Origin: a virus
Taxonomy: Duplodnaviria > Heunggongvirae > Uroviricota > Caudoviricetes
Length of the DNA: 31,427 nucleotides
Reading direction: 5' to 3' (one strand)
IMG/VR virus record: IMGVR_UViG_2667527789_000018
Location: 1-31,427 of that record
The translations under genes were made by a program, and so were the position numbers. The notes beneath the pieces were generated by a model that saw nothing but the letters and a program-made list of their open reading frames with translations, searched no databases and had not been told where the DNA came from. This document shows positions 1-31,427 of this stretch, piece after piece. How positions within the stretch are numbered: position 1 is the stretch's first letter; each line of letters starts with the position of its first letter.

Positions 1-1011
1 TTATAACGTCACTCCGCCTTTTAGTGGATTCAGAGCGACGGCATTTTGCAGATAGTCAGGCGCAAGGTGCGCATAGGCCATCGTCTGCTGAATGCTCGCA
101 TGTCCCAGAATCTGTTGCAGTGCGATTATATTGCCCCCATTCATCATGAAATGGCTTGCGAATGTATGCCGCAGGATGTGGGTTGCCTGATTGGGTGGTA
201 TATCAGGTTTCACTCTGCGTAAAATCCCGCAAAATTTCTCATAATCAACTTTGAATAATTTGGCGCTGGCCTCCTCTTTAACTTTTTTCTCCAGTTCCTC
301 AGAAATCGGCACGGTTCGCTTTTTACCGTTTTTGGTTTTCAGGAAGGTAACCCTGCAATTTGTAATCTGTGCTGGTTTTAGCGTGGCAACTTCCGTCCAT
401 CTTCCTCCAGTGCTCAGACATAAAAGCGCGACAAGTAAGTCATCACCAGCCAAAACATTTAACAGTTTTTCGATTTCTGCTTTTTCCAGGAACGTCATTT
501 CAGGGTTGGCCTCCGCCAGTGGCGGCAGTCCGTGAATTGGGTGTTGCCCGGAAAATTCATCCAATTGAATTAATTTTGTGAACATGCCGGATAATCTGTA
601 CATGTCACGGTTTATCGTTGAGGCACTGATACCATCACGTAGTCGCATGGAACGATAATCCATCAAAGCCCTTTTGCTCATCCTGCTCACTGGTATATCA
701 CCTATGCCGCTGATGGTTTTGAGTAGATGATTAAACTCTTTTGTTCCATGCTCGTGGTTTTGCCCGTGATATTTCCACCAGATGTCCAGCAACTCACTCA
801 AAGTCCGGCGGTCTGCTCGCTGGCCTCCCCATTCTTTCTGACTGGCATTGGCGATTGTGTATCGCTCAAATGCTAGTGCTTCAGCTTTTCTTTCGAATTT
901 CCTGCGGATGCGTTTTCCGTCGCGACCGCGAGGTCTAATGTCCACTTCATAGCGACCATCATCGAGCTTCTTAATTGCCATAAGAAAGCCCTCCGGCGCT
1001 GTATTCACCAT
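1..1011 (-). CDS. int: tyrosine integrase (P2 Int family)
   Basis: 336-aa ORF ending at a TAA whose complement is bases 1-3; C-terminal tyrosine-recombinase-like region (HILRHTFASH...GHASIQQTMAYAHL); located at prophage end beside repressor. An alternative ATG at 981 (MAIKKLDDGRYEV) has a better SD (GGAGGG), so the true start may be 981. Confidence 0.9.
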   Translation of the reverse strand: MVNTAPEGFLMAIKKLDDGRYEVDIRPRGRDGKRIRRKFERKAEALAFERYTIANASQKEWGGQRADRRTLSELLDIWWKYHGQNHEHGTKEFNHLLKTISGIGDIPVSRMSKRALMDYRSMRLRDGISASTINRDMYRLSGMFTKLIQLDEFSGQHPIHGLPPLAEANPEMTFLEKAEIEKLLNVLAGDDLLVALLCLSTGGRWTEVATLKPAQITNCRVTFLKTKNGKKRTVPISEELEKKVKEEASAKLFKVDYEKFCGILRRVKPDIPPNQATHILRHTFASHFMMNGGNIIALQQILGHASIQQTMAYAHLAPDYLQNAVALNPLKGGVTL

Positions 1012-1050
1012 CTTGGTAGCAAATGGTGAAAATGTAATCTTTATATAGAG

Positions 1051-1344
1051 TTAGCCAATCCTTTTCGCGGAGTGGTTGGACTCTGTTGACTCTGGCCCAA
1101 TGTGCGCGAGAGCCGGTGCGATTTGTCCTGCGTCCGGCGCGGTTTTATCTGTCATAAGCCATAGAGCATATTTTTGGAATGTGGGATGCATAGTGATTTT
1201 TAGCAAAGCTGTGCCACCGGGTTCAAAGTTTCCTCCTTCATATTTTTTAAGTGTGCTTAGCGGTAACTCTATGATTTCACAGAATTTTGATTGGCTTAGC
1301 CCTTCAGCCTCACGCAAGGCCTTAATCTTTTCGCTTAATTTCAT
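1051..1344 (-). CDS. C: immunity repressor, P2 C-like HTH protein
   Basis: 97-aa ORF with N-terminal HTH-like segment (LSQSKFCEIIELPLSTLKKY); divergent from the early operon, directly upstream of int as in P2. Confidence 0.85.
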   Translation of the reverse strand: MKLSEKIKALREAEGLSQSKFCEIIELPLSTLKKYEGGNFEPGGTALLKITMHPTFQKYALWLMTDKTAPDAGQIAPALAHIGPESTESNHSAKRIG

Positions 1345-1465
1345 TTGACATGGTGCCTATATAGGGACTAAATTCCCTCAAAACTGGAACCTATATAGGT
1401 TCCATTGATTTGAGAATAAACCAGCGTCTAAACGGTTTTGAGTGGTTTAGAAAGGGCTGGATCCT
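1345..1465. promoter_or_regulatory. immunity switch region: divergent early/repressor promoters with two palindromic operator-like sites
   Basis: TTGACA at 1345-1350; palindrome CCTATATAGG at 1356-1365 and again at 1390-1399, the second embedded in a perfect 18-bp palindrome GGAACCTATATAGGTTCC (1386-1403); sits between divergent C and cox. Confidence 0.6.
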
Positions 1466-1753
1466 ATGAGGGTACCATATATGGACGCTGAAAATTATGT
1501 GATTCAGTATCCGCTTGATGCGGTTCATGTGGATAAATTTGCTGATTTATTAGGGAAGCCAAAGACAGCCGTCAGTGAAATGGTGAAGGCAAATAAATTA
1601 CCAATTATTGAATTGCGTGATCCTTGCAAACCGAAGGCTCGTGCCGGTGAAAAATGGGTTTTCATTCCTGAGTTTAATCGCGCTGTACGTGAGGCGTTTT
1701 ATAACCGACCGGTTGAACAGCGTGATGCATGGCTTTTGTGGATGGGGTTGTGA
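1466..1753 (+). CDS. cox: Cox-like excisionase / early transcriptional regulator
   Basis: 95-aa first gene of rightward early operon; C-terminus RDAWLLWMGL resembles what I recall of P2 Cox; position identical to P2 cox. Confidence 0.7.
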   Translation: MRVPYMDAENYVIQYPLDAVHVDKFADLLGKPKTAVSEMVKANKLPIIELRDPCKPKARAGEKWVFIPEFNRAVREAFYNRPVEQRDAWLLWMGL

Positions 1754-1755
1754 TT

Positions 1756-1926
1756 ATGAATGAGCCGCGTTGTATTGCTCAGTTATTGCGTAACGAAAGC
1801 CCCAGGGCGATTGACTTCACCATCACCCACGGGAAGGGGCGCAAGGGAATCATTATCCGCACCAAAAAACAGAGTCCGTTAAAAAAGGCTCTGACCTTTC
1901 TGAAAAGCCGGAGGGCCTGGAAATGA
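1756..1926 (+). CDS. small early-operon protein (P2 orf78 position)
   Basis: ATG at 1756 three nt after cox stop; 56 aa; ends with ATGA overlap into next gene. The longer tracked ORF 1729-1926 overlaps cox. Confidence 0.5.
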   Translation: MNEPRCIAQLLRNESPRAIDFTITHGKGRKGIIIRTKKQSPLKKALTFLKSRRAWK

Positions 1927-2423
1927 CAGTGATGACGCTCAATCTCGTTGAAAAACAGCCAGCAGCTATGCGCCGGATAATTGGTAAGCATCTTGCCGTT
2001 CCTCGCTGGCAGGATACATGTGATTATTATAATCAGATGATGGAGCGCGAACGGCTAACAGTTTGCTTTCATGCGCAGTTAAAACAACGTCACGCAACGA
2101 TGCGTTTTGAAGAAATGAACGACGTCGAACGTGAACGGCTGGTTTGTGCAATTGATGAATTGCGTGGGGCATTCTCAAAACGCCGTCAGGTTGGCGCAAG
2201 TGAGTATGCATATATTAGTTTTTTAACAGTCAGTCAGCGTCGTACTTTATTTATGCATGCCGGATTGACTGAAAAAGAATTCAACCAGCCATACTGGCGA
2301 ATTAATGAAGAGTCATGTTACTGGCGTGATGCTTTATTTCGTGCATTACGTGAATTATTCAGCCTGTTTGAGTATGCACCGACAATTCTGACGTCGGTAA
2401 AACCAGAGCAATATCTGCATTAA
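1923..2423 (+). CDS. B: P2 gpB-like replication accessory protein (putative)
   Basis: 166 aa, the length I recall for P2 B; position cox-orf78-B; start codon overlaps previous stop (ATGA). Confidence 0.55.
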   Translation: MTVMTLNLVEKQPAAMRRIIGKHLAVPRWQDTCDYYNQMMERERLTVCFHAQLKQRHATMRFEEMNDVERERLVCAIDELRGAFSKRRQVGASEYAYISFLTVSQRRTLFMHAGLTEKEFNQPYWRINEESCYWRDALFRALRELFSLFEYAPTILTSVKPEQYLH

Positions 2424-2444
2424 GTAATTAACCAGAGTTTTTAA

Positions 2445-2472
2445 CGCACTTAATCGTGCGGGGCTTCTTTTT
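2445..2472 (+). terminator. weak hairpin plus T-tract after B (possible partial terminator)
   Basis: CGCAC-TTAATC-GTGCG stem-loop (2445-2460) followed by GGGCTTCTTTTT; short stem, so low confidence. Confidence 0.25.
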
Positions 2473-2486
2473 GCCTGGAGAAAGTT

Positions 2487-2711
2487 ATGCATACAGTTTC
2501 TGAAAATCAGTGCGGTATATACGCATTACTGCTGCAACAGGCCAGAACCGAAGCACAGGCCGACGCTGCGACGCGCTTTTCTTCTCATCTTGATGCCATG
2601 ATTCGCCACATCACAAAGGCGGAGTTATCCCGCGTGGAGATAGTCGAGCTGCTCAGTCAGGAGTCGGAAAAATTTCACAATATCGGATTGTCTCGCGGGG
2701 AGGTGCTTTGA
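2487..2711 (+). CDS. hypothetical early protein (P2 orf80 position)
   Basis: 74-aa ORF with strong SD (GGAGAAAG) 5 nt upstream of ATG 2487; stop overlaps next start (TGATG). Confidence 0.65.
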
Positions 2712-3013
2712 TGTCCTGTTCTCGTTCAGTTGTATTATTGAATAACGCCTTAAAAATCGCCGTTATGAAAAATGGCGATTTGTCTCTTATTCAACTTGGT
2801 CTTGATAAAGAAAAACGCGAAATAACTGAGTCTGTTATCGCGATTTATCAGAACGAATTAAACCTCCTGTCTGATGTGGTCAATTTACTTGTTAAACGCG
2901 CTGTGTTTCACAAGCAAATCTCCTCCGTGGATGAACTGACGAAATTAACGGCAGAAATCGCCAGCTATTGCGCTGATGAATTTAAAAACCTTAACGACAA
3001 AAGGAACTGGTAA
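2711..3013 (+). CDS. hypothetical early protein (P2 orf81 position)
   Basis: ATG at 2711 overlapping upstream stop; about 100 aa; stop overlaps next start (TAATG). Tracked ORF starts at TTG 2708. Confidence 0.65.
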   Translation: MSCSRSVVLLNNALKIAVMKNGDLSLIQLGLDKEKREITESVIAIYQNELNLLSDVVNLLVKRAVFHKQISSVDELTKLTAEIASYCADEFKNLNDKRNW

Positions 3014-3237
3014 TGCCGGACAACGTAGATTTTATTCAGGAACAACAGGCTGAATTACTGGAGCGCCAGATTAACGCGGCAAGGGTAAAACATTGCGGTG
3101 CTTCTGCGCTGGTTTGCGAAGAGTGTGACGCGCCAATACCTGCTGCCCGTCGTGCGGCTTATCCGTCAGCCACGCGTTGTGTTTCCTGTCAGTCAGTCTT
3201 TGAAGCAAAAAACAAACATTACCGGAGAACGGCATGA
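3013..3237 (+). CDS. TraR/DksA-family C4 zinc-finger protein (P2 orf82 position)
   Basis: 74 aa with CEEC-x17-CVSC four-cysteine motif typical of phage TraR/DksA-like zinc fingers. Confidence 0.75.
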   Translation: MPDNVDFIQEQQAELLERQINAARVKHCGASALVCEECDAPIPAARRAAYPSATRCVSCQSVFEAKNKHYRRTA

Positions 3238-3509
3238 GTATTCGTATTGAAATTGGCGAACGTTATGTCGTTACCAGTGACAGCTTTCAGTTTATTCTCC
3301 ACGAGAAAAAGAGAGCGGAAAGCGGTAAAAACGCCGGTCAGGAATGGCTGGCGGTGGTTGGTTATTACCCGAAATTAAGCCAGCTCGTTTCCGGCCTGAT
3401 GCATCACGATATTCTGACCGGAAGCGCAAAATCTTTTGCCGATTTAAACGCGCAGGTTGAGCAACTCAGCAAGCGTTGTTCAAAGGCTTTTGGCTCACAT
3501 GGCCGTTAA
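3234..3509 (+). CDS. hypothetical early protein (P2 orf83 position)
   Basis: 91-aa ORF; its stop overlaps the start of the replication gene (ATGGCCGTTAA). Confidence 0.6.
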   Translation: MSIRIEIGERYVVTSDSFQFILHEKKRAESGKNAGQEWLAVVGYYPKLSQLVSGLMHHDILTGSAKSFADLNAQVEQLSKRCSKAFGSHGR

Positions 3510-5784
3510 AGCCTCCGGGCGTTTTGTCCCTCCGTCAGCATTTGCCGCAGGCACCGGTAAGGCGTTTACTGGTGCTTATGCATGGAACGCGCCACGCGAG
3601 GCTGTCGGGCGCGAAAGACCCCTTACACGTGACGAGATGCGTCAGGTGCAAGGTGTTTTATTCACGATTAACCGCCTGCCTTACTTTTTGCGCTCGCTGT
3701 TTACTTCACGCTATGACTACATCCGGCGCAATAAAAGCCCGGTGCACGGGTTTTATTTCCTCACATCCACTTTTCAGCGTCGTTTATGGCCGCGCATTGA
3801 GCGCGTGAATCAGCGCCATGAAATGAACACCGACGCGTCGTTGCTGTTTCTGGCAGAGCGTGACCATTATGCGCGTCTGCCGGGGATGAATGACAAGGAA
3901 CTGAAAAAGTTTGCCGCCCGTATCTCATCGCAGCTTTTCATGATGTATGAGGAACTCTGCGATGCATGGGTTGATGCACATGGCGAGAAAGAATCGCTGT
4001 TTACGGATGAGGCTCAGGCGCATCTGTATGGTCATGTTGCTGGCGCTGCACGAGCTTTCAATATTTCCCCTCTCTACTGGAAAAAATACCGTAAAGGACA
4101 GATGACCACGAGGCAGGCATATTCTGCCATTGCCCGTCTGTTTAACGATGAGTGGTGGACTCATCAGCTTAAAGGTCAGCGTATGCGCTGGCATGAGGCG
4201 TTACTGATTGCTGTCGGGGAGGTGAATAAAGACCGTTCTCCTTATGCCAGTAAACATGCCATTCGTGATGTGCGTGCGCGCCGCCAGGCAAATCTGGAAT
4301 TTCTTAAATCGTGTGACCTTGAAAACAGGGAAACCGGCGAGCGCATCGACCTTATCAGTAAGGTGATGGGAAGTATTTCTAATCCTGAAATTCGCCGGAT
4401 GGAGCTGATGAACACCATTGCCGGTATTGAGCGTTACGCCGCCGCAGAGGGTGATGTGGGGATGTTTATCACGCTGACCGCGCCGTCAAAGTATCACCCG
4501 ACACGTCAGGTCGGAAAAGGCGAAAGTAAAACCGTCCAGCTAAATCACGGCTGGAACGATGAGGCATTTAATCCAAAGGATGCGCAGCGTTATCTCTGCC
4601 GCATCTGGAGCCTGATGCGCACGGCATTCAAGGATAATGATTTACAGGTCTACGGTTTGCGTGTCGTCGAGCCACACCACGACGGAACGCCGCACTGGCA
4701 TATGATGCTTTTTTGTAATCCACGTCAGCGTAACCAGATTATCGAAACCATGCGTCGCTACGCGCTCAAAGAGGATGGCGACGAAAGAGGAGCCGAGCGA
4801 AACCGTTTTCAGGCGAAACACCTTAACCGGGGCGGTGCTGCGGGGTATATCGCGAAATACATTTCAAAAAATATCGACGGCTATGCACTGGATGGTCAGC
4901 TCGATAACGATACCGGCAGACCTCTGAAAGATACTGCCGCGGCTGTTACTGCATGGGCGTCAACGTGGCGCATCCCGCAATTTAAAACGGTTGGTCTGCC
5001 GACAATGGGGGCTTACCGTGAACTACGCAAATTGCCTCGCGGCGTCAGCATTGCTGATGAGTTTGACGAACGCGTCGAGGCTGCACGCGCTGCCGCAGAC
5101 AGTGGCGATTTTGCGTTGTATATCAGTGCGCAGGGTGGGGCAAATGTCCCGCGCGATTGTCAGACTGTCAGGGTCGCCCGTAGTCCGTCGGATGAAGTTA
5201 ACGAGTACGAGGAAGAAGTCGAGAGAGTGGTCGGCATTTACGCGCCGCATCTCGGCGCGCGTCATATTCATATCACCAGAACGACGGACTGGCGCATTGT
5301 TCCGAAAGTGCCGGTCGTTGAGCCTTTGACTTTAAAAAGCGGCATCGCCGCGCCTCGGAGTCCTGTCAATAACTGTGGAATGCTCACCGGTGGTGATACT
5401 TCGTTACCGGCTCCCACACCTTCTGAGCACGCCGCAGCAGTGCTTAATCTGGTTGATGACGGAGTTATCGAATGGAATGAGCCGGAGGTCGTGAGGGCGC
5501 TCAGGGGCGCATTAAAACACGGCCTGAGAACACCTAATCGTCAGCAAAGAAACGGAAGCCCGTTAAAACAGCATGAAATAGCGCCATCGGCCAGACTGAC
5601 CCGGTCGGAACGAATGCAAATCACCCGTATCCGTGTTGACCTTGCTCAGAACGGTATCAGGCCGCAGCGATGGGAGCTTGAGGCGCTGGCGCGTGGCGCG
5701 ACCGTAAATTATGACGGGAAAAAATTCACGTATCCGGTCGCTGATGAGTGGCCGGGATTCTCAACGGTAATGGAGTGGATATAA
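3499..5784 (+). CDS. A: rolling-circle replication initiator endonuclease gpA
   Basis: First ATG at 3499 (MAVKASGRF) gives 761 aa, the P2 A length I recall; HUH-type motif HWHMMLF and tandem-tyrosine motif YIAKYISK seen in the translation. The tracked ORF begins at an upstream TTG (3457). Confidence 0.9.
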   Translation: MAVKASGRFVPPSAFAAGTGKAFTGAYAWNAPREAVGRERPLTRDEMRQVQGVLFTINRLPYFLRSLFTSRYDYIRRNKSPVHGFYFLTSTFQRRLWPRIERVNQRHEMNTDASLLFLAERDHYARLPGMNDKELKKFAARISSQLFMMYEELCDAWVDAHGEKESLFTDEAQAHLYGHVAGAARAFNISPLYWKKYRKGQMTTRQAYSAIARLFNDEWWTHQLKGQRMRWHEALLIAVGEVNKDRSPYASKHAIRDVRARRQANLEFLKSCDLENRETGERIDLISKVMGSISNPEIRRMELMNTIAGIERYAAAEGDVGMFITLTAPSKYHPTRQVGKGESKTVQLNHGWNDEAFNPKDAQRYLCRIWSLMRTAFKDNDLQVYGLRVVEPHHDGTPHWHMMLFCNPRQRNQIIETMRRYALKEDGDERGAERNRFQAKHLNRGGAAGYIAKYISKNIDGYALDGQLDNDTGRPLKDTAAAVTAWASTWRIPQFKTVGLPTMGAYRELRKLPRGVSIADEFDERVEAARAAADSGDFALYISAQGGANVPRDCQTVRVARSPSDEVNEYEEEVERVVGIYAPHLGARHIHITRTTDWRIVPKVPVVEPLTLKSGIAAPRSPVNNCGMLTGGDTSLPAPTPSEHAAAVLNLVDDGVIEWNEPEVVRALRGALKHGLRTPNRQQRNGSPLKQHEIAPSARLTRSERMQITRIRVDLAQNGIRPQRWELEALARGATVNYDGKKFTYPVADEWPGFSTVMEWI

Positions 5785-5895
5785 TGGCAAAAATTCACGA
5801 GATCTTAGATAGTTTCGTACTGTATATATTTAGTTGTTACTTGCAGTTTGGTATTGTTTGCCATGGTTGTTTGTTAAGTGCTTTAAAGGTGAGGA

Positions 5896-7734
5896 ATGAG
5901 CGAGTTCGATGTTTTTTCTATTTCAGTTGATGATTTTAAAAAAAGTGAGTACGCCAGTATATTGTTACCACCAAGAAGCCATTCTTATTTTGAAATGGAA
6001 TCTTATTTTTTTCAGTTGTTGTCATTTTATAAGCAAAAAAAAGATGTGAGTTCTTGGAGGGTTTGCTATTTATTACGTTCGTTATTTAGTTTAAAATTTT
6101 CTAAGTCTGGTGATATTATCGACTTTGAGTCTAAAATCATTCTCTATCCTAAGCGAGGTTATAGACCTTCAGATTACAAGGATAATTATTTAACCATATT
6201 AACTTGTATTAAAGAAAATACTGACAACCCTTATATTATATCTAGGGTGTGTGATGTTTTATGGATAAATAACCGTAAGGATATAGATTCTGCTAATAAA
6301 GCAATAGAGTCATATGCTCTAATGATTAATGATGCTTGTGATACTTTGTTAGAAAAAAAGGAATCAGGTGACATCCATGTTTTTGATGTCGTTGACTGCT
6401 TGGATAGAGGTATTACAATATCGCGCATGCTTATTGGCAGGAAAAAACAACTGCAAGGAGGGATAGTTGACTCGACGTTAAGGCTATATCATATATTAAT
6501 AGATTCTAGTATATTTATCGGTGTTTTAAGAATTTCTGAAATTCTTTATAAGAATAATTTATTGTGCCCCTTACAATTGGCTAAGAATGCAGAAAAGATA
6601 GCTGATGAGCATTGTGGAGCTTCTTATTTTGATGCTGTGAAAAAATTGTTTTATTTTGCGTCTGAATTATATGTTAAAAATGATATGGAAGAGCAAGGAA
6701 GAAGGTGCAAAATGAAAGCGACAGAAATAACATTGGCTCAATTTGAACAGTCTTCATCTCCAACATTGAAGGCTCATTGGCTAAGAGTTGCTCTTGGGGA
6801 ATTTAGAGCGATTGGTGGAATGAGTGAAAGGATTAAAGAGATTAAAGAGGAATTAAATTCTATTCGAGATCAAATCAATGATGAAATGTATTCCTTTGCA
6901 ATACCAATGGATCTTAGTGATGTTATCGCTCAGAAAGAGCATATTTATAATCAATTAAATTTCTCAGAAATAATTAAAAAATTAATCTCTAGATTTAAGG
7001 TTGTAAGTGCCAGTGAGATTATGGAAAGAGCTCGCTCTGATGCTAAGAGATATTTTTTTGTTAATGTGAGTGATACGGTTTTTTATGATGACAGAGGACG
7101 CGTTGTGGCAAGGCAACCACCTTTAGATTCTGCTGGGGATATAAGTCTAGATGATGCCTGTGTAAATTATTTAAGAACTAGTAATATTGAGCATCAGTTT
7201 TATGTTTATGGTGAGTTTGAAGTTGTTAGGCAAAGAGTGTTGTCTAGGTATTCATTAAATGAGAATACATTTGACCCAATCTCACAACAAAGTCTATTTG
7301 TTCCTCCTGGGTATGCGGAAATATTTTCTTTAGGATTTCTTAAGCTTTGGCAGGGGGATTATGTGTCTGCCTGTTATTTGTTGTTGCCGCAGTTGGAGAA
7401 TTCAATTAGATGGATTTTAGAATTAAGAAGAAAAGAAACAACGAAAATAGATGTGTCACTTTTTGAGGAGGCTACTAGTCTATCTCAAATGCTTGCAAAT
7501 TATAAGAGTGAAATGGAAGGTATTTTTGGGAGTGATCATGTATTGACTATGGATTTATTGTTCAATATGAAAGGTGGTGCTGCAATTAGACACACGATGG
7601 CTCATGGCAGGTATACTGTAAATCATTGTTATCAACCAACTTCAGTTTTTGCCTGTGTCTTTATCTTTTATTTAACTTGTTTGCCTTTATTTAGTGTATG
7701 GGAAGATAAAGTTGAACCTTATCTGACTGATTAA
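5896..7734 (+). CDS. AT-rich accessory (cargo) protein of unknown function, 612 aa; candidate anti-phage defence protein
   Basis: ATG 5896 preceded by AGGTGAGGA; about 32% G+C in a 60-nt sample versus about 57% in phage genes; occupies the tin/old position of P2; no P-loop; C-terminal R-x4-H motif (AIRHTMAHGRY). Confidence 0.8.
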   Translation: MSEFDVFSISVDDFKKSEYASILLPPRSHSYFEMESYFFQLLSFYKQKKDVSSWRVCYLLRSLFSLKFSKSGDIIDFESKIILYPKRGYRPSDYKDNYLTILTCIKENTDNPYIISRVCDVLWINNRKDIDSANKAIESYALMINDACDTLLEKKESGDIHVFDVVDCLDRGITISRMLIGRKKQLQGGIVDSTLRLYHILIDSSIFIGVLRISEILYKNNLLCPLQLAKNAEKIADEHCGASYFDAVKKLFYFASELYVKNDMEEQGRRCKMKATEITLAQFEQSSSPTLKAHWLRVALGEFRAIGGMSERIKEIKEELNSIRDQINDEMYSFAIPMDLSDVIAQKEHIYNQLNFSEIIKKLISRFKVVSASEIMERARSDAKRYFFVNVSDTVFYDDRGRVVARQPPLDSAGDISLDDACVNYLRTSNIEHQFYVYGEFEVVRQRVLSRYSLNENTFDPISQQSLFVPPGYAEIFSLGFLKLWQGDYVSACYLLLPQLENSIRWILELRRKETTKIDVSLFEEATSLSQMLANYKSEMEGIFGSDHVLTMDLLFNMKGGAAIRHTMAHGRYTVNHCYQPTSVFACVFIFYLTCLPLFSVWEDKVEPYLTD

Positions 7735-7895
7735 TGGAAGTTGATTTAGGTATTTTGGCATTTATCTTTCTGCGTGCAATATGTGCATGGTTTTGCATGT
7801 GCCGGAGTTGCATGTTCCGGCCGTGCGTCCGCCAGAACGGGCGTGGCTCAAAAGCGGTATTGCACCTGCATTAAAAACACCCCATGAAGCGGGCG

Positions 7896-7914
7896 GGCGA
7901 GGCGGGGAAAGCAC
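7896..7914. other. cos: cos cohesive-end sequence (P2-type 19-nt overhang)
   Basis: GGCGAGGCGGGGAAAGCAC at 7896-7914 matches the P2 cohesive-end sequence as I remember it; lies 170 bp from the portal gene stop, where P2 cos is expected. Confidence 0.6.
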
Positions 7915-8083
7915 TGCGCGCTGGCGGTGGTGCTGATTTTATTTTTTCAGCGTCTGAGCGCGTCGTGACGGCGTTTAGATTGTTCGCCGGGGCGTTGGAG
8001 TGTCTGCGGGGTGTTTTGTGCGGTGGTGAGCGTGTGAGGGCGTGATGACGGGGTGTAAAAAAGCCGCCCGCAGGCGGCGATGT

Positions 8084-9118
8084 TCAGCCGTTGTCAGTGT
8101 CCAGTGAGTAGTTTTTAAAGCGGATGACCTCCTGACCGAGCCAGCCGTTTATTTCCCGAATTCTGTCCTGTAACGGGATAAGCTCATTGCGGACAAAGAC
8201 CTTTGCCACTTTCTCAATATCTCCCAGTGACCCGACGTTCTCCGGCTTGCCGCCCATCAACTGAAAGGGGATACGGTGCGAGTCCAGCAGGTCAGCGGTG
8301 CTGGCTTTTTTGATATTAAAAAAATCGTCCTTCGTTGCCACTTCACTGAGCGGGATAATTTTAATGCCGTCGGCTTTTCCCTGCGGGGCATAGAGAAACA
8401 GATTTTTAAAGTTGTTGCGGCCTTTCGACTTGACCATGTTTTCGCGAAGCATTTCGATATCGTTGCGATCCTGCACGGCATCAGTGACGTACATGATGTA
8501 TCCGGCATGTGCGCCGTTTTCGTAATACTTGCGGCGGAACAGCGTGGCTGACTCATTCAGCCAGGCAGAGTTAAGGGCGCTGAGATATTCCGGCATGCCG
8601 TACAGCTCCTGATTAATATCCGGCTCCAGCAGATGAAACACGGAGCCGGGCGCGAAGGCTGTCGGCTCGTTGAAGGACGACACCCACCAGTAAACATCCT
8701 CCTCCACGCCACGGCGGGTATATTTTGCCGGTGAGGTTTCCAGTCTGATGACCTTACCGGTGGTGCTGTAACGCTTTTCCAGAAACGCATTACCGAACAC
8801 CAGAAAATCCAGCACAAAGCGGCTGAAATCCTGCTGAGAAAGCCACGGATGCGGAATAAACGTTGAAGCCAGAATATTGCGTTTAACGTAAATCGGCGAG
8901 CTGTGATGCACGGCAGCACGCAGGCTTTTTGCCAGACCGGTAAAGCTGACCGGTGGCTCATACCATCTGCCGTTACTGATGCACTCGACGTAATCCAGAA
9001 TGTCACGGCGGTCGAGAACCGGCACCGGCTCGCCAAAGGTGAATGCCTCCATTTTCGGTGCACTGGCGGTCATTGTTTTTGCCGCAGGTTGCGGTGTTTT
9101 CCCTTTTTTCTTGCTCAT
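8084..9118 (-). CDS. Q: portal protein gpQ
   Basis: 344 aa (P2 Q length as recalled); leftward operon Q-P next to cos; start ATG overlaps P stop (ATGA on minus strand). Confidence 0.9.
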   Translation of the reverse strand: MSKKKGKTPQPAAKTMTASAPKMEAFTFGEPVPVLDRRDILDYVECISNGRWYEPPVSFTGLAKSLRAAVHHSSPIYVKRNILASTFIPHPWLSQQDFSRFVLDFLVFGNAFLEKRYSTTGKVIRLETSPAKYTRRGVEEDVYWWVSSFNEPTAFAPGSVFHLLEPDINQELYGMPEYLSALNSAWLNESATLFRRKYYENGAHAGYIMYVTDAVQDRNDIEMLRENMVKSKGRNNFKNLFLYAPQGKADGIKIIPLSEVATKDDFFNIKKASTADLLDSHRIPFQLMGGKPENVGSLGDIEKVAKVFVRNELIPLQDRIREINGWLGQEVIRFKNYSLDTDNG

Positions 9119-10890
9119 CAGTAAAACTCCAGAATGGTGGATGTCAGCGGGGTGCTGATACTGGCGGTGAGTGGCTCATTTAACAGGGCGTGCATGGTCG
9201 CCCAGGCGAGGTCGGCGTGGCTGGCTTCCTCGCTGCGGCTGGCCTCATAGGTGGCACTGCGTCCGCTGCTGGTCATGGTCTTGCGGATAGCCATAAACGA
9301 GCTGGTGATGTCGGTGGCGCTGACGTCATATTCCAGACAGCCACGGCGGATGACGTCTTTTGCCTTGAGCACCATTGCGGTTTTCATTTCCGGCGTGTAG
9401 CGGATGTCGCGCGCGGCGGGATAGAACGAGCGCACGAGCTGGAACACGCCGACACCGAGGCCGGTAGCATCAATACCGATGTATTCGACGTTGTATTTTT
9501 CGGTGAGTTCGCGGATGGATTCAGCCTGGGTGGCAAAGTCCATGCCTTTCCACTGGTGACGCTCAAGTATTCTGAATTTGCCACCGGCCACCACCGGCGG
9601 TGCCAGTACCACGCATCCGGCACTGTCGCCACGGTGTGACGGGTCGTAACCAATCCATACCGGGCGGGAGCCGAACGGATTGGCGGCAAAGGGTGCATAG
9701 TCTTCCCATTCTTCCAGCGTGTCGACCATGCAGCGTTGCAGCTCCTCGAACGGGAACACCGACGCCTTGTCGTCAACAAATTCACACATGAACAGGTTTT
9801 TAAAATCGTCGGCGCTGTTTTCACGTTTGAGCTGCTCAATGTCGAACAACGTGCAGCCGCCTTTCAGCGCGTCCTCAATGGTGACAATCTGCCGCCACTG
9901 GCCGTCCGCACAGAGAAGACCTCCGGCAAGTGCGTTATGACTGACGTCGATTTCCACGCGTTCGGCGGCGCTGGCGCGTCCCCGGTTAAACAGTTCACCG
10001 GACCAGAACGGATAGGCGTCGTGCGCCAGCGTGGACGGGGTGGAGAAATAGGTCGAGCGCAGGTGACTCTGTGAGGCCATACCTGATGCCACCTTTCGCA
10101 GTACCTGAAAATTCGGGATCCAGAAAATCTCGTCGACGTACAGGTCGCCGTTATGGCTCTGTGCGGTGTTGGAGTTGGTGCCGAGAAAAATCAGTTTTGC
10201 GCCGTTATTGCCCAGGACAATCGGGTCACCGGTCAGGTCAACGTCAACCAGACGGGCAAAGGCGATGATGTATTCGCGGAACACATACGCCTGCGTTTTA
10301 CTGGCCGACAGAAAAATCTGGTTATGACCGGTTTTCAGGGCGCGCAGCAGCGCCTCGCGGGAAAAATAAAACGTTGCGCCAATCTGGCGGGATTTCAGGA
10401 TATCGCGAATGCGGTGCTCAAGCCCGGCGCGATACCAGTGCAACTGATATTCGAAAGACTGCTCAAAGAAAATCTGCTCCAGCTTTTCGATGGCCTCGTC
10501 ACTGAAAAAATTCTTTTTCGGTTTGCGACGCCCGCCTTTGTTGCGGTTAGCGACGTTCGGATTAAGGTCTGCCTCGTTGCCGGTCTGGCTGTAGCGGTTG
10601 ACCCGTGCCAGTCGTTCAATCTGGCGTCCGAGCAGGTCAATTTCCTTGAAGTCACCGCCGGTTTTCTGCGGTTTGATGATGAGCTGGGTCAGCCGCGCTT
10701 CCAGACTCATTTCGACACGGCTGATGGGGGCAACGCTGTCCCAGCCGTCGCGCTGTTTCCAGCTCTGCACCGTCGGGCGTTTCATCTGCAACATGGCGGC
10801 AATCTGCGGCACGGAAAACCCCTGCCAGTACAGCAGCGCCGCCTGACGACGCGGGTCGTGTAAAAGAGTGGTGTCTGTGGTGATGGTCAT
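9118..10890 (-). CDS. P: terminase large (ATPase) subunit gpP
   Basis: ATG at 10890 with GAGG SD gives 590 aa (P2 P length as recalled); the tracked ORF extends 10 codons further to 10920 from a non-ATG start. Confidence 0.9.
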   Translation of the reverse strand: MTITTDTTLLHDPRRQAALLYWQGFSVPQIAAMLQMKRPTVQSWKQRDGWDSVAPISRVEMSLEARLTQLIIKPQKTGGDFKEIDLLGRQIERLARVNRYSQTGNEADLNPNVANRNKGGRRKPKKNFFSDEAIEKLEQIFFEQSFEYQLHWYRAGLEHRIRDILKSRQIGATFYFSREALLRALKTGHNQIFLSASKTQAYVFREYIIAFARLVDVDLTGDPIVLGNNGAKLIFLGTNSNTAQSHNGDLYVDEIFWIPNFQVLRKVASGMASQSHLRSTYFSTPSTLAHDAYPFWSGELFNRGRASAAERVEIDVSHNALAGGLLCADGQWRQIVTIEDALKGGCTLFDIEQLKRENSADDFKNLFMCEFVDDKASVFPFEELQRCMVDTLEEWEDYAPFAANPFGSRPVWIGYDPSHRGDSAGCVVLAPPVVAGGKFRILERHQWKGMDFATQAESIRELTEKYNVEYIGIDATGLGVGVFQLVRSFYPAARDIRYTPEMKTAMVLKAKDVIRRGCLEYDVSATDITSSFMAIRKTMTSSGRSATYEASRSEEASHADLAWATMHALLNEPLTASISTPLTSTILEFY

Positions 10891-11063
10891 GAATACCTCG
10901 CCGTGATGAATACACGGCAAGGCTACTGAGTCGTGCCCCGCGATTCGCTAAGGTGCTGTTGTGTCAGTGATAAGCCATCCGGGACTGATGGCGGAGGATG
11001 CGTATCGTCGGGAAACTGATGCCGACATGTGACTCCTCTAATCACTATTCAGGACTCCTGACA

Positions 11064-11918
11064 ATGGCAAAAAAAGTCTCAAAATTCTTTCGTATCGGCG
11101 TTGAGGGTGACACCTGTGACGGGCGTGTCATCAGTGCGCAGGATATTCAGGAAATGGCCGAAACCTTTGACCCGCGTGTCTATGGTTGCCGCATTAACCT
11201 GGAACATCTGCGCGGCATCCTGCCTGACGGTATTTTTAAGCGTTATGGCGATGTGGTCGAACTGAAGGCGGAAAAGATTGACGACGATTCGGCGCTGAAA
11301 GGCAAATGGGCGCTGTTTGCGAAAATCACCCCGACCGATGACCTTATCGCGATGAACAAGGCCGCGCAGAAAGTCTACACCTCAATGGAAATTCAGCCGA
11401 ACTTTGCCAATACCGGCAAATGTTATCTGGTGGGGCTGGCCGTCACCGATGACCCGGCAAGCCTCGGCACGGAATACCTGGAATTCTGCCGCACGGCAAA
11501 ACACAACCCCCTGAACCGCTTCAAATTAAGCCCTGAAAACCTGATTTCAGTGGCAACGCCCGTTGAGCTGGAATTTGAAGACCTGCCTGAAACCGTGTTC
11601 ACCGCCCTGACCGAAAAGGTGAAATCCATTTTTGGCCGCAAACAGGCCAGCGATGACGCCCGTCTGAATGACGTGCATGAAGCGGTGACCGCTGTTGCTG
11701 AACATGTGCAGGAAAAACTGAGCGCCACTGAGCAGCGCCTCGCTGAGATGGAAACTGCCTTTTCCGCTCTTAAGCAGGAGGTGACTGACAGGGCGGATGA
11801 AACCAGTCAGGCATTCACCCGCCTGAAAAACAGTCTCGACCACACCGAAAGTCTGACCCAGCAGCGCCGCAGCAAGGCCACCGGCGGTGGCGGTGAAGCC
11901 CTGATGACGAACTGCTGA
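11064..11918 (+). CDS. O: capsid scaffolding protein gpO
   Basis: ATG at 11064 (MAKKVSKFFRIG) gives 284 aa; divergent from P; followed by major capsid gene. Tracked ORF starts upstream at 10998. Confidence 0.88.
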   Translation: MAKKVSKFFRIGVEGDTCDGRVISAQDIQEMAETFDPRVYGCRINLEHLRGILPDGIFKRYGDVVELKAEKIDDDSALKGKWALFAKITPTDDLIAMNKAAQKVYTSMEIQPNFANTGKCYLVGLAVTDDPASLGTEYLEFCRTAKHNPLNRFKLSPENLISVATPVELEFEDLPETVFTALTEKVKSIFGRKQASDDARLNDVHEAVTAVAEHVQEKLSATEQRLAEMETAFSALKQEVTDRADETSQAFTRLKNSLDHTESLTQQRRSKATGGGGEALMTNC

Positions 11919-11976
11919 CCGGCGTCAGTCAGTCCGGGAAAACCTTCACGATTAACCCTTAATTTCAGGAAAAACT

Positions 11977-13050
11977 ATGCGCCAGGAAACCCGCTTTAAA
12001 TTTAATGCCTACCTGTCCCGTGTTGCCGAACTGAACGGCATCGACGCCGGTGATGTGTCGAAAAAATTCACCGTTGAACCGTCGGTCACCCAGACCCTGA
12101 TGAACACCATGCAGGAGTCCTCTGACTTTCTGACCCGCATCAACATTGTGCCGGTCAGCGAAATGAAAGGGGAAAAAATTGGTATCGGTGTCACCGGCTC
12201 CATCGCCAGCACCACCGACACCGCCGGTGGCACCGAGCGTCAGCCGAAGGACTTCTCGAAGCTGGCGTCTAACAAGTACGAATGCGACCAGATTAACTTC
12301 GATTTTTATATCCGCTACAAAACGCTTGACCTGTGGGCGCGTTATCAGGATTTCCAGCTCCGTATCCGTAACGCCATTATCAAACGCCAGTCCCTTGATT
12401 TCATCATGGCCGGTTTTAACGGCGTGAAGCGTGCCGAAACCTCTGACCGCAGCAGCAATCCGATGTTGCAGGATGTGGCGGTCGGCTGGCTGCAGAAATA
12501 CCGCAATGAAGCCCCGGCGCGCGTGATGAGCAAGGTCACTGACGAGGAAGGCCGCACCACCTCTGAGGTTATCCGCGTGGGTAAGGGCGGTGATTATGCC
12601 AGCCTTGATGCACTGGTGATGGATGCGACCAACAACCTGATTGAGCCGTGGTATCAGGAAGACCCTGACCTTGTGGTGATTGTGGGGCGTCAGCTACTGG
12701 CGGACAAGTATTTCCCCATCGTTAACAAGGAGCAGGACAACAGCGAAATGCTGGCCGCTGACGTCATCATCAGCCAGAAACGCATCGGTAACCTGCCGGC
12801 GGTACGCGTCCCGTACTTCCCGGCGGATGCGATGCTCATCACGAAGCTGGAAAACCTGTCCATCTACTACATGGATGACAGCCATCGCCGCGTGATTGTG
12901 GAAAACCCGAAACTCGACCGCGTGGAGAACTACGAGTCAATGAACATTGATTACGTGGTGGAAGACTACGCCGCCGGTTGTCTGGTGGAAAAAATTAAGG
13001 TCGGTGACTTCTCCACACCGGCTAAAGTGACCGCAGAGCCGGGAGCGTAA
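11977..13050 (+). CDS. N: major capsid protein gpN
   Basis: 357 aa, position O-N-M; SD AGGA upstream of ATG. Confidence 0.92.
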   Translation: MRQETRFKFNAYLSRVAELNGIDAGDVSKKFTVEPSVTQTLMNTMQESSDFLTRINIVPVSEMKGEKIGIGVTGSIASTTDTAGGTERQPKDFSKLASNKYECDQINFDFYIRYKTLDLWARYQDFQLRIRNAIIKRQSLDFIMAGFNGVKRAETSDRSSNPMLQDVAVGWLQKYRNEAPARVMSKVTDEEGRTTSEVIRVGKGGDYASLDALVMDATNNLIEPWYQEDPDLVVIVGRQLLADKYFPIVNKEQDNSEMLAADVIISQKRIGNLPAVRVPYFPADAMLITKLENLSIYYMDDSHRRVIVENPKLDRVENYESMNIDYVVEDYAAGCLVEKIKVGDFSTPAKVTAEPGA

Positions 13051-13053
13051 CCG

Positions 13054-13797
13054 ATGACGAGTCCCGCACAGCGCCACATGATGCGGGTCTCGGCAGCGAT
13101 GACCGCGCAGCGGGAAGCCGCCCCGCTGCGACATGCAACTGTCTATGAGCAGATGCTGGTTAAGCTCGCCGCAGACCAGCGCACACTGAAAGCGATTTAT
13201 TCAAAAGAGCTGAAGGCCGCGAAAAAACGCGAACTGCTGCCGTTCTGGTTGCCGTGGGTGAACGGCGTGCTGGAGCAGGGCAAAGGTGCACAGGATGACA
13301 TTCTGATGACGGTCATGCTGTGGCGTCTGGATACCGGCGATATTGCCGGTGCGCTGGAGATTGCCCGTTATGCCCTGAAGTACGGTCTGACCATGCCGGG
13401 TAAACACCGCCGTACCCCGCCGTACATGTTCACCGAGGAGGTGGCGCTTGCGGCCATGCGCGCTCACGCTGCCGGTGAGTCTGTGGATACCCGCCTGCTG
13501 ACGGACACCCTTGAACTGACTGCCGCTGCTGACATGCCTGATGAAGTGCGCGCAAAGCTGCACAAAATCACCGGTCTGTTTCTGCGTGACGCTGGTGATG
13601 CCGCAGGGGCGCTGGCACACCTGCAACGTGCGACACAGCTCGACTGTCAGGCAGGCGTCAAAAAAGAGATTGAACGACTGGAGCGGGAGCTGAAACCGAA
13701 GCCGGAGCCGCAGCCCAAAGCGGTCACCCGCGCCCCCCGTAAGACACGGAGCGTGACACCGGCAAAACGTGGACGCCCGAAAAAGAAAGCCAGTTAA
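13054..13797 (+). CDS. M: terminase small (endonuclease) subunit gpM
   Basis: 247 aa; basic lysine-rich C-terminus; position N-M-L. Confidence 0.9.
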   Translation: MTSPAQRHMMRVSAAMTAQREAAPLRHATVYEQMLVKLAADQRTLKAIYSKELKAAKKRELLPFWLPWVNGVLEQGKGAQDDILMTVMLWRLDTGDIAGALEIARYALKYGLTMPGKHRRTPPYMFTEEVALAAMRAHAAGESVDTRLLTDTLELTAAADMPDEVRAKLHKITGLFLRDAGDAAGALAHLQRATQLDCQAGVKKEIERLERELKPKPEPQPKAVTRAPRKTRSVTPAKRGRPKKKAS

Positions 13798-13896
13798 CAA
13801 CCGAATGCGCCCCGCGCCAGGGCGGCACGCCGGTCAGTGAGGGTGAATCACCTGACACTGCACCGGCGTCCACCGCCCGACTTTTCAGAGGTAGTC

Positions 13897-14406
13897 ATGA
13901 TGACGCTGATTATTCCGCGAAAGGAGGCTCCCGTGTCCGGTGAGGGTACGGTGGTCATCCCGCAACCGGCAGGCGACGAGCCGGTGATTAAAAACACGTT
14001 CTTTTTTCCCGATATCGACCCGAAGCGCGTCCGGGAACGTATGCGCCTTGAGCAGACCGTCGCCCCCGCCCGTCTGCGTGAGGCCATCAAGTCAGGCATG
14101 GCGGAGACGAATGCGGAGCTGTACGAGTACCGCGAACAGAAAATTGCTGCCGGTTTTACGCGTCTGGCGGACGTCCCGGCGGACGACATCGACGGTGAAA
14201 GCATCAAAGTTTTTTACTACGAGCGCGCCGTGTGTGCGATGGCAACCGCATCGCTTTATGAGCGTTATCGCGGCGTGGATGCCAGTGCGAAAGGCGACAA
14301 GAAGGCCGACAGCATTGACAGCACCATTGATGAGCTGTGGCGGGATATGCGCTGGGCAGTGGCGCGCATCCAGGACAAGCCGCGCTGCATCGTGAGTCAA
14401 ATCTGA
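13897..14406 (+). CDS. L: head completion / stabilisation protein gpL
   Basis: ATG 13897 (MMTLIIPRKEA) with GAGG SD gives 169 aa; the tracked ORF begins at 13837. Confidence 0.85.
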   Translation: MMTLIIPRKEAPVSGEGTVVIPQPAGDEPVIKNTFFFPDIDPKRVRERMRLEQTVAPARLREAIKSGMAETNAELYEYREQKIAAGFTRLADVPADDIDGESIKVFYYERAVCAMATASLYERYRGVDASAKGDKKADSIDSTIDELWRDMRWAVARIQDKPRCIVSQI

Positions 14407-14609
14407 TGAAGACCTTTGCGCTACAGGGCGACACGCTCGACGCCATTTGTGTCCGGTATTACGGGCGCACTGAGGGCGTGGTTGAGACCGTGCTCGCCGC
14501 AAATCCGGGACTGGCTGAACTGGGCGCGGTGCTGCCGCACGGCACCGCCGTCGAACTGCCCGACGTTCAGACCGCGCCCGTGGCTGAAACTGTCAATCTG
14601 TGGGAGTAA
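14406..14609 (+). CDS. X: tail protein gpX
   Basis: ATG 14406 overlapping L stop; 67 aa (MKTFALQGDTLDAICVRYYG...); the tracked ORF 14337-14609 includes an upstream extension. Confidence 0.8.
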   Translation: MKTFALQGDTLDAICVRYYGRTEGVVETVLAANPGLAELGAVLPHGTAVELPDVQTAPVAETVNLWE

Positions 14610-14612
14610 CGC

Positions 14613-14894
14613 ATGACAGCAGAAGAAAAAAGCGTCCTGTCGCTTTTCATGATTGGGGTGCTGATTGTTGTCGGCAAGGTGCTTGCCGGTGGTGAACCCA
14701 TCACCCCGCGTCTGTTTATCGGGCGCATGTTGCTCGGTGGTTTTGTCTCGATGGTTGCCGGTGTTGTTCTGGTGCAGTTTCCTGACCTGTCACTGCCTGC
14801 GGTGTGCGGTATCGGCTCCATGCTGGGTATCGCCGGTTATCAGGTGATTGAGATTGCCATTCAGCGCCGCTTTAAGGGCAGGGGGAAACCGTAA
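14613..14894 (+). CDS. Y: holin gpY
   Basis: 93 aa with hydrophobic transmembrane segments and a basic C-terminus (RRFKGRGKP); first gene of the lysis cassette. Confidence 0.88.
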   Translation: MTAEEKSVLSLFMIGVLIVVGKVLAGGEPITPRLFIGRMLLGGFVSMVAGVVLVQFPDLSLPAVCGIGSMLGIAGYQVIEIAIQRRFKGRGKP

Positions 14895-15391
14895 TGCCGG
14901 TTATTAACACGCATCAGAATATCGCCGCCTTTCTCGACATGCTGGCCGAGTCCGAAGGGACGGCAAACCATCCGCTGACGAAAAACCGGGGCTATGACGT
15001 GATAGTCACCGGACTGGACGGGAAGCCGGAAATTTTCACCGACTACAGTGACCACCCGTTCGCACATGGCCGACCGGCGAAGGTGTTTAACCGTCGCGGT
15101 GAAAAATCCACGGCCTCCGGTCGCTATCAGCAGCTTTACCTGTTCTGGCCGCATTACCGCAAACAGCTTGCCCTGCCGGATTTCAGTCCGTTGTCACAGG
15201 ACAGACTCGCCATTCAGTTGATCCGCGAACGCGGTGCACTGGATGACATCCGGGCGGGGCGCATTGAGCGCGCCATTTCACGCTGTCGCAATATCTGGGC
15301 GTCCCTGCCGGGTGCCGGTTACGGTCAGCGTGAGCATTCACTGGAAAAACTGGTCACCGTCTGGCGTACCGCTGGCGGCGTACCGGCTTAA
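14894..15391 (+). CDS. K: endolysin (lysozyme family) gpK
   Basis: 165 aa soluble protein directly after the holin; start overlaps holin stop (TAATG). Confidence 0.88.
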   Translation: MPVINTHQNIAAFLDMLAESEGTANHPLTKNRGYDVIVTGLDGKPEIFTDYSDHPFAHGRPAKVFNRRGEKSTASGRYQQLYLFWPHYRKQLALPDFSPLSQDRLAIQLIRERGALDDIRAGRIERAISRCRNIWASLPGAGYGQREHSLEKLVTVWRTAGGVPA

Positions 15392-15405
15392 ACGGAGTAA
15401 ACACC

Positions 15406-15831
15406 ATGAAGAAATTATCCCTTTCACTGATGCTGAACGTGTCGCTGGCGCTGATGCTGGCACTGTCCCTGATTTACCCGCAGAGCGTGGCCGTCAGTTT
15501 TGTCGCTGCCTGGGCGATTCTGGCGACGGTTATCTGTGTGGTTGCCGGTGGTATCGGCGTGTATGCCACTGAGTATGTGCTGGAACGCTACGGGCGGGAG
15601 CTGCCGCCGGAATCGCTGGCCGTGAAGATTGTCACGTCGCTGTTTTTGCAGCCAGTGCCGTGGCGCAGACGGGCGGCGGCTCTGGTGGTGATGGTGGCGA
15701 CGTTTATCTCGCTGGTCGCTGCCGGGTGGATTTTTACCGCGCTGATTTATCTCGTGGTATCGGTGTTCTTCCGGCTGATACGTACGGCCTGCCGTCAGCG
15801 TTTTGAGGTGCGGGAACCATGTCAAAGCTGA
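15406..15831 (+). CDS. lysA: lysis-timing membrane protein LysA
   Basis: 141-aa polytopic hydrophobic protein after the endolysin; GGAG SD. Confidence 0.85.
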   Translation: MKKLSLSLMLNVSLALMLALSLIYPQSVAVSFVAAWAILATVICVVAGGIGVYATEYVLERYGRELPPESLAVKIVTSLFLQPVPWRRRAAALVVMVATFISLVAAGWIFTALIYLVVSVFFRLIRTACRQRFEVREPCQS

Positions 15832-16244
15832 TGATTGTGCTGGTTGTGTTGTTATCACTGGCGGTGGCCGGTCTGTTTCTGGCGAAGCATGAAAACGCCA
15901 GCCTGTGCGCCTCACTGGACAGGGCGAACAACGTTGCCAGTGAACAGCAGACGACCATCACCATGCTGAAAAATCAGCTTCATGTTGCCCTCACCAGGGC
16001 AGACAAAAACGAGCTGGCGCAGGTTGCACTGCGTCAGGAGCTGGAGAACGCCGCGAAACGTGAAGCACAGCGCGAGAAAACCATCACGAGGTTACTTAAT
16101 GAAAACGAAGATTTTCGCCGCTGGTACGGCGCTGACCTGCCTGATGCTGTGCGCCGGTTGCACCAGCGCCCCGCCTGCGCAGACGCCAGTGATTGTCGCC
16201 AACGCCTGCCCGAAAGTGAGCCTTTGCCCGATGCCGGGCAGTGA
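15819..16244 (+). CDS. lysB: Rz-like inner-membrane spanin LysB
   Basis: 141 aa with N-terminal transmembrane helix (LMIVLVVLLSLAVAGLFLA) and charged helical periplasmic region. Confidence 0.85.
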   Translation: MSKLMIVLVVLLSLAVAGLFLAKHENASLCASLDRANNVASEQQTTITMLKNQLHVALTRADKNELAQVALRQELENAAKREAQREKTITRLLNENEDFRRWYGADLPDAVRRLHQRPACADASDCRQRLPESEPLPDAGQ

Positions 16245-16389
16245 CCCGCAGAAGAACGGCGATTTAAGTGCCGATATCCGGCAGCTTGAGAACGCGCTGG
16301 CACGCTGTGCCAGCCAGGTAAAAATGATTAAACACTGTCAGGACGAAAACGATGCTCAAACCCGACAGCCTGCGCAGGGCGCTGACTGA
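16099..16389 (+). CDS. lysC: Rz1-like outer-membrane lipoprotein spanin LysC, embedded in +1 frame of lysB
   Basis: ATG 16099 with GAGG SD; signal peptide and lipobox (LMLCAGC|TS), Pro-rich mature part; 96 aa; overlaps the lysB 3' end and the R start. Confidence 0.8.
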   Translation: MKTKIFAAGTALTCLMLCAGCTSAPPAQTPVIVANACPKVSLCPMPGSDPQKNGDLSADIRQLENALARCASQVKMIKHCQDENDAQTRQPAQGAD

Positions 16390-16819
16390 TGCCGTCACGG
16401 TGCTGAAAACCAGTCCAGAGATGCTTCGGATATTCGTGGATAACGGGAGTATTGCCTCCACGCTGGCGACGTCGCTGTCGTTCGAAAAGCGTTACACGCT
16501 CAATGTCATTGTGACCGACTTTACCGGTGATTTTGACCTGCTCATCGTGCCGGTGCTGGCGTGGCTGCGGGAAAATCAGCCCGACATCATGACCACCGAC
16601 GCAGGCCAGAAAAAGGGCTTCACGTTTTATGCGGACATCAACAATGACAGCAGCTTTGATATCAGCATCAGCCTGATGCTGACTGAGCGCACGCTGGTCA
16701 GTGAGGTGGACGGCGCGCTGCATGTGAATAATATCCCGGAACCCCCGCCGCCGGAGCCGGTCACCCGCCCGGTGGAGCTTTATATCAATGGTGAACTGGT
16801 GAGTAAGTGGGATGAATGA
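16352..16819 (+). CDS. R: tail completion protein gpR
   Basis: 155 aa; position lysC-R-S as in P2. Confidence 0.85.
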   Translation: MLKPDSLRRALTDAVTVLKTSPEMLRIFVDNGSIASTLATSLSFEKRYTLNVIVTDFTGDFDLLIVPVLAWLRENQPDIMTTDAGQKKGFTFYADINNDSSFDISISLMLTERTLVSEVDGALHVNNIPEPPPPEPVTRPVELYINGELVSKWDE

Positions 16820-17264
16820 GTTTAAGCGTTTTGAAGACCGGCTGACCGGACTGATTGAGTCGCTGTCACCGTCAGGGCGTCGGCGACTGAGTGCCGAACT
16901 GGCAAAACGTCTGCGACAGAGTCAGCAGCGTCGGGTGATGGCACAGAAAGCCCCGGACGGCACACCCTACGCGCCACGCCAGCAGCAGAGCGCCAGAAAA
17001 AAGACCGGTCGCGTTAAGCGAAAAATGTTTGCGAAACTTATCACCAGTCGTTTTTTGCATATCCGCGCCAGCCCTGAACAGGCATCAATGGAGTTTTACG
17101 GCGGGAAGTCACCGAAAATAGCCAGTGTGCATCAGTTCGGTCTGTCGGAAGAAACCCGGAAAGACGGAAAGAAAATTGATTATCCGGCGCGTCCTCTGCT
17201 CGGCTTTACCGGTGAGGATGTGCAGATGATTGAAGAGATTATCCTGGCTCACCTCGACCGTTAG
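16812..17264 (+). CDS. S: tail completion protein gpS
   Basis: 150 aa; start overlaps R stop. Confidence 0.85.
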   Translation: MNEFKRFEDRLTGLIESLSPSGRRRLSAELAKRLRQSQQRRVMAQKAPDGTPYAPRQQQSARKKTGRVKRKMFAKLITSRFLHIRASPEQASMEFYGGKSPKIASVHQFGLSEETRKDGKKIDYPARPLLGFTGEDVQMIEEIILAHLDR

Positions 17265-17330
17265 TTGTGCCATTCCCGACACCTCATCGTTACATTGCCG
17301 CCGGTATGACCCGGCGGCATCCTTCCCGTT

Positions 17331-17966
17331 ATGAACACTCTCGCAAATATTCAGGAACTCGCGCGCGCACTGCGCAACATGATCCGCACCGGCATTATCG
17401 TCGAAACCGACCTTAACGCCGGTCGCTGCCGTGTGCAGACCGGCGGCATGTGCACCGACTGGCTTCAGTGGCTGACCCATCGCGCCGGACGTTCGCGCAC
17501 ATGGTGGGCACCTTCCGTGGGGGAACAGGTGCTGATTCTGGCCGTGGGCGGTGAACTCGACACGGCGTTCGTTCTGCCGGGGATTTATTCCGGCGATAAC
17601 CCCGCGCCGTCTGCGTCGGCGGATGCCCTGCATATCCGTTTCCCTGACGGGGCGGTGATTGAATATGAACCCGAAACCAGTGCACTCACGGTAAGCGGAA
17701 TTAAAACGGCCAGCGTGACGGCTTCTGATTCTGTTACTGCCACGGTGCCGGTGGTCATGGTGAAAGCGTCAACCCGCATCACCCTGGACACCCCGGAGGT
17801 GGTCTGCACCAACAGACTGATTACCGGCACGCTGGAAGTGCAGAAGGGCGGGACGATGCGCGGCAACATTAAACATACCGGCGGTGAACTCTCATCAAAC
17901 GGTAAGGTACTGCATACCCATAAACACCCCGGCGACAGCGGCGGCACAACCGGGAGTCCTCTATGA
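17331..17966 (+). CDS. V: baseplate central spike protein gpV
   Basis: 211 aa; C-terminal His-rich tip motif (LHTHKHPGDSGG) consistent with the metal-binding spike apex of P2 gpV; first gene of V-W-J-I-H-G operon. Confidence 0.88.
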   Translation: MNTLANIQELARALRNMIRTGIIVETDLNAGRCRVQTGGMCTDWLQWLTHRAGRSRTWWAPSVGEQVLILAVGGELDTAFVLPGIYSGDNPAPSASADALHIRFPDGAVIEYEPETSALTVSGIKTASVTASDSVTATVPVVMVKASTRITLDTPEVVCTNRLITGTLEVQKGGTMRGNIKHTGGELSSNGKVLHTHKHPGDSGGTTGSPL

Positions 17967-18310
17967 CAGCACGTTATCTCGGAATGAATCGCAGTGATGG
18001 CCAGACTGTCACTGACCTTGAGCATATCAGCCAGAGTATCGGCGATATCCTGCGCACACCGGTCGGCTCACGAGTGATGCGTCGTGATTACGGCTCGTTG
18101 CTGGCGTCAATGATTGACCAGCCGCAGACCCCGGCGCTTGAGTTGCAGATTAAGGTCGCCTGTTACATGGCGGTGCTGAAATGGGAACCCCGCGTCACCC
18201 TGTCATCTGTCACCACGGCGCGCAGTTTTGACGGGCGAATGACGGTCACGTTAACCGGCCAGCACAACGACACCGGCCAGCCACTTTCGTTAACCATCCC
18301 TGTGAGTTGA
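17963..18310 (+). CDS. W: baseplate wedge protein gpW (gp25-like)
   Basis: 115 aa; ATGA overlap with V. Confidence 0.88.
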   Translation: MTARYLGMNRSDGQTVTDLEHISQSIGDILRTPVGSRVMRRDYGSLLASMIDQPQTPALELQIKVACYMAVLKWEPRVTLSSVTTARSFDGRMTVTLTGQHNDTGQPLSLTIPVS

Positions 18311-18314
18311 AACC

Positions 18315-19223
18315 ATGCCGATTATCGACCTGAACCAGCTACCCGCACCGGATGTGATCGAGGAGCTGGACTTTGAAACCATTCTTGCCGAACGCAAGGC
18401 GACACTGATTTCCCTTTACCCGGAAGACCAGCAGGAGGCGGTCGCCCGTACCCTGACGCTGGAATCTGAGCCTCTCGTCAAACTGCTGGAGGAAAATGCT
18501 TATCGTGAGCTTATCTGGCGTCAGCGTGTGAATGAGGCCGCACGGGCGGTGATGCTGGCCTGTGCCGCCGGTAATGACCTTGATGTGATTGGTGCCAATT
18601 ACAACACCACGCGCCTGACTATCACCCCGGCAGATGATTCGACCATCCCGCCGACACCGGCAGTGATGGAGTCTGACACCGATTATCGTCTGCGTATTCA
18701 GCAGGCGTTTGAAGGTTTAAGCGTCGCCGGGTCGGTGGGTGCCTATCAGTATCATGGCCGCAGTGCCGACGGGCGTGTCGCGGATATCTCTGTCACCAGT
18801 CCGTCTCCGGCCTGTGTCACTATCTCTGTGCTGTCTCGCGAAAATAACGGTGTCGCATCCGAAGACCTGCTGGCCGTGGTGCGCAACGCCCTTAATGGCG
18901 AGGACGTCAGGCCGGTGGCCGACCGCGTGACCGTGCAGTCTGCCGCCATCGTTGAATACCAGATAAACGCCACGCTTTACCTTTACCCTGGTCCTGAAAG
19001 CGAACCCATCCGCGCTGCTGCCGTGAAAAAACTGGAAGCGTACATCACGGCACAGCACCGGCTGGGGCGCGACATCCGTCTGTCTGCCATTTATGCCGCT
19101 TTGCATGTGGAAGGCGTGCAGCGTGTCGAACTGGCCGCACCACTGGCCGACATCGTGCTCAACAGTACGCAGGCGTCTTTCTGCACCGAATACCGCGTCG
19201 TGACCGGAGGCTCGGATGAGTGA
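18315..19223 (+). CDS. J: baseplate protein gpJ
   Basis: 302 aa; synteny W-J-I. Confidence 0.88.
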   Translation: MPIIDLNQLPAPDVIEELDFETILAERKATLISLYPEDQQEAVARTLTLESEPLVKLLEENAYRELIWRQRVNEAARAVMLACAAGNDLDVIGANYNTTRLTITPADDSTIPPTPAVMESDTDYRLRIQQAFEGLSVAGSVGAYQYHGRSADGRVADISVTSPSPACVTISVLSRENNGVASEDLLAVVRNALNGEDVRPVADRVTVQSAAIVEYQINATLYLYPGPESEPIRAAAVKKLEAYITAQHRLGRDIRLSAIYAALHVEGVQRVELAAPLADIVLNSTQASFCTEYRVVTGGSDE

Positions 19224-19746
19224 TTCGCGACTGCTGCCGACCGGCTCATCACCGCTTGAAGTTGCTGCCGCAAAAGCCTGTGCGGAAATTGAAAAAACGC
19301 CGGTCAGGATTCGTGAGCTGTGGAACCCGGACACTTGCCCGGCAAATTTGCTGCCGTGGCTGGCATGGGCGTTTTCGGTCGACAGGTGGGATGAAAAGTG
19401 GCCGGAAGCGACAAAACGCGCCGTTATTCGCGATGCCTATTTCATCCACTGTCATAAAGGCACTATAGGCGCAATCCGGCGTGTGGTGGAGCCGCTCGGC
19501 TATCTCATTAACGTAAAGGAATGGTGGGAGACAAACGACCCGCCCGGCACCTTTCGCCTTGATATCGGTGTGCTGGAAAGCGGCATCACAGAGGCAATGT
19601 ATCAGGAAATGGAACGGCTGATTGCTGATGCCAAACCTGCAAGCCGCCACCTTATTGGCCTGAACATTACCCGGGACATTCCCGGCTACCTGTTCGCCGG
19701 TGGTGTGGCTTACGACGGCGATGTAATTACGGTTTACCCCGGATAA
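19216..19746 (+). CDS. I: baseplate protein gpI
   Basis: 176 aa; GGAGG SD; overlaps J stop. Confidence 0.88.
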   Translation: MSDSRLLPTGSSPLEVAAAKACAEIEKTPVRIRELWNPDTCPANLLPWLAWAFSVDRWDEKWPEATKRAVIRDAYFIHCHKGTIGAIRRVVEPLGYLINVKEWWETNDPPGTFRLDIGVLESGITEAMYQEMERLIADAKPASRHLIGLNITRDIPGYLFAGGVAYDGDVITVYPG

Positions 19747-19756
19747 GTGAGGAATA

Positions 19757-22012
19757 ATGAGCACAAAATTCAAAACCGTTATCACCACTGCCGGTGCAGC
19801 AAAGCTGGCAGCGGCAACCGCACCGGGAGGGCGGAAGGTCAACATTACCACGATGGCCGTCGGGGATGGCGGTGGTAAATTGCCTGTCCCGGATGCCGGA
19901 CAGACCGGGCTTATCCACGAAGTCTGGCGACATGCGCTGAACAAAATCAGTCAGGACAAACGAAACAGTAATTATATTATCGCAGAGCTGGTTATTCCGC
20001 CGGAGGTGGGCGGTTTCTGGATGCGTGAGCTTGGCCTGTACGATGATGCGGGAACGTTAATTGCCGTGGCGAACATGGCCGAAAGTTATAAGCCAGCTCT
20101 TGCCGAAGGTTCAGGGCGTTCGCAGACCTGCCGCATGGTCATCATCGTCAGCAGTGTGGCCTCAGTGGAGCTGACCATTGACACCACAACGGTGATGGCG
20201 ACGCAGGATTACGTTGATGACAAAATTGCAGAGCACGAACAGTCACGACGTCACCCGGACGCCTCGCTGACCGCAAAAGGTTTTACTCAGTTAAGCAGTG
20301 CGACCAACAGCACGTCTGAAATGCTGGCCGCAACGCCAAAAGCCGTTAAGACGGTAATGGATGAAACGAACAAGAAAGCGCCATTAAACAGCCCTGCACT
20401 GACCGGCACGCCAACGACGCCAACTGCGCGACAGGGAACGAATAATACTCAGATCGCAAACACGGCTTTCGTTATGGCCGCGATTGCCGCCCTTGTAGAC
20501 TCGTCGCCTGACGCACTGAATACGCTGAACGAGCTGGCGGCGGCGCTGGGCAATGACCCGAATTTTGCTACCACCATGACTAATGCGCTTGCGGGTAAGC
20601 AACCGAAAGATGCTACCCTGACGGCGCTGGCGGGGCTTGCTACTGCGGCAGACAGGTTTCCGTATTTTACGGGGAATGATGTTGCCAGCCTGGCAACCCT
20701 GACAAAAGTCGGGCGGGATATTCTGGCTAAATCGACCGTTGCCGCCGTTATCGAATATCTCGGTTTGCAGGAAACGGTAAATCAGGCTTCTGGCGCATTG
20801 CAGAAAAATCAGAACGGCGCGGATATTCCTGATAAAGATCGCTTCCTGAGTAACATTAATGTTTACAGCAAAGGCGAGGTGGATAAGAAAAAAGGAATGC
20901 GGCAGTACGTATTTAACGCGCCGTCTAATGCTGTTGGTGGAAAGTGGTATCCAGTTATTTTCCGGCGTTCCACTGGTAGCACTGGCGAACTGGCTTCCAG
21001 AGTGGTTATTACAACCACATCTGCCGGTGGTGATTACGCAATGAATAACTGCGAATTTAATGGAATGGTAATGCCCGGAGGTTGGACTGATCGTGGTTCA
21101 TATGCAGCAGGTTATTTTTCGACATATCAGACTAATGAGCGCGCAATCCATTCCATTGTAACAAGCCTGAAAGAAGATGATGTATGCAGCGTTTTTTACG
21201 TTGAAGGCAGGGCTTTTCCTGTGCGAGTTTTTGCCGAAGAAGGGCTAACGGTTATTGTTCCAACTCAGGATTATACCGTCGGTCAAACAACATATAAGTG
21301 GGGAGCAACTAATCCCGCGACAGAAAGCACGAACGCACAAGCCATTCTGGATTTTAACAATGGGCGAGGGTTTTATTGTTCTCACTCAATATTCGGTATT
21401 AATGCCATTTTTAGCGGAAATCTGGGGATTGGAACGGCTAATGCCCTGGGGGGAAATTCAATAGTTTTAGGAGATAACGATACTGGGTTTAAACAAAATG
21501 GTGATGGGGTGCTGGATGCTTATGCTAATGGTGTGCATGTATTCCGCTTTAGAAATGGCTCAGCAATATCATTAAAGGGTATTCAAGCTGGGGAAAGTAA
21601 GTTATTCACACTTTCAAGTGCAAATACCGCTGCCCATAATGCATCATTTAACTTGTGGGGAAATTCGTCAAGACCAACTGTTGCAGAGCTTGGTGATGAT
21701 TCAGGCTGGCATTTCTATAGTCAGCGAAATACAGATAACTCGGTGACATTTGCTGTAAACGGTCAGATACAACCAAGCAGCTGGGGTAACATTGATTCCA
21801 GATATGTGAAAGATGTTCGGCTTGGCTCACAGCAATATTATGGTGTGAACAACTGGCAAACATGGAACTTCCAGTGCCCTTCAGGTCATGTATTGTCTGG
21901 TATAAATGTTCAGGATACAGGTTCCAACTCCGCCGATAATATTGCGGGTGTTTATTACAGACCCGTTCAAAAGTATATAAATGGCACATGGTATAATGTA
22001 GCGAGCGTTTAA
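19757..22012 (+). CDS. H: tail fibre protein gpH with divergent, lower-GC C-terminal receptor-binding region
   Basis: 751 aa; conserved N-terminal part ([20 protein letters not shown]...), G+C drops from about 63% (near 19800) to 42-48% (21300-21660); followed by the fibre assembly chaperone. Confidence 0.88.
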
Positions 22013-22013
22013 T

Positions 22014-22541
22014 ATGATGCACTTAAAGAACATAAAAGCGGGTAACGCTAAAACACTGGAACAGTATGAGTTAACAAAGAAGCATGGAGTCATCTGGCTT
22101 TACACTGAAGACGGGAAAAACTGGTATGAGGAAGTGAAGAACTTTCAGTCAGACACAATAAAGATTGTTTACGATGAAAATAATATTATTGTCGCTATCA
22201 CCAGAGATGCTTCAACGCTTAATCCTGAAGGTTTTAGCGTTGTTGAGGTTCCTGATATTACCTCCAACCGACGTGCTGACGACTCAGGTAAATGGATGTT
22301 TAAGGATGGTGCTGTGGTTAAACGGATTTATACGGCAGATGAACAGCAACAACAGGCAGAATCACAAAAGGCCGCGTTACTTTCCGAAGCGGAAAGCGTT
22401 ATTCAGCCACTGGAACGCGCTGTCAGGCTGAATATGGCGACGGATGAGGAATGCGCACGACTGGAGTCATGGGAACGCTACAGCGTTCTGATCAGCCGTG
22501 TGGATCCTGCAAATCCTGAATGGCCGGAAATGCCGCAATAA
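22014..22541 (+). CDS. G: tail fibre assembly chaperone gpG
   Basis: 175 aa immediately after H; C-terminus [23 protein letters not shown] as I recall for P2-family G. Confidence 0.85.
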
Positions 22542-22593
22542 GTTGTATAAGCTCTGGTGTGAGATTACATATCTATGGCACAGAGTAAAGCCT

Positions 22594-22603
22594 AATCTGA
22601 CAG
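22594..22603. repeat. left copy of 10-bp inverted repeat AATCTGACAG flanking the G-FI cargo
   Basis: AATCTGACAG at 22594-22603; its exact reverse complement occurs at 23493-23502. Confidence 0.5.
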
Positions 22604-22762
22604 GCCGCTCTGTGTCTGGAGTAGATTTTAGTAAAGCATTATTTTATTAGTGCAAATTCTAATCAATACATTTTATGTATATGATATCCTGCGGACTTTA
22701 ATGACTTGGTTTAGGCTAACCAGATAACACTGAAGGAATATTTTTGATAATTAAGGTGCGGT

Positions 22763-23356
22763 ATGTTTACTAAGCGACGATTAAAAAATATTAACTGGGA
22801 GGCAAGTTCAGTGATTCTTGCTATGGTTCTCTTTGTTGGAAATATATTTTATACAAATCATCGTGATGATATAAACATGGAGGCTGAGAGAGACAGTATC
22901 AGAACAATGTTTGCATATGAAATCGCTAATAACCATCGCGCTCTCACTTTTCTTGATAAAACGAGACATATTGGCTTTGACGAAAATTCGGAGCATTTTG
23001 TTGGCGAGCCTTTTGCCATTAATGTCAAATCATTAGGGGGACCTCGCTTACAGATTGCATTAAACCAGACTGATAAAGTGTTTAAATCCTACTTCGGCGA
23101 ATTAAGTAAGCTTGATAAAGAGGATGTTACTCTTCTTATGGACTATTACCATGAGCAAAGCATCCTGCTGGAGCGTGTAAAATCTACGTTACAGAAGATG
23201 AAAAGTGGTAATGATATTAAAGTTGATATTGATGGTTACTTATTAGAAGAACACTTCATGAATGAGCTTAATCTTTCTAATATATTGCTTAAACGCTATA
23301 GCTATTTATTATCACAACACGCTAAAGAACATAAAACAAAAGATTTACATAATTGA
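22763..23356 (+). CDS. AT-rich accessory membrane-anchored protein, 197 aa, in the Z/fun hotspot; candidate superinfection-exclusion or defence protein
   Basis: About 32% G+C in a 60-nt sample; N-terminal hydrophobic helix (SSVILAMVLFVGNIFY) then a charged soluble domain; occupies the G-FI intergenic slot where P2 carries Z/fun. Confidence 0.7.
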   Translation: MFTKRRLKNINWEASSVILAMVLFVGNIFYTNHRDDINMEAERDSIRTMFAYEIANNHRALTFLDKTRHIGFDENSEHFVGEPFAINVKSLGGPRLQIALNQTDKVFKSYFGELSKLDKEDVTLLMDYYHEQSILLERVKSTLQKMKSGNDIKVDIDGYLLEEHFMNELNLSNILLKRYSYLLSQHAKEHKTKDLHN

Positions 23357-23492
23357 TAATCTGCTAATGGTTATTCATGGGGTAACTATGTTTTATATGT
23401 AATCCAGCTCAGATGAATTATTGATTCTGGATAATAACCGCAGAGCGGCATATACCCTGACAGGCAAATGTCCGCTTCTTGCTCAAAGCAGA

Positions 23493-23502
23493 CTGTCAGA
23501 TT
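23493..23502. repeat. right copy (inverted) of 10-bp repeat AATCTGACAG
   Basis: CTGTCAGATT at 23493-23502 is the reverse complement of 22594-22603; additional CTGWCAG copies at 23457-23463 and 23526-23532. Confidence 0.5.
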
Positions 23503-23544
23503 TGATAACTTTTGGGCTATGTAAACTGTCAGTCGGAAAATGAG

Positions 23545-23562
23545 TGTGTACAAATCAGGACA
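23545..23562 (+). promoter_or_regulatory. candidate Ogr-dependent late promoter element (TGT-N12-ACA dyad) for the FI operon
   Basis: TGT(23545-23547)-N12-ACA(23560-23562), about 130 bp upstream of the FI start; P2 late promoters carry a TGT-N12-ACA dyad near -55. Confidence 0.35.
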
Positions 23563-23685
23563 GGCGGGCGAATTGCCCGCATTTTCTTTATCTGTTGTTT
23601 CATCCACTGACCAGCCAGGTCAAATAGCGTCTCATGCTCTGCACAACAGAAAATAGTTGCACCCATTAACCACGGAGTTAAACGG

Positions 23686-24876
23686 ATGAGTGACTATCAT
23701 CACGGCGTGCAGGTGCTGGAGATTAACGACGGCACCCGCGTCATTTCCACCGTATCCACGGCCATTGTCGGCATGGTCTGCACGGCCAGCGATGCAGATG
23801 CGGAAACCTTCCCCCTCAATAAACCGGTGCTGATTACCAATGTGCAGAGCGCAATTGCAAAGGCCGGTAAAAAAGGCACGCTGGCGGCATCGTTGCAGGC
23901 CATCGCTGACCAGTCAAAACCGGTCACCGTTGTCGTGCGCGTGGAAGACGGCACCGGCGACAATGAGGAAACGAAACTCGCGCAGACCGTTTCCAATATC
24001 ATCGGCACCACCGACGAAAACGGTCAGTACACCGGACTAAAAGCCCTGCTGGCGGCGGAGTCGGTAACCGGTGTTAAACCGCGTATTCTCGGTGTGCCGG
24101 GACTGGATACCAAAGAGGTGGCTGTTGCACTGGCATCCGTCTGTCAGAAGCTGCGCGCTTTCGGGTATATCAGCGCATGGGGCTGTAAAACCATTTCCGA
24201 GGTGAAAGCCTACCGTCAGAATTTCAGCCAGCGTGAGCTGATGGTCATCTGGCCGGATTTCCTCGCATGGGATACGGTCACCAGTACCACCGCCACCGCG
24301 TATGCCACCGCCCGTGCGCTGGGGCTGCGCGCTAAAATCGACCAGGAGCAGGGCTGGCATAAAACGCTGTCCAATGTCGGGGTGAACGGTGTTACCGGCA
24401 TCAGCGCCTCTGTATTCTGGGATTTGCAGGAGTCCGGTACTGATGCTGACCTGCTTAACGAGTCAGGCGTCACAACGCTGATTCGCCGCGACGGTTTCCG
24501 CTTCTGGGGTAACCGTACCTGCTCTGATGACCCGCTGTTCCTCTTTGAAAACTACACCCGCACCGCGCAGGTGCTGGCCGATACGATGGCTGAGGCGCAC
24601 ATGTGGGCGGTGGACAAGCCCATCACCGCAACGCTGATTCGCGACATCGTTGACGGCATCAATGCCAAATTCCGAGAGCTGAAAACAAACGGCTATATCG
24701 TGGATGCGACCTGCTGGTTCAGCGAAGAATCCAACGATGCGGAAACCCTCAAGGCCGGAAAACTGTATATCGACTACGACTATACACCGGTGCCTCCTCT
24801 TGAAAATCTGACCCTGCGCCAGCGTATTACCGATAAATACCTGGCAAATCTGGTCACCTCGGTTAACAGCAATTAA
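23686..24876 (+). CDS. FI: contractile tail sheath protein gpFI
   Basis: 396 aa; GGAG SD; followed by the tail tube gene. Confidence 0.92.
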   Translation: MSDYHHGVQVLEINDGTRVISTVSTAIVGMVCTASDADAETFPLNKPVLITNVQSAIAKAGKKGTLAASLQAIADQSKPVTVVVRVEDGTGDNEETKLAQTVSNIIGTTDENGQYTGLKALLAAESVTGVKPRILGVPGLDTKEVAVALASVCQKLRAFGYISAWGCKTISEVKAYRQNFSQRELMVIWPDFLAWDTVTSTTATAYATARALGLRAKIDQEQGWHKTLSNVGVNGVTGISASVFWDLQESGTDADLLNESGVTTLIRRDGFRFWGNRTCSDDPLFLFENYTRTAQVLADTMAEAHMWAVDKPITATLIRDIVDGINAKFRELKTNGYIVDATCWFSEESNDAETLKAGKLYIDYDYTPVPPLENLTLRQRITDKYLANLVTSVNSN

Positions 24877-24888
24877 GGAGCCTGACCG

Positions 24889-25407
24889 ATGGCAATGCCG
24901 CGCAAACTCAAGTTAATGAACGTCTTTCTGAACGGCTACAGCTATCAGGGCGTCGCGAAGTCCGTCACGCTACCAAAACTGACCCGTAAGCTCGAAAACT
25001 ATCGCGGTGCGGGGATGAACGGCAGCGCACCGGTAGACCTCGGCCTTGATGACGATGCGCTGTCAATGGAGTGGTCGCTCGGTGGCTTCCCGGATTCGGT
25101 TATCTGGGAGCTTTACGCCGCAACCGGTGTGGATGCCGTACCGATTCGTTTTGCAGGCTCTTACCAGCGCGACGATACCGGCGAAACGGTGGCCGTCGAG
25201 GTGGTCATGCGTGGACGTCAGAAAGAAATCGACACCGGCGAGGGCAAACAGGGAGAAGACACCGAGTCGAAAATCTCCGTGGTCTGCACCTATTTCCGGC
25301 TGACGATGGACGGTAAGGAGCTGGTCGAAATCGACACCATCAACATGATAGAGAAGGTGAACGGCGTCGACCGGCTGGAGCAACACCGTCGCAATATCGG
25401 CCTGTGA
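24889..25407 (+). CDS. FII: tail tube protein gpFII
   Basis: 172 aa; AGGAG SD. Confidence 0.92.
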   Translation: MAMPRKLKLMNVFLNGYSYQGVAKSVTLPKLTRKLENYRGAGMNGSAPVDLGLDDDALSMEWSLGGFPDSVIWELYAATGVDAVPIRFAGSYQRDDTGETVAVEVVMRGRQKEIDTGEGKQGEDTESKISVVCTYFRLTMDGKELVEIDTINMIEKVNGVDRLEQHRRNIGL

Positions 25408-25463
25408 TTTTCATCCGGTCAGCCTGGCTGACCGGTTAACCCCGATTCAGAAGTGAGAAAACC

Positions 25464-25739
25464 ATGAACAAAGAAAACGTCATTACCCTGGACAAGCCGG
25501 TCAAACGTGGTGAGCAGGTTATCGAACAGGTCACGCTGATGAAACCTAATGCCGGGACGCTGCGCGGTGTCAGTCTGGCTGCGGTCGCAAACTCCGAAGT
25601 CGATGCACTGATTAAAGTGCTGCCGCGCATGACCGCACCGATGCTGACCGAGCAGGAAGTCGCCGCGCTGGAACTGCCTGACCTTGTGGCGCTGGCCGGT
25701 AAGGTGGTCGGTTTTTTGTCGCCGAACTCGGTGCAGTGA
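25464..25739 (+). CDS. E: tail assembly chaperone gpE
   Basis: 91 aa; contains slippery T-TTT-TTG heptamer near its 3' end. Confidence 0.85.
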   Translation: MNKENVITLDKPVKRGEQVIEQVTLMKPNAGTLRGVSLAAVANSEVDALIKVLPRMTAPMLTEQEVAALELPDLVALAGKVVGFLSPNSVQ

Positions 25740-25891
25740 CGTTTCCGAAAAATCTCTCGGTCGATGATCTGATGGCGGATGTGGCAGTGATATTTCACTG
25801 GCCGCCATCAGAACTGTATCCCATGAGCCTGACCGAACTCATCACATGGCGCGAAAAGGCGCTCCGGCGAAGCGGAAACACGAATGAGTAA
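25464..25891 (+). CDS. E': gpE+E' fusion made by -1 programmed ribosomal frameshift at T-TTT-TTG (25712-25718)
   Basis: Hand translation of the -1 frame from 25718 is open to TAA at 25889-25891 (...AVTFPKNLSVDDLMADVAVIFHWPPSELYPMSLTELITWREKALRRSGNTNE), giving 142 aa in total and overlapping the T start. Confidence 0.65.
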
Positions 25892-28331
25892 CAATGTAAA
25901 ATTACAGGTATTGCTCAGGGCTGTTGACCAGGCATCCCGCCCGTTTAAATCCATCCGCACAGCGAGCAAGTCGCTGTCGGGGGATATCCGGGAAACACAA
26001 AAATCACTGCGCGAGCTGAACGGTCAGGCATCCCGTATTGAGGGGTTCCGCAAGACCAGTGCACAGCTCGCCGTGACTGGTCAGGAACTGAAAAAAGCCA
26101 GACAGGAAGCCGCAGCACTGGCTGTCCAGTTTAAAAATACTGAACGACCAACAAATGCACAGGCAAAGGCAATGGAAGCCGCGCGTAAAAATGTGTCGGA
26201 GTTACAGGCGAAATATAACAGCCTGAGATTGTCGGTACAGCGCCAGCGTCAGGAACTGAGTCAGGCGGGTATTAATACCCGTAATCTGGCGCATGATGAA
26301 CGAGGGCTGAAAAACCGTATCAGTGAAACCACCGTACAGCTTAACCGGCAGCGTGACGCGCTGGCGCGTGTCAGTGCGCAACAGGCAAAACTTAACGCAG
26401 TAAAACAGCGTTATCAGGCCGGAAAGGAACTGGCCGGAAATATGGCCTCAGTGGGCGCTGTCGGTGTGGGGATTGCTGCTGCGGGAACGATGGTCGGAGT
26501 TAAGCTGCTGATGCCCGGTTATGAGTTTGCGCAGAAAAACTCAGAATTGCAGGCCGTGCTAGGAGTGGCAAAAGACTCCGCCGAAATGACCGCACTCCGC
26601 AAGCAGGCGCGCCAGCTCGGCGACAATACCGCAGCCTCGGCAGATGATGCAGCCGGTGCACAGATTATCATTGCGAAAGCGGGTGGAGATGCTGCGGCTA
26701 TTCAGGCGGCAACGCCGGTCACGCTGAATATGGCACTGGCGAATCAGCGGTCGATGGAAGAAAACGCGCAACTGTTGCTGGGGACTAAGGCATCCTTTCA
26801 ACTGTCAAATGATGATGTCAGCCATGTGGGCGACGTGTTGTCGGCAACGATGAATAAGTCGGCGGCTGATTTTCAGGGACTCAGTGATACACTGACTTAC
26901 CTCGGGCCGGTTGCGAGGACTGCAGGTGTAAGTCTTGAGCAGGCAGCAGCCATGACAGGTGTGCTGCATGACAATAACATCAGGGGGTCAATGGCGGGGA
27001 CGGGTAGCAGTGCCGTTGTCACCCGATTACAGGCACCGACTGGAAAAGCATGGGATGCACTCAAAGAGCTTGGCGTTAAAACCTCGGACAAAAAGGGAAA
27101 TATGCGTCCGTTGTTCACCATTCTGAAAGAGATTCAGGCCAGCTTTGATAAACACAAGCTGGGAACGTCTCAGAAGGGGGAATACCTTAAAACCATTTTT
27201 GGTGAGGAAGCCCTGAAATCAGCGAACGTTTTACTGGCAGCGGCAGCAAGCGGAAAACTGGATAAGCTGACCGCCACGCTGAAAGCCTCGGACGGTAAAA
27301 CGGAAGAGCTGGTTAAAATCATGCAGGATAACCTCGGCGGTGACTTTAAGGAGTTTCAGTCCGCTTATGAGGCGGTGGGGACTGACCTGTTTGACCAGCA
27401 GGAAGGCGCGCTGCGTAAGCTCACGCAGACGGCCACAAAGTATGTGTTAAAACTCGACGGCTGGATCCAGAAAAACAAATCACTGGCGTCAACCATCGGC
27501 ATCATTGCCGGTGGCGCGCTGGCGCTGACTGGCATCATCGGTGCAATTGGTCTTGTAGCCTGGCCGGTTATCACCGGCATCAATGCCATCATTGCGGCAG
27601 CAGGCGCAATGGGGGCAGTCTTCACGACGGTTGGTAGTGCTGTTATGACCGCCATCGGGGCTATTAGCTGGCCGGTTGTGGCCGTGGTGGCCGCAATTGT
27701 CGCCGGGGCGTTGCTTATCCGTAAATACTGGGAGCCTGTCAGCGCATTCTTTGGCGGTGTGGTTGAAGGGCTGAAAGTGGCATTTGCGCCGGTGGGAGAA
27801 CTGTTCACGCCACTGAAGCCGGTGTTTGACTGGCTGGGTGAAAAGTTACAGGCCGCGTGGCAGTGGTTTAAAAACCTGATTGCCCCGGTCAAAGCCACCC
27901 AGGACACCCTGAACCGTTGCCGTGACACGGGCGTCATGTTCGGGCAGGCACTGGCTGACGCGCTGATGCTGCCGCTTAATGCGTTCAACAAACTGCGCAG
28001 CGGTATTGACTGGGTACTGGAAAAACTCGGTGTTATCAACAAAGAGTCAGACACACTTGACCAGACCGCCGCAAGGACTCATGCCGCCACGTATGGCACC
28101 GGCGGTTATATTCCGGCGACCAGCTCTTATGCAGGCTATCAGGCTTATCAGCCGGTCACGGCACCGGCTGGTCGCTCTTATGTGGACCAGAGTAAAAACG
28201 AATATCACATCAACCTGACGGGCGGTACTGCGCCGGGGACACAGCTTGACCGCCAGTTACAGGATGCGCTCGAAAAATACGAGCGGGATAAACGTGCGCG
28301 CGCCCGTGCCAGCATGATGCATGACGGTTAA
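25884..28331 (+). CDS. T: tail tape measure protein gpT
   Basis: 815 aa; coiled-coil N-terminal half, Gly/Ala-rich hydrophobic central segment. Confidence 0.92.
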   Translation: MSNNVKLQVLLRAVDQASRPFKSIRTASKSLSGDIRETQKSLRELNGQASRIEGFRKTSAQLAVTGQELKKARQEAAALAVQFKNTERPTNAQAKAMEAARKNVSELQAKYNSLRLSVQRQRQELSQAGINTRNLAHDERGLKNRISETTVQLNRQRDALARVSAQQAKLNAVKQRYQAGKELAGNMASVGAVGVGIAAAGTMVGVKLLMPGYEFAQKNSELQAVLGVAKDSAEMTALRKQARQLGDNTAASADDAAGAQIIIAKAGGDAAAIQAATPVTLNMALANQRSMEENAQLLLGTKASFQLSNDDVSHVGDVLSATMNKSAADFQGLSDTLTYLGPVARTAGVSLEQAAAMTGVLHDNNIRGSMAGTGSSAVVTRLQAPTGKAWDALKELGVKTSDKKGNMRPLFTILKEIQASFDKHKLGTSQKGEYLKTIFGEEALKSANVLLAAAASGKLDKLTATLKASDGKTEELVKIMQDNLGGDFKEFQSAYEAVGTDLFDQQEGALRKLTQTATKYVLKLDGWIQKNKSLASTIGIIAGGALALTGIIGAIGLVAWPVITGINAIIAAAGAMGAVFTTVGSAVMTAIGAISWPVVAVVAAIVAGALLIRKYWEPVSAFFGGVVEGLKVAFAPVGELFTPLKPVFDWLGEKLQAAWQWFKNLIAPVKATQDTLNRCRDTGVMFGQALADALMLPLNAFNKLRSGIDWVLEKLGVINKESDTLDQTAARTHAATYGTGGYIPATSSYAGYQAYQPVTAPAGRSYVDQSKNEYHINLTGGTAPGTQLDRQLQDALEKYERDKRARARASMMHDG

Positions 28332-28345
28332 GGAGGTGACGAAAA

Positions 28346-28825
28346 ATGATGCTCGCGTTAGGTATGTTTGTTTTTATGCGCCAGACGCTGCCACACCAGA
28401 CCATGCAGCGTGAATCAGATTATCGCTGGCCGTCAAATTCCCGTATCGGTAAACGGGATGCCTACCAGTTTCTCGGTGTGGGTGAGGAAAACATTACGCT
28501 TGCCGGTGTGCTTTATCCTGAACTGACCGGCGGAAAGCTGACGATGACCACGCTCAGACTGATGGCAGAGGAAGGCCGGGCGTGGCCGTTGCTGGATGGC
28601 ACCGGCATGATTTACGGCATGTATGTCATCAGCAGGGTGAGTGAAACAGGGAGTATTTTCTTTGCAGACGGCACACCCCAGAAAATTGATTTTACGCTGT
28701 CACTCACCCGCGTGGATGAATCACTGGCCGCGCTTTATGGCGATATCGGTAAACAGGCGGAATCGCTCATCGGTAAGGCTGGCAGTATGGCGACTAAATT
28801 CACGGGTATGACGGGGGCGGGATAA
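28346..28825 (+). CDS. U: tail protein gpU
   Basis: 159 aa; GGAGG SD; synteny T-U-D. Confidence 0.88.
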   Translation: MMLALGMFVFMRQTLPHQTMQRESDYRWPSNSRIGKRDAYQFLGVGEENITLAGVLYPELTGGKLTMTTLRLMAEEGRAWPLLDGTGMIYGMYVISRVSETGSIFFADGTPQKIDFTLSLTRVDESLAALYGDIGKQAESLIGKAGSMATKFTGMTGAG

Positions 28826-29988
28826 TGCTGGATGCGCTGACATTTGATGCAGGCAGTACGCTGACGCCGGATTACATGCTGATGCTCGACAGCAGGGATA
28901 TTACCGGCAATATCAGCGACCGTCTGATGAGCATGACCCTGACGGATAACCGGGGCTTTGAGGCTGACCAGCTTGATATTGAACTGAACGATGCCGACGG
29001 GCAGGTCGGGCTGCCGGTTCGTGGCGCTGTCCTGACGGTGTATATCGGCTGGAAAGGTTTTGCCCTGGTATGCAAAGGGAAATTTACCGTTGATGAGGTT
29101 GAACACCGGGGCGCGCCGGATGTGGTCACCATCCGCGCCCGGAGTGCAGATTTTCGCGGGACGCTCAATTCCCGCCGGGAAGGCTCCTGGCATGACACCA
29201 CGCTCGGTGCGATTGTTGAGGCGATAGCCTCCCGTAACAGGCTGGAAGCCCGTGTTGCTCCGTCACTGGCCGGAATTAAAATCCCGCACATCGACCAGTC
29301 GCAGGAGTCTGATGCGAAATTCCTGACCCGTCTTGCTGAACGCAACGGCGGTGAGGTGTCGGTAAAAATGGGAAAACTGCTGTTTCTCAAAGCGGGGCAG
29401 GGGGTGACTGCCAGCGGTAAAAAAATCCCGCAGATTACCATCACCCGCAGCGATGGCGACCGTCATCATTTTGCGATTGCTGACCGCGGAGCCTACACAG
29501 GTGTAACGGCAAAGTGGTTACACACCAAAGACCCGAAACCGCAAAAGCAGAAGGTAAAACTGAAACGCAAAAAGAAAGAGAAACACCTGCGCGCACTGGA
29601 GCACCCGAAAGCAAAACCGGTCACGCAGAAGAAAGCGCCTAAAGTACCGGAAGCGCGCGAAGGTGAATACATGGCCGGTGAGGCTGATAACGTTTTTGCC
29701 CTGACCACGGTATATGCCACGAAAGCGCAGGCCATGCGCGCCGCTCAGGCGAAGTGGGATAAACTGCAACGGGGTGTTGCGGAGTTCTCCATCAGCCTGG
29801 CTACCGGTCGGGCAGATATTTACACGGAAACACCGGTTAAAGTGTCAGGCTTTAAGCGCGTCATAGACGAGCAGGACTGGACAATCACTAAGGTGACACA
29901 TTTTCTGAATAATAGCGGCTTCACGACGTCCTTAGAGCTTGAGGTCAGGCTTTCTGATGTGGAGTACGAAACAGAAGATGATGAGTGA
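28825..29988 (+). CDS. D: tail protein gpD
   Basis: 387 aa; last gene of the FI operon; Lys-rich internal segment. Confidence 0.88.
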   Translation: MLDALTFDAGSTLTPDYMLMLDSRDITGNISDRLMSMTLTDNRGFEADQLDIELNDADGQVGLPVRGAVLTVYIGWKGFALVCKGKFTVDEVEHRGAPDVVTIRARSADFRGTLNSRREGSWHDTTLGAIVEAIASRNRLEARVAPSLAGIKIPHIDQSQESDAKFLTRLAERNGGEVSVKMGKLLFLKAGQGVTASGKKIPQITITRSDGDRHHFAIADRGAYTGVTAKWLHTKDPKPQKQKVKLKRKKKEKHLRALEHPKAKPVTQKKAPKVPEAREGEYMAGEADNVFALTTVYATKAQAMRAAQAKWDKLQRGVAEFSISLATGRADIYTETPVKVSGFKRVIDEQDWTITKVTHFLNNSGFTTSLELEVRLSDVEYETEDDE

Positions 29989-30069
29989 TGCTTTTATTTT
30001 ATCTGTTTGTTTTATAAGGATAAATTAACTAAAATGGCACCATCAACAAAACCGGAAGAGGTGCTCGCG

Positions 30070-30288
30070 ATGTTTCATTGTCCTTTATGCCAGCATGCCG
30101 CACATGCGCGTACAAGCCGCTATATCACTGACACGACAAAAGAGCGTTATCATCAGTGCCAGAACGTGAATTGCAGTGCCACGTTCATCACTTATGAGTC
30201 GGTACAGCGATACATCGTGAAGCCGGGAGAAGTCCACGCCGTAAGGCCGCACCCGTTGCCGTCAGGGCAGCAAATTATGTGGATGTGA
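30070..30288 (+). CDS. ogr: late gene transcriptional activator Ogr (zinc finger)
   Basis: ATG at 30070 (MFHCPLCQHAAH...) gives 72 aa with CPLC...C-x4-C zinc-binding cysteines; the tracked ORF begins upstream at 30007. Confidence 0.9.
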   Translation: MFHCPLCQHAAHARTSRYITDTTKERYHQCQNVNCSATFITYESVQRYIVKPGEVHAVRPHPLPSGQQIMWM

Positions 30289-30298
30289 TCACAAAAAT

Positions 30299-30326
30299 AG
30301 CCCCTCAGTTGAGGGGCTTTATTTAT
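30299..30326 (+). terminator. rho-independent terminator after ogr
   Basis: AGCCCCTC-AGTT-GAGGGGCT hairpin (30299-30318) followed by TTATTTAT. Confidence 0.75.
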
Positions 30327-30331
30327 GGTCG

Positions 30332-30351
30332 ATGTGGACGCTATGTGGACG
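30332..30351 (+). repeat. tandem direct repeat ATGTGGACG x2 (candidate integrase arm-type binding sites of attR)
   Basis: ATGTGGACG at 30332-30340 and 30343-30351 with 11-bp periodicity, between ogr and host DNA. Confidence 0.45.
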
Positions 30352-30416
30352 GTGGTTGATATAAATCCATTTATATCATCAGGTTAGGTGCTTTTTTGTG
30401 ACACCATCCCTGTCTT

Positions 30417-30443
30417 CCCCCACATGATGTGGGGGTTTTTTTT
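30417..30443 (+). terminator. strong rho-independent terminator (possibly the end of a 3'UTR-derived sRNA of the upstream host gene)
   Basis: CCCCCAC-ATGAT-GTGGGGG hairpin followed by an 8-nt T run, 80 bp upstream of fieF. Confidence 0.75.
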
Positions 30444-30524
30444 ATCCTCAATTTGCCTGCTGCTTAATGCATTGCAGATGATTTGCTTCCGTTATACTAG
30501 CGTCAGTTGATAGCGGGAGTATTT

Positions 30525-31427
30525 ATGAATCAATCTTATGGACGGCTGGTCAGTCGGGCGGCGATTGCTGCGACGGCGATGGCTTCGCTGCTATTGCTGA
30601 TTAAAATTTTTGCATGGTGGTATACCGGGTCGGTGAGTATTCTCGCCGCGCTGGTGGATTCGCTGGTGGATATCGGCGCGTCGTTGACGAATTTATTGGT
30701 GGTGCGATATTCCCTGCAACCTGCCGACGATAATCACTCGTTTGGTCACGGTAAAGCTGAGTCCCTCGCGGCGCTGGCGCAAAGTATGTTTATCTCCGGT
30801 TCGGCACTATTCCTGTTTTTGACGGGTATTCAACATCTGATATCTCCAACACCGATGACAGATCCAGGCGTCGGGGTTATCGTGACAATTGTGGCGCTAA
30901 TTTGTACGATTATCCTTGTCTCGTTTCAGCGTTGGGTGGTGCGGCGGACGCAAAGCCAGGCGGTGCGGGCTGATATGCTACATTACCAGTCTGATGTTAT
31001 GATGAACGGCGCAATTCTGCTGGCGCTGGGGTTGTCCTGGTACGGCTGGCATCGCGCCGATGCTCTGTTTGCATTGGGAATCGGCATCTATATTTTATAT
31101 AGCGCGTTACGCATGGGATATGAGGCGGTACAGTCATTACTGGATCGCGCATTGCCTGATGAGGAACGGCAAGAAATTATTGATATCGTGACTTCCTGGC
31201 CGGGTGTTAGCGGCGCTCACGATCTTCGCACGCGGCAGTCAGGGCCGACCCGCTTTATTCAGATTCATTTGGAAATGGAAGACTCTCTGCCTTTGGTTCA
31301 GGCACATATGGTGGCGGATCAGGTAGAGCAGGCTATTTTACGGCGTTTTCCGGGATCGGATGTAATTATCCATCAGGACCCCTGTTCCGTCGTACCCAGG
31401 GAGGGTAAACGGTCTATGCTTTCATAA
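30525..31427 (+). CDS. fieF: cation diffusion facilitator ferrous-iron/zinc efflux transporter FieF (YiiP)
   Basis: 300 aa from ATG 30525 ([25 protein letters not shown]...), recognised as enterobacterial FieF; CDF-type [10 protein letters not shown] motif; the tracked ORF begins at upstream TTG 30507. Confidence 0.92.

Follow-up and report, generated by a model that had tools for sequence, protein, structure and literature searches.

The analysed stretch of DNA (31,427 nucleotides, referred to here as the window) carries the following backbone features.

1..981, reverse strand: int, tyrosine integrase of L-413C type, 326 aa (Pfam Int_N and Phage_integrase)
1051..1344, reverse: C, immunity repressor, 97 aa (HTH_3 domain only; phrog_147)
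1345..1465: C-cox switch region (read directly from the sequence)
1466..1753, forward: cox, excisionase and Pc repressor, 95 aa (Pfam Phage_Cox, 1.2e-23)
1756..3509, forward: early operon, intact full-length ORFs, 95-100% amino acid identity to P2
1756-1926, forward: orf78 (early operon)
1923-2423, forward: B (early operon)
2487-2711, forward: orf80 (early operon)
2711-3013, forward: orf81 (early operon)
3013-3237, forward: orf82 (early operon)
3234-3509, forward: orf83 (early operon)
3499..5784, forward: A, rolling-circle replication endonuclease, 761 aa, 98% identical to P2 A
7896..7914: cos, 19-nt cohesive end GGCGAGGCGGGGAAAGCAC, same as P2 cosL and cosR
8084-9118, reverse: Q, portal, 98.5% identical to P2
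9118-10890, reverse: P, large terminase, 99.5% identical to P2
10954..10982: Ogr activator site common to the divergent late promoters pP and pO, an exact match to the P2-annotated site
11064..17264, forward: O operon, O N M L X Y (holin) K (endolysin) lysA lysB lysC R S, full length, 94-100% identical to P2
16099-16389, forward: lysC, 96 aa, lipobox LCAGC
17265..17330: S-V junction, 66 bp, without orf30, one mismatch to the L-413C junction
17331..22541, forward: V operon, V W J I H G (Pfam Phage_tail_fib, Phage_fiber_2, Caudo_TAP)
19757-22012, forward: H, tail fibre, 751 aa (V operon)
20351..21952, forward: distal part of H, mosaic by its breakpoints, no nucleotide match to P2 or L-413C
22014-22541, forward: G (V operon)
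23686..29988, forward: F operon, FI FII E E+E' T U D, full length, 88.7-100% identical to P2
25464-25739, forward: E (E+E' extends to 25891)
25712..25718, forward: slippery site TTTTTTG (T6G) for the -1 frameshift to E+E', 21-nt context identical to P2
30070..30288, forward: ogr, late-gene activator, 72 aa, 100% identical to P2 Ogr
30400..30446: attR core, 47 bp, GACACCATCCCTGTCTTCCCCCACATGATGTGGGGGTTTTTTTTATC, a perfect direct repeat with the cpxP-proximal copy in RM11911; same core as in L-413C attP

Relationship to P2 and L-413C

The backbone was checked by tblastn with 42 P2 proteins against the window. Q, P, O, N, M, L, X, Y, K, lysA, lysB, lysC, R, S, V, W, J, I, G, FI, FII, E, T, U, D, ogr, B, orf78, orf80-83 and A aligned over their full length without gaps. 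Outside H, the structural, lysis and replication genes are 88.7-100% identical to those of P2 (NC_001895, the type species), with V, W, J and I at 97.6-99.3%, G at 92% and T at 88.7%. In total, the backbone held in common with P2 comprises 35 genes (the essential ones plus orf78 and orf80-83), all of them intact full-length ORFs; 32 of these are 86-100% identical to P2, while int, C and cox reach only 43-52%. All 40 gene models in the window are single intact ORFs with ATG starts that retain the overlapping or abutting stop-start pattern of P2, and no frameshift, truncation or insertion sequence was found in any of them. The preliminary description had read this DNA as a P2-family prophage with every core gene intact and of the expected length and coupling, and both analyses bear it out.

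Gene order is the same as in P2, and cos, ori, the E/E' site and Ogr are conserved. In the ori nick region near 5357, a stretch of 41 nt surrounding the P2 nick position is unchanged. The frameshift site noted earlier lies in its P2 context, and the -1 product E+E' matches P2 at 141 of 143 alignment positions (142 residues plus the stop). The embedded lysC is likewise confirmed as an intact gene overlapping lysB and R. A GC-rich hairpin (17297-17318) lies inside the S-V junction and a terminator hairpin (30300-30317) downstream of ogr; over the roughly 100 bp that precede FI (~23590-23685), the pF promoter region does not differ from that of L-413C.

The P2 genes missing from the window are orf30, fun(Z), orf91, tin and old; orf30, which lies between S and V in P2, gave no tblastn match. 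P2 has no megablast match over window positions 1-1754 either. Int is only 52% identical to its P2 counterpart, and C and Cox only 43% each; immunity and attachment site therefore differ from those of P2. In contrast, the same three proteins differ from those of L-413C (Peduovirus L413C, NC_004745, a viable Yersinia/Escherichia phage) by two, zero and one amino acids, respectively. L-413C is 93-97.5% identical to the window at the nucleotide level over the blocks 1-5801, 7896-20350 and 23478-30446, and a fourth, more divergent collinear block (21953-22614, the H tip and G) is 85.6% identical. Collinearity is broken only at the two accessory hotspots and in distal H, and orf30 is absent from L-413C as well.

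The tail-fibre gene diverges distally, in line with the earlier reading of its C-terminus. Relative to P2 H, the window protein is without 44 aa in its proximal half, about 196 aa have no P2 counterpart, and the last 200 aa are 62% identical. L-413C H is longer (913 aa versus 751 aa) and its distal part is unrelated. The distal region is a patchwork, 83% identical to P22H4 and 9W and 77-78% to Yersinia Mu-like phages; the H tip and G are 94-95% identical to SfMu or a P2-like phage.

Thus the proposal that the element departs from P2 exactly at the two hotspots and the tail fibre names true differences and is incomplete: int-C-cox is heterologous, orf30 is absent and T is at 88.7%. It becomes exact only with L-413C as the reference, and the P2-relative framing was too generous given a heterologous module for immunity and integration. 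The element is best described as a Peduovirus (P2-family) prophage of the L-413C type rather than P2 proper.

Accessory genes in the two hotspots

Both accessory hotspots are occupied, as initially described, and each holds one gene.

5802..7866: hotspot 1 (A-cos; old/tin/orf91 locus of P2), GC about 0.33 (homology breakpoints, composition)
5896..7734, forward: cargo 1, 612 aa (Pfam and PADLOC matches)
22615..23477: hotspot 2 (G-FI; Z/fun locus of P2), GC about 0.34 (breakpoints, composition)
22763..23356, forward: cargo 2, 197 aa (family scans, hydropathy and charge)

The A-cos hotspot has been described previously (PMC9122126), and no homology to P2 or L-413C was found for hotspot 1 of the window. 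Unlike the window, L-413C carries orf91 and a 330-aa gene on the opposite strand in hotspot 1, and a 259-aa gene on the opposite strand in hotspot 2.

Cargo 1 consists of a DUF7380 domain (aa 8-184; 2.5e-26), a helical-repeat middle and a C-terminal divergent DUF4209/HEPN domain (aa about 500-587), and it matches the PADLOC candidate family PDC-S39 (1.4e-73). The DUF4209 assignment lies below the Pfam cut-off (14.8 versus 22.3 bits). DUF4209 has been classed as HEPN (PMC3710099), and the C-terminus contains the Rx4H motif (R565-x4-H570), whose arginine and histidine are invariant among relatives, with a conserved upstream Glu. Among diverse relatives, DUF7380 and PDC-S39 were found in 41 of 41 and DUF4209 in 30 of 41. 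Fold searches returned TPR-like helical repeats only and no HEPN, and the confidence of the structure model is low around the motif. Cargo 1 shares the invariant C-terminal R-x4-H with the HEPN abortive-infection RNases (Anantharaman et al. 2013; DUF4209/C6orf70) and differs from them by its large N-terminal DUF7380 and TPR-like helical region. Most likely, it would abort infection as a sensor-coupled HEPN RNase.

The family itself is not new. Cargo 1 (612 aa) aligns end to end with ORF612 of P2-EC46 (AM157366) at 87.9% identity. ORF612, on record since 2006, also occupies the A-cos slot, and cargo 1 is an allelic variant of it. ORF612, PDC-S39 and P2-hotspot family no. 55 'DUF4209' of Rousset et al. 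2022 (76 occurrences, Table S5; PMC9122126) represent the same family. Within the searched protein collection, the exact cargo 1 sequence represents a cluster of 77 members from 5 contigs, and the locus is present at 92% identity or more in 21 of 5426 complete genomes. Relatives adjoin a QatABCD system and, next to a GmrSD gene, fill the A-Q slot of a P2-like prophage that has decayed.

Cargo 2 is predicted to have a single N-terminal transmembrane helix (aa about 14-31), which is its most conserved part, followed by an all-helical C-terminal domain in a low-confidence model (pLDDT 60, poor). Pfam, PADLOC and NCBIfam gave no match, and a fold search no significant one. The gene shares its slot, AT-richness and single-gene content with P2 Z/fun and other G-FI morons; P2 Fun(Z) itself (528 aa) is encoded on the opposite strand and has no sequence similarity to it. 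Cargo 2 occupies the same G-FI slot in 13 Peduovirus records (including AC1, P24B2 and PhiR44_1) and is present in 203 of 5426 E. coli genomes. A 62% homologue follows the primase of a P4-like satellite, and another lies on a plasmid adjoining IS91 and a VapC module. Cargo 2 would most likely serve in exclusion or abortive infection at the inner membrane.

Each cargo gene has a Shine-Dalgarno sequence of its own as well as a promoter-like site, such sites being no more frequent near the two genes than in shuffled sequence. Most likely, the lysogen expresses both genes for defence against phages. A less probable alternative, to which we still give some weight, is that they are not anti-phage at all and serve as morons with a host-fitness or surface 'lysogenic conversion' role, or as selfish addiction modules. 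The NCBI name of cargo 2, 'lysogenic conversion protein', its want of any defence-database match and the absence of a validated phenotype for either gene are consistent with this. Moreover, Rousset et al. challenged another DUF4209 protein of this P2 hotspot (pFR103, 'Putative HEPN') with 8 phages, and it is outside their validated list (PMC9122126). Against it, both slots are documented defence hotspots, known to act as reservoirs of such genes (PMC9122126, PMC13586616), and 6 of 8 P4 hotspot loci of unknown function proved phage-protective (PMC13586616). Cargo 1 combines membership of a defence-candidate family with the invariant HEPN catalytic motif and defence-island neighbours, and cargo 2 turns up repeatedly in accessory positions, in P2-like phages, in a P4-like satellite and on a plasmid.

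Integration and integrity of the prophage

The prophage is inserted between cpxP and fieF, documented as a P2-like insertion site in E. coli W (PMC3032704). The attR core, with which the prophage ends on the right, duplicates the cpxP terminator; the same 47 bp form the attP core of L-413C, where homology to that phage stops. Tandem TGTGGAC arm-type Int sites, read from the sequence against the P2 annotation, lie at about 30334-30351, 3' of ogr. The span of 1-30445 first given for the prophage is right to within 1 bp at this end (30446). Its left end did not hold: window position 1 is the int stop codon, so attL (~116-162 bp beyond the window) and the P' arm fall outside, and both were seen solely in the genome of E. 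coli RM11911. The prophage of that strain is 99.7% identical to the window without gaps and is bounded by a perfect 47-bp direct att repeat, including the cpxP-proximal copy. No 100%-identical copy of the window was found among the complete E. coli genomes of the collection, of which 1157 of 5426 (about one in five) contain a comparable late region.

We consider it very probable that the element is a complete, apparently viable temperate myovirus, integrated by its own tyrosine integrase at the cpxP terminator upstream of fieF and carrying two candidate cargo genes. An improbable alternative is a cryptic, domesticated prophage that looks intact, has lost excision or infectious particles and is retained by the host for its cargo. 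Decayed P2-like elements with hotspot genes have been described (PMC13586616), and in one found in this analysis A is fragmented and the terminase truncated while the hotspot genes persist. P2-type prophages are non-inducible and may persist for long periods, and attL is outside the window. However, the 40 lesion-free genes, regulatory and cis-acting sites identical to those of viable phages, and the perfect att repeats in the near-identical RM11911 genome all argue against decay; the proteins, 86-100% identical to those of P2 or L-413C, show the conservation expected under purifying selection. With a backbone collinear with plaque-forming L-413C and no detectable lesion, apart from possible missense defects, the viable prophage is the preferred reading, and it would be expected to release infectious phage.

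Immunity and induction

P2 is the textbook example of a prophage not inducible by SOS, and its relative coliphage 186 (Eganvirus), with generally P2-like late genes, is SOS-inducible. The window repressor is short, as first described, with HTH_3 as its sole Pfam domain and no peptidase domain found. Homologues of 186 CI, Apl, CII, Fil, Dhr, Tum and Orf97 were not found in the window, in agreement with the earlier statement on tum, and neither were a 186 p95-type LexA site or a DinI-like match. A CTG-N10-CAG scan gave seven matches, all within genes, and no promoter-proximal or intergenic LexA-like box. Lacking a self-cleavage domain in C and a Tum-type antirepressor, the prophage should not respond to SOS; as suggested before, non-inducibility is a reasonable inference. 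SOS induction by a pathway that escapes recognition as Tum or LexA, for which the small ORFs of unknown role (orf78, orf80, orf81 and orf83) offer room, is highly improbable given the HTH-only C and the gene-internal CTG-N10-CAG matches, and non-inducible P2 has the same early genes.

In the switch region, a -35 TTGACA abuts the C start. CCTATATAGG occurs there twice (about 1356-1365 and 1391-1400), and both copies are candidate C operators, in a layout that parallels the P2 Pe/O1/O2 annotation. By analogy with P2, C bound at these repeats would keep the early promoter off, and derepression would lead to synthesis of Cox, B and A. A would then nick ori for rolling-circle replication, after which Ogr would activate the four late operons and terminase would cut at cos. 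Release would occur only spontaneously or upon derepression by a P4-type satellite. The prophage is an ordinary one; its integration site in E. coli was already known, and both cargo genes, candidates for anti-phage function, had been catalogued before.

Backbone and prevalence of the prophage

The window (31,427 bases) contains a P2-like prophage and the host gene fieF. In a translated search (tblastn) of the window with the 42 annotated P2 (NC_001895) proteins, Q, P, O, N, M, L, X, Y, K, lysA, lysB, lysC, R, S, V, W, J, I, G, FI, FII, E, T, U, D, ogr, orf78, B, orf80-83 and A were recovered at full length and without gaps, 88.7-100% identical to P2. The packaging and head module (Q, P, O, N, M and L) is 98-99.5% identical. 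The tblastn matches form a collinear full-length set. With whole-genome blocks against P2 and the viable Peduovirus L-413C (NC_004745), they show that the order int-C-cox-B-A / cos / Q-P / O-S / V-G / FI-D / ogr is conserved. Each of the 40 gene models is one uninterrupted ORF that starts with ATG, and the compact coupling of P2 is kept, with overlaps of 1, 4, 8, 11 or 13 nt. The preliminary description had reported intact core genes of the expected length and coupling, with an E/E' frameshift site and an embedded lysC, and all of this holds. The slippery heptamer TTTTTTG lies at 25712-25718, upstream of the tape-measure gene, in the same 21-nt context as in P2; the simulated E+E' product of the predicted -1 frameshift agrees with that of P2 at 141 of 143 positions. 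The lysC product (96 aa) retains its lipobox, and its gene overlaps lysB and R. No difference from P2 is seen in the cos site (19 nt, 7896-7914), in the 41 nt that surround the ori nick site within A, in the Ogr site of pP/pO or in the zinc-finger activator Ogr (100% identical).

Gene order, cos together with the Q-L module, the E/E' site, and Ogr with its late promoters all place the element in Peduovirus, the P2-like temperate myoviruses. A tailocin or domesticated tail can be dismissed, since the element has genes for capsid, terminase, replication and integration as well as cos. The prophage is predicted to be a functional phage, able to excise and to form infectious particles. Nothing in the backbone is unusual. 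The tape-measure protein T (25884-28331) is only 88.7% identical to P2 and 89.1% to L-413C, in both cases without gaps, while its neighbours reach 96-100%; this difference points to an origin of T in another lineage.

The whole window matches the genome of E. coli RM11911 (NZ_CP044313.1, 3542602-3574028) from end to end, with 92 mismatches and no gaps (99.7% identity). None of the complete E. coli genomes in the collection is 100% identical to the window; the best reach 99.6-99.7%. The class of element is very common, since the A/Q flanks were matched in 2157 of 5426 E. coli genomes and at least 80% of the late region is held by 1157 of the 5426 complete genomes. The mismatches to RM11911 are unevenly spread: 77 of the 92 are concentrated in Q, P, O and N (8281-13028) and 14 fall in 13029-31427. 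The cluster looks like a recombination patch swapped between co-resident or related P2-like phages. Further matches to P2-like A/Q sequences in NZ_CP044313.1 (four places) suggest that RM11911 is a polylysogen for P2-like elements. An IS621 element lies 3 kb from the left prophage end in this genome (positions 1784-2764 of the extracted locus, L001). As such, the prophage is of little consequence: similar P2-like elements occur in about one fifth of complete E. coli genomes, and this mosaic is known from RefSeq at 99.6-99.7% identity. Its insertion site, its immunity type and both of its cargo families have all been recorded before, in publications or in databases.

Attachment site, immunity module and tail fibre

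The window opens at the stop codon of int and therefore does not include attL, the left attachment site. In RM11911 the prophage copy is flanked by cpxP and fieF, and a script comparing both flanks found a perfect 47-bp direct repeat, GACACCATCCCTGTCTTCCCCCACATGATGTGGGGGTTTTTTTTATC, which includes the cpxP terminator hairpin. The right copy is at 30400-30446 of the window; from RM11911, the left copy is expected at about -162 to -116 relative to the window. The repeat is the core of the L-413C attP, and homology to L-413C stops at 30446, so the right end first placed at 30445 was essentially correct. By the RM11911 coordinates, excision would yield a genome of about 30.56 kb, close to the 30.73 kb of L-413C. 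The cpxP-fieF interval is a documented site of P2-like prophages, occupied by 'Wphi1' in E. coli W (PMC3032704). Scans of the window for tRNA genes and Rfam families returned nothing, which indicates that the integrase is not tRNA-targeting and that the window carries no known ncRNA.

The preliminary description took the differences from P2 to be exactly the two cargo hotspots (A-cos and G-FI) and the C-terminus of the tail fibre. This is exact with respect to L-413C but not to P2. The window is collinear with L-413C in four blocks (1-5801, 7896-20350, 21953-22614 and 23478-30446), which are interrupted only at the first hotspot, distal H and the second hotspot. Compared with P2, positions 1-1754 (int, C and cox) have no megablast match, the identities of Int, C and Cox are 52%, 43% and 43%, and P2 orf30, located between S and V, has no match in the window. 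At the nucleotide level, 18 phage records share this int-C-cox module with 99.0-99.9% identity, among them L-413C, P2_AC1, P24B2, FSLSP004 and R18C. Relative to L-413C, C is 100% identical, Int differs by two residues and Cox by one; the 66-bp S-V junction upstream of V has a single mismatch, and the pF promoter regions of the two are the same, starting about 100 bp upstream of FI. A member of the P2 immunity group would have essentially identical C, Cox and Int and the P2 attP core. The three proteins are not near-identical here, and the att core also differs. The element is real and belongs to the P2 family, as had been proposed, but the comparison assigns it to the immunity and attachment group of L-413C rather than that of P2. 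In the junction that lacks orf30, 12 nt upstream of the V start, there is a GC-rich hairpin with an 8-bp stem and no T-tract (17297-17318; GCCGCCGG-TATGAC-CCGGCGGC). It is conserved in L-413C; possible functions are attenuation or RNA stabilization.

The C repressor has 97 aa and HTH_3 as its sole domain match; there is no S24 peptidase domain. When Tum, CI, Apl, CII, Fil, Dhr and Orf97 of the SOS-inducible relative 186 were searched against the window (tblastn), nothing meaningful was found, the best Tum match (E = 0.02) being 25 aa long and antisense to E'. No LexA-like box was found in intergenic DNA, all seven CTG-N10-CAG matches being intragenic. Thus neither a LexA-controlled Tum nor an S24-peptidase repressor, which mark 186-type inducible phages, is found. 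P2 itself is non-inducible. Taken together, the HTH-only repressor, the lack of Tum and of an intergenic LexA box and the precedent of P2 support the earlier suggestion that the prophage is probably not SOS-inducible. In the C-cox intergenic region, TTGACA abuts the C start and there are two CCTATATAGG repeats, candidate operators by analogy with O1 and O2 of P2. The switch differs from that of L-413C at three positions (1356, 1373 and 1402). These lie within or close to the first CCTATATAGG repeat and a presumed -10 hexamer, which is CTAAAT in the window and CTAAAC in L-413C. Other phage records agree with window 1-1760 at 99.9%.

The tail-fibre protein H has 751 aa, versus 669 aa in P2, and its C-terminal part does differ as first described. 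Residues 1-351 align to P2 H 1-395 with 86% identity and 44 aa absent, about 196 aa have no P2 counterpart, and the last 204 aa align to P2 H 473-669 with 62% identity. At the DNA level distal H is a patchwork, 83% identical to Peduovirus P22H4 and 9W and 77-78% to Yersinia Mu-like phages; the tip of H together with G is 94-95% identical to SfMu or a P2-like phage. Mosaicism is usual for tail-fibre tips and their chaperones. The mosaic structure of distal H predicts a receptor specificity other than that of P2.

Cargo 1, a DUF7380 protein with a HEPN signature

Each of the two hotspots has one plausible gene, the other candidates being short overlapping ORFs without support:

5896-7734, + strand: cargo 1, 612 aa, GC 0.33, in the A-cos slot (5802-7866)
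22763-23356, + strand: cargo 2, 197 aa, GC 0.34, in the G-FI slot (22615-23477)

Both slots are documented reservoirs of anti-phage genes (PMC9122126). Cargo 1 matches Pfam DUF7380 at aa 8-184 and phrog_5183. It also matches the PADLOC candidate PDC-S39 (1.4e-73 over aa 8-599), a single-gene system, over its full length. A profile search gave 3708 cluster representatives, mostly 600-640 aa long and aligning end to end. In a sample of 41 sequences (19-52% identity), DUF7380 and PDC-S39 were found in all 41 and a C-terminal DUF4209 in 30 (E <=0.001, best 2.7e-14). The only residues invariant across the 41 are R171, A299, G401, E501, R565 and H570. The last two, spaced as R565-HTMA-H570 (R565-x4-H570), form the HEPN signature Rx4-6H, and Anantharaman et al. 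(PMC3710099) counted DUF4209 among the members of the HEPN superfamily. The C-terminal piece of cargo 1 itself has DUF4209 (PF13910) as its top match at 14.8 bits, below the 22.3-bit cut-off, which is reached by its close homologues P0044, P0045 and P0043. The AF2 model is all-helical (pLDDT 74.6) with low confidence at the Rx4H motif, and fold searches returned TPR-like repeats only; the HEPN assignment is therefore based on sequence. A search of PDB sequences with the cargo 1 and cargo 2 proteins gave chance-level matches only. Our best guess at the mechanism is that DUF7380 and the helical-repeat part would sense a phage product, and this would release a dimeric HEPN RNase, leading to abortive infection.

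Residues 581-602 (window 7636-7701) form a strongly hydrophobic C-terminal helix, VFACVFIFYLTCLPLFSVW, with a mean Kyte-Doolittle hydropathy of 2.2. Rousset et al. marked it as '1 TM' (PMC9122126). Alternatively, the helix may be the last one of the HEPN domain and lie buried in it.

The gene was known before: it shares 87.9% identity with ORF612 of P2-EC46, which was deposited along with a 2006 survey of the locus, and it corresponds to family no. 55 ('DUF4209', 76 occurrences) in Table S5 of Rousset et al. (PMC9122126). The DUF4209 protein that these authors cloned from the hotspot is a different one (pFR103, 'Putative HEPN'); it was challenged with eight phages and is among the tested systems outside their validated list (PMC9122126). 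Distant relatives of cargo 1 occur with integrases on one side and a QatABCD system on the other, and also near a GmrSD gene in a decayed P2-like prophage, where the A-Q slot is occupied. This prophage is on a metagenomic contig (L008, 4146-5940 and 9087-10818); its A is in three fragments and the terminase is truncated; the slot holds an intact cargo 1 homologue and a 303-aa gene, and the GmrSD-like gene follows downstream.

Cargo 2, a small membrane protein

Cargo 2 has no match in Pfam, PADLOC or NCBIfam. Its sole family match is phrog_3829, a family without annotated function. It is named 'lysogenic conversion protein' in some NCBI records, with no NCBIfam model behind the name. The protein has one hydrophobic segment (aa 14-31), whose N- and C-terminal flanks carry charges of +3 and -3, suggesting an N-in, C-out orientation. 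Conservation among 28 homologues (53-93% identity) peaks in the membrane-proximal segment NWEASSVILAM...F, which argues that the helix may be more than an anchor. The structural model is weak (pLDDT 60) and all helical, and gave no significant match in a BFVD fold search. A resemblance to four-helix bundles (MCP-like) was weak (E = 0.49) and was set aside. A 73-aa ORF with a GTG start (23386-23607, - strand) matches phrog_11095 (2e-24). It lies mostly in DNA homologous to the unannotated P2 intergenic region upstream of FI, and therefore is probably over-called.

The cargo 2 gene is present in 203 of 5426 E. coli genomes; 13 Peduovirus records, AC1, P24B2 and PhiR44_1 among them, have it in the G-FI slot. 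In Pantoea ananatis (JMJL01000004.1; locus L005, 4001-4600), a homologue with 62% identity comes directly after the P4-type primase in a P4-like satellite, and a truncated homologue is found on an Enterobacter plasmid, adjoining IS91 and a VapC module. Given its occurrence in the G-FI slot, a P4-like satellite and a plasmid, cargo 2 behaves as a mobile accessory gene and not as a tail component. [quoted passage not shown] The Pantoea homologue shows that the cargo 2 family is common to P2-like phages and satellites, at a distant level. Its predicted role is superinfection exclusion or membrane-based abortive infection, and our confidence in the specific mechanism is low.

We tentatively propose, as a possibility somewhat short of even odds, that cargo 2 is a new type of small inner-membrane anti-phage protein. 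Its N-terminus would be cytoplasmic, followed by a single transmembrane helix of unusual conservation and then by a bundle of helices in the periplasm. The protein would act by stopping DNA entry or by killing infected cells, and would circulate among the P2-like tail-gene hotspot, the P4-like primase-att hotspot and plasmids. The prophage is of modest value as a clean, intact natural carrier of two candidate defence genes, the DUF7380-HEPN protein (PDC-S39) and the 197-aa membrane protein. If the above proposal is true, the prophage would provide its host with two mechanistically distinct candidate immunities, the cargo 2 membrane protein and the cargo 1 HEPN RNase.

Follow-up and report, generated by a model that had tools for sequence, protein, structure and literature searches.

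A common and previously sequenced immunity switch of P2-like phages in which each predicted C repressor operator is itself palindromic

The viral DNA analysed here, a stretch of 31,427 nucleotides that we refer to as the window, carries the int-C-cox immunity region of a common type of P2-like (Peduovirus) phage. Two copies of the 10-mer CCTATATAGG flank the -10 element of the predicted early (lytic) promoter Pe in this region, and we consider it highly probable, judging from the sequence and its relatives, that they are O1 and O2, the operators through which the C repressor acts on Pe in a P2-type C/Cox switch. The switch is of an ordinary, common and already sequenced type, and each of its two sites is itself palindromic. 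We also put forward, as a serious though still tentative possibility, that each half-site is a complete dyad-symmetric operator which would be bound symmetrically by one C dimer. If this is the case, then the C repressors of the P2 family would be ordinary palindrome binders, acting as two cooperating dimers about three helical turns apart, and what has been regarded as an unusual recognition of direct repeats would be a degenerate form of this two-palindrome arrangement.

The identity of the region is given by its gene order and homologies. A tyrosine integrase gene on the minus strand (1-1011, longest open reading frame 336 aa) adjoins the C immunity repressor gene on the same strand (1051-1344, 97 aa), the start codon of which appears as its complement, CAT, at 1342-1344; a Cox-family protein and then homologues of orf78, B and A are encoded on the opposite strand. 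The C protein has the HTH_3 fold of the P2 C family, matching Pfam HTH_3 above the cut-off and P2 C itself (PDB 2XCJ/2L49) with E = 1.9e-21 over residues 3-97. The product of cox (1481-1753, plus strand, 90 aa) matches Pfam Phage_Cox at 1e-23 and PDB 4LHF at 3.8e-20. With a helix-turn-helix C repressor, Cox encoded first in the opposing operon and two repeated half-sites at Pe, the locus has the make-up of the P2-type C/Cox switches of the Peduoviridae, and the first-pass annotation was right to describe it as a C/cox immunity switch. The ATG at 1481 is a likelier start for cox than that at 1466, and it is the annotated start in R18C, FSL SP-004, E. coli RefSeq records, Wphi and P37. The longest cox frame runs from 1466 and encodes 95 aa, as the L-413C annotation has it; this upstream ATG falls within a block that has no ATG in Wphi, and GAGGG at 1468-1472 appears to be the ribosome-binding site for the ATG at 1481. 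The integrase gene is annotated as 981 nt (326 aa) in L-413C, Wphi and RefSeq, compared with the 336 aa of the longest frame, and its true start is probably an internal ATG at about 981 (MAIKKL...).

Near-identical copies of this region are widespread. The C protein is 100% identical to those of L-413C, R18C, FSL SP-004, P24B2 and KC618326, the last of these being deposited as 'Escherichia phage P2', a prophage of the O157:H43 strain T22. The C-cox DNA is 100% identical in KC618326, P24B2 and a Salmonella phage, and 99.4-99.9% identical in L-413C (99.4%), R18C (99.7%), vB_YpM_50, P2_AC1, FSL SP-004 and others. Of 5426 complete E. coli genomes, 420 (7.7%) also carry the 181-bp switch, with one copy per genome and always in the chromosome. 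Gene order, homologies and prevalence together therefore identify the region as the immunity region of the common P2-like type. Within that type, a C protein at least 95% identical has been used to define an immunity class (PMC3448106), and the window shares with L-413C both a C protein at that level and the same C-cox spacer, which is identical to that of L-413C and R18C save for their operator and -10 substitutions. Given that identical sequences are deposited and the class is recognised, the class is already known, having been sequenced since L-413C.

The two copies of CCTATATAGG, at 1356-1365 and 1390-1399 and 34 bp apart from start to start, had been picked out in the first-pass annotation, and a reading of the sequence and a search of the window agree in recovering them. 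They are the sole matches in 31,427 bp, even when one mismatch is allowed (0.33 expected; 3 of 100 shuffles reach two), and the window holds no extra distant operators, a search with two mismatches adding only one unrelated site at 29492. The site that we term O1 (1351-1370) has its core inside the dyad TGGTGCCTATATAGGGACTA, in which eight of ten pairs match, and it fills the 18-nt spacer of Pe and runs 2 nt into the -10. O2 (1385-1404), at about +6 to +25 relative to Pe, has its core inside the perfect palindrome TGGAACCTATATAGGTTCCA; a perfect palindrome had been claimed at this second copy, and it is indeed there, although it extends over 20 bp rather than the 18 bp first reported. Both sites thus show two-fold symmetry over about 14-20 bp, the extent looked for in a dyad-symmetric operator of an HTH dimer. 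When the intergenic sequence 1345-1465 was subjected to 20,000 dinucleotide-preserving shuffles, an exact direct repeat of at least 10 bp appeared in 74 of them and a palindrome of at least 20 bp in one, and the repeat and the palindrome are therefore both well beyond chance. A search across species for two 10-mers with this 34-bp spacing recovered the same switch only in an Escherichia prophage. Matches to the pair in Aliagarivorans taiwanensis, a Prevotella MAG and a Solirubrobacterales MAG (L066, L067 and L069) proved to be unrelated short tandem arrays, which we treat as coincidental because no C or Cox homologue lies nearby. Among the papers searched, none gives CCTATATAGG in a phage context. 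Two further inverted repeats, both perfect, lie in the Pe leader and the Cox-box region, namely CTCAAAAC/GTTTTGAG (1377-1384 and 1435-1442, 50 nt apart) and TCTAAAC/GTTTAGA (1427-1433 and 1445-1451, 11 nt apart), and these could be opposite-orientation Cox boxes or leader RNA structure.

Pe is the sole sigma-70-like site between 1000 and 1800 and matches the consensus at 10 of 12 positions (TTGACA, 18 nt, TAAATT). Its -35 element (1345-1350, plus strand) abuts the C start codon, following directly after CAT as had been noted in the first-pass annotation, and the resulting CAT-TTGACA junction is the same as that of the annotated Pe of Wphi. We take TAAATT at 1369-1374 as the -10 because it aligns with TATATT in Wphi, and because the alternative, CTAAAT with a 17-nt spacer, would be inactivated in L-413C, a phage dependent on Pe in which the 1373 T>C change removes the invariant last T of that hexamer. 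The TATATA cores were also considered as -10 elements of other promoters and rejected, since neither strand offers an acceptable -35 at a suitable distance. By homology to Wphi, transcription from Pe would start at approximately 1379-1380; the Wphi Pe feature ends at 1793 of the Wphi sequence (L001), in CCCGTC, the homologue of which is CCCTCA in the window.

The -35 of Pe directly adjoins the C start codon, which leaves room for Pc only to the right, and the two promoters are predicted to stand face to face, as in the P2 family, and not to diverge as had initially been supposed. A consensus scan alone was ambiguous for Pc, returning several candidates with 7-8 of 12 matches, and conservation and the Wphi annotation were used instead. 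The resulting candidate is TGGTACCCT (TGnTAnnCT; 1469-1477, minus strand), with a predicted start near 1462-1464. Five heteroimmune relatives conserve this motif, and in Wphi it falls within the annotated Pc (L001 1880-1888), which suggests that Pc is an extended -10 promoter. The Pe and Pc transcripts would then overlap by about 83-85 nt, compared with the 82 nt reported for Wphi. The candidate Pc motif also overlaps the cox ribosome-binding site. The conserved block upstream of cox, 1427-1477, is a candidate Cox-binding region, in which an alignment with Wphi, P37, SW3 and the IMG/VR relative L035 reveals repeats of the AACGG/AAGGG type, spaced by about one helical turn, together with an invariant TGGATC. 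For comparison, the P2 Cox box is TTAAA(G/C)NC(A/C), with motifs of about 9 bp at 10-11 bp spacing which overlap Pc (PMC3936717).

In the mechanism that we propose, Pe would consist of the TTGACA, 18-nt spacer and TAAATT described above with a start near 1380, O1 would occupy the spacer and touch the -10, and O2 would lie just downstream of the start. C, a 97-aa HTH protein acting as a dimer and transcribed leftward from a weak Pc near 1469-1477, would place one dimer on each site; the two dimers, on sites whose centres are 34 bp or about three helical turns apart, would cooperate and bend the intervening DNA, and RNA polymerase would thereby be excluded from Pe. Shutting off Pe would in turn keep the lysogenic state, confer immunity against phages with the same sites and relieve interference on the opposing Pc. 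Strictly, 34 bp corresponds to 3.2 turns and is no exact multiple, which counts against the operator reading. Given that each site is dyad-symmetric, its two halves could make equivalent contacts with a symmetric C dimer, some +/-4 to +/-8 away from the dyad, with the central TATATA serving as a bendable spacer.

Natural variants of this class argue for an operator function at both sites, and short of experiments they are the strongest functional evidence. Published accounts, which leave the substitutions considered here unanalysed, describe L-413C as a mutant of the temperate phage L-413 that forms clear plaques (PMC3448106) and R18C as virulent (PMC6823313). Across 806-1631, which includes the whole C gene, L-413C differs from the window at three positions only: in O1, where 1356 C>A alters the opening base of the 10-mer; in the -10, whose fifth position is changed by 1373 T>C; and in the right arm of the O2 palindrome, through 1402 C>A. 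Between 990 and 1810, R18C differs only at 1364 G>T in O1, at 1390 C>T in O2 and at a common SNP, 1786. Each of these two independent virulent or clear derivatives therefore has one change per site and an identical C protein, although the 1402 change of L-413C lies outside the 10-mer and so counts only if the extended palindrome is recognised. Both 10-mers are kept in 33 of 34 IMG/VR contigs of the same class, the exception being R18C itself. Among the 420 E. coli loci, 315 match the window throughout 1345-1404 and another 80 have the single change 1374 T>C, by which the -10 becomes TAAATC, with 25 falling outside this classification; the other variants sampled from E. coli have TTGGCA as -35 or TAAACC as -10 and are never altered in the 10-mers. 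One change at each site in virulent phages, together with conservation in prophages, is the pattern that the mutational data from Wphi predict for operators, and it would support that function here.

Relative to the dyad, the substitutions fall at -5 and +4 in O1 and at -5 and +8 in O2. These positions would fit recognition helices that make their contacts at roughly +/-4 to +/-8, on either side of an AT-rich TATATA centre that can bend. One substitution per operator with the repressor intact may offer a testable molecular reason for the virulence of R18C and of L-413C, a phage used in plague diagnosis. A third lytic isolate of the same class, the Y. pestis phage HQ103 (L003), has both sites intact and a 7-bp frameshift deletion in C (1179-1185), which is a second route to virulence in the L-413C-type class. 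The TAAATC, TAAACC and TTGGCA variants (loci L063, L064 and L065), for their part, look like promoter-down alleles that lower the activity of the lytic promoter in resident prophages and leave the operators untouched.

Whether the symmetry of the sites is what C reads is a separate matter from whether the sites are operators. They may be C operators read as in P2, the palindrome then stemming from the AT-rich TATATA core and a flank that is due to chance or was otherwise selected; we consider this a credible but somewhat doubtful account. The characterised members of the family are described as binding non-palindromic direct repeats, a finding that puzzled the authors of the P2 C structure, in which a symmetric dimer looks like a palindrome binder and can be superimposed on P22 c2, its recognition helices lying about 26 A apart (PMC2995052). 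That structure speaks for recognition of a dyad, and the published binding descriptions speak for a P2-like mode. We scored dyad symmetry in 20-bp segments centred within each repeat, as pairs out of ten. The P2 sites lack such symmetry (5-6 pairs, p = 0.3-0.7), and in L035, the sister class nearest to the window, direct repeats of 15 bp score no more than 6 of 10; in the window itself, the left flank TGG is common to O1 and O2 as a direct repeat. All of this is in line with reading as in P2. On the other side, the window scores 8/10 at O1 (p = 0.009) and 10/10 at O2 (p < 0.0005), a palindrome as long as that at O2 arose in only one shuffle, as noted above, and the 1402 change of L-413C falls in a symmetric arm outside the direct repeat. 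Dyad-like units also occur in several other classes, such as GGTAG-N6-CTACC, ATGCC-N6-GGCAT and the O2 of 569R5, a palindrome with 10-bp arms. The other scores were 8/10 for O2 of L044, 7/10 for O1 of Wphi, phiT5282H and PhiR44_2 and for both sites of Shae_phiSM (p 0.06-0.08 in each of these 7/10 cases), and 5/10 for O2 of Wphi. Among the P2-type classes sampled, that of the window accordingly has the clearest dyad symmetry at its predicted operators. The first-pass annotation had set these palindromes against the direct-repeat half-sites of P2, and while the palindromy is real, the sites are also direct repeats in the exact arrangement of Wphi. If the sites are bound symmetrically, this class would be a natural substrate for settling how a symmetric C dimer reads non-palindromic repeats, the question to which the P2 C crystal structure gave rise.

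We think it unlikely that the extended palindrome at O2 was selected mainly as RNA, that is, as a stem-loop at the 5' end of the Pe transcript with a role in mRNA stability or attenuation, or as a structure in the Pc leader, with C binding secondary or confined to the 10-mer. A terminator scan does flag 1385-1404 and the following TTGATTTGAG as a hairpin with a T-rich tail, and folding of the Pe and Pc leaders also yields the hairpin (z = -1.85 and -3.32), but no Rfam family was matched, the only hit, to an miRNA, being due to chance (18 bits, where the gathering score is 90). In Wphi, P37, SW3, L035 and L044 an inverted repeat begins no more than a few nt from the Pe start, its sequence differing from one to the next. 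The Wphi palindrome is not needed for repression, since constructs with one arm deleted or the other omitted were still repressed by C without impairment (PMC1904263). An RNA role would, however, leave unexplained the exact 34-bp repeat shared with Wphi, and it would not account for O1, which lies upstream of the Pe start and nevertheless has the same 10-mer and 8/10 symmetry. The R18C substitution 1390 C>T is also informative, in that the Pe RNA retains a G-U pair there while the 10-mer in the DNA is altered. A stem-loop and an operator at O2 are not mutually exclusive, and a stem-loop function may coexist with the operator role that we favour and could account for part of the conservation of the O2 palindrome.

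It is very improbable that the palindromes are Cox-binding or shared C/Cox sites, and we rejected Cox operators at Pe, for although P2 Cox, when its concentration is high, protects DNA further towards Pe and regulates itself (PMC3936717), the P2 Cox boxes lie at Pc, where the comparable block here is 1427-1477, CCTATATAGG bears no resemblance to the Cox box, and the Cox proteins of the window, Wphi, P37, SW3 and L035 share 82-88% identity, while the Pe repeats of these phages are completely different and co-vary with helix 3 of C.

This last comparison, among P2-like immunity groups, is one that had been called for at the outset, and with Cox nearly the same in heteroimmune relatives whose repeats differ, it indicates that the sites track C and not Cox. 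Of the original proposal that the palindromes are repressor or Cox operators which set immunity specificity, the part concerning C is supported by the geometry shared with Wphi, the substitutions in virulent relatives and the conservation in prophages, and the part concerning Cox is not. The pairing of recognition helix and repeat can be followed through several relatives: helix 3 of the window C, PLSTLKKYEGGN, goes with CCTATATAGG; PLSTLKKYETGN in L035 goes with ATGGAACCTATATGT, present twice; SINTLKKYETGN in L044 goes with TATATGTA cores; and ALGT(V/L)KNYE(S/G)GH, in Wphi, SW3 and P37, goes with TT(N)(N)TGAC motifs. It is then the half-site sequence and the C recognition helix that would make an immunity type distinct, and not palindromy. 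The palindromes had been thought to indicate a distinct immunity type; the type does differ from P2 and Wphi, but palindromy is not the cause and the type, that of L-413C, R18C, FSL SP-004 and others, is not new. The 10-mer pair and the recognition helix of C together make a simple marker for immunity typing of P2-like prophages.

Two sister types stand close to the window. In L035/L038 and in L044, C is about 80-85% identical to that of the window and the first 20 nt of the C/Pe junction are the same, while altered repeats (ATGGAACCTATATGT twice in the former, TATATGTA cores in the latter) occupy the same places, 33 bp apart. These look like cases of recent specificity divergence through changes in helix 3 and in the operators. 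In P37 (L004), helix 3 of C is nearly identical to that of Wphi, and the candidate half-sites are inverted, CTGACTTAATGAC ... GTCATTAATCCAG, rather than direct. The orientation of half-sites in the C repressors of the P2 family is apparently not fixed.

Beyond the P2-like phages, the 434 and P22 c2 repressors and the controller protein C.Esp1396I, which have classical dyad-symmetric operators with tandem dimer sites, resemble C in being small HTH dimers, a likeness for which we claim no homology beyond the HTH fold. C.Esp1396I binds directly repeated palindromes with one dimer per repeat (PMC2995052), which is the arrangement that the window sequence suggests, although its sites are spaced at 15 bp compared with 34 bp here. 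Within the class of the window, L-413C and R18C have an identical C and substitutions at both operators, whereas the window has the wild-type sites that occur in prophages.

According to PMC1904268, the only phages with a located operator were P2, P2 Hy dis and Wphi. The window shares with P2 (class I) a homologous repressor, two half-sites flanking the -10 of Pe and a Cox counter-repressor, and its Pe and Pc are predicted to face each other as those of P2 do. It differs from P2 in that the P2 half-sites are the 8-bp GTTTAGAT, non-palindromic and 22 bp apart, and in that the C proteins are 43% and the Cox proteins 40% identical; having neither that half-site, nor that spacing, nor a P2-like C, the window falls outside class I. 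The organisation of the window parallels that of Wphi (class III), for which EMSA, SPR and reporter assays have defined a C operator of 10-bp half-sites, 34 bp from centre to centre, that flank the -10 of Pe (PMC1904268, PMC1904263). In the Wphi record AJ245959, where Pe and Pc are annotated, CAT-TTGACA is followed by 6 nt, TATTGGTGAC, 24 nt containing TATATT, and TATTGGTGAC again, the sites being at L001 1771-1780 and 1805-1814. The window has the same int-C-cox order, a 97-aa C, a TTGACA -35 abutting the C start, two exact 10-bp repeats at the same 34 bp from centre to centre around the -10 and a predicted Pc that faces Pe (transcript overlap about 82 nt in Wphi), and its Cox is 82% identical. 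The differences lie in the half-site (TATTGGTGAC in Wphi, CCTATATAGG here), in C, which is 56% identical and has the recognition helix ALGTVKNYESGH in Wphi compared with PLSTLKKYEGGN here, in the distance after the -35 (5 nt here and 6 in Wphi), in the Pe spacer (18 nt and 17) and in the dyads (8/10 and 10/10 here, 7/10 and 5/10 in Wphi); the window also lacks about 27 nt of the Wphi Pc region. With a different half-site and a C protein below 95% identity, the window does not belong to class III. Since both the half-site sequence and the recognition helix of C differ from those of Wphi, the switch should have another immunity specificity, and heteroimmunity with Wphi is expected.

Follow-up and report, generated by a model that had tools for sequence, protein, structure and literature searches.

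A single-gene HEPN-domain cargo protein of the DUF7380+DUF4209 (PDC-S39) family in the gpA-cos hotspot of a P2-type phage: a candidate abortive-infection effector

An AT-rich insert between the replication gene and cos of a P2-type phage, located in a 31,427-nt stretch of Caudoviricetes DNA (IMG/VR record IMGVR_UViG_2667527789_000018; hereafter, the window), carries a 612-aa ORF as its sole gene, with no partner gene inside, and the family of the encoded protein can be named from its sequence as DUF7380+DUF4209 (the C6orf70/ERMARD HEPN family), which is the PADLOC candidate PDC-S39. This family is already catalogued as likely defence by three published pipelines (PADLOC, Rousset, and DefensePredictor), and our best reading, which we hold to be on balance probable, is that the protein is an auto-inhibited, trigger-activated HEPN RNase that would abort infection. 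An initial annotation, made from the letters and ORFs of this DNA, had proposed a defence effector here and concluded that it could not be assigned to a named family; that conclusion is superseded, as the protein falls in DUF7380+DUF4209, in PDC-S39, and under a further family label, phrog_5183.

The insert replaces the cargo that P2 itself carries. Homology to the P2 reference (AF063097) continues through gene A (96% nucleotide identity by blastn) until 5801 and returns from 7867, reaching the 19-mer GGCGAGGCGGGGAAAGCAC, which aligns with AF063097 33575-33593, annotated there as cosR (Table 1). In P2, orf91, tin, and old occupy this gene A-cos interval, and the blastn comparison bears out the earlier placement of the insertion. 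At the 100%-identical locus in E. coli RM11911, gene A is annotated as a replication endonuclease. The ORF has 33.2% G+C, against 53.4% for gene A, 52.2% for the portal gene, and 57.1% for the terminase gene, so the contrast of 32% with about 57% given initially was about right, if nearer 33 versus 52-57. Composition, locus, and P2 boundaries agree with the proposal of horizontally acquired cargo, and stand-alone cargo of the gpA-cos hotspot, probably acquired horizontally, is thus a supported description of the gene. The P2 tin/old slot is, as the annotation had stated, an experimentally documented defence hotspot (PMC9122126; PMC9519451), but it also holds partition systems and cytolethal distending toxin (PMC9122126), so location by itself is no proof of defence.

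Table 1. Features of the gene A-portal interval and of the 612-aa protein, in window coordinates
Feature	Position	Strand	Remarks
P2 gene A (replication endonuclease), left hotspot anchor	3457..5784	+	ORF; annotation of 100%-identical locus
Promoter-like TTCTCA-16-TATAAT	5758..5785	+	10 of 12; candidate only; overlaps gene A stop
P2 orf91 remnant, left recombination junction	5784..5801	+	First six codons, MAKIHE
AT-rich cargo insert replacing P2 orf91-tin-old	5802..7866		~2.07 kb, 33% G+C; blastn boundaries vs AF063097
Shine-Dalgarno-like AAGGTGAGG	5886..5894	+	Directly 5' of ATG
612-aa CDS, DUF7380 / TPR-like solenoid / HEPN (DUF4209), PDC-S39 candidate	5896..7734	+	ATG start
DUF7380 domain, aa 8-184	5917..6447	+	Pfam PF24098, 93 bits vs gathering score 27
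Helical-repeat (TPR-like) middle region, aa 185-415	6448..7140	+	Most variable part
HEPN domain core, aa ~470-611	7303..7728	+	Equivalent to Pfam DUF4209 region in homologues
E501-N-S-I-R505, E-x3-[KR] motif of HEPN active sites	7396..7410	+	
R565-H-T-M-A-H570, R-x4-H motif	7588..7605	+	Polar H566 after R
P2-type cos 19-mer (cosR), right hotspot landmark	7896..7914	+	Exact string GGCGAGGCGGGGAAAGCAC
Portal gene Q, right hotspot anchor	8084..9118	-	

The ORF and its Shine-Dalgarno sequence were confirmed as first described, and a ribosome-binding site is annotated at the equivalent place in a 92%-identical relative, 'ORF612' of P2-EC46 (AM157366), which was reportedly first sequenced by Odegrip et al. 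in 2006. A dN/dS of ~0.22 against the 88%- and 76%-identical alleles marks the gene, as judged from its coding sequence, as functional and under purifying selection. It is co-oriented with the early operon, whereas P2 tin and old run the opposite way. The promoter-like match upstream falls in sequence common to P2 itself, and since promoter-like sites are not enriched in the region (10 vs 8.1 ± 3.3 expected), this match is no evidence of function. Two small ORFs were considered as a hidden partner or antitoxin gene and rejected: one (46 aa, 7734-7874) is interrupted in frame by a stop codon in the 76% allele, and the other (48 codons, 5784-5930) is what is left of the beginning of P2 orf91. 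An ncRNA such as an RNA antitoxin was likewise rejected, as Rfam gave no match at E<=1 and no tandem repeat array of any significance was seen. The same holds for a HEPN/MNT or RnlA-type toxin-antitoxin module, since the insert contains a single gene and no cognate antitoxin (MNT, RnlB or Dmd-like, or an RNA) adjoins it. The imperfect direct repeat that had been suggested to flank the gene does exist as two strings, at 5850 and 7749, but it does not serve as an insertion scar: it is at chance level, an indel distinguishes its two copies, and 19 families of two-copy direct repeats (11-23 nt) of equal or better quality occur in the same 2.4 kb. Our repeat search did not report the pair, and the gapped form of the repeat pattern has 3 matches in the window versus 0.57 expected.

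Family membership is anchored by full-length matches to both PDC-S39 HMMs (246.5 and 231.7 bits; best E 1.4e-73), which align protein residues 8-599 with profile positions 7-583 (of 595). PDC-S39 is the only assignment from PADLOC-DB v2 and DUF7380 the only one from Pfam, the latter also providing the RefSeq name of an identical protein ('DUF7380 domain-containing protein'); near-invariant residues of the DUF7380 domain are R87, D93, R117, D120, W123, Y140, and R171. The 612-aa protein has no match to Pfam DUF4209 (PF13910, gathering score 22.3 bits) at E<=1, while full-length homologues pass (P0006, 49% identical, 26.1 bits; P0007, 28% identical, 25.4 bits), so that its DUF4209 membership rests on transitive full-length homology. 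An 88%-identical protein is labelled DUF4209 in Table S5B of Rousset et al. 2022, whose P2-hotspot table already includes the 612-aa protein itself (WP_042964140), and E. coli DUF4209 proteins were scored as novel defence genes by DefensePredictor (log-odds 4.3-8.1). The 145 PDCs were defined by embedding in BREX, DISARM, or type I RM loci (Payne et al. 2024, 10.1101/2024.01.29.577857); PDC-S39 is therefore a candidate by guilt-by-embedding only, and membership does not establish function. Full-length homologues number in the thousands, forming 3,708 clusters at 50% identity. The allele group is present in 45 of 5,426 complete E. coli genomes, and with both alleles counted the figure becomes roughly 1-2%. 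Our literature search found nothing on DUF7380, P2-EC46, or ERMARD+HEPN.

The C-terminal part is well supported as a HEPN domain by both sequence motifs and a structural model. HEPN RNase sites are defined by Rx4-6H, a polar residue (N, D, or H) after the R, and Ex3[KR] (PMC3710099), and all three are present in the protein. Across 121 homologues (19-88% identical), no column other than E501, R565, and H570 is invariant; R505 is conserved in 98% and H566 in 82%. The initial annotation had pointed to the R-x4-H in AIRHTMAHGRY (aa 563-573) as a HEPN-type signature and had called it short and weak; the HEPN idea stands, and the motif proves to be the strongest feature of the protein, since 100% conservation of R565 and H570 across the family, the comparison on which the idea had been staked, makes it far more than a chance match. 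In the AF2 model (pLDDT 94.9, pTM 0.85), the C-terminal domain matches solved HEPN domains and has the helical-bundle HEPN fold; the structural comparison and the PADLOC check that had been recommended both gave matches. PDB sequence searches with single-family profiles gave no match. Across the family alignment, conservation is highest in the HEPN domain and lowest in the TPR-like N-terminal part, and the TPR-like middle region is presumed to be a sensor or regulatory module. Each chain has one HEPN domain, and HEPN RNases are typically dimeric; a second, degenerate N-terminal HEPN forming a Cas13-like internal dyad was rejected, as hhalign between sub-profiles gave probabilities of <=2%. A C-terminal transmembrane anchor was also rejected: the segment at aa 583-601 (Kyte-Doolittle 2.17) has a family median of 1.26, contains a charged residue in 105 of 121 members, being hydrophobic in the E. 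coli clade, and forms the last HEPN helix in the model.

Family members lie in mobile or defence-rich neighbourhoods and repeatedly in the same phage slot. Among eight distant homologues, three are in a P2-type gpA-portal slot, one of them adjoining PARIS, and the other five adjoin QatABCD and MmeI, an nSTAND NTPase, Mrr-type nucleases, SNIPE plus a BrxC-like gene, or an integrase; no conserved partner gene was found in these eight neighbourhoods. The survey of related prophages that had been proposed was carried out in IMG/VR with a seven-sequence alignment as query, and in 15 of the 22 loci obtained the gene, identically oriented, is flanked by gpA and gpQ (one further locus is truncated before reaching gpA). 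Across these loci, the P2 slot is filled by at least four divergent alleles. The S88-type allele has its left break at 5751, compared with 5801 for the 612-aa allele, which indicates a separate exchange event.

Of direct relevance to function is the homologue from E. coli S88 (pFR103, WP_000997854), a 610-aa protein that is 33% identical end to end (E 2e-114), matches both PDC-S39 HMMs, and reaches 19.5 bits against DUF4209. Under the name 'Putative HEPN', its gene was tested as a P2-hotspot system, using a native-promoter, low-copy clone in MG1655 and eight coliphages (Rousset et al. 2022). The protein appears only among the 'additional tested systems', not the validated ones, and no protection was reported (Rousset et al. 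2022); system #55 of the same study is an 88%-identical relative of the 612-aa allele. In the literature, we found no demonstrated defence phenotype for any DUF7380+DUF4209 member, and the S88 protein was the only tested relative found.

From these observations we infer RNase activity, auto-inhibition, oligomerisation, a trigger, and an anti-phage phenotype, which would operate as follows. In a lysogen, the protein would be present at a low level, with the N-terminal two thirds of the chain keeping it inactive. When a competing phage infects, this N-terminal part may sense either a protein of that phage or a condition brought about by the infection, and this detection would permit or rearrange self-association such that two HEPN domains together build one composite RNase site that needs no metal. 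The site would cut tRNA, rRNA, or mRNA of the cell and/or the phage, leaving 2',3'-cyclic phosphate ends, and would thereby stop translation and abort the infection, protecting the prophage-carrying population. More tentatively, and as a possibility that we rate as rather doubtful, the DUF7380/TPR-like/HEPN family could be a genuine candidate class of single-protein abortive-infection sensors in which direct recognition of one particular phage protein by the variable solenoid turns the HEPN RNase on, with a narrow phage specificity peculiar to each of the divergent P2-slot alleles. Such narrow specificity would explain the negative score of one allele on eight phages.

The same negative score can be turned against defence altogether: a real HEPN protein might serve RNA metabolism, a stress response, or lysogenic conversion, for prophage or host. 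For example, it could process or degrade particular transcripts, as do the eukaryotic HEPN proteins Las1 and Ire1 and, by prediction, ERMARD. This explanation draws on the eukaryotic housekeeping-type members of the DUF4209 family (PMC3710099), on the non-defence cargo of the P2 hotspot, and on co-orientation with the early operon, so that the gene could be expressed in lytic growth, as well as on the S88 homologue. We nevertheless consider it fairly unlikely: the neighbours of the distant homologues are mostly restriction, Qat, PARIS, SNIPE, nSTAND, and integrase genes and not RNA-metabolism genes, the allele group is patchily distributed among complete E. coli genomes, three independent computational screens have flagged the family as defence, and AT-rich composition with cassette exchange at differing junctions is typical of accessory conflict genes.

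Alternatively, the protein might act in conflicts between mobile elements and not against lytic phages; its targets might be plasmids, satellites of the P4 kind, or related P2-like phages, or it might be an addiction toxin by which loss or takeover of the prophage is penalised. The S88 negative covers only eight unrelated coliphages, P2 and P4 compete and have cos in common, the gene is close to cos (within 165 bp), several homologues sit beside integrases on non-phage islands, and P2 relatives are the target of at least one system from the P2 hotspot (PMC9122126). Set against this, the gene has no antitoxin-like partner, the small ORFs beside it lack conservation, and the searches for Rfam matches and tandem repeats yielded no RNA antitoxin candidate, and we regard this explanation as distinctly unlikely. 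Finally, the HEPN domain might be non-catalytic and serve for binding or as a scaffold, in the manner of the nucleotide-binding or regulatory HEPN domains (MtlR, nucleotidyltransferase-associated HEPN), as catalysis has been lost in some HEPN families (PMC3710099). Such families characteristically lose Rx4-6H (PMC3710099), whereas here R565, H570, and E501 are the sole invariant positions in 121 sequences; Anantharaman et al. list Rx4-6H as conserved in the C6orf70 family and predict catalytic activity (PMC3710099), which makes a non-catalytic domain very improbable.

If the abortive-infection reading is correct and the protein is active, an abundant catalogued candidate (PDC-S39, DUF7380+DUF4209) would become a validated defence family, and the TPR-like-sensor plus HEPN design would join the single-protein abortive-infection systems. 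Activity would also open the HEPN domain of human ERMARD to study through a tractable bacterial model, and if RNase activity and its control were shown, this would be the first functional model for the poorly understood eukaryotic ERMARD (C6orf70) family. For prophage biology, an active protein would provide a further case in which several divergent alleles from a single effector family take turns in the P2 cargo slot, while a protein inactive against phages would be a useful negative case for guilt-by-location methods.

Among known systems, P2 Old and Tin occupy the same locus: they are lysogenic-conversion exclusion genes in the gene A-cos interval, but they run in the opposite orientation and have no sequence or domain relationship to the 612-aa protein. 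An Old-like ATPase (OLD-family nuclease) was rejected, in agreement with the initial annotation, as the protein lacks Walker A ([AG]x4GK[ST]) and has no ATPase or TOPRIM match in Pfam or PADLOC. Other close systems are PDC-S39, likewise single-gene and with no structural difference from the 612-aa protein, and the S88 'Putative HEPN', which has the same gpA-portal slot, orientation, and DUF7380+DUF4209 architecture but is a divergent allele with another left junction. With DUF4209/C6orf70 (ERMARD), classed as a predicted active HEPN family that occurs in R-M-related operons and fused to TPR (PMC3710099), the protein has in common Rx4H, the polar residue after R, an upstream Ex3R, the TPR-like fusion, and proximity to R-M genes (PMC3710099); eukaryotic members have a transmembrane segment and are predicted at the ER (PMC3710099), whereas the bacterial protein looks soluble. 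For ApeA, AbiJ, AbiF/AbiD, HEC-08 (DUF3644 HEPN), and DS-11 (CBS-HEPN), the 612-aa protein gave no PADLOC or Pfam match, and a remote similarity to AbiJ (HHblits probability 62-67%) is reported in the DefensePredictor tables for related E. coli DUF4209 proteins only. The accessory domains of these effectors differ from DUF7380 plus TPR-like, but they likewise join, in one chain, a non-catalytic N- or C-terminal module to one HEPN domain, and in HEC-08 and DS-11 mutating the Rx4-6H histidine or other catalytic residues abolishes defence. Such single-protein HEPN Abi effectors are our working model for the 612-aa protein.

The 612-aa cargo ORF between gene A and cos is a real gene, and the position, length, and AT-richness that the initial annotation gave it were confirmed by ORF calling and base composition, with 33.2% G+C against 53.4% in gene A, 52.2% in the portal gene, and 57.1% in the terminase gene. 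The P2 reference matches the window up to position 5801 and again from 7867 on into cosR, and its corresponding interval is occupied by orf91, tin, and old. Because the first six orf91 codons (MAKIHE) are retained, the left junction falls just inside orf91. Escherichia coli RM11911 carries a 100%-identical locus in a P2-like prophage whose integration site adjoins cpxP, where RefSeq names the product "DUF7380 domain-containing protein" and annotates the replication endonuclease gene on one side of it and the portal gene on the other. Position 1 of the window coincides with the end of the integrase CDS of this prophage, beside cpxP, so that the window appears to span essentially a complete P2-like prophage. 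An imperfect direct repeat had been proposed to flank the insert; both of its strings are present, but the repeat is at chance level, with 19 rival families equal to or better than it within the same 2.4 kb.

Coordinates of features in the window and at homologous loci
Feature	Sequence	Positions	Strand	Remark
48-codon ORF	window	5784-5933	+	orf91 remnant opened by the retained MAKIHE start
Retained orf91 codons 1-6	window	5784-5801		
612-aa cargo ORF	window	5896-7734	+	real gene
Last HEPN helix	window	7639-7698		aa 583-601
TTGCATGT(G/T)CCGG, two copies	window	7793-7820	+	between cargo gene and cos
cosR 19-mer	window	7896-7914		reached by right-hand P2 homology
Second low-G+C patch	window	~20800-23700		G+C 0.34-0.45
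Tail-fibre assembly gene	window	22014-22541		Caudo_TAP
197-aa ORF	window	22763-23356	+	within second low-G+C patch
Tail sheath gene	window	23686-24876		
Island with 28%-identical homologue	L004	10265-17857		integrase-bearing
303-aa ORF	L005	9849-10760		follows 52% allele; no Pfam match
GmrSD_N gene	L005	14579-15628		type IV restriction-like
Remnant with 31%-identical member	L008	8001-12431		degraded, P2-like

The insert behaves as a single-gene cassette. Purifying selection acts on the entire length of the gene (dN/dS ~0.22 against the 88%- and 76%-identical alleles), neither an Rfam family nor a tandem array was found with it, and no neighbour gene was conserved across the eight distant-homologue contexts examined. 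A 46-aa ORF overlapping its stop codon is interrupted by an in-frame stop in the 76% allele. The 48-codon ORF, which spans the Shine-Dalgarno sequence and first 12 codons of the cargo gene in another frame, is probably a recombination by-product, though it could couple cargo-gene translation to gene A. The two neighbouring copies of TTGCATGT(G/T)CCGG (12 of 13 positions identical, 15 nt apart) lie in sequence that some Peduovirus records also have and the P2 reference lacks, and could be a packaging or regulatory element.

Contrary to the earlier view that the protein belongs to no named family, it matches Pfam DUF7380 (aa 8-184, 93 bits, cutoff 27) and, over its whole length, the single-gene candidate PDC-S39 of PADLOC-DB (1.4e-73); PHROGs places it in phrog_5183, of unknown function, and NCBIfam returned no match. 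Its assignment to DUF4209 is transitive, since the window protein itself misses the Pfam model while two full-length homologues (P0006 and P0007, 49% and 28% identical) pass the threshold at the aligned region. DUF4209 corresponds to the C6orf70 HEPN family, predicted to be active, fused to TPRs, and found in R-M-related operons (Anantharaman et al. 2013, PMC3710099). When 1.84 billion representatives were searched exhaustively with HMMER, 3,708 clusters reached E≤0.001, 1,118 of them E≤1e-30, with named members from Alpha-, Beta-, and Gammaproteobacteria; the best 150 matches are mostly 590-660 aa and align end-to-end, the remainder being mostly truncated proteins.

The HEPN catalytic residues are the most conserved positions in this very large family. 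Across 121 aligned sequences (19-88% identity to the window protein), E501, R565, and H570 alone are invariant, followed by R505 and G571 (98% each) and H566 (82%). HEPN RNase sites combine an Rx4-6H motif, a polar N/D/H directly after the R, and an upstream acidic residue in Ex3[KR] (Anantharaman et al. 2013, PMC3710099), and the window protein has all three features, its AIRHTMAHGRY motif lying at aa 563-573. The suggestion of a HEPN-type site, initially a weak one, is thus considerably strengthened, and the reported lack of a Walker A motif holds.

The full-length AlphaFold2 model, built from the 121-sequence alignment, is confident (pLDDT 94.9, pTM 0.85) and nearly all helical, with three small hairpins. 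Profile-profile comparison found no internal homology among the N-terminal, middle, and C-terminal parts, and each chain holds one HEPN domain; the mobile cassette encodes a TPR-like N-terminal region plus this domain. Across the family, the HEPN domain is most conserved and aa 1-60 and 151-270 least; among close alleles, conservation is lowest in aa 1-90 and 301-415. Seven charged and aromatic DUF7380 residues (R87, D93, R117, D120, W123, Y140, and R171) are near-invariant, each conserved in 91-99% of the 121 sequences; they could line a pocket for a ligand or trigger, or make up an interface restraining the HEPN domain. The last HEPN helix has a Kyte-Doolittle value of 2.17 in the Enterobacterial clade against a family median of 1.26; a membrane anchor was considered and the segment read instead as a core helix, because its strong hydrophobicity in the E. 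coli clade is not family-wide. Three cysteines, C578, C587, and C595, are shared without exception by the seven closest relatives.

In other P2-like elements, the gpA-portal slot is occupied by three divergent homologues (52%, 31%, and 31% identical). One of the 31% members has PARIS as its neighbour: in the L008 remnant it lies beside a PARIS-like pair (AAA_15/AAA_21 and DUF4435), so that one hotspot holds two candidate or known defence cassettes. The decayed P2-like element of L005 has a 303-aa ORF after its 52% allele and a GmrSD_N gene among its tail genes. Off-slot homologues adjoin integrases, with defence-type genes, in four contexts. On the L004 island, a QatABCD-like operon (KAP NTPase, QatB, TatD) immediately follows the homologue, along with genes for an SNase and an MmeI-type RM protein, and a RES-Xre pair lies on the other side; the other contexts hold an nSTAND NTPase, Mrr-type nucleases, and SNIPE with a BrxC-like gene (one each). 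Relatives are encoded on 22 IMG/VR viral contigs: in 15 of them gpA and gpQ flank the gene, which keeps the same orientation, one more ends before gpA, and six are other viral contigs, the slot-borne ones representing at least four alleles (88%, 76%, 52%, and 33-35% identity). The allele typified by E. coli S88 has its left junction at 5751 rather than 5801, which indicates a separate exchange event. DNA of the window-type locus is matched in 45 of 5,426 complete E. coli genomes, 21 of these covering at least 80% of it and the others being partial matches that may reflect only shared flanking sequence; the S88 type occurs in 55 complete genomes.

Elsewhere in the window, the 197-aa ORF between the tail-fibre assembly and tail sheath genes occupies the Z/fun slot, described as a second P2 defence hotspot (Vassallo et al. 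2022, PMC9519451), and matched nothing in Pfam or PADLOC.

The gene has been known in sequence since 2006, as "ORF612" of P2-EC46 (AM157366), and three independent published approaches already list its family among defence candidates. A survey of 18,150 P2 locus occurrences contains the exact protein (WP_042964140) in its supplementary table, together with two "DUF4209" systems, #55 (76 occurrences) and #13 (193 occurrences) (Rousset et al. 2022, PMC9122126); #55 is the 88% allele, and #13 agrees with the S88-type protein as far as its sequence is visible. PDCs are 145 untested candidates that occur inside BREX, DISARM, or type I RM loci (Payne et al. 2024, 10.1101/2024.01.29.577857). Among the novel defence genes predicted by DefensePredictor are three E. 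coli "DUF4209 domain-containing proteins" (log-odds 4.3-8.1), which have only remote AbiJ similarity and do not appear in its table of tested units. No experimental characterisation was found in literature text on DUF7380, DUF4209, PDC-S39, or ERMARD+HEPN.

The S88 gene, under its own promoter on a pSC101 vector, was cloned in MG1655 as pFR103 ("Putative HEPN"), and appears only under "additional tested systems", being absent from the validated-systems table (Rousset et al. 2022). Its product shares the architecture of the window protein and, from end to end, 33% identity with it. This negative test lowers confidence in a defence role without refuting it: the panel of eight phages was small, and many validated systems protect against only one or two phages. 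A non-defence RNA function, or a role in conflicts between mobile elements, are alternatives, and a non-catalytic HEPN is the least likely reading because the active site is invariant. We favour a candidate single-protein HEPN effector in a phage defence hotspot, its function predicted by analogy. The N-terminal region would probably keep such an effector inactive until a phage-derived cue switched it on, whereupon it would cut RNA and abort the infection. HEPN RNases need no metal ion, generate 2',3'-cyclic phosphate ends, and usually act as dimers with a composite site (PMC3710099, among others). The proposed auto-inhibition, trigger, and cleavage follow the analogy with validated single-protein HEPN defences such as HEC-08 and DS-11, in which motif mutation abolishes function.

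Follow-up and report, generated by a model that had tools for sequence, protein, structure and literature searches.

What is the role of the short repeats that stand just upstream of the cohesive-end site (cos) in a P2-like prophage, between its cargo gene and the cut? The DNA analysed here, which we call the window, is the whole 31,427-nucleotide stretch of IMG/VR record IMGVR_UViG_2667527789_000018. It is a P2-like prophage, and six complete genomes, that of E. coli E308 among them, match it at 100% identity over this locus. The gene for gpA (3457-5784, Pfam Phage_GPA) is separated from cos by a cargo gene on the + strand (5896-7734), which encodes 612 amino acids and has a GC content of about 0.30, compared with 0.55 in the backbone. 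The cargo product has a match to Pfam DUF7380 at its N-terminus and one over its full length to PDC-S39, a candidate defence system of PADLOC (E = 1e-73). E. coli 16F5M1D1 (L135) carries this gene at the corresponding position. In P2-like phages the interval between gpA and cos is a hotspot for defence genes that abuts cos (PMC9122126).

The cohesive end of the window is a 19-nt sequence of P2 type (GGCGAGGCGGGGAAAGCAC, 7896-7914) and matches cosL/cosR of P2 (NC_001895) exactly. The first gene to its right codes for the portal protein, a gpQ homologue (8084-9118, - strand, Pfam Phage_portal), and is followed by the large terminase subunit, a gpP homologue (9118-10920, - strand, Pfam Terminase_6N, Terminase_6C, Terminase_5 and HTH_23), which carries a helix-turn-helix in its N-terminal part (aa 22-79; Pfam Terminase_5, HTH_23, HTH_28). 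The small terminase subunit, a gpM homologue, is encoded at 13054-13797 on the + strand (Pfam Phage_term_smal, E = 5e-48). This layout of portal and terminase genes is that of P2 and 186. The placement of cos is likewise that of the P2/186/P4 type, with the replication and cargo side on one hand, the divergent Q and P genes on the other and gpM farther downstream. The cos of this prophage is ordinary, with nothing exceptional about it, and is probably normal and functional.

Several other elements surround this cos. A terminator-like hairpin with a T-run (GCGCTGGCGGTGGTGC TGATTTTATTTTTT) lies straight after the cohesive end on the + strand (7918-7947), and P2 has one too. On the - strand, 8063-8078 holds a tQ-like terminator for the portal operon. 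Two 29-nt direct repeats (7949-7977, AGCGTCTGAGCGCGTCGTGACGGCGTTTA, and 8029-8057, AGCGTGTGAGGGCGTGATGACGGGGTGTA), 79% identical and 80 bp apart, occupy part of the interval from cos to the end of the portal gene. No sigma-70 promoter was found between 7500 and 8200.

The repeats under study comprise three + strand copies of TGCATG (7784-7789, 7794-7799 and 7809-7814). The hexamer is not palindromic, so that the copies are direct repeats. Counted over the whole window, it occurs 16 times on the + strand and 5 times on the - strand. The cargo ORF stops 50 bp 5' of the first copy. In the local sequence (CTGCGTGCAATATGTGCATGGTTTTGCATGTGCCGGAGTTGCATGTTCCGGCCGTGCG), the copies at 7794 and 7809 stand in the context TTGCATGT and form part of a 13-nt direct repeat (TTGCATGTGCCGG at 7793 and TTGCATGTTCCGG at 7808). 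The third copy is surrounded by an inverted repeat, CCGGA-N9-TCCGG, that can be extended to 6 bp (GCCGGA at 7801-7806, TCCGGC at 7816-7821). The triple TGCATG, the inverted repeat and their position between cargo stop and cos had already been reported in an earlier, sequence-only reading of this DNA, and all of them are confirmed in the sequence.

Taken within the window, these features attract little attention. Three TGCATG within 31 bp were obtained in 1 of 600 simulations under a first-order Markov model of the window, and some hexamer or other was tripled within 31 bp in 21% of Markov simulations, so that the cluster by itself is just mildly unusual. The inverted repeat is one of 135 such 6-bp repeats (loop 3-12) in the window. 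A scan for hexamer clusters also returned two other triples spanning at most 31 bp, namely CCACCG/CACCGC (24287, 24293 and 24305) and TGGCCG (27669, 27679 and 27688). The real significance of the repeats comes from the comparison of cos sites, not from the window alone.

For this comparison, IMG/VR was scanned with an 18-mer of cos alone, which gave 104-107 distinct upstream arms; as cos sites were gathered by the 18-mer only, the sampling is blind to TGCAT. When P2, 186, P4 and four phage isolates are aligned on the first cohesive-end base, TGCAT occupies the same columns in all of them (33452, 33464, 33474 and 33546 in P2; 30501, 30514, 30524 and 30596 in 186). TGCAT is present at fixed offsets from cos, -29 (c0), about -101 (c3), about -111 (c2) and about -124 (c1), in P2, 186, P4 and more than 130 distinct arms, which come from many enterobacterial genera. 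Alignment with the cos regions of P2 and 186 had been named in the sequence-only reading as a check on its repeats, and the copies c1-c3 are indeed found in both phages at the same offsets. The distal array of YGCAT at about -124/-111/-101 is a criterion derived in this analysis, not a published one.

Exact TGCAT was counted in 107 arms, at c0 in 103, at c3 in 93, at c2 in 86 and at c1 in 74, and with at most one mismatch in 107, 104, 106 and 96 of them, respectively; the arms share phylogeny and these counts are not independent events. The commonest variants are CGCAT, TGAAT and TGCGT. Columns of the motif are conserved at 85-100%, those flanking c1-c3 at 35-85%. The spacing is equally regular: c2 and c3 are 10 bp apart in 75 of 75 arms, c3 and c0 are separated by 72 bp in 73 arms, by 71 in 11 and by 73 in 6, and c1 precedes c2 by 13 bp in 41 arms and by 10 bp in 13. 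Motif, orientation and spacing are all conserved.

A MAFFT profile resolves the region into two conserved islands, 7781-7800 and 7858-7921. The spacer that connects the distal array to the cos core (7800-7859) varies in sequence, with columns conserved at 30-70% compared with 90-99% in TGCAT, and its length is nearly constant. The second island is the conserved cos core, including the cohesive end at 7896-7914; its columns are conserved at 90% or more across 104 arms and it matches the published "55-bp core". The core of the window is 0.83-0.86 identical to those of P2, 186 and P4. It contains c0 (TGCAT, 7867-7871, offset -29) as the second half of a cos-proximal pair, TTGCA-CC-TGCAT (7860-7871), for which the family consensus is ATGCA-AC-TGCAT; ATGCA at -36 is present in 65 of 104 arms.

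A second sample, with one genome per species and the same 18-mer, contained 34 cos sites that were accepted as true since they carry c0; about a dozen enterobacterial genera are represented. It includes Yokenella, Kosakonia, Phytobacter, Citrobacter, Erwinia, Pantoea, Mangrovibacter, Raoultella and E. albertii. Exact c3, c2 and c1 were found in 30, 30 and 27 of the 34 sites, within highly diverse flanks. As a negative control, 83 chance matches to the 18-mer in unrelated, mostly G+C-rich genomes were inspected, and c3, c2 and c1 occurred in 0, 1 and 0 of them. The array is kept beside unrelated cargo: DUF7380, retron reverse transcriptase, GNAT, old/tin and tum/orf97. Small ORFs that run across the repeats (7734-7874, 7781-7936, 7762-7914 and others) were considered and rejected, because conservation is confined to 5-bp islands with diverged flanks, which is a non-coding pattern.

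The window can now be read against the family. The first two copies of TGCATG, 7784-7789 (offset -112) and 7794-7799 (offset -102), are c2 and c3 on the + strand. On the same strand c1 is present in the degenerate form TGCGT (7771-7775, offset -125); it lies 37 bp beyond the end of the cargo gene, and the junction between cargo and backbone is at or just 5' of it. Sister arms with a retron cargo (L131/L132) have TGCAT at this position. The spacing of 13 and 10 bp is that of the family, with the array displaced by 1 bp away from cos. The sequence-only reading had suggested that the repeats beside cos are packaging signals for the terminase. This suggestion gains support for the copies at 7784 and 7794, which correspond to the invariant c2 and c3, 10 bp apart in P2, 186, P4 and most cos arms, and loses it for the copy at 7809, which is lineage-specific together with the inverted repeat around it.

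This supernumerary TGCATG (7809-7814, + strand) follows c3 by 15 bp, and an exact TGCAT at that distance was found in 2 of 93 other arms. At its position sister arms have TTACATGTTCTGG (TTACATG) and 186-like arms TTGCCCG. The inverted repeat (GCCGGA-N9-TCCGGC, 7801-7821) is not conserved, its right arm being TTCTGG instead of TTCCGG in sister arms. Two point differences from sister arms thus account for the supernumerary TGCATG and for the perfection of the inverted repeat, and outside the window both recur only in the lineage with the same cargo (L135). Judged from these comparisons, both are probably neutral, or at most provide an extra site. One of the two other arms with an exact copy, L042 from IMG/VR, has a degenerate c2 (TGCGT) at about -112 and its extra copy at about -87. 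This combination of a degenerate and an extra copy mirrors the window and may be coincidence or compensation.

Homology between the window and prophages with other cargo starts at 7761, 7771, 7779 or 7783. As it starts at c1 or c2, no conserved piece of the cos backbone lies farther out than the array. In E. coli O157:H16 98-3133 (L133) c1 was lost by a clean 13-bp deletion (TGCATGCAATATG) between the c1 and c2 repeats at about -125, and this prophage keeps c2 and c3 only. Record OU784746 (P2SIDE7), which comes with no isolation details, is also without c1.

We propose that the array is the distal, cosB-like part of the P2-family cos and that it is recognised by the terminase, through gpM or the N-terminal helix-turn-helix of gpP; on balance we hold this to be probable. 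The cos of the P2/186/P4 type would then have two parts. The distal part would consist of the direct YGCAT repeats c1-c3, spaced by about one helical turn, and a spacer of variable sequence and a length of 72 +/-1 bp (about 7 helical turns) would join it to c0 (-29) in the core. Binding of terminase to the phased repeats would position its nuclease on the 19-nt cos, a function analogous to that of the R sites of lambda cosB. Candidate readers are the small subunit gpM and/or gpP, whose N-terminal helix-turn-helix makes the large subunit a candidate for sequence reading beside gpM.

Invariant letters, one-turn phasing and a fixed-length spacer of free sequence leading to c0 are typical of a multi-site protein recognition element. 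Since the letters of the motif are invariant and not merely complementary, sequence-specific recognition by a protein is favoured over a nucleic-acid structure. In favour of terminase, an intact gpP with its helix-turn-helix and gpM are both encoded in the window. Against it, c1 is often degenerate or deleted, and, unlike lambda cosB, the array is separated from the terminase genes by cos. Cosmids with longer flanks of cos have been reported as better transducers (PMC9594776), which fits a role of the array loosely. The binding protein and the role in packaging are what we infer from this pattern. A stronger proposal, that the array is the obligatory second half of the P2/186/P4 packaging signal and the equivalent of cosB for gpM or the gpP helix-turn-helix, is possible, and we put it forward with considerable doubt.

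Satellite P4 has only the cos region in common with P2 and is packaged by the P2 terminase (PMC9122126). Identity between P2 and P4 is 0.83 in the core, 0.53 in the array block, 0.42 beyond +27 and 0.25, which is background, in the spacer; in the array block hardly more than the TGCAT letters are common to both. At P4-like loci, which have psu upstream, the four copies are present in 18 of 18 arms, and c1-c3 are exact in 28 of 28 when arms are pooled. P4-like satellites have their hotspot on the opposite side of cos (PMC9122126), and the array is perfectly retained on the psu side. As the variable hotspot of P4 is across cos, the array is not tied to cargo. As far as sequences can tell, the comparison with P4 argues for a packaging role of the array.

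The 28 P4-like arms, pooled from IMG/VR and GTDB loci, have just 5 distinct array sequences. Among P2-like arms, all three copies are exact in 34 of 83, and 78 sequences are distinct. Satellites might accordingly carry a stronger packaging signal than P2-like phages, in a contrast where relatedness is uncontrolled. In P2 (NC_001895), the annotated starts of old-tin mRNA at 33424/33426 imply an old promoter TTGAAT-17 nt-TAAAAA (33431-33459), whose inferred -35 hexamer TTGAAT (33459-33454) overlaps c1 (33452-33456). This overlap fits c1 as the least constrained copy.

Proteins other than terminase have to be weighed as well. A host architectural or other non-terminase protein might bend or wrap cos (compare IHF at lambda I1) and leave only the 55-bp core for terminase to read. 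Such a protein would produce the same conservation, phasing and constant spacer, none of which names the protein that binds, and all hosts are Enterobacterales, so that a shared host factor is possible. We nevertheless consider it unlikely. A consensus scan of 7760-7930 on both strands revealed no IHF consensus, WATCAANNNNTTR or WATCARNNNNTTR, and YGCAT is not known as the target of any enterobacterial nucleoid protein. The same motif, moreover, recurs in the cos core at -29/-36, beside the cut site where terminase must act.

The repeats could also work as structure. The array, mainly c1/c2, would in this case form a hairpin or a weak intrinsic terminator and so protect cos against read-through transcription, or the inverted repeat at 7801-7821 would terminate the cargo transcript; we rate this as quite improbable. 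The palindromic TGCA allows two copies to pair, c2 is followed by a T-run, and a terminator scan flags 7773-7789 + GTTTTG. This call is weak: its stem is built from the TGCA cores and has 3 G-C pairs, and the region does not fold more stably than its shuffled versions (z = -0.16 and -0.53). The segment c1-c2(-c3) also folds no better than shuffled sequence in the window (z = -0.5), 186 (z = -1.05) and P2 (z = -1.0). P4 differs, as in its c1/c2 region an A-run and a T-run enclose a 13-bp stem, with a folding energy of -21.5 kcal/mol and z = -4.2, and the flanks of c1/c2 pair above shuffled partners at two positions (P ~0.005, relatedness not controlled). Because of the P4 hairpin we retain the c1/c2 terminator as a minor rival, and given the strength of the hairpin in P4-like arms, a structural or terminator role may coexist with recognition by terminase. 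The best-conserved copies, c3 and c0, however, are left unexplained by a hairpin, and it is the letters that are conserved, not pairing alone. In 186 the mapped terminator t95b is already located 38 bp 5' of c1, and in P2 the cargo is transcribed away from cos.

The hairpin of P4 (L009/L010, about -130 to -95) resembles a bidirectional terminator after psu. Strong c1/c2 hairpins flanked by an A-run and a T-run are also present in the P4-like L025, L034 and L048; among these variants the loop and upper stem differ and pairing is seemingly kept.

The inverted repeat of the window has its own local fold (RNA, 7796-7826, -14.3 kcal/mol, z = -3.0), and the wider region 7730-7860 shows no excess stability (z = -0.16). 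As a rho-independent terminator the inverted repeat was rejected: it is followed by CGTGCGTCC with no T-run, the terminator scan made no call there, and it is missing from sister arms. The sequence-only reading had offered a terminator or regulatory element of the cargo gene as an alternative to packaging. The lack of a T-run speaks against the terminator, and regulation of the cargo is hard to reconcile with repeats that persist beside unrelated cargo in either orientation, and in P4 with no cargo there. A known RNA family was also sought, and no Rfam match with E <= 1 was obtained for 7500-8200 on either strand.

Recombination that swaps cargo in the gpA-cos hotspot might use the repeats as its substrate or be marked by them. 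The junctions with other cargo at 7761-7783, that is at c1 and c2, the 13-bp deletion between repeats that removed c1 from one prophage, and the hotspot known to abut cos (PMC9122126) are all in line with it. Junctions are, however, expected beside any essential element, as selection removes cuts into such an element, and P4-like satellites have their hotspot across cos and yet a perfect array on the psu side (PMC9122126). We therefore find a recombinational role very unlikely. That the three TGCATG are a functionless chance cluster or a neutral relic of ancestry is the least credible of all, for while some hexamer is easily tripled in simulated windows and the third copy and inverted repeat resemble neutral lineage-specific changes, c2 and c3 are near-invariant at fixed offsets in very divergent arms whose neighbouring columns and spacer are at background, and the chance 18-mer matches of the negative control are without the repeats.

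P2 and P4 cosmids and helper-free P4 particles are engineered for gene delivery, with cos fragments chosen largely by habit; a functional cos fragment of P2 type may be about 125 bp long. Recognising a phased TGCAT array some 100-125 bp from the cut site as part of the conserved signal would help to define a minimal efficient cos and to design cos knock-outs. If the array were obligatory, the usual description of a "55-bp cos" would be incomplete. The perfect array of P4-like satellites, set in a strong hairpin, could out-signal the weakened copies of their helpers, and the extra copy of the window could compensate for its degenerate c1, as L042 pairs the two likewise. The array also marks the inner boundary of the defence-gene hotspot of P2-like prophages, so that cargo junctions pile up at that point.

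In the literature, the P2-family cos is described by its shared 55-bp core (PMC5694545, PMC9594776, PMC2231350). P2-type terminase uses monomeric circles (PMC2231350). With such a substrate, initiation and termination take place at one cos. A full-text literature search, with the primary cos paper outside its reach, found no mention of TGCAT repeats at P2-family cos, and we cannot claim that the array is previously undescribed. The cos sites of P2, 186 and satellite P4 were reportedly treated by Ziermann and Calendar in 1990 (Gene 96:9), a paper to which PMC9122126 and PMC5694545 refer.

The cosB of lambda consists of the gpNu1 binding sites R3, R2 and R1 and the IHF site I1. In both systems a single short motif is repeated several times no more than about 120 bp from the nicking site; the window has three to four copies of YGCAT in the 125 bp next to cos. 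Both also have length-sensitive DNA between repeats and nicking site, and by analogy with lambda the repeats may anchor terminase for cos cleavage. The array of the window differs from cosB in having no sequence similarity to it and no IHF consensus, in being built of direct repeats throughout and in lying across cos from the terminase and portal genes. The use of monomeric circles by P2-type terminase (PMC2231350) is a further difference.

Phage 186 gives another parallel. Dodd and Egan, as cited in PMC5694545, are said to have described in 1996 (Virology 219:115) its t95b terminator and the replacement of the interval from cos to this terminator by retrons. The window has its cargo in the same interval 5' of cos. 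In the sister arms with retron cargo (L131/L132) a t95b-like GCCGGTTTTTTT is retained about 40 bp 5' of c1; compared with 186, the replacement in the window reaches c1 and the t95b-like terminator is gone. The inverted repeat at 7801-7821 is not its equivalent, given its other position and missing T-run.

Close relatives are also the cos sites of P2, 186 and P4 themselves, which share with the window an identical 19-nt cohesive end, a core that is 83-86% identical, the same TGCAT offsets and the same layout of Q and P. Peculiar to the window are the single mismatch in c1, the position of the array 1 bp farther out (-125/-112/-102), the additional exact copy 15 bp after c3 and the perfect 6-bp inverted repeat, and its cargo is PDC-S39/DUF7380 instead of old/tin or tum/orf97. 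Read at the level of sequence, the window carries the P2-family cos flank in an ordinary form.

Follow-up and report, generated by a model that had tools for sequence, protein, structure and literature searches.

The region at 15819-16389 almost certainly comprises the lysB and lysC genes of a P2-like (Peduovirus) prophage, which together specify a two-component spanin and have the "overlapped" gene arrangement. Here, "the window" denotes the whole stretch of DNA analysed (31,427 nucleotides), and all coordinates refer to it. The gene pair, its frame relation, the lysC start and the role of the products are already known, such that this is a correct rediscovery for which curated family models exist. 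The biological import is therefore small, and the practical value lies in annotation.

Genomic Setting of the Lysis Region

The window as a whole corresponds to a P2-like (Peduovirus) prophage and aligns without gaps over its full length, at 99.7% identity, with a prophage in Escherichia coli RM11911. This counterpart runs from the integrase gene to ogrK, with the host gene fieF at the end, and the genes of interest are named lysB and lysC there. Given that the integrase gene lies at the start of the window (1-981, minus strand) and host fieF occupies its final ∼900 nt (30525-31427, plus strand), the window consists of the prophage through ogrK plus flanking chromosome. Neither an RNA gene nor a tRNA gene was returned for the whole window by a tRNA scan and an Rfam scan at gathering thresholds. 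Of 5426 complete E. coli genomes, 1609 (about one-third) contain a match to the segment 15819-16389. The lysis region shares 95-98% identity with Peduovirus genomes, including P2, Wphi, pro483, fiAA91-ss, L-413C and many others, and ∼72% identity with the 186/PSP3 group.

Two further loci in the prophage were recorded. A gene at 5896-7734 (plus strand) lies inside a low-GC island (31-41% GC) with the replication gene on one side and the portal gene on the other. Its product is 612 aa long, contains a DUF7380 domain (Pfam E 2.5e-26) and matches PDC-S39, a candidate defence system in PADLOC (E 1.4e-73). This gene, carried by the prophage, probably has an anti-phage role. The spot between the replication and portal genes is presumably that occupied by old in P2. 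A 197-aa ORF at 22763-23356 (plus strand), annotated as "hypothetical protein" in RefSeq, is situated within a low-GC stretch at 21-24 kb (41-44% GC) and has a tail-fibre assembly gene and the tail sheath gene as neighbours, an interval that we take to be the variable Z/fun cargo locus of P2-like phages; searches of Pfam and PADLOC gave no match for this ORF.

Organization of the Lysis Cassette

The cassette and the adjoining tail gene lie on one strand between 14613 and 16819 in the order Y-K-lysA-lysB-lysC-R (Table 1). The end of lysA and the start of lysB share 13 nt; lysA is described as "nonessential; affects timing of lysis" in the P2 record and is named an antiholin in PMC3091744. The endolysin gave no Pfam or NCBIfam match at E ≤ 0.01, and it also matches an unnamed PHROG family (E 1.5e-112).

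Table 1. Coordinates of lysis-region features in the window and the evidence for each assignment
Feature	Position	Strand	Evidence
Holin, P2 Y homologue, first cassette gene, 93 aa	14613..14894	+	Pfam PF04550 Phage_holin_3_2, E 2.6e-42; Y/holin in P2 and Wphi annotation
Endolysin, P2 K homologue, 165 aa	14894..15391	+	PHROG 90 endolysin, E 2e-70; RefSeq "glycoside hydrolase family 24 protein"
lysA, putative antiholin, 141-aa membrane protein	15406..15831	+	NCBIfam NF038378, E 8e-35
lysB, i-spanin (inner-membrane subunit, Rz-like), 141 aa	15819..16244	+	TIGR03495 phage_LysB, E 1.7e-50; PHROG 89 Rz-like spanin, E 3.9e-60
lysC Shine-Dalgarno GAGG	16088..16091	+	Read from sequence; 7-nt spacer to ATG 16099-16101
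lysC, o-spanin (outer-membrane lipoprotein subunit, Rz1-like), 96-aa precursor	16099..16389	+	NF038368, PF23793, PHROG 456
lysB/lysC dual-coding segment, 146 nt: LysB C terminus plus LysC signal peptide and linker	16099..16244	+	
Predicted LysC lipoprotein signal peptide, residues 1-20	16099..16158	+	Hydropathy and charge: n-region K2, K4; h-region 5-20; lipobox L-C-A-G
LysC Cys21 codon, predicted lipid-attachment residue	16159..16161	+	Invariance among homologues
lysC-only segment, 107 nt, residues ∼50-84, conserved C-terminal half	16245..16351	+	
8-bp perfect hairpin GCTGGCAC-GCT-GTGCCAGC in lysC-only segment, just 5' of R	16296..16314	+	
R, tail completion gene	16352..16819	+	Pfam PF06891 P2_Phage_GpR, E 1.8e-44

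The original prediction placed the lysC start at the ATG at 16099, opening a 96-aa frame at +1 relative to lysB behind an upstream GAGG, and had the gene run past the lysB stop into the start of R. Direct reading of the sequence agrees with each of these points: the frame ends at the stop codon 16387-16389, 145 nt beyond the lysB stop, and its final 38 nt are shared with R. As lysC starts inside lysB out of frame and ends past its stop, the pair has the "overlapped" two-component architecture. An "embedded" o-spanin gene lies wholly inside the i-spanin gene, which is not the case for lysC, and a RefSeq note on lysC likewise reads "not fully embedded". P2 LysB/LysC is named as a paradigm spanin pair, and P2 as the "overlapped" example, in PMC6139136 (Fig. 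1b legend). Given that this pair is the published type example of its class, "embedded" is imprecise and "overlapped" is the correct term; that the arrangement is a textbook feature, as had been stated, is borne out by its publication (PMC6139136 and PMC3091744).

The position of the hairpin at 16296-16314 is labelled "putative transcription attenuator; O operon" in the P2 record. When support for an attenuator or terminator was sought, the hairpin was found to be without a U-tract, was missed by a terminator scan and had an ordinary folding energy (z = -0.27).

The proposed identity of both products as spanin subunits was confirmed by family models. LysC scored 125.4 bits (cut-off 27, E 7.6e-37) against the NCBIfam model NF038368, "Rz1-like lysis system protein LysC" (P2_Rz1 equivalog), with residues 4-88 aligned to profile positions 1-85 of 85, and 56.1 bits (cut-off 27, E 3.4e-15) against Pfam PF23793 LysC. 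It also matched PHROG 456 (E 3.4e-30), and PHROGs assigned spanin families to LysB and LysC alike. LysB scored 170.8 bits against TIGR03495, for which the cut-off is 92.75.

Predicted Lipoprotein Features of LysC

The LysC precursor reads MKTKIFAAGTALTCLMLCAGC/TSAPPAQTPVIVANACPKVSLCPMPGSDPQKNGDLSADIRQLENALARCASQVKMIKHCQDENDAQTRQPAQGAD, and the 76-aa mature protein continues with TSAPP after Cys21. A signal peptide with the lipobox LMLCAGC had been predicted, and this motif is found at residues 15-21. A basic n-region, an h-region in which residues 5-20 include no charged residue, and a lipobox with an invariant Cys directly preceded by Ala-Gly are all present, with one caveat at position -3. 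Here, the lipobox LCAG/C carries a Cys and so does not match the strict consensus [LVI][ASTVI][GAS]C; the relatives of LysC have Leu or Phe at this position. Several working non-consensus lipoboxes are documented in PMC6139136, and LCAG is accepted as a lipobox in the curated spanin table of that study.

Two patterns, one a strict regular expression for the lipobox and the other resembling PROSITE PS51257, were also tried as detectors. Both miss LysC on account of the Cys at -3, and the PS51257-like pattern gave 9 spurious matches elsewhere in the window. The lipoprotein call therefore rests on conservation and on curated models. Under a relaxed rule for lipoprotein-type N termini, 2 of the 877 start-codon candidates in the window (start codons with at least 50 aa downstream) passed, the 16099 ORF being one of the two.

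In Lol sorting, lipoproteins without Asp at position +2 after the lipid-modified Cys proceed to the outer membrane. LysC has Thr rather than Asp at +2 and Ser at +3, and would on this basis be sorted to the outer membrane. Eight of the 76 mature residues are proline (10.5%), the longest run being PP, and no penta-proline stretch is present in LysC. Seven of these prolines fall within the first 30 mature residues. The sequence following the lipobox, described as Pro-rich in the original prediction, is thus only moderately so, and far less than lambda Rz1. A low-confidence single-sequence AlphaFold model of LysC (pLDDT 50) includes a possible C-terminal helix. Neither a meaningful match nor a relative of solved structure was obtained when the PDB was searched with the LysC and LysB sequences.

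LysB and the Cys30 Allele

The only hydrophobic segment of LysB is near its N terminus (residues 4-22; mean Kyte-Doolittle hydropathy 2.99), and its single-sequence AlphaFold model is one long helix (residues 2-103, pLDDT 77). The protein is thus modelled as one N-terminal membrane helix followed by a long helical periplasmic domain. Each of the features that define an i-spanin was found for LysB: its score exceeds the TIGR03495 cut-off, its only predicted transmembrane helix is N-terminal and its periplasmic domain is modelled as helical.

Codon 30 of lysB (15906-15908) specifies Cys in the window and Arg in P2. The aligned residue at 91 other loci is Arg in 80, Ser in 6, Lys in 2, and Gln, Thr and a gap in one each, with Cys in none; among the matches listed, Cys30 is common to six fully identical E. 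coli records. As a result, this LysB has three periplasmic cysteines (residues 30, 120 and 126) instead of two, a number reported for 9 of 526 i-spanins in Table 8 of PMC6139136. A membrane-proximal Cys30 could change how the spanin complex forms its Dsb-dependent disulfide bonds and hence the efficiency or timing of lysis, an effect that we consider very unlikely; the Arg30-to-Cys change is most likely a neutral polymorphism.

Conservation of the lysC Frame

The lysC frame was compared across 91 loci, comprising annotated phages of Escherichia, Salmonella, Klebsiella, Erwinia, Yersinia and Shewanella together with 80 viral contigs. At every one of these loci the frame is open from a Met aligned with Met1, and 73 distinct protein variants are represented. 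Conservation in related phages, one of the two points on which the original prediction had been made to depend, is therefore complete in this set; the other, a lipoprotein-type signal, is likewise seen in LysC, such that neither of the outcomes named as refuting the prediction was observed. Cys21, Cys37, Cys43, Cys70 and Cys80 are kept in all 91 loci. The same five residues, together with Gly9, Leu15 and Asn53, are invariant in an alignment of 11 diverse LysC homologues with identities down to 21%, which were drawn from annotated phage loci and from the PMC6139136 supplement (Fels-2, KS14 and HP2).

In the lysC-only segment, close relatives vary at 11 of 36 third codon positions as compared with 9 of 71 first and second positions (Fisher p = 0.035). 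Comparison of this segment with the 186 group gave dN/dS values of 0.06-0.31 in the lysC frame, with stop codons in the other two frames. The lysC-only segment is thus under purifying selection, and in the lysC frame only. For the dual-coding 146 nt, dN/dS against the 186 group was <1 in both the lysB and the lysC frames. Among close relatives, variation in these 146 nt falls mainly at the third codon position of lysB, equivalent to the second of lysC, and this fits the extent to which amino acids are seen to vary in the LysC signal peptide and in the linker just after Cys21.

The lysC Start Codon and Alternative Readings of the Frame

The window is GC-rich and contains many long alternative-frame ORFs, such that the length of the lysC ORF is in itself uninformative and the +1 frame might in principle be a chance open frame without a protein product. 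We give this reading no credence, given the strong matches to NF038368, PF23793 and PHROG models, the frame that stays open at 91 of 91 loci, and the purifying selection on the unshared 107 nt where the other two frames carry stops. A different possibility is that lysC is a real gene translated from an internal codon, either Met16 (ATG 16144, 81 aa) or Met45 (ATG 16231, 52 aa), in which case the product would be a soluble cytoplasmic protein and not a lipoprotein. Database practice lends this some weight: the RefSeq start is the 16144 equivalent in all four E. coli records inspected, one of which is identical to the window here, and only the last 52 codons are annotated in pro483, Klebsiella phage ST147-VIM1phi7.1, Midge, EtG and MDG45, one of these five records naming the product "holin". 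However, ATG 16144 has no Shine-Dalgarno sequence (upstream ...GACCTGCCTG), whereas the GAGG 7 nt before ATG 16099 is conserved; among 86 upstream contexts listed for relatives, 78 have GAGG and 8 have GAGA. Of the 11 homologues, 3 have Leu or Thr in place of Met16, while residues 1-15 (M-K-x-K and the hydrophobic run) are conserved, and the curated LysC model NF038368 aligns from residue 4. Initiation at Met16 would remove the signal peptide and leave the invariant Cys at position 6. Moreover, the 96-aa start is the one used in the P2, Wphi, 186 and PSP3 records and in the curated spanin table of PMC6139136, the supplement of which lists fiAA91-ss with the same Shine-Dalgarno sequence ("cacGAGGTtactta"), the same start, a signal of 20 aa, LCAG as the lipobox and 4 cysteines in a mature protein of 76 aa. 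Translation from an internal start is on these grounds very improbable. The evidence favours ATG 16099 and a 96-aa product, and since the 81-aa and 52-aa versions are both without the signal peptide, the 16099 start is the sound one.

The 81-aa RefSeq version, the 52-aa calls in five records and the omission of lysC from others (fiAA91-ss, L-413C, S164 and YenM_201.16) uphold the further claim that gene callers often miss this gene, as does PMC6139136. PHROG 952, a 62-position profile that matches LysC residues 36-96, appears to have been built from truncated lysC calls. Given the Met16 starts, 52-codon calls and omissions, database entries for LysC are often without the defining signal peptide, and such signal-less entries would escape prophage screens in which N-terminal signals are used to find spanins or lipoproteins.

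Proposed Function of LysB and LysC

Nearly all spanin experiments have been performed on lambda Rz/Rz1 (PMC6139136), and the mechanism of LysB/LysC is therefore proposed by analogy plus family membership, following the lambda paradigm as summarised in that study. LysC, once exported, would receive its lipid at Cys21, be processed by signal peptidase II and reach the inner leaflet of the outer membrane. The C-terminal part of LysC would bind the periplasmic C terminus of LysB, itself anchored in the inner membrane, to give a complex that crosses the periplasm through the peptidoglycan mesh and links both membranes. Disulfide bonds may stabilise this complex. Once the holin and endolysin had removed the peptidoglycan, the complex would fuse or disrupt the outer membrane as the last step of lysis.

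In the historical annotation of P2, LysB and LysC are instead regulators of lysis timing and not part of the machinery of outer-membrane disruption. The P2 record still labels lysB/lysC "nonessential; affects timing of lysis" and "regulation of lysis", and the Wphi record has "lysis control protein". Direct biochemical work on LysB/LysC was not found in the literature searched. In lambda, Rz/Rz1 spanin mutants look "non-essential" when cultures are shaken and no divalent cations are added, which accounts for the older label of P2 lysB/lysC. A role restricted to timing is also at odds with the predicted topology of an inner-membrane helix protein paired with an outer-membrane-type lipoprotein, and curated family names and the specialist literature (PMC6139136 and PMC3091744) treat LysB/LysC as the P2 spanin pair. 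We accordingly regard the regulatory role as extremely improbable and retain the assignment of LysB/LysC as a two-component spanin.

Comparison with Known Spanin Systems

The lambda Rz/Rz1 pair resembles LysB/LysC in having periplasmic cysteines and in its place at the end of the lysis cassette. By contrast, the lambda pair is embedded, whereas here lysC passes the lysB stop by 145 nt. Mature LysC (76 aa, 10.5% Pro, no penta-proline) is longer than lambda Rz1 and has four conserved cysteines as compared with one. LysC shows neither the sequence similarity nor the central penta-proline of the lambda Rz1 sequence family; there is no detectable sequence similarity, and no lambda Rz1 or Rz family was reported in the Pfam and NCBIfam search at E ≤ 0.01. 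P2-like LysC proteins contain ∼9.5-9.7% Pro as compared with 26% in a lambda-like Rz1 (PMC3091744), and the value for the window LysC agrees with the former.

The LysB/LysC pairs of the P2-like Burkholderia phages KS14 and KL3 (PMC3091744) are further counterparts. They are overlapped, with lysC starting ∼160 bp before the lysB stop, and their LysC proteins have a predicted cleavage site between residues 20 and 21, a mature Pro content of ∼9.5% and cysteines that align with those of the window LysC. They differ in their lower identity (∼33%) and in that lysC enters R by only 8 bp, as compared with 38 nt here.

The closest likeness is to P2 itself (NC_001895), in which lysB (7922-8347) and a 96-aa lysC (8202-8492) are arranged as in the window. 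The comparison with P2 lysC that had been suggested as a check showed the same layout, and only point substitutions separate the two pairs: 5 of 96 residues differ in LysC and 8 of 141 in LysB, the notable change being LysB Arg30 to Cys. The P2 lysC gene starts within lysB in the +1 frame and stops in R (PMC3091744), and genetic evidence that it is an Rz1 homologue is attributed in PMC3091744 to Markov et al. (2004). Wphi is listed in Table S4 of PMC6139136 with a 146-nt overlap in frame +1, as in the window. The pair in the window shares with those of P2, Wphi, fiAA91-ss and 186/PSP3 the gene order, the lengths (141 and 96 aa), the +1 frame, the 146-nt overlap, the Shine-Dalgarno sequence, the start, the LCAG/C lipobox and the four periplasmic cysteines.

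Follow-up and report, generated by a model that had tools for sequence, protein, structure and literature searches.

The tail fibre locus described here lies in a P2-like (Peduovirus) prophage of Escherichia coli. The window, by which we mean the whole stretch of 31,427 nucleotides that was analysed, is 99.7% identical over positions 782–31427 to the prophage of strain RM11911, which adjoins the host genes fieF and pfkA. At the left end of the prophage there is an integrase gene on the minus strand (window 1–1011), and at the right end, after ogr, the host gene fieF begins at 30507 (window 30507–31427), which indicates an insertion next to fieF/pfkA, as in RM11911. The late operon follows the order V-W-J-I-H-G and then FI, in agreement with the P2 map and with the RefSeq annotation of the RM11911 prophage. 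The tail fibre gene H (19757–22012, plus strand) is an open reading frame for 751 residues, and the difference in length from P2 H that the initial annotation had noted is real, as the P2 protein has 669 residues (NC_001895, 12734–14743). The protein starts with the N-terminal tail-collar fibre domain for baseplate attachment (Pfam Phage_tail_fib, PF12571) at residues 1–151 (E = 2.6e-58; 196.7 bits against a cut-off of 23), followed by one Phage_fiber_2 repeat at residues 170–210. Immediately downstream, 2 nt past the H stop codon, gene G (22014–22541, plus strand) encodes a tail fibre assembly protein of 175 residues with a Caudo_TAP domain (PF02413, E = 1.9e-36). NCBIfam returned no family for H, for G, or for the two open reading frames of low G+C content that are described further below.

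H is close to the P2 protein over residues 1–342 only and not throughout. The best full-length relative among deposited phages, the fibre of Peduovirus P22H4 and phage 9W, is 58–61% identical overall. The constant part, comprising baseplate attachment and shaft (19757–20781, plus strand), belongs to the P2 lineage with 96.5% DNA identity to P2 H. In sliding windows, its identity to P2 is 93–100% except at a missing repeat unit, and 98–100% just before the junction (to 20781). Past nucleotide 20781, the identity is lost over the next few bases; it climbs back only to about 72%, over 21383–21825, and reaches 98–100% again at about 22127, inside G. The block that is replaced relative to P2 thus covers about 20782–22115, or about 1.33 kb, corresponding to the last 409 codons of H and the first 30–35 codons of G. 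Residues 343–547 of H are unrelated to P2 H, and residues 548–751 are 62% identical.

The shaft shows variation of its own. Its 44-residue Phage_fiber_2 unit (20264–20386, residues 170–210) is present in one copy here, in two copies in P2 and P2_AC1, and in four copies in P22H4, so that fibres can differ in length whichever tip they carry. The shaft region 20400–20788 is 92–93% identical to part of the lambdoid side tail fibre genes of many E. coli genomes, where the matches are annotated as 'prophage tail fiber N-terminal domain-containing protein', and the constant part adjacent to the junction therefore also crosses phage types.

The initial annotation had been led to this gene by its base composition, and a formal analysis with sliding windows and a change-point model did find a break. 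The maximum-likelihood change point in H is at nucleotide 20747 (2-log-likelihood support interval 20649–20850), with a G+C content of 55.7% before it and 43.5% after it, and its log-likelihood ratio of 16.6 exceeds all values from 500 codon shuffles (maximum 12.5). The reported 63% near the 5' end had to be corrected to 53–58%, with no 300-nt window in H above 58%, and the tract of low G+C does not start at 20850, but at about 20750, roughly 100 nt earlier, and extends past H over the 5' half of G (39%) and a 197-residue open reading frame (34%) up to FI. The compositional shift is largely synonymous, because GC3 drops from 59% to 36%, and GC1 and GC2 fall too. The H gene of P2 itself has the same break at the homologous position, from 56% to 43%, and the break is a family-wide trait that is not special to this prophage. 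Because P2 H drops alike, low G+C is no evidence of exchange relative to P2, and we rejected the idea that low G+C alone marks H as foreign. As to protein composition, the noted richness in Gly, Asn, Ser, Trp, and Tyr was confirmed, with 37.2% in residues 343–751 versus 20.5% in residues 1–342, and the repeats that had been ascribed to the C-terminal part were found there neither by Tandem Repeats Finder nor by protein self-BLAST.

The variable part is in its turn a mosaic of at least three sub-modules that have very different frequencies in E. coli genomes. It begins with an S'-type leader (residues 343–365; 20782–20851, plus strand) that follows the S' (G-minus) arm of phage Mu, and the Mu S/S' chimera 8ju3 matches H over residues 331–368. 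The leader is followed by a beta-rich domain of 187 residues that we term module A (residues 366–552; 20852–21412, plus strand). Module A is not in the P2 H alignment, and it is because of this module that H is longer than the P2 protein despite having one shaft repeat fewer. It is 60–84% identical at the amino acid level to fibres of P22H4, of Nonagvirus HdSG1, of a P1 relative, and of the lambdoid phage mEp332, and it is common to myo- and siphophage fibres. All homologues that were found are at least 60% identical to the copy in the window, most of them at least 75%. Coverage of the module reaches 80% or more in 147 of 5426 E. coli genomes, and 62 of these places are on plasmids. With an HMM profile of the module, no relative was detected among the PDB sequences (a nanobody came up as a chance match with E = 0.88), the AlphaFold model of the module alone was of low confidence (pLDDT 54, pTM 0.59), and the best Foldseek hit of this model against the PDB (E = 0.28, TM 0.25) was disregarded.

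The distal tip (residues 553–751; 21413–22009, plus strand) is of the P2 H/Mu S type and 62% identical at the amino acid level to residues 473–669 of P2 H. Comparison with known receptor-binding structures, as suggested by the initial annotation, was successful at the level of sequence, since residues 590–750 match the Mu tail fibre protein S (PDB 5YVQ_A, E = 8.6e-21), and unsuccessful by prediction, since the AlphaFold2 model of residues 343–751, based on an 18-sequence alignment, reached a mean pLDDT of 48. The last 184–230 nt of the tip are 93–94% identical to a tip end that occurs in many E. coli genomes, and the final approximately 60 residues resemble the P22H4/P24E6b type. A coverage of at least 80% of the region 21398–21968 is seen in 46 E. 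coli genomes only.

The exchanged segment reaches into the chaperone gene. G is 92% identical to P2 G at the amino acid level, and it matches Mu U (PDB 5YVQ_B) over residues 1–175 with E = 1.5e-100. Its 5' end (22014–22115, plus strand), which forms part of the exchanged cassette, has about 70% DNA identity to P2, with 68–87% in sliding windows. Of the 14 amino acid differences from P2 G, 10 fall into residues 1–31 and 4 into residues 32–175, so that G indeed keeps the P2-like C-terminus that had been expected. The summary of the Mu Tfa structure in PMC9608196 describes a variable N-terminal domain that binds the fibre tip, a conserved C-terminal domain that drives trimer assembly, and a Tfa that stays on the virion. 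These domain roles fit the observed pattern, in which co-variation with the tip is confined to the N-terminus of G. By analogy, G probably folds the trimeric C-terminal fibre domain as a Tfa chaperone, and the variable part of H would set the cell-surface receptor, and hence the host range, of this allele.

At the border between the constant and the variable part, inside the fibre reading frame, there is a relic of an invertase crossover site of the gix/cix type, TTATCGAATATCTCGGTTTGCAGGAA (20748–20773, plus strand), which encodes VIEYLGLQE. It agrees at 22 of 26 positions with Mu gix, TTATCCAAAACCTCGGTTTACAGGAA, as taken from both G-segment boundaries of NC_000929, and at 24 of 26 positions with the corresponding site of the invertible P2-like prophage of E. 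coli O145, as read from the expressed arm. Together with the next 8 nt (to 20781), the site is the counterpart of the 34-bp inverted repeat of the Mu G segment, and the G+C change point coincides with it. In an alignment of seven sequences, P2 H and the H described here are identical through the site and the following 8 nt, and they split at the same nucleotide as the Mu S and S' arms; beyond this junction, P2 follows Mu S (G-plus; ETVNRAGNAVQKNGD), whereas this H follows Mu S' (G-minus). A generic site pattern has its single match in the window at 20748–20773, the pattern being weakly significant with a match in 14 of 100 shuffles, and the resemblance to gix is in part a by-product of homologous coding sequence (IQNLGLQE versus IEYLGLQE). 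The left half-site has two changes in the AAACC block that is conserved in Hin/Gin sites, and the site may therefore be inactive.

A second type of junction exists in the fibres of P22H4 and of the prophage in the LB858871 chromosome, which have no gix-like site and join the shaft to the variable part via the repeated motif LQK(D/N)QNGADIP (window 20799–20801). The motif occurs on both sides of gix in Mu, and many E. coli alignments begin at window positions 20799–20801.

The fibre is fixed and not switchable, because the window lacks an invertase gene, a further site, and an alternative arm. Neither Mu Gin nor the O145 invertase has a tblastn match in the 31.4-kb window, and the U' and Sv' proteins of Mu and O145 matched the single H and G genes alone, with no second arm. 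No crossover site other than that at 20748–20773 was found in the window, and the region 19757–23686 contains no long inverted repeats.

The same cassette is present in other backbones. Positions 20792–22525, which comprise the whole cassette, are 94.6% identical at the DNA level to the Sv plus U arm in p3_LB858871, a P1-like plasmid whose C segment is invertible and belongs to the P1 type with S, U, and Cin. On this plasmid, the cassette adjoins a recombinase gene and lies between inverted repeats of 552 bp or more, a minimum because the arm extends to the limit of the region that was scanned. The difference from our prophage lies in a fibre constant part and a virion backbone that are unrelated to P2. 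Positions 20744–22534 are 93% identical to a silent arm beside a recombinase gene in the P2-like prophage of E. coli O145 RM10425, whose inverted repeats (4962–5063 and 8197–8298 of the segment L011) correspond to window 20744–20845, and the IMG/VR contig L120, which encodes a Gin homologue and contains the site region a second time in inverted form, carries the cassette with 94% identity in the expressed orientation. These invertible prophages resemble the window in their P2-type constant part of H, in the site, and in the cassette, but they possess a Gin-family recombinase gene and two arms, whereas the window has one fixed arm. In the P2-like prophage of the LB858871 chromosome, the cassette is fixed, as here, with 97.7% identity.

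With the Mu G segment (S/S', U/U', gix, and Gin), this locus has in common the junction at the same site, the S'-like leader, a G protein that differs from Mu U at 21 of 175 residues, and a C-terminal H domain homologous to Mu S, but a Gin homologue, a second gix, and an alternative arm are missing in the window, and module A is in neither S nor S'. The P22H4/9W fibre is similar in module A (84% identity) and at the extreme C-terminus, but it has four shaft repeats, is joined by LQKxQNGADIP in place of a gix-like site, is unlike in the middle of the tip, and comes with a G that is only 70% identical. P2 itself agrees in the order I-H-G-FI, in residues 1–342, in the position of the gix-like site, in the type of G+C break, in most of G, and in a related distal tip, and it differs by its S-type leader, the lack of module A, a second shaft repeat, the 62% identity of the tip, and the first 31 residues of G.

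The cassette and the junction recur in further records. In the protein database, the same 409-residue C-terminus is found with 96–100% identity on N-terminal parts of differing length, and one of these proteins is annotated as 'bcv protein'. The 34-nt site occurs in at least 119 IMG/VR contigs, and among the matches listed there are 101 complete variable parts that follow it. With a threshold of 90% identity, they group into 22 clusters, and 14 clusters have at least two members. Nearly all variable parts among these listed matches have 295–421 residues, with the one described here being the longest and rare, and a Gin homologue is present in 16 of the 42 listed contigs that have the same site and at least 4.5 kb downstream. 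In a spread sample of 60 of the 1425 matching records from complete E. coli genomes, the alignment ends cluster at 20766–20788 and 20839–20856. The junction of our prophage is contiguous in 22 of 5426 E. coli genomes only.

Given what was observed directly, namely how H is divided into modules, where it breaks from P2, that its cassette recurs elsewhere, that a relic of the site is retained, and that the window has no invertase, H is very probably a modular P2-type fibre with an exchanged 'variable S plus U' cassette that is joined at a fossil site and fixed. The N-terminal 342 residues would be of P2 ancestry and supply the baseplate attachment domain and the shaft, and the C-terminal 409 residues, together with the first 30–35 codons of G, would constitute a host-range cassette that entered as one block of about 1.33 kb, with its left junction exactly at the fossil Gin/Cin-type crossover site. 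In P1-like plasmids and other P2-like prophages, this cassette represents one arm of invertible fibre segments. As to the route, homologous recombination between conserved flanks seems most likely, the left flank being the shaft with the gix-like region and the right flank the 3' two-thirds of G, which are conserved. Invertase-mediated exchange seems less likely. The horizontal exchange of a host-range module that the initial annotation had deduced is hence supported, by the sequence comparison and not by G+C.

Among the alternatives, the installation of the cassette at the gix-like site by a Din-family invertase acting in trans, with e14 and P1-like plasmids as examples of a source, fares best, as the left junction is the inner end of the Mu-type 34-bp repeat to the nucleotide. 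We nevertheless regard this as improbable. The right junction lies in ordinary conserved coding sequence inside G where there is no site, the left half-site is degenerate, and the long flanks of 90–100% identity suffice for homologous recombination. Moreover, Din-family invertases strongly prefer intramolecular inverted sites with an enhancer. Much less probable still is rapid diversifying evolution in place, in which amino acid composition would account for divergence and low G+C and no horizontal exchange would have occurred. The enrichment in Gly, Asn, Ser, Trp, and Tyr, the fall of GC1 and GC2, and the like break in P2 H, which makes composition a property of this sequence class, are compatible with such a process, but the shift in GC3 is largely synonymous, the identity to P2 drops from 98–100% to none within a few nucleotides, and the block is 93–95% identical at the DNA level in P1-like plasmids and other prophage backbones. 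That the locus is an active, phase-variable switch of host range, comparable to the G segment of Mu or the C segment of P1, can practically be dismissed, and we rejected it, as the gix-like site at the constant/variable junction and the Gin homologues of same-site contigs are outweighed by the single site in the window, by the tblastn searches that revealed neither an invertase nor a second arm there, and by the region downstream of G, in which P2-like sequence is followed by the 197-residue open reading frame and then FI.

The exchanged, fixed cassette remains our preferred reading, and there are two further ideas to which we attach little probability. The gix-like site of 'fixed' P2-type fibres might still be a substrate for invertases in trans, and module A, which has no solved relative and occurs in fibres of both myo- and siphophages, might be a separate receptor-binding domain. 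If the former were true, e14, P1-like plasmids, or invertase-bearing P2-like prophages could supply the invertase in trans, and non-switching prophages could capture or donate host-range cassettes by site-specific recombination.

Mosaic fibre genes with recombination-site-like borders are common to P2, Mu, P1, and lambda and have been a classical theme since the 1990s; Haggard-Ljungquist et al. (J Bacteriol 174:1462) reportedly dealt in 1992 with the P2 genes H and G and with mosaic tail fibres among phages, and Sandmeier is said to have made a proposal on recombination-site-like sequences at the borders of fibre modules in 1994. Our prophage adds one more allele of a known kind, with a clean junction and module A as its distinctive traits, and it leaves the current understanding unchanged. 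It offers a nucleotide-level example of host-range change in P2-like prophages, in which the variable part of H and the fibre-binding N-terminus of G form the unit of exchange, with a fossil invertase site as the left border, and it permits a subdivision of entries that are annotated as 'phage tail protein' into constant part, leader, module A, and tip. In PMC8986868, Sandmeier is cited to the effect that the ends of these host-specificity segments carry invertase sites as well as sequences resembling them. There is also a practical side, as P2/P4 particles can be directed to new hosts by P2 H chimeras that have their fusion point at P2 residue 370 and are expressed along with the cognate chaperone (PMC9942202). 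The natural junction corresponds to P2 residue 386, at a distance of about 25 residues from the empirically best fusion point, which is useful for the engineering of P2/P4 delivery particles.

Two open reading frames of low G+C content outside the fibre genes deserve mention. One of them (5896–7734, plus strand; 612 residues, 33% G+C) lies between the replication and portal genes, in the interval that is the old/tin hotspot described in PMC9122126, and it has matches to Pfam DUF7380 and to the PADLOC candidate defence family PDC-S39 (E = 1.4e-73). The other (22763–23356, plus strand; 197 residues, 34% G+C) lies between G and FI, which starts at 23686, where P2 has fun(Z). Searches of Pfam, PADLOC, and NCBIfam gave no match for it, and phrog_3829, a family of unknown function, was the only assignment. 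Peduovirus P24E6b and the LB858871 prophage have the same reading frame. It encodes a hydrophobic stretch near the N-terminus, and it is flanked by a promoter-like site (22724–22751) and a terminator-like hairpin (23564–23580); it may be a lysogenic-conversion or exclusion gene.

Follow-up and report, generated by a model that had tools for sequence, protein, structure and literature searches.

The genomes of related phages may carry unrelated genes at one and the same position, and the interval between genes G and FI of P2-like phages, known as the Z/fun hotspot, raises the question of what made this position a slot and how its contents are exchanged. The window analyzed here, a stretch of 31,427 nt (IMG/VR record IMGVR_UViG_2667527789_000018), is a P2-like prophage in which the interval contains an element at 22544-23552 with a gene for a 197-aa protein. 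The first-pass annotation of this sequence described an AT-rich gene bounded by a perfect 10-bp inverted repeat and suggested a discrete cassette encoding an exclusion or abortive-infection protein.

Layout and composition of the G-FI interval

The assignment of the gene to the P2 Z/fun site, between G and FI, agrees with the ORF list, annotated relatives and the P2 reference, where fun(Z) occupies the same interval as the 197-aa gene. Gene G is annotated as tail fiber assembly protein in PhiR44_1 and in a 99.9%-identical prophage of E. coli RM11911. The ORF itself is present as described, but its G+C content is 34.3% rather than about 32%, versus 51.7% for the window overall; the sliding G+C fraction is 0.27-0.40 over 22600-23400 and 0.50-0.60 in the flanks (Table 1). 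Owing to the degeneracy of the inner left arm in the window, the BLAST homology breaks off on the left at 22614/22615.

The interval ends with an intrinsic terminator, which in cargo-less phages directly follows the G stop codon on its 3' side, and with the late promoter region pF. Judging by position, the putative pF activator (Ogr-type) site would be at about 23589-23617 and the transcription start at about 23660, both outside the element. A sigma-70 scan upstream of the 197-aa gene yielded no convincing promoter; the one weak site, at 22724-22751, could not serve this gene, since the start codon is too near. The search for known RNA families over 22400-23750 produced one chance snoRNA match, below threshold. 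According to the ORF list, neither an integron integrase nor an invertase is encoded in the G-FI interval of the window. In some other P2-like loci an invertase is found in this slot, replacing the module.

Table 1. Features of the G-FI interval (window coordinates)
Feature	Position	Strand	Basis and remarks
Tail fibre assembly gene G	22014..22541	+	ORF list; stop TAA at 22539-22541
Left copy of the presumed 7-bp target duplication, AATAAGT	22537..22543	.	Empty loci; overlaps G stop
Left arm, IS-end-derived terminal inverted repeat	22544..22629	.	Terminus TGTATAAGCTC; 10-mer at 22594-22603
Degenerate core of left arm	22603..22626		GGCCGCTCT 22603-22611, GTGTCT 22612-22617, GGAGTAGAT 22618-22626
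AT-rich cargo segment	22630..23466	.	34% G+C; BLAST homology breaks
Cargo gene, 197-aa protein with predicted N-terminal signal-anchor and all-helical domain	22763..23356	+	ORF list, structure model
Rearranged extra copy of left-arm core	23441..23465	.	Repeat search; window-specific
Right arm	23467..23552	.	Core 23467-23502; 10-mer 23493-23502; second CTGTCAG 23526-23532
Right copy of the presumed 7-bp target duplication, AATCAGG, degenerate	23553..23559	.	Empty loci
Intrinsic terminator GCGGGCgaaTTGCCCGC with T-run	23564..23590	+	Terminator scan; empty loci
pF late promoter region	23589..23660	+	Offset from FI start codon, annotated P2 reference
Tail sheath gene FI	23686..24876	+	ORF list; annotated relatives

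Inverted arms and the CTGWCAG motif

The 10-mer AATCTGACAG has an exact inverted copy in the window, but this pair is only the core of imperfect inverted arms of about 90 bp: the repeat grows to 19 nt at 84% complementarity and, with gaps, to the full arms. Taken alone, the 10-mer is not significant, as several other exact inverted pairs of 9-10 nt occur within the same 1.4 kb; it was judged real because it is conserved across phages and elements. P2 itself retains both arms, as do P2-like loci whose cargo is different (about 35 such loci in the case of the left arm). Compared with the terminus consensus TGTATTAGCTCAGA, the left terminus of the window matches at 11 of 14 positions, and the degenerate right terminus (...GTGTGTACA, ending at 23552) at 8 of 14.

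The arms are already annotated in GenBank records from Nilsson et al.: the "left inverted repeat" of AJ512683.1 maps to the left arm of the window, its "right inverted repeat" to about 23469-23559, and the same flanking inverted repeats are present in P2 and P2-EC58. The window has, in addition, a rearranged copy of the left-arm core next to the right arm, where CAGAGCGGC is the complement of 22604-22612 and CTGACAGGC is a direct copy of 22597-22605; no such copy was found at the corresponding position in the other cargo classes compared.

The clustering of CTGWCAG in this region, also mentioned in the first-pass annotation, holds as a local enrichment, though not with the numbers given there (four sites in about 1 kb, roughly four expected in the window). 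The window contains 12 such sites, while 2.8 +/- 1.8 are expected and none of 100 shuffled sequences reached 12; five of the 12 are within 22420-23532 (at 22420, 22597, 23457, 23493 and 23526). The motif recurs within the arms at subterminal positions, and is presumably a candidate transposase-binding site.

Relatives outside P2 and the IS481-family insertion sequence

Complete arm-cargo-arm units lacking a transposase were found outside P2 in E. coli CEC15, GON1437 and MDP9-27. These free elements share the arms and differ in cargo: CEC15 and GON1437 carry the same cargo at different sites, and MDP9-27 carries another one. The arms of the free units are 80-88% complementary, the units are flanked by perfect 7-bp duplications (GATTATC and TATTATA), and uninterrupted empty sites, each with a single copy of the 7-mer, are present in M19 and Nissle 1917. 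Their contexts include non-phage ones, e.g., CDI toxin arrays and islands. No cargo common to the free elements and the sampled P2 loci was found.

The arm termini of the free units match the ends of a 1201-bp insertion sequence (IS); in particular, the first 29 nt of the CEC15 right arm, read inward, agree with the left end of the IS at all positions but one. The left arm of the window aligns with the left arms of the free units and the right end of the IS, and the right arm aligns with the right arms and the left end of the IS. The IS has a single ORF, encoding an IS481-family transposase (NCBIfam NF033577, 281.8 bits with the cutoff of 224; Pfam HTH_29 and rve), and its ends begin with TGT. 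Erwinia and Entomohabitans carry this IS in multiple copies, 77 E. coli genomes contain it at full length, and a perfect 7-bp duplication (TTTTAGC) flanks one of the copies; WP_125265101.1 is an example of the transposase from E. coli. The window has no transposase between the arms, the only sizeable ORF there being the 197-aa gene, whose product matches neither Pfam nor NCBIfam.

Mobilization of the units in trans by an IS481-family transposase may be suggested from these sequence relationships. Circumstantial to it are the presence of one element at two sites (CEC15, GON1437) and of the full-length IS in E. coli. The window copy is probably immobile at present, because its termini are degenerate.

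Relative to the repeats annotated in GenBank, the homology of the arms to IS481-family ends, the free relatives, the 7-bp duplications and the empty sites appear to be new. In the searched literature, where the 2004 study of Nilsson et al. is represented by its title and GenBank annotation, there is no paper with the arm sequences or with IS481-type cassettes tied to P2.

Presumed target duplication and empty P2-like loci

The two 7-mers that border the element in the window agree at five of seven positions. Empty P2-like loci (L006, L014 and L049) read CAATAA-AT-ACAGGCGGGC, which is what remains of the window after removal of 22544-23552 and of one 7-mer, exact in length and with one mismatch. 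Since both the termini and the 7-mers are degenerate, the transposon origin of the window copy rests on homology and on this empty-site arithmetic.

The empty loci also bear on a regulatory role of the repeats and of CTGWCAG, as Ogr/late-promoter sites or as insulators of late-operon transcription. The module does sit between two late operons, CTGWCAG is locally enriched, and insulation of cargo transcription by the arms is conceivable in principle. However, in the comparison across P2-like prophages that had been set beforehand in the first-pass annotation, the prophages without cargo also lack the repeats, which are therefore not phage regulatory sites: the arms are missing from cargo-less phages that retain the terminator and pF. 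Moreover, the arms occur in the non-phage contexts listed above, and the terminator scan found no intrinsic-terminator features in them. CTGWCAG was also rejected as an Ogr site, a possibility that the first-pass annotation had put forward for testing, as the pF activator site, positioned by the offset from P2, maps outside the arms. A regulatory function of the repeats is thus highly improbable.

The explanation that we regard, with some reservation, as probable is that of a fossil IS481-family-derived carrier, with constant arms, replaced cargo and an envelope-protection passenger. The region 22544-23552 would be a fossil of a non-autonomous, cargo-carrying IS481-family derivative, comprised of two arms of about 90 bp and passenger DNA, with no transposase. 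An ancestor of P2 would have received it at AATAAAT, a 7-bp target upstream of the late-operon terminator and overlapping the G stop codon, and this ancestral insertion would have become the Z/fun accessory slot. The arms would have persisted as a constant backbone, the DNA between them being swapped repeatedly, mostly for anti-phage genes. In the window the passenger would be one gene, whose product has a predicted inner-membrane anchor and would expose its domain to the periplasm. Its likeliest role would be prophage-encoded envelope protection, that is, superinfection exclusion blocking genome entry of some other phage, or, as an alternative within the same proposal, a related lysogenic-conversion function.

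Cargo diversity and turnover

About 30 unrelated AT-rich cargo classes occupy the same slot in about 40 P2-like loci, and the arms described above also flank fun(Z) in P2 itself. The classes end at the same junctions (in the window numbering, at 22614 or 22621-22625 on the left and at 23462-23478 on the right), in line with the discrete cassette proposed in the first-pass annotation. The repeats taken there for the cassette boundary do bound the cargo, but they are not private to it, being parts of the conserved IS481-derived ends of about 90 bp. Of 5426 complete E. coli genomes, 203 (about 4%) contain the cargo of the window, always in the chromosome, and so do 13 phage records; the flanks are matched by about 2100 E. 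coli genomes. The orientation of this cargo is identical in 201 of 201 E. coli copies, all of them colinear with the flanks, and among the sampled P2-like loci no cargo class was found in both orientations; inversion mediated by the inverted repeats finds no support in these counts.

Most alternative cargos seem to be related to defence. In particular, eight of ten tested proteins match PADLOC models, including SduA, PD-T4-6, retron-type ATPase-Toprim and TIR, and PD-T4-6 is a validated defence gene. The G-FI locus has been named the second P2 defence hotspot by Vassallo et al. 2022 (PMC9519451).

The repeats could also be targets of a site-specific recombinase, with cassettes entering or being exchanged by crossover in a hairpin core at each boundary. 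Such a reading is implied by the title of the study by Nilsson, Karlsson and Haggard-Ljungquist (2004), in which this locus is the "Z-region". It would be consistent with the coincidence of the junctions of about 30 unrelated cargos to within a few bases, and with the structure of the 36-bp cores, whose outer half is near-constant across P2-like loci, while the cargo-side half is variable. Moreover, some P2-like left cores fold strongly (the hairpin of L031 has -10.5 kcal/mol, z = -4.1), the inner halves are exact complements in a few loci (L010, L013), and the free copies likewise keep the arms and differ in cargo. However, the inner halves show no covariation over 25 cargo classes (7.04 vs 6.92 matches, permutation p = 0.30), and with this value the cassette-borne palindrome, in which the inner core halves travel with the cargo, is not supported. 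Conserved junction hairpins are not supported either, good folds being seen in some P2-like left cores only: the hairpins are at most as stable as those of shuffled sequence in the window (z-scores of the arms +0.47 and -0.06), in the CEC15 arms and in one P2-like right arm. The left core has a central 6-mer different from that of the right core, the slot has no associated recombinase, and the arms are independently accounted for as IS ends. An arm-arm site without cargo was not found in IMG/VR by an exact-pattern search of limited sensitivity, with the gap of up to 30 nt. Overall, site-specific exchange is an unlikely route.

Even less likely, in our assessment, is that cargo turnover comes from homologous recombination in the conserved flanks (G, arms, FI) only, the repeats being passive today and the sharp junctions marking the points at which ancestral insertions diverge. 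Phages that differ in cargo indeed share 85-98% identity in the flanks, the 201 E. coli copies are without exception colinear with their flanks, and one locus (L030) contains two cassettes in tandem together with a duplicated 155-nt 3' end of G, a footprint of unequal recombination in the flank. Still, homologous recombination shuffles existing cassettes, while the loading of a new gene between the arms is beyond its reach, and it leaves unaccounted for the shared arms with different cargo in the free elements outside P2.

The first-pass annotation had allowed for movement by site-specific or IR-mediated recombination. The second term is applicable in the sense of transposition of the whole arm-cargo-arm unit, but for the exchange of cargo between constant arms none of the tested routes (site-specific, hairpin-based, inversion) is supported. 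Taken together, the observation made in that annotation is confirmed, and its interpretation is partly supported.

The 197-aa protein

The single N-terminal transmembrane helix proposed in the first-pass annotation is seen again as the only hydrophobic segment of the protein, which is of moderate strength (the best 19-aa Kyte-Doolittle window is 1.54, residues 13-32) and coincides with helix 12-31 of the AlphaFold model (pLDDT 75.8, pTM 0.71). The charges flanking this segment are +4/-1 on the N-terminal side and +2/-5 on the C-terminal side. As this distribution fits the N-in/C-out orientation, the protein is predicted to have an inner-membrane anchor and a periplasmic four-helix bundle. The fold search identified the latter as a generic one.

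The family is very small, comprising 29 clusters out of 1.84 billion representatives, with identity of 53-93% and invariant residues over the whole length, and its members are named "lysogenic conversion protein" or "hypothetical" by NCBI. The homologs are found in accessory positions, namely after the primase of P4-like satellites (twice) and in an AlpA/RepL island, and a plasmid homolog is located beside IS91 and a VapC toxin-antitoxin pair. No arms were found beside the distant homologs from Pantoea, Kosakonia, Salmonella and an Enterobacter plasmid. Family, structure and fold searches revealed no likeness of the protein to described defence or superinfection-exclusion families, and it matches no PADLOC model. 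It shows no homology to Fun(Z): the best BLASTP E-value is 2.2, the lengths are 197 and 528 aa, and the genes are on opposite strands.

An intact copy of the gene is present in P2_AC1. Against T4, P1, 186, CLB_P2, AL505_P2 and T7, a panel without T5, the P2_AC1 lysogen showed no protection that could be ascribed to this gene, and the protection that it does confer has been explained by another system (PMC9122126).

The predicted topology and guilt by association make superinfection exclusion at the envelope a plausible function of the protein. A signal anchor with a periplasmic domain also fits periplasmic immunity proteins, and the protein might be not anti-phage, acting instead in periplasmic bacteriocin/toxin immunity, as an envelope modifier or as a membrane-damaging abortive-infection effector. 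This is possible, if somewhat unlikely: the NCBI name is only "lysogenic conversion protein", the predicted topology suits immunity proteins as well, the AC1 lysogen has no extra protection against the six panel phages, and PADLOC models are unmatched; on the other hand, the alternatives in the slot are mostly defence systems (PADLOC; PMC9519451), the homologs lie in accessory slots of satellites and islands, of a kind typical of defence genes, and a search for similarity to immunity families found none. The protein may reasonably be regarded as a candidate for a new exclusion function, and for now as no more than that.

Comparison with known systems

The window shares with the P2 Z/fun locus the G-FI position, the flanking inverted repeats, AT-rich foreign DNA and the defence alternatives, but its cargo is unrelated to Fun(Z). 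The putative parent resembles the IS481 family in its length of 1201 bp, a single transposase ORF scoring above the curated cutoff, and ends that begin with TGT. The window, having no transposase and only degenerate termini, would be a derivative rather than a member of that family.

Mobile insertion cassettes with passenger genes, such as MIC231 of the Bacillus cereus group and the qnrS2 cassette of Aeromonas plasmids, are similar to the element in having terminal inverted repeats that match an autonomous IS, passenger genes and no transposase, and similar to the free copies in the length of the target-site duplication, which is that of the parent IS, 7 bp in both. Unlike these cassettes, the element has long arms (about 90 bp, of which about 35 bp are absent from the IS ends), many cargos share one arm pair, and the P2 copy is fixed in the phage backbone with decayed termini.

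Integron attC cassettes and Xer-dependent dif modules are likewise discrete one- or two-gene cassettes with sharp ends and imperfect inverted repeats. In the window, however, an integrase and conserved positions with attC-like R''/R' core sites are both lacking, the arms do not fold more stably than shuffled sequence, the inverted cores have different central hexamers, and the arms are IS ends. The window also differs from the Hin/Gin/Cin/Pin invertible segments next to tail fibre genes, as it has no adjacent invertase and a single orientation is shared by 201 of 201 E. coli copies.

Membrane-anchored superinfection-exclusion proteins of temperate phages, of the type of HK97 gp15, lactococcal Sie2009 and T4 Imm, are comparable to the 197-aa protein as small prophage morons beside tail genes, with an N-terminal anchor and an extracytoplasmic domain (predicted here), but it has no demonstrable sequence or fold similarity to them.

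Implications for phage defence hotspots

A broader and more tentative reading, to which we give less credence than to the fossil carrier as such, is that the Z/fun hotspot is a domesticated carrier whose live relatives, mobilized in trans by a 1.2-kb IS, still ferry small defence- or toxin-type cargo among E. coli prophages, islands and CDI arrays, and that the 197-aa protein is an envelope exclusion factor. If this is true, a transposon-derived "cassette holder", and not generic recombination, founded a phage defence hotspot, and the slot would hold a new single-gene exclusion factor acting at the level of the envelope, the 197-aa protein with its signal anchor and four-helix bundle.

Phage-borne defence hotspots are a main source of new immune systems, yet their origin and turnover are still speculative, and the discussion in PMC9122126 is limited to possible recombination routes. 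Here, one classical hotspot would be traceable to a concrete mobile element whose ends are recognizable and for which there are target duplications, an empty site and a candidate transposase, which would make its origin experimentally testable. Moreover, the arm sequences may serve as a search handle for small cargo genes elsewhere in Enterobacterales.

The G-FI interval

The window is a P2-like prophage, with a 99.9% identical region in E. coli RM11911, where a complete P2-type gene order lies beside fieF. The ORF predicted in the first-pass annotation is present on the plus strand between genes G and FI (see the table), the interval in which the reference P2 annotation has fun(Z), located on the opposite strand and blocking T5; its placement at the Z/fun position is thus matched by the reference P2 gene order. 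Nilsson et al. are said to have named this locus the 'Z-region' in 2004. The locus and its repeats are already known: it has been described as the second defence-enriched hotspot of P2-like phages (PMC9519451) and was rediscovered by an automated pipeline (bioRxiv 10.1101/2024.10.15.618418), the analysis of Rousset et al. (PMC9122126) being limited to the other hotspot, old/tin.

Coordinates of the features at the G-FI interval and in comparison loci (L-numbers, fetched loci)
Feature	Coordinates	Remark
Tail fibre assembly gene G	22014-22541	left neighbour of the cargo ORF
Left arm	22544-22629	imperfect inverted repeat
Exact inverted 10-mer AATCTGACAG	22594-22603; 23493-23502	core of the arms
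Cargo ORF	22763-23356	plus strand, 197 aa
Extra rearranged copy of the left-arm core	23441-23465	right end of the cargo; repeat search
Right arm	23467-23552	imperfect inverted repeat
pF activator site and transcription start	~23589-23660	outside the element; position transferred from the P2 annotation
Sheath gene FI	23686-24876	right neighbour of the cargo ORF
CEC15 unit, left arm	L089 3967-4052	two hypothetical genes between the arms
CEC15 unit, cargo	L089 4097-5748
CEC15 unit, right arm	L089 5997-6082
Tandem cassettes	L030 1807-4830
IS110-family transposase, Kosakonia arachidis	L171 7783-9024	just inside the right arm
IS110 pseudogene, CFT073	L090 9203-9587	~4 kb from a partial arm
Homologs of the cargo gene	L083 4001-4600; L221 3001-3591; L219 3001-3594	P4-like satellite and AlpA island sites

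The ORF is AT-rich, as claimed earlier, with a G+C content of 34.3% (not about 32%) vs 51.7% in the whole window, and the composition profile is 0.27-0.40 across 22600-23400 vs 0.50-0.60 in G and FI. A separate drop, from ~0.58 to 0.39-0.49, occurs within the tail fibre gene H near 20700, with recovery near the G 3' end (window 20700-22300), which suggests that the receptor-binding end of H and G may have been horizontally exchanged together.

The annotated 10-mer inverted repeat is exact and lengthens to 19 nt at 84%. Taken alone, such a pair is unremarkable, since the same 1.4 kb contains several others; it is counted as real because it is conserved across phages and elements. The reported enrichment of the CTGWCAG motif also holds (12 copies in the window vs 2.8 +/- 1.8 expected, five of them within 22420-23532), and the local excess is explained by arm motifs at 22597, 23493 and 23526. 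A further copy, at 23457, lies inside the extra left core peculiar to this cargo, where CAGAGCGGC complements 22604-12 and CTGACAGGC repeats 22597-605 directly; no extra core of this type was found in the other cargo classes compared.

Constant arms and variable cargo

The same cargo occurs in 13 phage records (96.6-97.9% identity), while in other P2-like phages the match starts at ~23457-23471 and extends rightwards only. Among 80 IMG/VR loci retrieved via the FI protein, about 40 have both window flanks, and their cargos fall into about 30 unrelated classes, 0.8-4.1 kb in size and invariably AT-rich (31-42% G+C). In nearly all of them homology is lost at 22614 (or 22621-22625) to the left of the cargo and at 23462-23478 to its right, and this sharing of junctions by unrelated cargos bears out the discrete cassette proposed earlier. 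As the breaks coincide across cargos, both repeat arms are constant backbone, as they also are in P2 itself and in P2-EC58, whose GenBank 'left inverted repeat' and 'right inverted repeat' correspond to window ~22514-22626 and ~23469-23559. A PADLOC scan of ten of the largest alternative cargo proteins gave matches for eight: a retron-type ATPase-Toprim effector, PDC-S15, Shedu SduA, a TIR protein, a DpdB-like protein, PD-T4-6, PDC-S51 and an RT-protease/Lamassu-kind protease domain. Judging from these matches, the slot is in practice a defence hotspot.

In the three loci without cargo (L006, L014, L049) the repeats are likewise absent, and the case that the first-pass annotation had set against its reading, repeats kept without cargo, was not seen there. 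Behind their G stop codon, AT leads directly into ACAGGCGGGC..., the sequence of the terminator hairpin at window 23564-23590; therefore, the unit of presence and absence is 22544-23552 plus seven bases, and not the cargo alone. The 7-mers at its borders in the window, AATAAGT (22537-22543) and AATCAGG (23553-23559), agree in 5/7 positions. Without 22544-23552 and one of the 7-mers, the window would read CAATAAGTACAGGCGGGC; in the empty phages the sequence is CAATAAATACAGGCGGGC. P2-like phages of other genera (FI identity 85-90%) are without arms. In five loci (L003, L016, L021, L028, L035; ~4760-4900) and in the matches H61 and H62, a Hin/Pin-type invertase gene lies directly upstream of FI, replacing the repeat-bounded module and the terminator.

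Free units and their putative IS481-family parent

In a search of complete E. coli genomes, the right core had a 36-nt perfect match in CEC15, far from any P2 prophage and within an array of orphan CDI toxin modules, where arms of ~90 bp, 80-88% complementary, bound a complete unit. Its cargo, encoding a 292-aa protein with a weak RHS-repeat match and a 156-aa protein with no match, could be a toxin/immunity-like pair. GON1437 has the CEC15 unit, cargo included, at a different site, inside an IS1-family element (L091 4268-7156); many other strains, Nissle 1917 among them, have this IS1-type sequence without interruption, which serves as the empty site. In MDP9-27 the common arms flank another cargo, a SEC-C-motif protein, in an AlpA/RepL/H-NS island. 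Partial arms were found in CFT073/Nissle and in a lambdoid prophage of MS7163, and outer arm sequence in 312 of 5426 E. coli genomes. Complete units are flanked by 7-bp direct repeats, GATTATC (CEC15), TATTATA (GON1437) and GATAGC(C) (MDP9-27); queries made of both flanks joined with one 7-mer copy match uninterrupted sites in other strains, with a single 7-mer in the alignment. These target-site duplications and empty sites indicate that the free unit transposes. None of the cargos of the free copies was found in the P2 loci sampled.

A scan for the terminal motif, with one genome per species, yielded at least 120 matches, mostly in Enterobacterales (including Citrobacter, Erwinia, Pectobacterium, Dickeya, Serratia, Kosakonia, Klebsiella, Salmonella arizonae, Xenorhabdus, Providencia, Hafnia and Edwardsiella). 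Some genomes have many copies at contig ends, as is typical of a multi-copy IS. The complete element is a collapsed 1201-bp Serratia contig with termini TGTATTAGCTCAGACCTGATCTGACAG... and a single 361-aa ORF, assigned by score to the IS481-family transposases (NF033577, 281.8 bits vs cutoff 224; HTH_29 and rve). Among complete E. coli genomes, 77 contain full-length copies (87-89% identity), with up to 10 matches, full or partial, in one genome; a perfect 7-bp duplication, TTTTAGC, flanks one of the copies. Some match is found in 4862 of 5426 E. coli genomes, the best nearly always below 95% identity, and a match over at least 80% of the IS length in only 77, which suggests that relics or related copies of the IS are widespread.

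The right arm of the cargo units, read inward, departs from the IS left end at one position in its first 29 nt, the left arm is similar to the IS right end, and both arms and both IS ends contain two CTGWCAG motifs ~30-50 nt apart. Given this likeness, the units are transposase-less, passenger-carrying derivatives of the IS, of the type known as mobile insertion cassettes. Other paired-arm elements are short (684-1810 bp) or, in Enterobacter and Kosakonia, larger, encoding e.g. a ThiF-JAB protein, or a nuclease-like protein and an IS110-family transposase. The IS110-family genes near arms in Kosakonia arachidis (a 5.2-kb element) and CFT073 may reflect targeted insertion or coincidence.

The window arms align to those of the free units along their length. 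The left terminus TGTATAAGCTCTGG agrees with the consensus TGTATTAGCTCAGA in 11/14 positions, and the right one, read inward as TGTACACACTCATT, in 8/14, so the termini of the window arms are decayed. Such an element would have inserted into a P2 ancestor at an AATAAAT target overlapping the G stop codon, upstream of the late-operon terminator, and the fossil would then have become the Z/fun slot. Our main result from these comparisons is the identification of the repeats as decayed termini of a cargo carrier that derives from the IS481 family and has live relatives at other places in E. coli. This identification was not found in the accessible literature, which was exclusive of the 2004 paper with the first description of the repeats. 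Of the movement via inverted repeats suggested earlier, the discrete unit bounded by repeats stands, but the repeats would be IS ends, and the moving unit the arms together with the cargo.

Exchange of cargo

Transposition explains the arms, but not the many unrelated cargos between constant arms in P2 and the free copies. Site-specific recombination, also proposed earlier as a possible route, is consistent with many P2-like loci, where the 36-bp core beside the cargo resembles an 11-6-11 palindrome whose outer half is constant and whose inner half varies, and with the good folding of some P2-like left cores. However, good folding is restricted to these, the cores of the window, CEC15 and one P2-like right arm folding no better than shuffled sequence; moreover, the inner halves of the two cores do not covary over 25 cargo classes (p = 0.30), and no arm-arm junction without cargo was found, which argues against the proposal. 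Inversion of the cargo was not observed, 201 of 201 E. coli copies having one orientation. Homologous exchange in the flanks, on the sequence evidence, certainly takes place: L030 has two tandem cassettes, the second following a duplicated 155-nt G 3' end and a second left arm, an arrangement suggestive of unequal recombination in the flank. Yet such exchange is unable to load new genes.

The 197-aa protein

Pfam, NCBIfam and PADLOC gave no family match to the 197-aa protein, and the matching PHROG 3829 is annotated as unknown function. A word-indexed search gave 38 clusters from Escherichia, Pantoea, Pluralibacter, Salmonella, Kosakonia and Enterobacter, named 'lysogenic conversion protein' or 'hypothetical' by NCBI; when 1.84 billion representatives were searched exhaustively with a profile, only 29 clusters were found. 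Nearly all aligned members are ~197 aa long, 53-93% identical, with invariant residues over the whole length; the cargo gene is an uncharacterised member of a small family. Its homologs lie directly after the P4-like satellite primase (Pantoea ananatis, Kosakonia), in a Pantoea AlpA/DUF6387/RepL island, next to a methylase/DUF4928 pair beside fieF (Salmonella) and on an Enterobacter plasmid beside IS91 and a VapC pair; no arms flanking the homologs in other genera were found. These accessory positions in other mobile elements suggest that the gene behaves as a self-contained moron. The Pantoea island is of the type hosting the MDP9-27 copy in E. coli.

The protein has one hydrophobic stretch, in agreement with the single N-terminal membrane segment annotated earlier, preceded by four positive charges and followed by a flank of net negative charge; by the positive-inside rule, the N-terminus is predicted to be cytoplasmic and the C-terminal domain periplasmic. 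Counting against envelope-level protection, phage P2_AC1 has an intact copy of the gene, and the E. coli C lysogen of this phage showed protection from lambda and LF82_P8 only, in a panel that also included T4, P1, 186, CLB_P2, AL505_P2 and T7, without T5; the same protection was obtained with the TIR system cloned from the other hotspot (PMC9122126). With no predicted terminator between G and the ORF and no convincing sigma-70 promoter upstream of the ORF, read-through from the late operon is possible, and expression in the lysogen only putative. Tentatively, and with considerable doubt, we consider lysogen protection at the envelope level, e.g. by blocking genome entry of another phage, to be the likeliest role of the protein, since defence genes dominate the slot, the gene is found again in accessory positions of satellites and islands, and several known exclusion proteins have the topology predicted here.

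Follow-up and report, generated by a model that had tools for sequence, protein, structure and literature searches.

How are the two overlapping reading frames between the tail tube and tape measure genes of a P2-like phage turned into protein? The initial annotation of the DNA analysed here, a stretch of 31,427 nucleotides (hereafter the window), had proposed that a programmed −1 ribosomal frameshift near the end of gene E produces an E+E' tail chaperone. The window as a whole is a P2-like (Peduovirus) prophage of E. coli. Phage P2 (AF063097) is collinear with it over gene B to orf91, cos, Q to S, V to H and FI to ogr, at 93–97% nucleotide identity; the immunity region and the cargo hotspots of the prophage differ from those of P2, but the E/E' locus does not. 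A 551-nt segment around the frameshift site matched 74 phage records at 95–99% identity and was found in 1583 of 5426 complete E. coli genomes (~29%).

The E/E' locus and its counterpart in phage P2

Gene E (25464–25739, on the plus strand like all features of the locus) runs from ATG 25464 to TGA 25737–25739 and encodes a tail assembly chaperone of 91 aa, the zero-frame product and the homologue of P2 gpE (19430–19705 in AF063097). Its upstream neighbour is FII (24889–25407), the tail tube protein gene according to both Pfam (PF04985 Phage_tube, E = 2.3e-60) and the P2 annotation, and its downstream neighbour is T (25884–28331), identified by the same two sources as the tape measure protein gene (PF10145 PhageMin_Tail, E = 2.3e-44; gpT in P2). 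The order FII–E/E'–T is followed by U and D (the FETUD operon) and is collinear with P2 17433–24342.

A slippery heptamer, T TTT TTG, is located at 25712–25718 in X XXY YYZ phase. The zero-frame codons GGT (25710–25712), TTT (25713–25715) and TTG (25716–25718) are E codons 83–85, such that codon 85 of 91 closes the heptamer and six E codons remain. From the G at 25718 the −1 frame reads VAELGAVTFPKNLSVDDLMADVAVIFHWPPSELYPMSLTELITWREKALRRSGNTNE over 57 codons to TAA 25889–25891, just inside T, whose ATG at 25884 gives an 8-nt overlap with the end of E'. This E' extension (25718–25891) is predicted to be translated only as the C-terminal part of E+E', and the fusion built from the sequence, join(25464..25718, 25718..25891), has 142 aa (85 + 57). 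The position and phase of the heptamer in the initial annotation were therefore exact, as was its −1 opening of 57 codons when checked by translation, and the total that it had likened to P2 E+E' is indeed the 142 aa given for P2 (PMC3091744). The −1 frame is open from 25703 to 25888 and is closed upstream by TAA 25700–25702, which leaves only 37 nt in which the two frames could be joined. A −2/+1 shift was considered and rejected, that frame being closed after 16 codons.

The two parts of the fusion match different protein families. Pfam family PF10109 (Phage_TAC_7, 'tail assembly chaperone proteins E, or 41 or 14') matches residues 7–85 at 48.7 bits (cut-off 25) and ends exactly at the shift codon, and PF06528 (Phage_P2_GpE) matches fusion residues 104–139, inside the −1 extension, at 76.3 bits (cut-off 23; E = 1.2e-21). 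PHROG tail families match both halves. A PDB sequence search with the fusion returned no homologue at E ≤ 1.

Over 25464–25891, 9 of 428 nucleotides differ from P2 (419/428 identical, 98%), only one of them after the heptamer (25768). Comparison with P2 gpE+E' built by the same join, the alignment that the initial annotation had suggested as a check, gave 140 of 142 identical residues; both substitutions (K11N and N29S relative to P2) lie in the E part and the E' part has none. Prophage and phage thus have in common the heptamer T TTT TTG at E codons 83–85, products of 91 and 142 aa and the neighbours FII and T. AF063097 annotates gpE+E' in two pieces at 19430–19857 ('shares amino terminus with gpE; -1 frameshift; essential tail protein'). 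The 'site of -1 translational frameshift' is marked in this record at 19685, equivalent to window position 25719, the first base past the heptamer. In P2, translation from a single start gives E (91 aa) and, through a −1 frameshift at TTTTTTG, E+E' (142 aa) (PMC3091744). The alignment, the P2 record and this paper together identify the feature, as had been proposed, as the published P2 E/E+E' programmed −1 frameshift in a close P2 relative: it is real, correctly placed and correctly interpreted, and it is already known.

Conservation of the heptamer and of the −1 frame

A tblastn search with the fusion matched 421 phage records, 402 of which cover at least 80% of it in two pieces corresponding to two frames. 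Hosts of these phages include Escherichia, Yersinia, Salmonella, Klebsiella, Burkholderia, Ralstonia, Pseudomonas, Vibrio and Mannheimia. For closer comparison we used 19 diverse relatives from 14 host genera, with E identities ranging from 75% down to 31%. All 19 have E' in the −1 frame and an in-phase X XXY YYZ heptamer within the overlap: T TTT TTG in 15, T TTT TTC in two Aeromonas phages, G GGA AAG in one Mannheimia phage and A AAT TTT in one Citrobacter phage. When the sequences were aligned on the heptamer, its seven columns were the most conserved (17–19 of 20), with flanking columns mostly at 8–15 of 20. Elsewhere in these E genes TTT accounts for 28% of Phe codons and TTG for 10% of Leu codons, and T is the last base in 17% of all codons; 'NNT TTT TTG' would be expected for the same amino acids at a frequency of ~0.5% and was observed in 16 of 20 sequences. 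These comparisons indicate that the heptamer is maintained against codon bias.

Closer relatives were represented by 80 IMG/VR loci comprising 64 distinct DNA sequences. Heptamer and 142-aa fusion are intact in all 80. Among the 64 distinct sequences, 37 of the 40 variable sites before the shift occupy the third codon position in frame 0, and of the 23 past the E stop, 14 occupy that position in the −1 frame. The change of codon periodicity from frame 0 to −1 at the site shows translation of the −1 frame, with purifying selection acting on it.

Slippage mechanism and rival explanations

It is highly likely from these comparisons that programmed −1 tandem tRNA slippage on T TTT TTG makes E+E', which would form a chaperone pair with E. 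Most ribosomes would read E to its TGA and release the 91-aa chaperone. In a minority, tRNA-Phe on UUU 25713–25715 (P site) and tRNA-Leu on UUG 25716–25718 (A site) would both re-pair one base back, onto U UUU UU, after which GUC would be read from 25718, followed by the rest of the 57 codons in the −1 frame to TAA 25889–25891. The resulting 142-aa E+E' would carry the junction ...KVVGFL|VAELGAV..., with VVGFLVAELGAVTFPK as the tryptic junction peptide expected from tandem slippage. We found no sequence evidence opposing a frameshift mechanism. PMC4066793 outlines how slippage at X XXY YYZ sites is generally modelled.

The N-terminal chaperone domain (PF10109) would be common to both proteins and the E' domain (PF06528) present in the fusion only. 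By analogy with lambda G/GT, the shared E domain may coat the tape measure protein T, and the rare E' domain may recruit the tail tube protein FII so that tube polymerisation starts; T and FII are thus the presumed partners of the two domains in P2-like phages, and as in lambda neither E nor E+E' would stay in the virion. The frameshift would set the ratio of E to E+E'. About 1 in 10 E copies are reported to become E+E' in P2; the P2 fusion was reportedly verified with reporter polypeptides in 2002, at an efficiency of ~10%, and E' is said to be essential. Such recoding to fix the ratio of two assembly proteins is textbook material, and its confirmation here adds no new biology. It does touch on the question of what sets efficiency at a T TTT TTG site lacking a downstream structure.

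The same 142-aa length could also arise if RNA polymerase added one U at the T6 run, because a one-base insertion gives the same frame; the product would then have Phe instead of Leu at residue 85. The homopolymeric run of six Ts would lend itself to such transcriptional slippage, and a terminator scan flagged a weak hairpin and T-run pattern at 25691–25712. However, the T6 run is shorter than those known to give efficient slippage by E. coli RNA polymerase. At the homologous place the Mannheimia and Citrobacter phages have G GGA AAG and A AAT TTT, which contain no long homopolymer but are canonical tandem-slippage heptamers. Moreover, zero-frame phasing is strict in 21 of 21 sequences, which is relevant to tRNA re-pairing but not to polymerase slippage, and the G at heptamer position 7 is kept in 17 of 20. 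The hairpin pattern is itself weak, having four G·U pairs, and matches to the scan are barely enriched in the window (12 versus 7.0 ± 2.9 in shuffles). We rejected 25691–25712 as a terminator and judged this weak, G·U-rich stem to be a chance occurrence, near shuffle expectation. The homopolymer-free canonical replacements and the strict zero-frame phasing in all relatives thus favour ribosomal over transcriptional slippage, which we regard as very improbable. At the protein level, VVGFLVAE... (Leu) would correspond to a ribosomal tandem slip and VVGFFVAE... (Phe) to transcriptional slippage, and the junction peptide VVGFFVAELGAVTFPK would reflect either a slip in the P site alone, the A site being empty, or slippage during transcription.

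Alternatively, E' might be an independent small gene of 51 aa that starts at GTG 25736, making a frameshift unnecessary. This GTG is in the −1 frame, six codons past the shift site, and both PGAP and several phage records do list two genes here ('phage tail assembly protein' and 'GpE family phage tail protein'). However, the Shine-Dalgarno (SD) pairing of GTG 25736 with the 16S 3' end is negligible (−2.6 kcal/mol), relatives show no conserved start codon at that position, and E+E' appears in the P2 record as the product of a frameshift. In Klebsiella phage 3LV2017 (first start at +42), Ralstonia phage RSY1 and Mannheimia phage 1127AP1 the first start of the −1 frame lies past the beginning of the conserved DDLMADIAxIFHW motif, and in Shewanella phage M16-3 and Salmonella phage SEN4 it is the Met within that motif, so initiation could not yield the whole E' domain in these five relatives. 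Nor can independent initiation explain an in-phase heptamer kept at the nucleotide level against codon bias, or its swaps to other canonical heptamers. A separate E' gene is therefore likewise very improbable.

None of the elements of the site stands out when taken separately. The window contains 12 copies of TTTTTTG as opposed to 9.6 ± 2.9 in shuffles, which is not a significant over-representation, and an open −1 frame of 57 codons has p ~0.025 at the stop frequency of 0.0625 found in −1 frames of long ORFs here. The case for a frameshift thus rests on context and comparison. At the sequence level the locus is far beyond chance in its position between tube and tape measure genes, in having Pfam families on both sides of the shift and in its conservation down to 31% protein identity. 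That a T-rich heptamer and an open −1 frame simply coincide without a biological role, as these individual frequencies might allow, is practically negligible given the −1-frame Pfam domain (E = 1.2e-21), conservation in 400+ phages and 1583 E. coli genomes, the codon-periodicity switch at the site and the persistence of the heptamer against codon bias.

As a control, we scanned all six frames of the window for heptamers combined with long −1 ORFs. The other combinations were shadow-ORF artefacts over real genes; among real genes, only E/E' and orf82/orf83 fit. In the latter pair an in-phase A AAA AAC (3207–3213) precedes the stop of the orf82 homologue (3013–3237) by seven codons, orf83 (3234–3509) is in the −1 frame, and P2 is identical. 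Because a GGAG-ATG belonging to orf83 itself is present in an ATGA overlap, this heptamer is probably incidental.

Sequences around the heptamer and other recoding systems

Predicted folds of 25719–25800 and 25690–25770 were no better than those of shuffled sequences (z = −0.92 and −1.36, respectively) and so gave no indication of a downstream stimulatory structure, and Rfam had no match anywhere in the window. The folds at the site agree with the published absence of downstream hairpins in P2, which extends to its Burkholderia relatives (PMC3091744). In an E. coli reporter series, U_UU.U_UU.G fell outside the high-efficiency motifs, and 'heterogeneous' A-site codons of the UUG type shifted less well (Sharma et al. 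2014).

Upstream of the heptamer, the sequence TAAGGTGGT (25700–25708, plus strand) resembles a Shine-Dalgarno sequence and is a candidate stimulator or modulator of the shift. It ends 3 nt upstream of the heptamer (7 nt for its AAGG core), and the TAA that it contains is the final stop before the −1 frame opens. Eight of its nine positions match the perfect SD sequence UAAGGAGGU, and its predicted pairing with the 16S 3' end, at −8.9 kcal/mol, is the strongest of any E-gene window. Across 20 relatives, which are related and not independent sequences, mean anti-SD complementarity over the span from −150 to +67 peaks in the 10-nt window from −14 to −5 (−6.5 kcal/mol; 14 of the 20 reach −5 or lower). 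Against a null of synonymous codons that kept the amino acids, pairing was −8.0 observed versus −5.9 kcal/mol, and 12 of the 20 fell in the lowest quartile. The region 25695–25720 is invariant among the 64 distinct close sequences.

It is possible, although we consider it rather unlikely, that this conserved SD-like element pairs with 16S rRNA in elongating ribosomes and sets frameshift efficiency, such that the P2-type signal would not be a 'bare heptamer'. If true, such pairing would explain how a useful level of E+E' is obtained, without a downstream structure, from a heptamer outside the group that is intrinsically efficient in E. coli. A caveat is that conserved K/E-V residues encode much of the signal. 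In addition, the spacing of TAAGGTGGT is below the known 10–14 nt optimum for −1 stimulation. To our knowledge no SD-like element has been described at the P2 frameshift site, so the element near the P2-type heptamer is possibly the one new detail at this locus; it is a lead and not a finding.

E. coli dnaX (A AAA AAG) likewise combines a tandem-slippage heptamer with an internal SD-like sequence upstream. In dnaX the SD-like element lies 10 nt upstream and is accompanied by a strong downstream hairpin, whereas at E/E' only 3 nt separate the element from the heptamer and the folds show no significant structure downstream. The dnaX shift also truncates its protein, whereas the E/E' shift extends it.

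A parallel in organisation is lambda gpG/gpGT, where two overlapping ORFs between the major tail (tube) and tape measure genes are also joined by a programmed frameshift. This lambda tail chaperone frameshift has reportedly been treated in work from 1993, 2004, 2013 and 2014. The G GGA AAG of the Mannheimia P2 relative is also known as the lambda heptamer. As here, no obligatory downstream structure is known for lambda. The systems differ in that lambda uses another heptamer than P2, the P2 tail is contractile and binding partners have been shown for lambda only; the efficiency of ~10% reported for P2 is also higher than the ~1:30 of lambda. The lambda G/GT class is described in PMC5009743 and PMC3091744. 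What matters for its function is the ratio of the two products, about 1:30 in lambda; there the tape measure is the partner of the short product and the tube protein that of the extension in the long product, and neither product is present in virions (PMC5009743). When the P2-like fusion was searched against Pfam (hmmscan, E ≤ 0.01), we detected no homology to lambda gpG/gpT, only PF10109 and PF06528 being matched. The relation to lambda is thus an analogy of organisation without detectable homology, and the initial annotation had chosen the right word in calling the two systems analogous.

Annotation of the locus and its prophage setting

The main value of the present result lies in annotation, since ~29% of complete E. 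coli genomes carry the segment. E. coli RefSeq genomes and several phage records split E and E' ('phage tail assembly protein' followed by 'GpE family phage tail protein' or 'hypothetical protein') and omit the 142-aa fusion; the join is carried by only a few curated records, those of P2, EtG, KS5 and KS14. Because RefSeq/PGAP and many records split the two, a fusion that is essential according to the P2 record is missing from most protein sets.

The spacer between FII and E contains a perfect 9-bp stem-loop at 25414–25434 (CCGGUCAGC-CUG-GCUGACCGG; z = −2.81 versus shuffles) without a U-tract. A Mannheimia relative has a terminator annotated at the equivalent position. This stem-loop may be an intercistronic element of processing, stability or attenuation that parts the abundant sheath and tube genes from the low-copy chaperone and tape measure genes.

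Elsewhere in the prophage, the ends and the immunity region (1–1755 and 30379–31427) are unlike P2. The integrase gene (1–1011, minus strand) aligned to P2 int in patches only, at 70–80% nucleotide identity; the repressor (1051–1344, minus strand) is an HTH_3 protein different from that of P2, and cox is at 1466–1753. At the other end, 30507–31427 encodes a cation-efflux protein (Cation_efflux and ZT_dimer), apparently host fieF. With a fieF-like gene at its end, the window thus seems to be an integrated prophage trimmed at gene boundaries.

Two genes of low GC content occupy positions at which P2 has other genes. Between orf91 and cos, the tin/old region of P2 is replaced by a gene at 5896–7734 (plus strand; GC 33% compared with 52% for the window), whose 612-aa product matches PADLOC candidate defence family PDC-S39 (E = 1.4e-73) and Pfam DUF7380; it is typical cargo of the P2 defence hotspot. 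The fun(Z) position between G and FI, which is the second P2 cargo hotspot, is occupied by an ORF of 197 aa (22763–23356, plus strand; GC 34%) that belongs to phrog_3829 and had no Pfam or PADLOC match. In addition, P2 orf30 is missing between S and V (17266–17331), and the stretch from the C-terminal part of tail fibre gene H to the G junction (20781–21968) is replaced or divergent, with no match to P2 or 72% identity. A mosaic of this kind is usual for host range.

What the first reader, a model, noticed from the sequence alone, without database searches (positions are those of the whole stretch)
30326..30445. attR-side arm: tandem ATGTGGACG repeats between ogr and host DNA; att core cannot be defined within this window
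Immediately after the ogr terminator, ATGTGGACG occurs twice in direct orientation with 11-bp spacing (30332-30340, 30343-30351). Tandem direct repeats at helical-turn spacing in an att arm are the expected form of tyrosine-integrase arm-type binding sites; I recall P2 Int arm sites being direct repeats with a TGTGGAC-like core, but am not certain. The core itself must lie between about 30352 and 30445. The matching attL copy lies outside the window, since the window starts exactly at the int stop.
Basis: partly seen in the sequence, partly recalled or inferred. Interest (0 to 1): 0.45.

Follow-up and report, generated by a model that had tools for sequence, protein, structure and literature searches.

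The report
Known Wphi-type prophage attR arm sites

Summary
ATGTGGACG occurs exactly twice in the window, at 30332-30340 and 30343-30351, 11 bp apart and just after the ogr terminator.

The repeats align, in register, with the stretch that the P2 reference record annotates as the Int-binding 'P arm'. They match the published P2-type arm consensus tgTGGaCa. They keep the same spacing in phages with three different attachment cores and four different left-hand contexts. They are absent from prophage-free E. coli.

The prophage is Wphi-type: its integrase is 98% identical to Wphi Int, and it lies in the known Wphi site between cpxP and fieF.

Its attL copy lies 117-163 bp before window position 1 in a genome that is identical over the stretches compared. 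The core contains the cpxP terminator hairpin. About 790 of 5426 complete E. coli genomes carry this junction.

One small addition: a loop polymorphism at 30427 is phage-type in attL and host-type in attR in two lysogens. This places strand exchange in the left 27 bp of the core.

This is already known biology and of low interest.

The parts
1..981 (-). int: Wphi-type tyrosine integrase (326 aa). The window begins at its stop codon.
   Evidence: 321/326 identical to Wphi Int and 52% identical to P2 Int. Pfam Int_N plus Phage_integrase. RefSeq CDS in RM11911 at the same place. The N-terminal 30 aa are 27/30 identical to P2 Int, while residues 56-160 are only 40/105 identical.
1466..1753 (+). 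cox: excision directionality factor and switch repressor. In P2 its att binding sites are on the int-side arm, which lies outside this window.
   Evidence: Pfam Phage_Cox, E = 1.2e-23. In P2 the Cox footprint is annotated between the core and the P' arm.
30070..30288 (+). ogr: late-gene activator, the last phage gene before attR.
   Evidence: RefSeq ogrK CDS in RM11911 maps to these coordinates. The ORF appears.
30299..30325 (+). ogr / late-operon intrinsic terminator: an 8-bp stem followed by a T-rich tail.
   Evidence: Fold energy -15.8 kcal/mol, z = -3.8. Terminator scan hit. Homologous to the terminator annotated in P2 at 24265-24288.
30332..30340 (+). P-arm Int arm-type site 1 (ATGTGGACG; conserved heptamer TGTGGAC at 30333-30339).
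   Evidence: Aligns with the first repeat of the P2 annotated Int P arm. The heptamer differs at one base in P2-core and third-core phages (TGTGGTC) and is otherwise conserved in all 10 attP/attR regions compared.
30343..30351 (+). P-arm Int arm-type site 2 (ATGTGGACG; heptamer at 30344-30350). The last base is G here and A in Wphi.
   Evidence: TGTGGAC is invariant in all 10 regions compared, always 11 bp after site 1.
30357..30393 (+). AT-rich bend region homologous to the P2 IHF footprint. It contains a 10-bp perfect palindrome, TGATATAAAT-CC-ATTTATATCA (30357-30378), and an IHF-consensus-like element, TATCATCAGGTTA (30374-30386).
   Evidence: A gapless projection of the P2 'protein_bind IHF' feature (24324-24357) falls on 30360-30393. 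WATCAANNNNTTR matches with one mismatch, at the same aligned position as P2's TTTCAATTTATTG. The segment tgatataaatccatttatatcat is invariant among the four Wphi-type sequences; strain 4/2-1 has tgacataaat there.
30400..30446 (+). attR core: 47-bp identity block GACACCATCCCTGTCTTCCCCCACATGATGTGGGGGTTTTTTTTATC, repeated perfectly at attL.
   Evidence: Longest common substring of attR and attL in RM11911. The left edge is where empty-site homology starts. The right edge is where homology to the listed phage genomes ends.
30404..30410 (.). Candidate overlap (strand-exchange) region CCATCCC, flanked by the short inverted repeat GACA / TGTC (AGACA / TGTCT in attB and attL). Inferred, not shown.
   Evidence: The loop polymorphism places the crossover left of 30427. 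A gapless projection of the P2 core centre from the arm repeats falls at about 30405.
30417..30443 (+). cpxP-type intrinsic terminator inside the core: hairpin at 30417-30435 followed by T8. The loop base 30427 is polymorphic (A here and in phage attP, C in K-12-type hosts).
   Evidence: Terminator scan. Fold energy -16.5 kcal/mol. The same hairpin lies 40 nt after the cpxP stop in the empty site.
30447..31427 (+). Host DNA: the fieF upstream region and the fieF CDS (30525-31427).
   Evidence: No Wphi match beyond 30446. RefSeq fieF annotation. Present in all 5426 E. coli genomes.

Best explanation
The interval is the P-O-B' junction (attR) of a Wphi-type P2-like prophage (Peduovirus) integrated between cpxP and fieF.

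The two ATGTGGACG repeats are the P-arm arm-type binding sites for the N-terminal domain of the prophage's heterobivalent tyrosine integrase. Each repeat would bind one Int N-terminal domain, on the same face of the helix because the repeats are 11 bp apart.

The AT-rich segment that follows (30357-30393) is the IHF bend site. It would fold the arm back so that the catalytic and core-binding domains of arm-bound Int can reach the core at 30400-30446.

For excision, this complex would pair with the attL complex, which lies just outside the window. That complex consists of the 47-bp core copy, the Cox sites, and a second pair of TGTGGACA repeats 13-35 bp beyond the int stop. Int would exchange strands inside the left part of the core.

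The right part of the core is the cpxP terminator. The phage carries a copy of it, so cpxP keeps a terminator at attL and a second copy separates ogr from fieF at attR.

Shown here: the sequence anatomy, the homology to annotated P2 sites, conservation, the prophage boundaries and the core. Inferred from P2 biochemistry: the binding, the bending and the order of events.
For: Boundaries:
- The phage genomes listed match up to 30446.
- Empty sites match from 30400.
- attL and attR share a perfect 47-mer.

Identity of the element:
- Int is 98% identical to Wphi Int.
- The Wphi integration site is given as MG1655 coordinate 4104392 (PMC3448106).
- The Wphi1 prophage is listed at cpxP-fieF in E. 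coli W (PMC3032704).

Arm sites:
- The P2 reference record annotates Int P arm, IHF, core, Cox and Int P' arm in this order. The window aligns with the P arm and IHF segments in register.
- A second pair of TGTGGACA repeats, with the same orientation and the same 11-bp spacing, lies next to int in Wphi attP and in attL of RM11911, 4/2-1 and AR_0137.

Conservation against a changing background:
- The pair persists with three different cores (Wphi-type, P2-type and a third type).
- It also persists with four different left flanks: the ogr terminator, another terminator in GMS190, an unrelated gene in Salmonella phage FSL SP-004, and a 213-aa cargo gene in strain 4/2-1. In each case homology resumes right at the repeats.

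Protein side: the Int N-terminus is 27/30 identical to P2 Int, while the core-binding region is 38% identical. That fits a shared arm specificity with a different core specificity, as described in PMC3448106.
Against: - No binding experiment exists for this exact sequence. The P2 footprints are taken from a database annotation; the primary papers could not be read.
- The IHF consensus match has one mismatch. Such matches are no more frequent in the window than chance (23 seen, 24.4 expected), so the IHF assignment rests on homology of position only.
- A 9-bp tandem repeat at a helical-turn offset is not rare by itself in 31 kb.
Confidence: 0.93

Rival explanations
1. The repeats are binding sites for the recombination directionality factor Cox rather than for Int. 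RDF sites are also direct repeats spaced one helical turn apart.
For: RDF sites are typically direct repeats about one helical turn apart (abstract of PMC7498355, listed). P2 cox-boxes are spaced 10-11 bp apart (PMC3936717). The prophage encodes a Cox protein.
Against: - The P2 cox-box consensus is TTAAAG/CNCA, which is unrelated to TGTGGAC.
- In P2 the Cox footprint is annotated on the other side of the core, next to int.
- P2 and Wphi Cox differ in DNA specificity, and Wphi Cox cannot complement P2 cox. Yet the TGTGGAC pair is shared by both phages, in parallel with the near-identical Int N-termini.
Confidence: 0.03
2. The repeat is a chance or slippage duplication with no function, sitting in spacer DNA after the ogr terminator.
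For: Tandem 9-mers at 10-12 bp offsets occur at two other places in the window, and 27% of random sequences of this size have at least one.
Against: - The pair is kept at the same place and spacing in phages whose surrounding sequence has diverged or been replaced.
- A second pair of the same motif, at the same spacing, sits on the other arm.
- The homologous P2 stretch is annotated as an Int-binding site.
Confidence: 0.02
3. The repeats belong to conserved host intergenic DNA between cpxP and fieF.
For: None found.
Against: - In prophage-free genomes the match to the window starts only at 30400 (sequence).
- The cpxP-fieF spacer of a K-12-derived strain contains no TGTGGAC.
- The repeats are present in free phage genomes.
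Confidence: 0

Closest known systems
Phage Wphi attP / prophage Wphi1 attR at cpxP-fieF (Peduovirus Wphi, AY135739 / NC_005056)
   Same: - The window matches Wphi from ogr through the core at 99.1% identity.
- Both have the same 47-bp core and the same cpxP-fieF site.
- Int is 98% identical.
- The two arm repeats and the IHF-like segment are the same.
   Different: - The second arm repeat ends in G here and in A in Wphi.
- The int-side arm flank of the matching genome is a different sequence variant from that of Wphi.
- The C/switch region and three cargo or tail-fibre segments differ.
Phage P2 attP P arm (NC_001895 features: Int P arm 24293-24320, IHF 24324-24357)
   Same: - Same order: ogr terminator, two arm repeats 11 bp apart, IHF region, core.
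- The repeats align in register.
- Same consensus, tgTGGaCa.
- The N-terminal Int domain is 90% identical.
   Different: - The core is unrelated: a 27-bp P2 core against a 47-bp core that includes the cpxP terminator.
- The first P2 repeat is TGTGGTC.
- The whole span from the first P-arm repeat to the last P'-arm repeat is 214 bp in Wphi against 192 bp in P2.
- In P2 the P' arm overlaps the int 3' end, whereas here it lies 13-35 bp beyond the int stop.
Phage lambda attP arm-type sites (P1, P2, P'1-P'3), bound by the Int N-terminal domain together with IHF sites
   Same: The logic is the same: a heterobivalent tyrosine integrase, arm sites remote from the core, and IHF bends that bring arm-bound Int to the core. 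This rests on general knowledge and on the comparison in PMC3448106.
   Different: - The arm consensus is different.
- The number and arrangement of sites differ: here there are two direct repeats on each arm, all in one orientation.
- The directionality factor is Cox, not Xis.
Phage 186-type arm sites (consensus tgccGCCActt)
   Same: [quoted passage not shown]
   Different: The motif and the Int N-terminal discriminator residues are different. The window clearly carries the P2-type motif.

Membership tests
P2-type Int arm-binding site (P arm of attP/attR) | At least two direct repeats matching tgTGGaCa, about one helical turn apart. | tested here: met
   aTGTGGACg occurs twice, 11 bp apart, on the same strand. 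The consensus comes from PMC3448106.
P2-type Int arm-binding site (P arm of attP/attR) | Location between the ogr terminator and the core, homologous to the footprinted P2 P arm. | tested here: met
   Aligns in register with the NC_001895 feature protein_bind Int 'P arm' at 24293-24320.
P2-type Int arm-binding site (P arm of attP/attR) | A partner pair of the same motif on the int-side (P') arm, in the same orientation. | tested here: met
   TGTGGACActaTGTGGACA is present in Wphi attP and in attL of RM11911, 4/2-1 and AR_0137. It lies outside the window itself.
P2-type Int arm-binding site (P arm of attP/attR) | A cognate integrase with a P2-type N-terminal arm-binding domain. | tested here: met
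   Residues 1-30 are 27/30 identical to P2 Int. Pfam Int_N and Phage_integrase domains are present.
P2-type Int arm-binding site (P arm of attP/attR) | An IHF site between the arm sites and the core. | tested here: inconclusive
   TATCATCAGGTTA (30374-30386) has one mismatch to WATCAANNNNTTR and sits at the position of the P2 IHF footprint. The consensus match alone is at chance level.
P2-type Int arm-binding site (P arm of attP/attR) | Physical binding by Int (footprint or EMSA), and a requirement for the sites in recombination. | not testable with these tools
   This needs purified Int and mutant att substrates.
Wphi-type attachment site (cpxP-fieF) | Core identity shared by attL, attR, attP and attB at the cpxP terminator. 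| tested here: met
   The 47-bp block at 30400-30446 is identical in attL and attR. It is identical in Wphi attP, and identical but for loop base 30427 in K-12-type attB.
Wphi-type attachment site (cpxP-fieF) | An integrase of the Wphi specificity class. | tested here: met
   321/326 identical to Wphi Int.
Wphi-type attachment site (cpxP-fieF) | Chromosomal position between cpxP and fieF. | tested here: met
   RefSeq annotation of RM11911 gives cpxP, int ... ogrK, fieF. The literature position appears.

The most novel reading that the evidence does not exclude
Only the left 27 bp of the 47-bp identity block (30400-30426) contains the strand-exchange region. It is probably centred on CCATCCC (30404-30410), between the short inverted repeat (A)GACA / TGTC(T). 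On this reading, the right 20 bp (the cpxP terminator hairpin and T-tract) are not needed for catalysis. The phage would carry them so that integration rebuilds the host terminator.

Evidence:
- In lysogens of hosts with the C allele, loop base 30427 is phage-type (A) at attL and host-type (C) at attR. This was checked directly in two different prophage variants.
- About 122 lysogens have an exact attR(C) junction, an indirect count. No exact attL(C) was found for three int-side flank variants.
- Projecting the P2 core centre from the arm repeats lands at about 30405.

This may already be in Wphi papers that I could not read.
Probability: 0.55. Interest if true: 0.2.

Novelty: already known. 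Interest (0 to 1): 0.1.

Why it matters
It matters little beyond correct annotation.

- It fixes the right prophage boundary at 30446 and the core at 30400-30446.
- It identifies the element as a Wphi-type Peduovirus in the standard cpxP-fieF site, which is occupied in roughly 15% of complete E. coli genomes.
- It shows that int, cox and the attR arm, IHF-like segment and core are intact in the window. A matching genome also has an intact attL arm and core. The prophage is therefore plausibly excision-competent.

The crossover-side inference from the natural A/C polymorphism is a cheap, testable footnote to P2-family site-specific recombination.

Tried and rejected
- Primary papers. I tried to read Liu & Haggard-Ljungquist 1999 (PMC113030), Karlsson 2006 (PMC1482927) and Yu & Haggard-Ljungquist 1993 (PMC193207). 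None is held. Supplementary Fig. S4 of PMC3448106, which lists the arm repeats, is not held either. My recollection that the 1999 paper reports a 47-nt identity at 88.6 min is therefore unverified memory. The 47 bp reported here is measured independently.
- Chance statistics. On the repeat alone they are weak, so I did not rely on them.
- The IHF consensus scan is at background level across the window. It is used only together with the positional homology to P2.
- The 10-bp palindrome at 30357-30378, tested as an RNA hairpin, is no more stable than shuffled sequence (z = -0.7). It is not a terminator.
- A window-type P arm combined with the C allele has no 100% match. The A/C test therefore had to be made on two related prophage variants rather than on this exact prophage.
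- The number of independent integration events behind the approximately 122 attR(C) lysogens could not be established. Many may be one lineage.

Full report
**Observation**

The window reads ...AGCCCCTCAGTTGAGGGGCTTTATTTATGGTCG ATGTGGACG CT ATGTGGACG GTGG....
- ATGTGGACG lies at 30332-30340 and 30343-30351. These are the only two exact copies on either strand of the window.
- TGTGGAC occurs three times in all.
- The repeats follow the ogr terminator: stem 30299-30318, -15.8 kcal/mol, z = -3.8.
- As a bare statistic the repeat is not remarkable. Three tandem 9-mers at 10-12 bp offsets are present against 0.33 expected, and 27% of random sequences have at least one. Significance has to come from context.

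**Where the prophage ends**

- A megablast of 29990-30520 against phage genomes gives dozens of Peduovirus genomes (Wphi, P24B2, HQ103, L-413C and others) that match up to query base 457. That is window 30446, and they match no further.
- A local blastn of the whole window against Wphi also ends at 30446.
- Against 5426 complete E. coli genomes, 787 hold at least 80% of 30290-30530. The remaining genomes listed (a spread sample of 40 rows) match only from query base 111, which is window 30400.
- The overlap of phage homology and empty-site homology is therefore 30400-30446.
- The empty site of a K-12-derived strain reads cpxP stop ...CCATA GACACCATCCCTGTCTTCCCCCACATGcTGTGGGGGTTTTTTTTATC CTCAATTTGCC... 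fieF.

**The core, including the copy outside the window**

- E. coli RM11911 (NZ_CP044313.1) is 100% identical to the window over the 241-nt query, and also at the window start.
- In that genome the window's base 1 is the int stop codon. Upstream of it lie a pair of TGTGGACA repeats, an arm spacer, and then the sequence GACACC...TTATC directly after cpxP.
- The longest common substring of attL and attR is exactly 47 bp, at window 30400-30446.
- The core contains an intrinsic terminator, with the hairpin at 30417-30435 followed by T8. This is the cpxP terminator of the empty site.
- Integration therefore duplicates the terminator. One copy stays behind cpxP. The other lies between ogr and fieF.

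**What the repeats are**

- The P2 reference record (NC_001895) annotates, in order:
  - the ogr terminator (24265-24288);
  - protein_bind Int 'P arm' (24293-24320);
  - protein_bind IHF (24324-24357);
  - Int 'attP core' (24356-24383);
  - Cox (24399-24472);
  - Int 'P' arm' (24470-24496).
- The P2 P arm reads cgaTGTGGTCaatgTGTGGACgtgacca. MAFFT and a gapless anchor alignment both put the window's two repeats exactly on the two P2 repeats.
- Nilsson et al. [quoted passage not shown] The 186-type consensus is tgccGCCActt. They also state that the arm sites are read by the Int N-terminal domain.
- Wphi attP carries the second pair, gTGTGGACActaTGTGGACAct, next to int. It has the same orientation and the same 11-bp spacing. 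So do attL of RM11911, 4/2-1 and AR_0137.

**Conservation against a changing background**

I compared ten attP/attR regions.
- The pair TGTGG(A/T)C-N4-TGTGGAC is present in phages with three different cores: Wphi-type, P2-type and a third type beginning AAAAAATGTCACC.
- It is also present behind four different left flanks:
  - the ogr terminator;
  - a different terminator in phage GMS190;
  - an unrelated gene in Salmonella phage FSL SP-004 (genus Stockinghallvirus);
  - in E. coli 4/2-1, a 213-aa cargo gene inserted between ogr and the arm.
- In each case similarity to the window resumes at the repeats. That marks the repeats as the outer edge of the att module, not as part of the ogr terminator region.
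- Among the four Wphi-type sequences, the 18 bp TGTGGACgctaTGTGGAC and the segment tgatataaatccatttatatcat are invariant, while neighbouring bases vary. Strain 4/2-1 has one change in the second segment, tgacataaat.

**The integrase**

- The window's Int (1-981, minus strand) is 321/326 identical to Wphi Int and 52% identical to P2 Int.
- The similarity to P2 Int is uneven. It is 27/30 in the first 30 residues and 40/105 in residues 56-160.
- This fits the statement in PMC3448106 that the terminal domains are conserved and the core-binding domain is variable. It also fits shared arm sites with a different core.
- Wphi is recorded as integrating at MG1655 coordinate 4104392, and Wphi1 is listed at cpxP-fieF in E. 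coli W.

**IHF segment**

- A gapless projection of the P2 IHF footprint falls on window 30360-30393.
- TATCATCAGGTTA (30374-30386) has one mismatch to WATCAANNNNTTR. It aligns with P2's TTTCAATTTATTG.
- The consensus match alone is at background frequency: 23 matches against 24.4 expected. This assignment therefore rests on homology.
- The perfect 10-bp palindrome at 30357-30378 is not a stable RNA hairpin.

**Mechanism (inferred from P2-family knowledge)**

- Int N-terminal domains occupy the two arm repeats.
- IHF bends the 49-bp spacer so that the catalytic domains reach the core.
- With Cox bound on the attL arm, attL and attR synapse and Int exchanges strands.
- PMC3936717 describes the six cox-boxes at P2 attP and the role of Cox at attL.

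**A small addition: which side of the core is exchanged**

- Base 30427, in the terminator loop, is A in phage attP and in this window. It is C in K-12-type empty sites.
- An attR query carrying C finds many lysogens at 100% identity and 100% coverage. Band arithmetic suggests about 122: 1048 records at 99% or more, minus about 926 empty C-allele sites. This count is indirect.
- attL queries carrying C, with three different int-side flank variants, never reach 100%.
- Two lysogens were read directly, and both have attL = A and attR = C:
  - 4/2-1, with the cargo gene next to the arm;
  - AR_0137, with ogr next to the arm, a different gene A allele and a different P' flank base.
- attR is phage-left/host-right. 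The crossover therefore lies left of 30427, within 30400-30426.
- Geometry agrees. The P2 core centre, projected from the arm repeats, lands at about 30405. That is inside CCATCCC (30404-30410), which is flanked by GACA/TGTC.
- Two caveats apply. The lysogens may derive from few events. If 30427 lay within the overlap, heteroduplex segregation could give the same pattern by chance.

**Verdict**

The feature is the well-characterised P-arm of a Wphi-type attR. The novelty class is 'already known' and the interest is low.

Noticed in passing
window 5896-7734 (+), within the stretch 5802-7895 that has no Wphi match: A 612-aa cargo ORF sits after replication gene A. It matches the PADLOC candidate defence family PDC-S39 (E = 1.4e-73) and Pfam DUF7380. 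It replaces the orf91-mth-orf98 region of Wphi.
   Followed up: partly
window 22763-23356 (+), within 22615-23470, which has no Wphi match: A 197-aa ORF with a predicted N-terminal hydrophobic segment and no Pfam or PADLOC match. It sits between the tail-fibre assembly gene and FI, where Wphi has orf44.
   Followed up: partly
window 1123-1495: The 5' part of the C repressor gene and the C-cox switch region have no DNA match to Wphi, although int and cox flank it at about 96% identity. The prophage may therefore belong to a different immunity class from Wphi.
   Followed up: no
window 20787-21967: The distal part of the tail-fibre gene H region has no Wphi match. This is the usual host-range mosaicism.
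   Followed up: no
window 30277-30285: A third, degenerate copy, ATGTGGATG, lies 55 bp (five helical turns) upstream of arm repeat 1. It sits inside the last codons of ogr (...IMWM*) and is also present in P2. It is probably a coding coincidence, and it lies outside the P2 annotated footprint.
   Followed up: partly
window 30427-30435: The right arm of the core hairpin, ATGTGGGGG, shares its first six bases (ATGTGG) with the arm-type repeat ATGTGGACG. I do not know whether this is meaningful.
   Followed up: no
window 30427; L002 790-850; L018 200-230: There is an A/C polymorphism in the loop of the cpxP terminator. Roughly 900 of about 4600 prophage-free genomes carry C (K-12 type) and the rest mostly A, as inferred from identity bands.
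   Followed up: partly
L019 4632-5273 (E. coli 4/2-1, NZ_CP023834.1): A related prophage carries a 213-aa hypothetical gene with its own terminator, inserted between ogr and the P-arm repeats. The ogr-attP gap therefore acts as a cargo insertion point.
   Followed up: no
L016 3083-7948 (E. coli M217) and L017 9444-10001 (4/2-1): ISEc12 (IS21 family) copies lie inside or next to these related prophages. In M217 the insertion splits replication gene A, so that prophage is probably defective.
   Followed up: no
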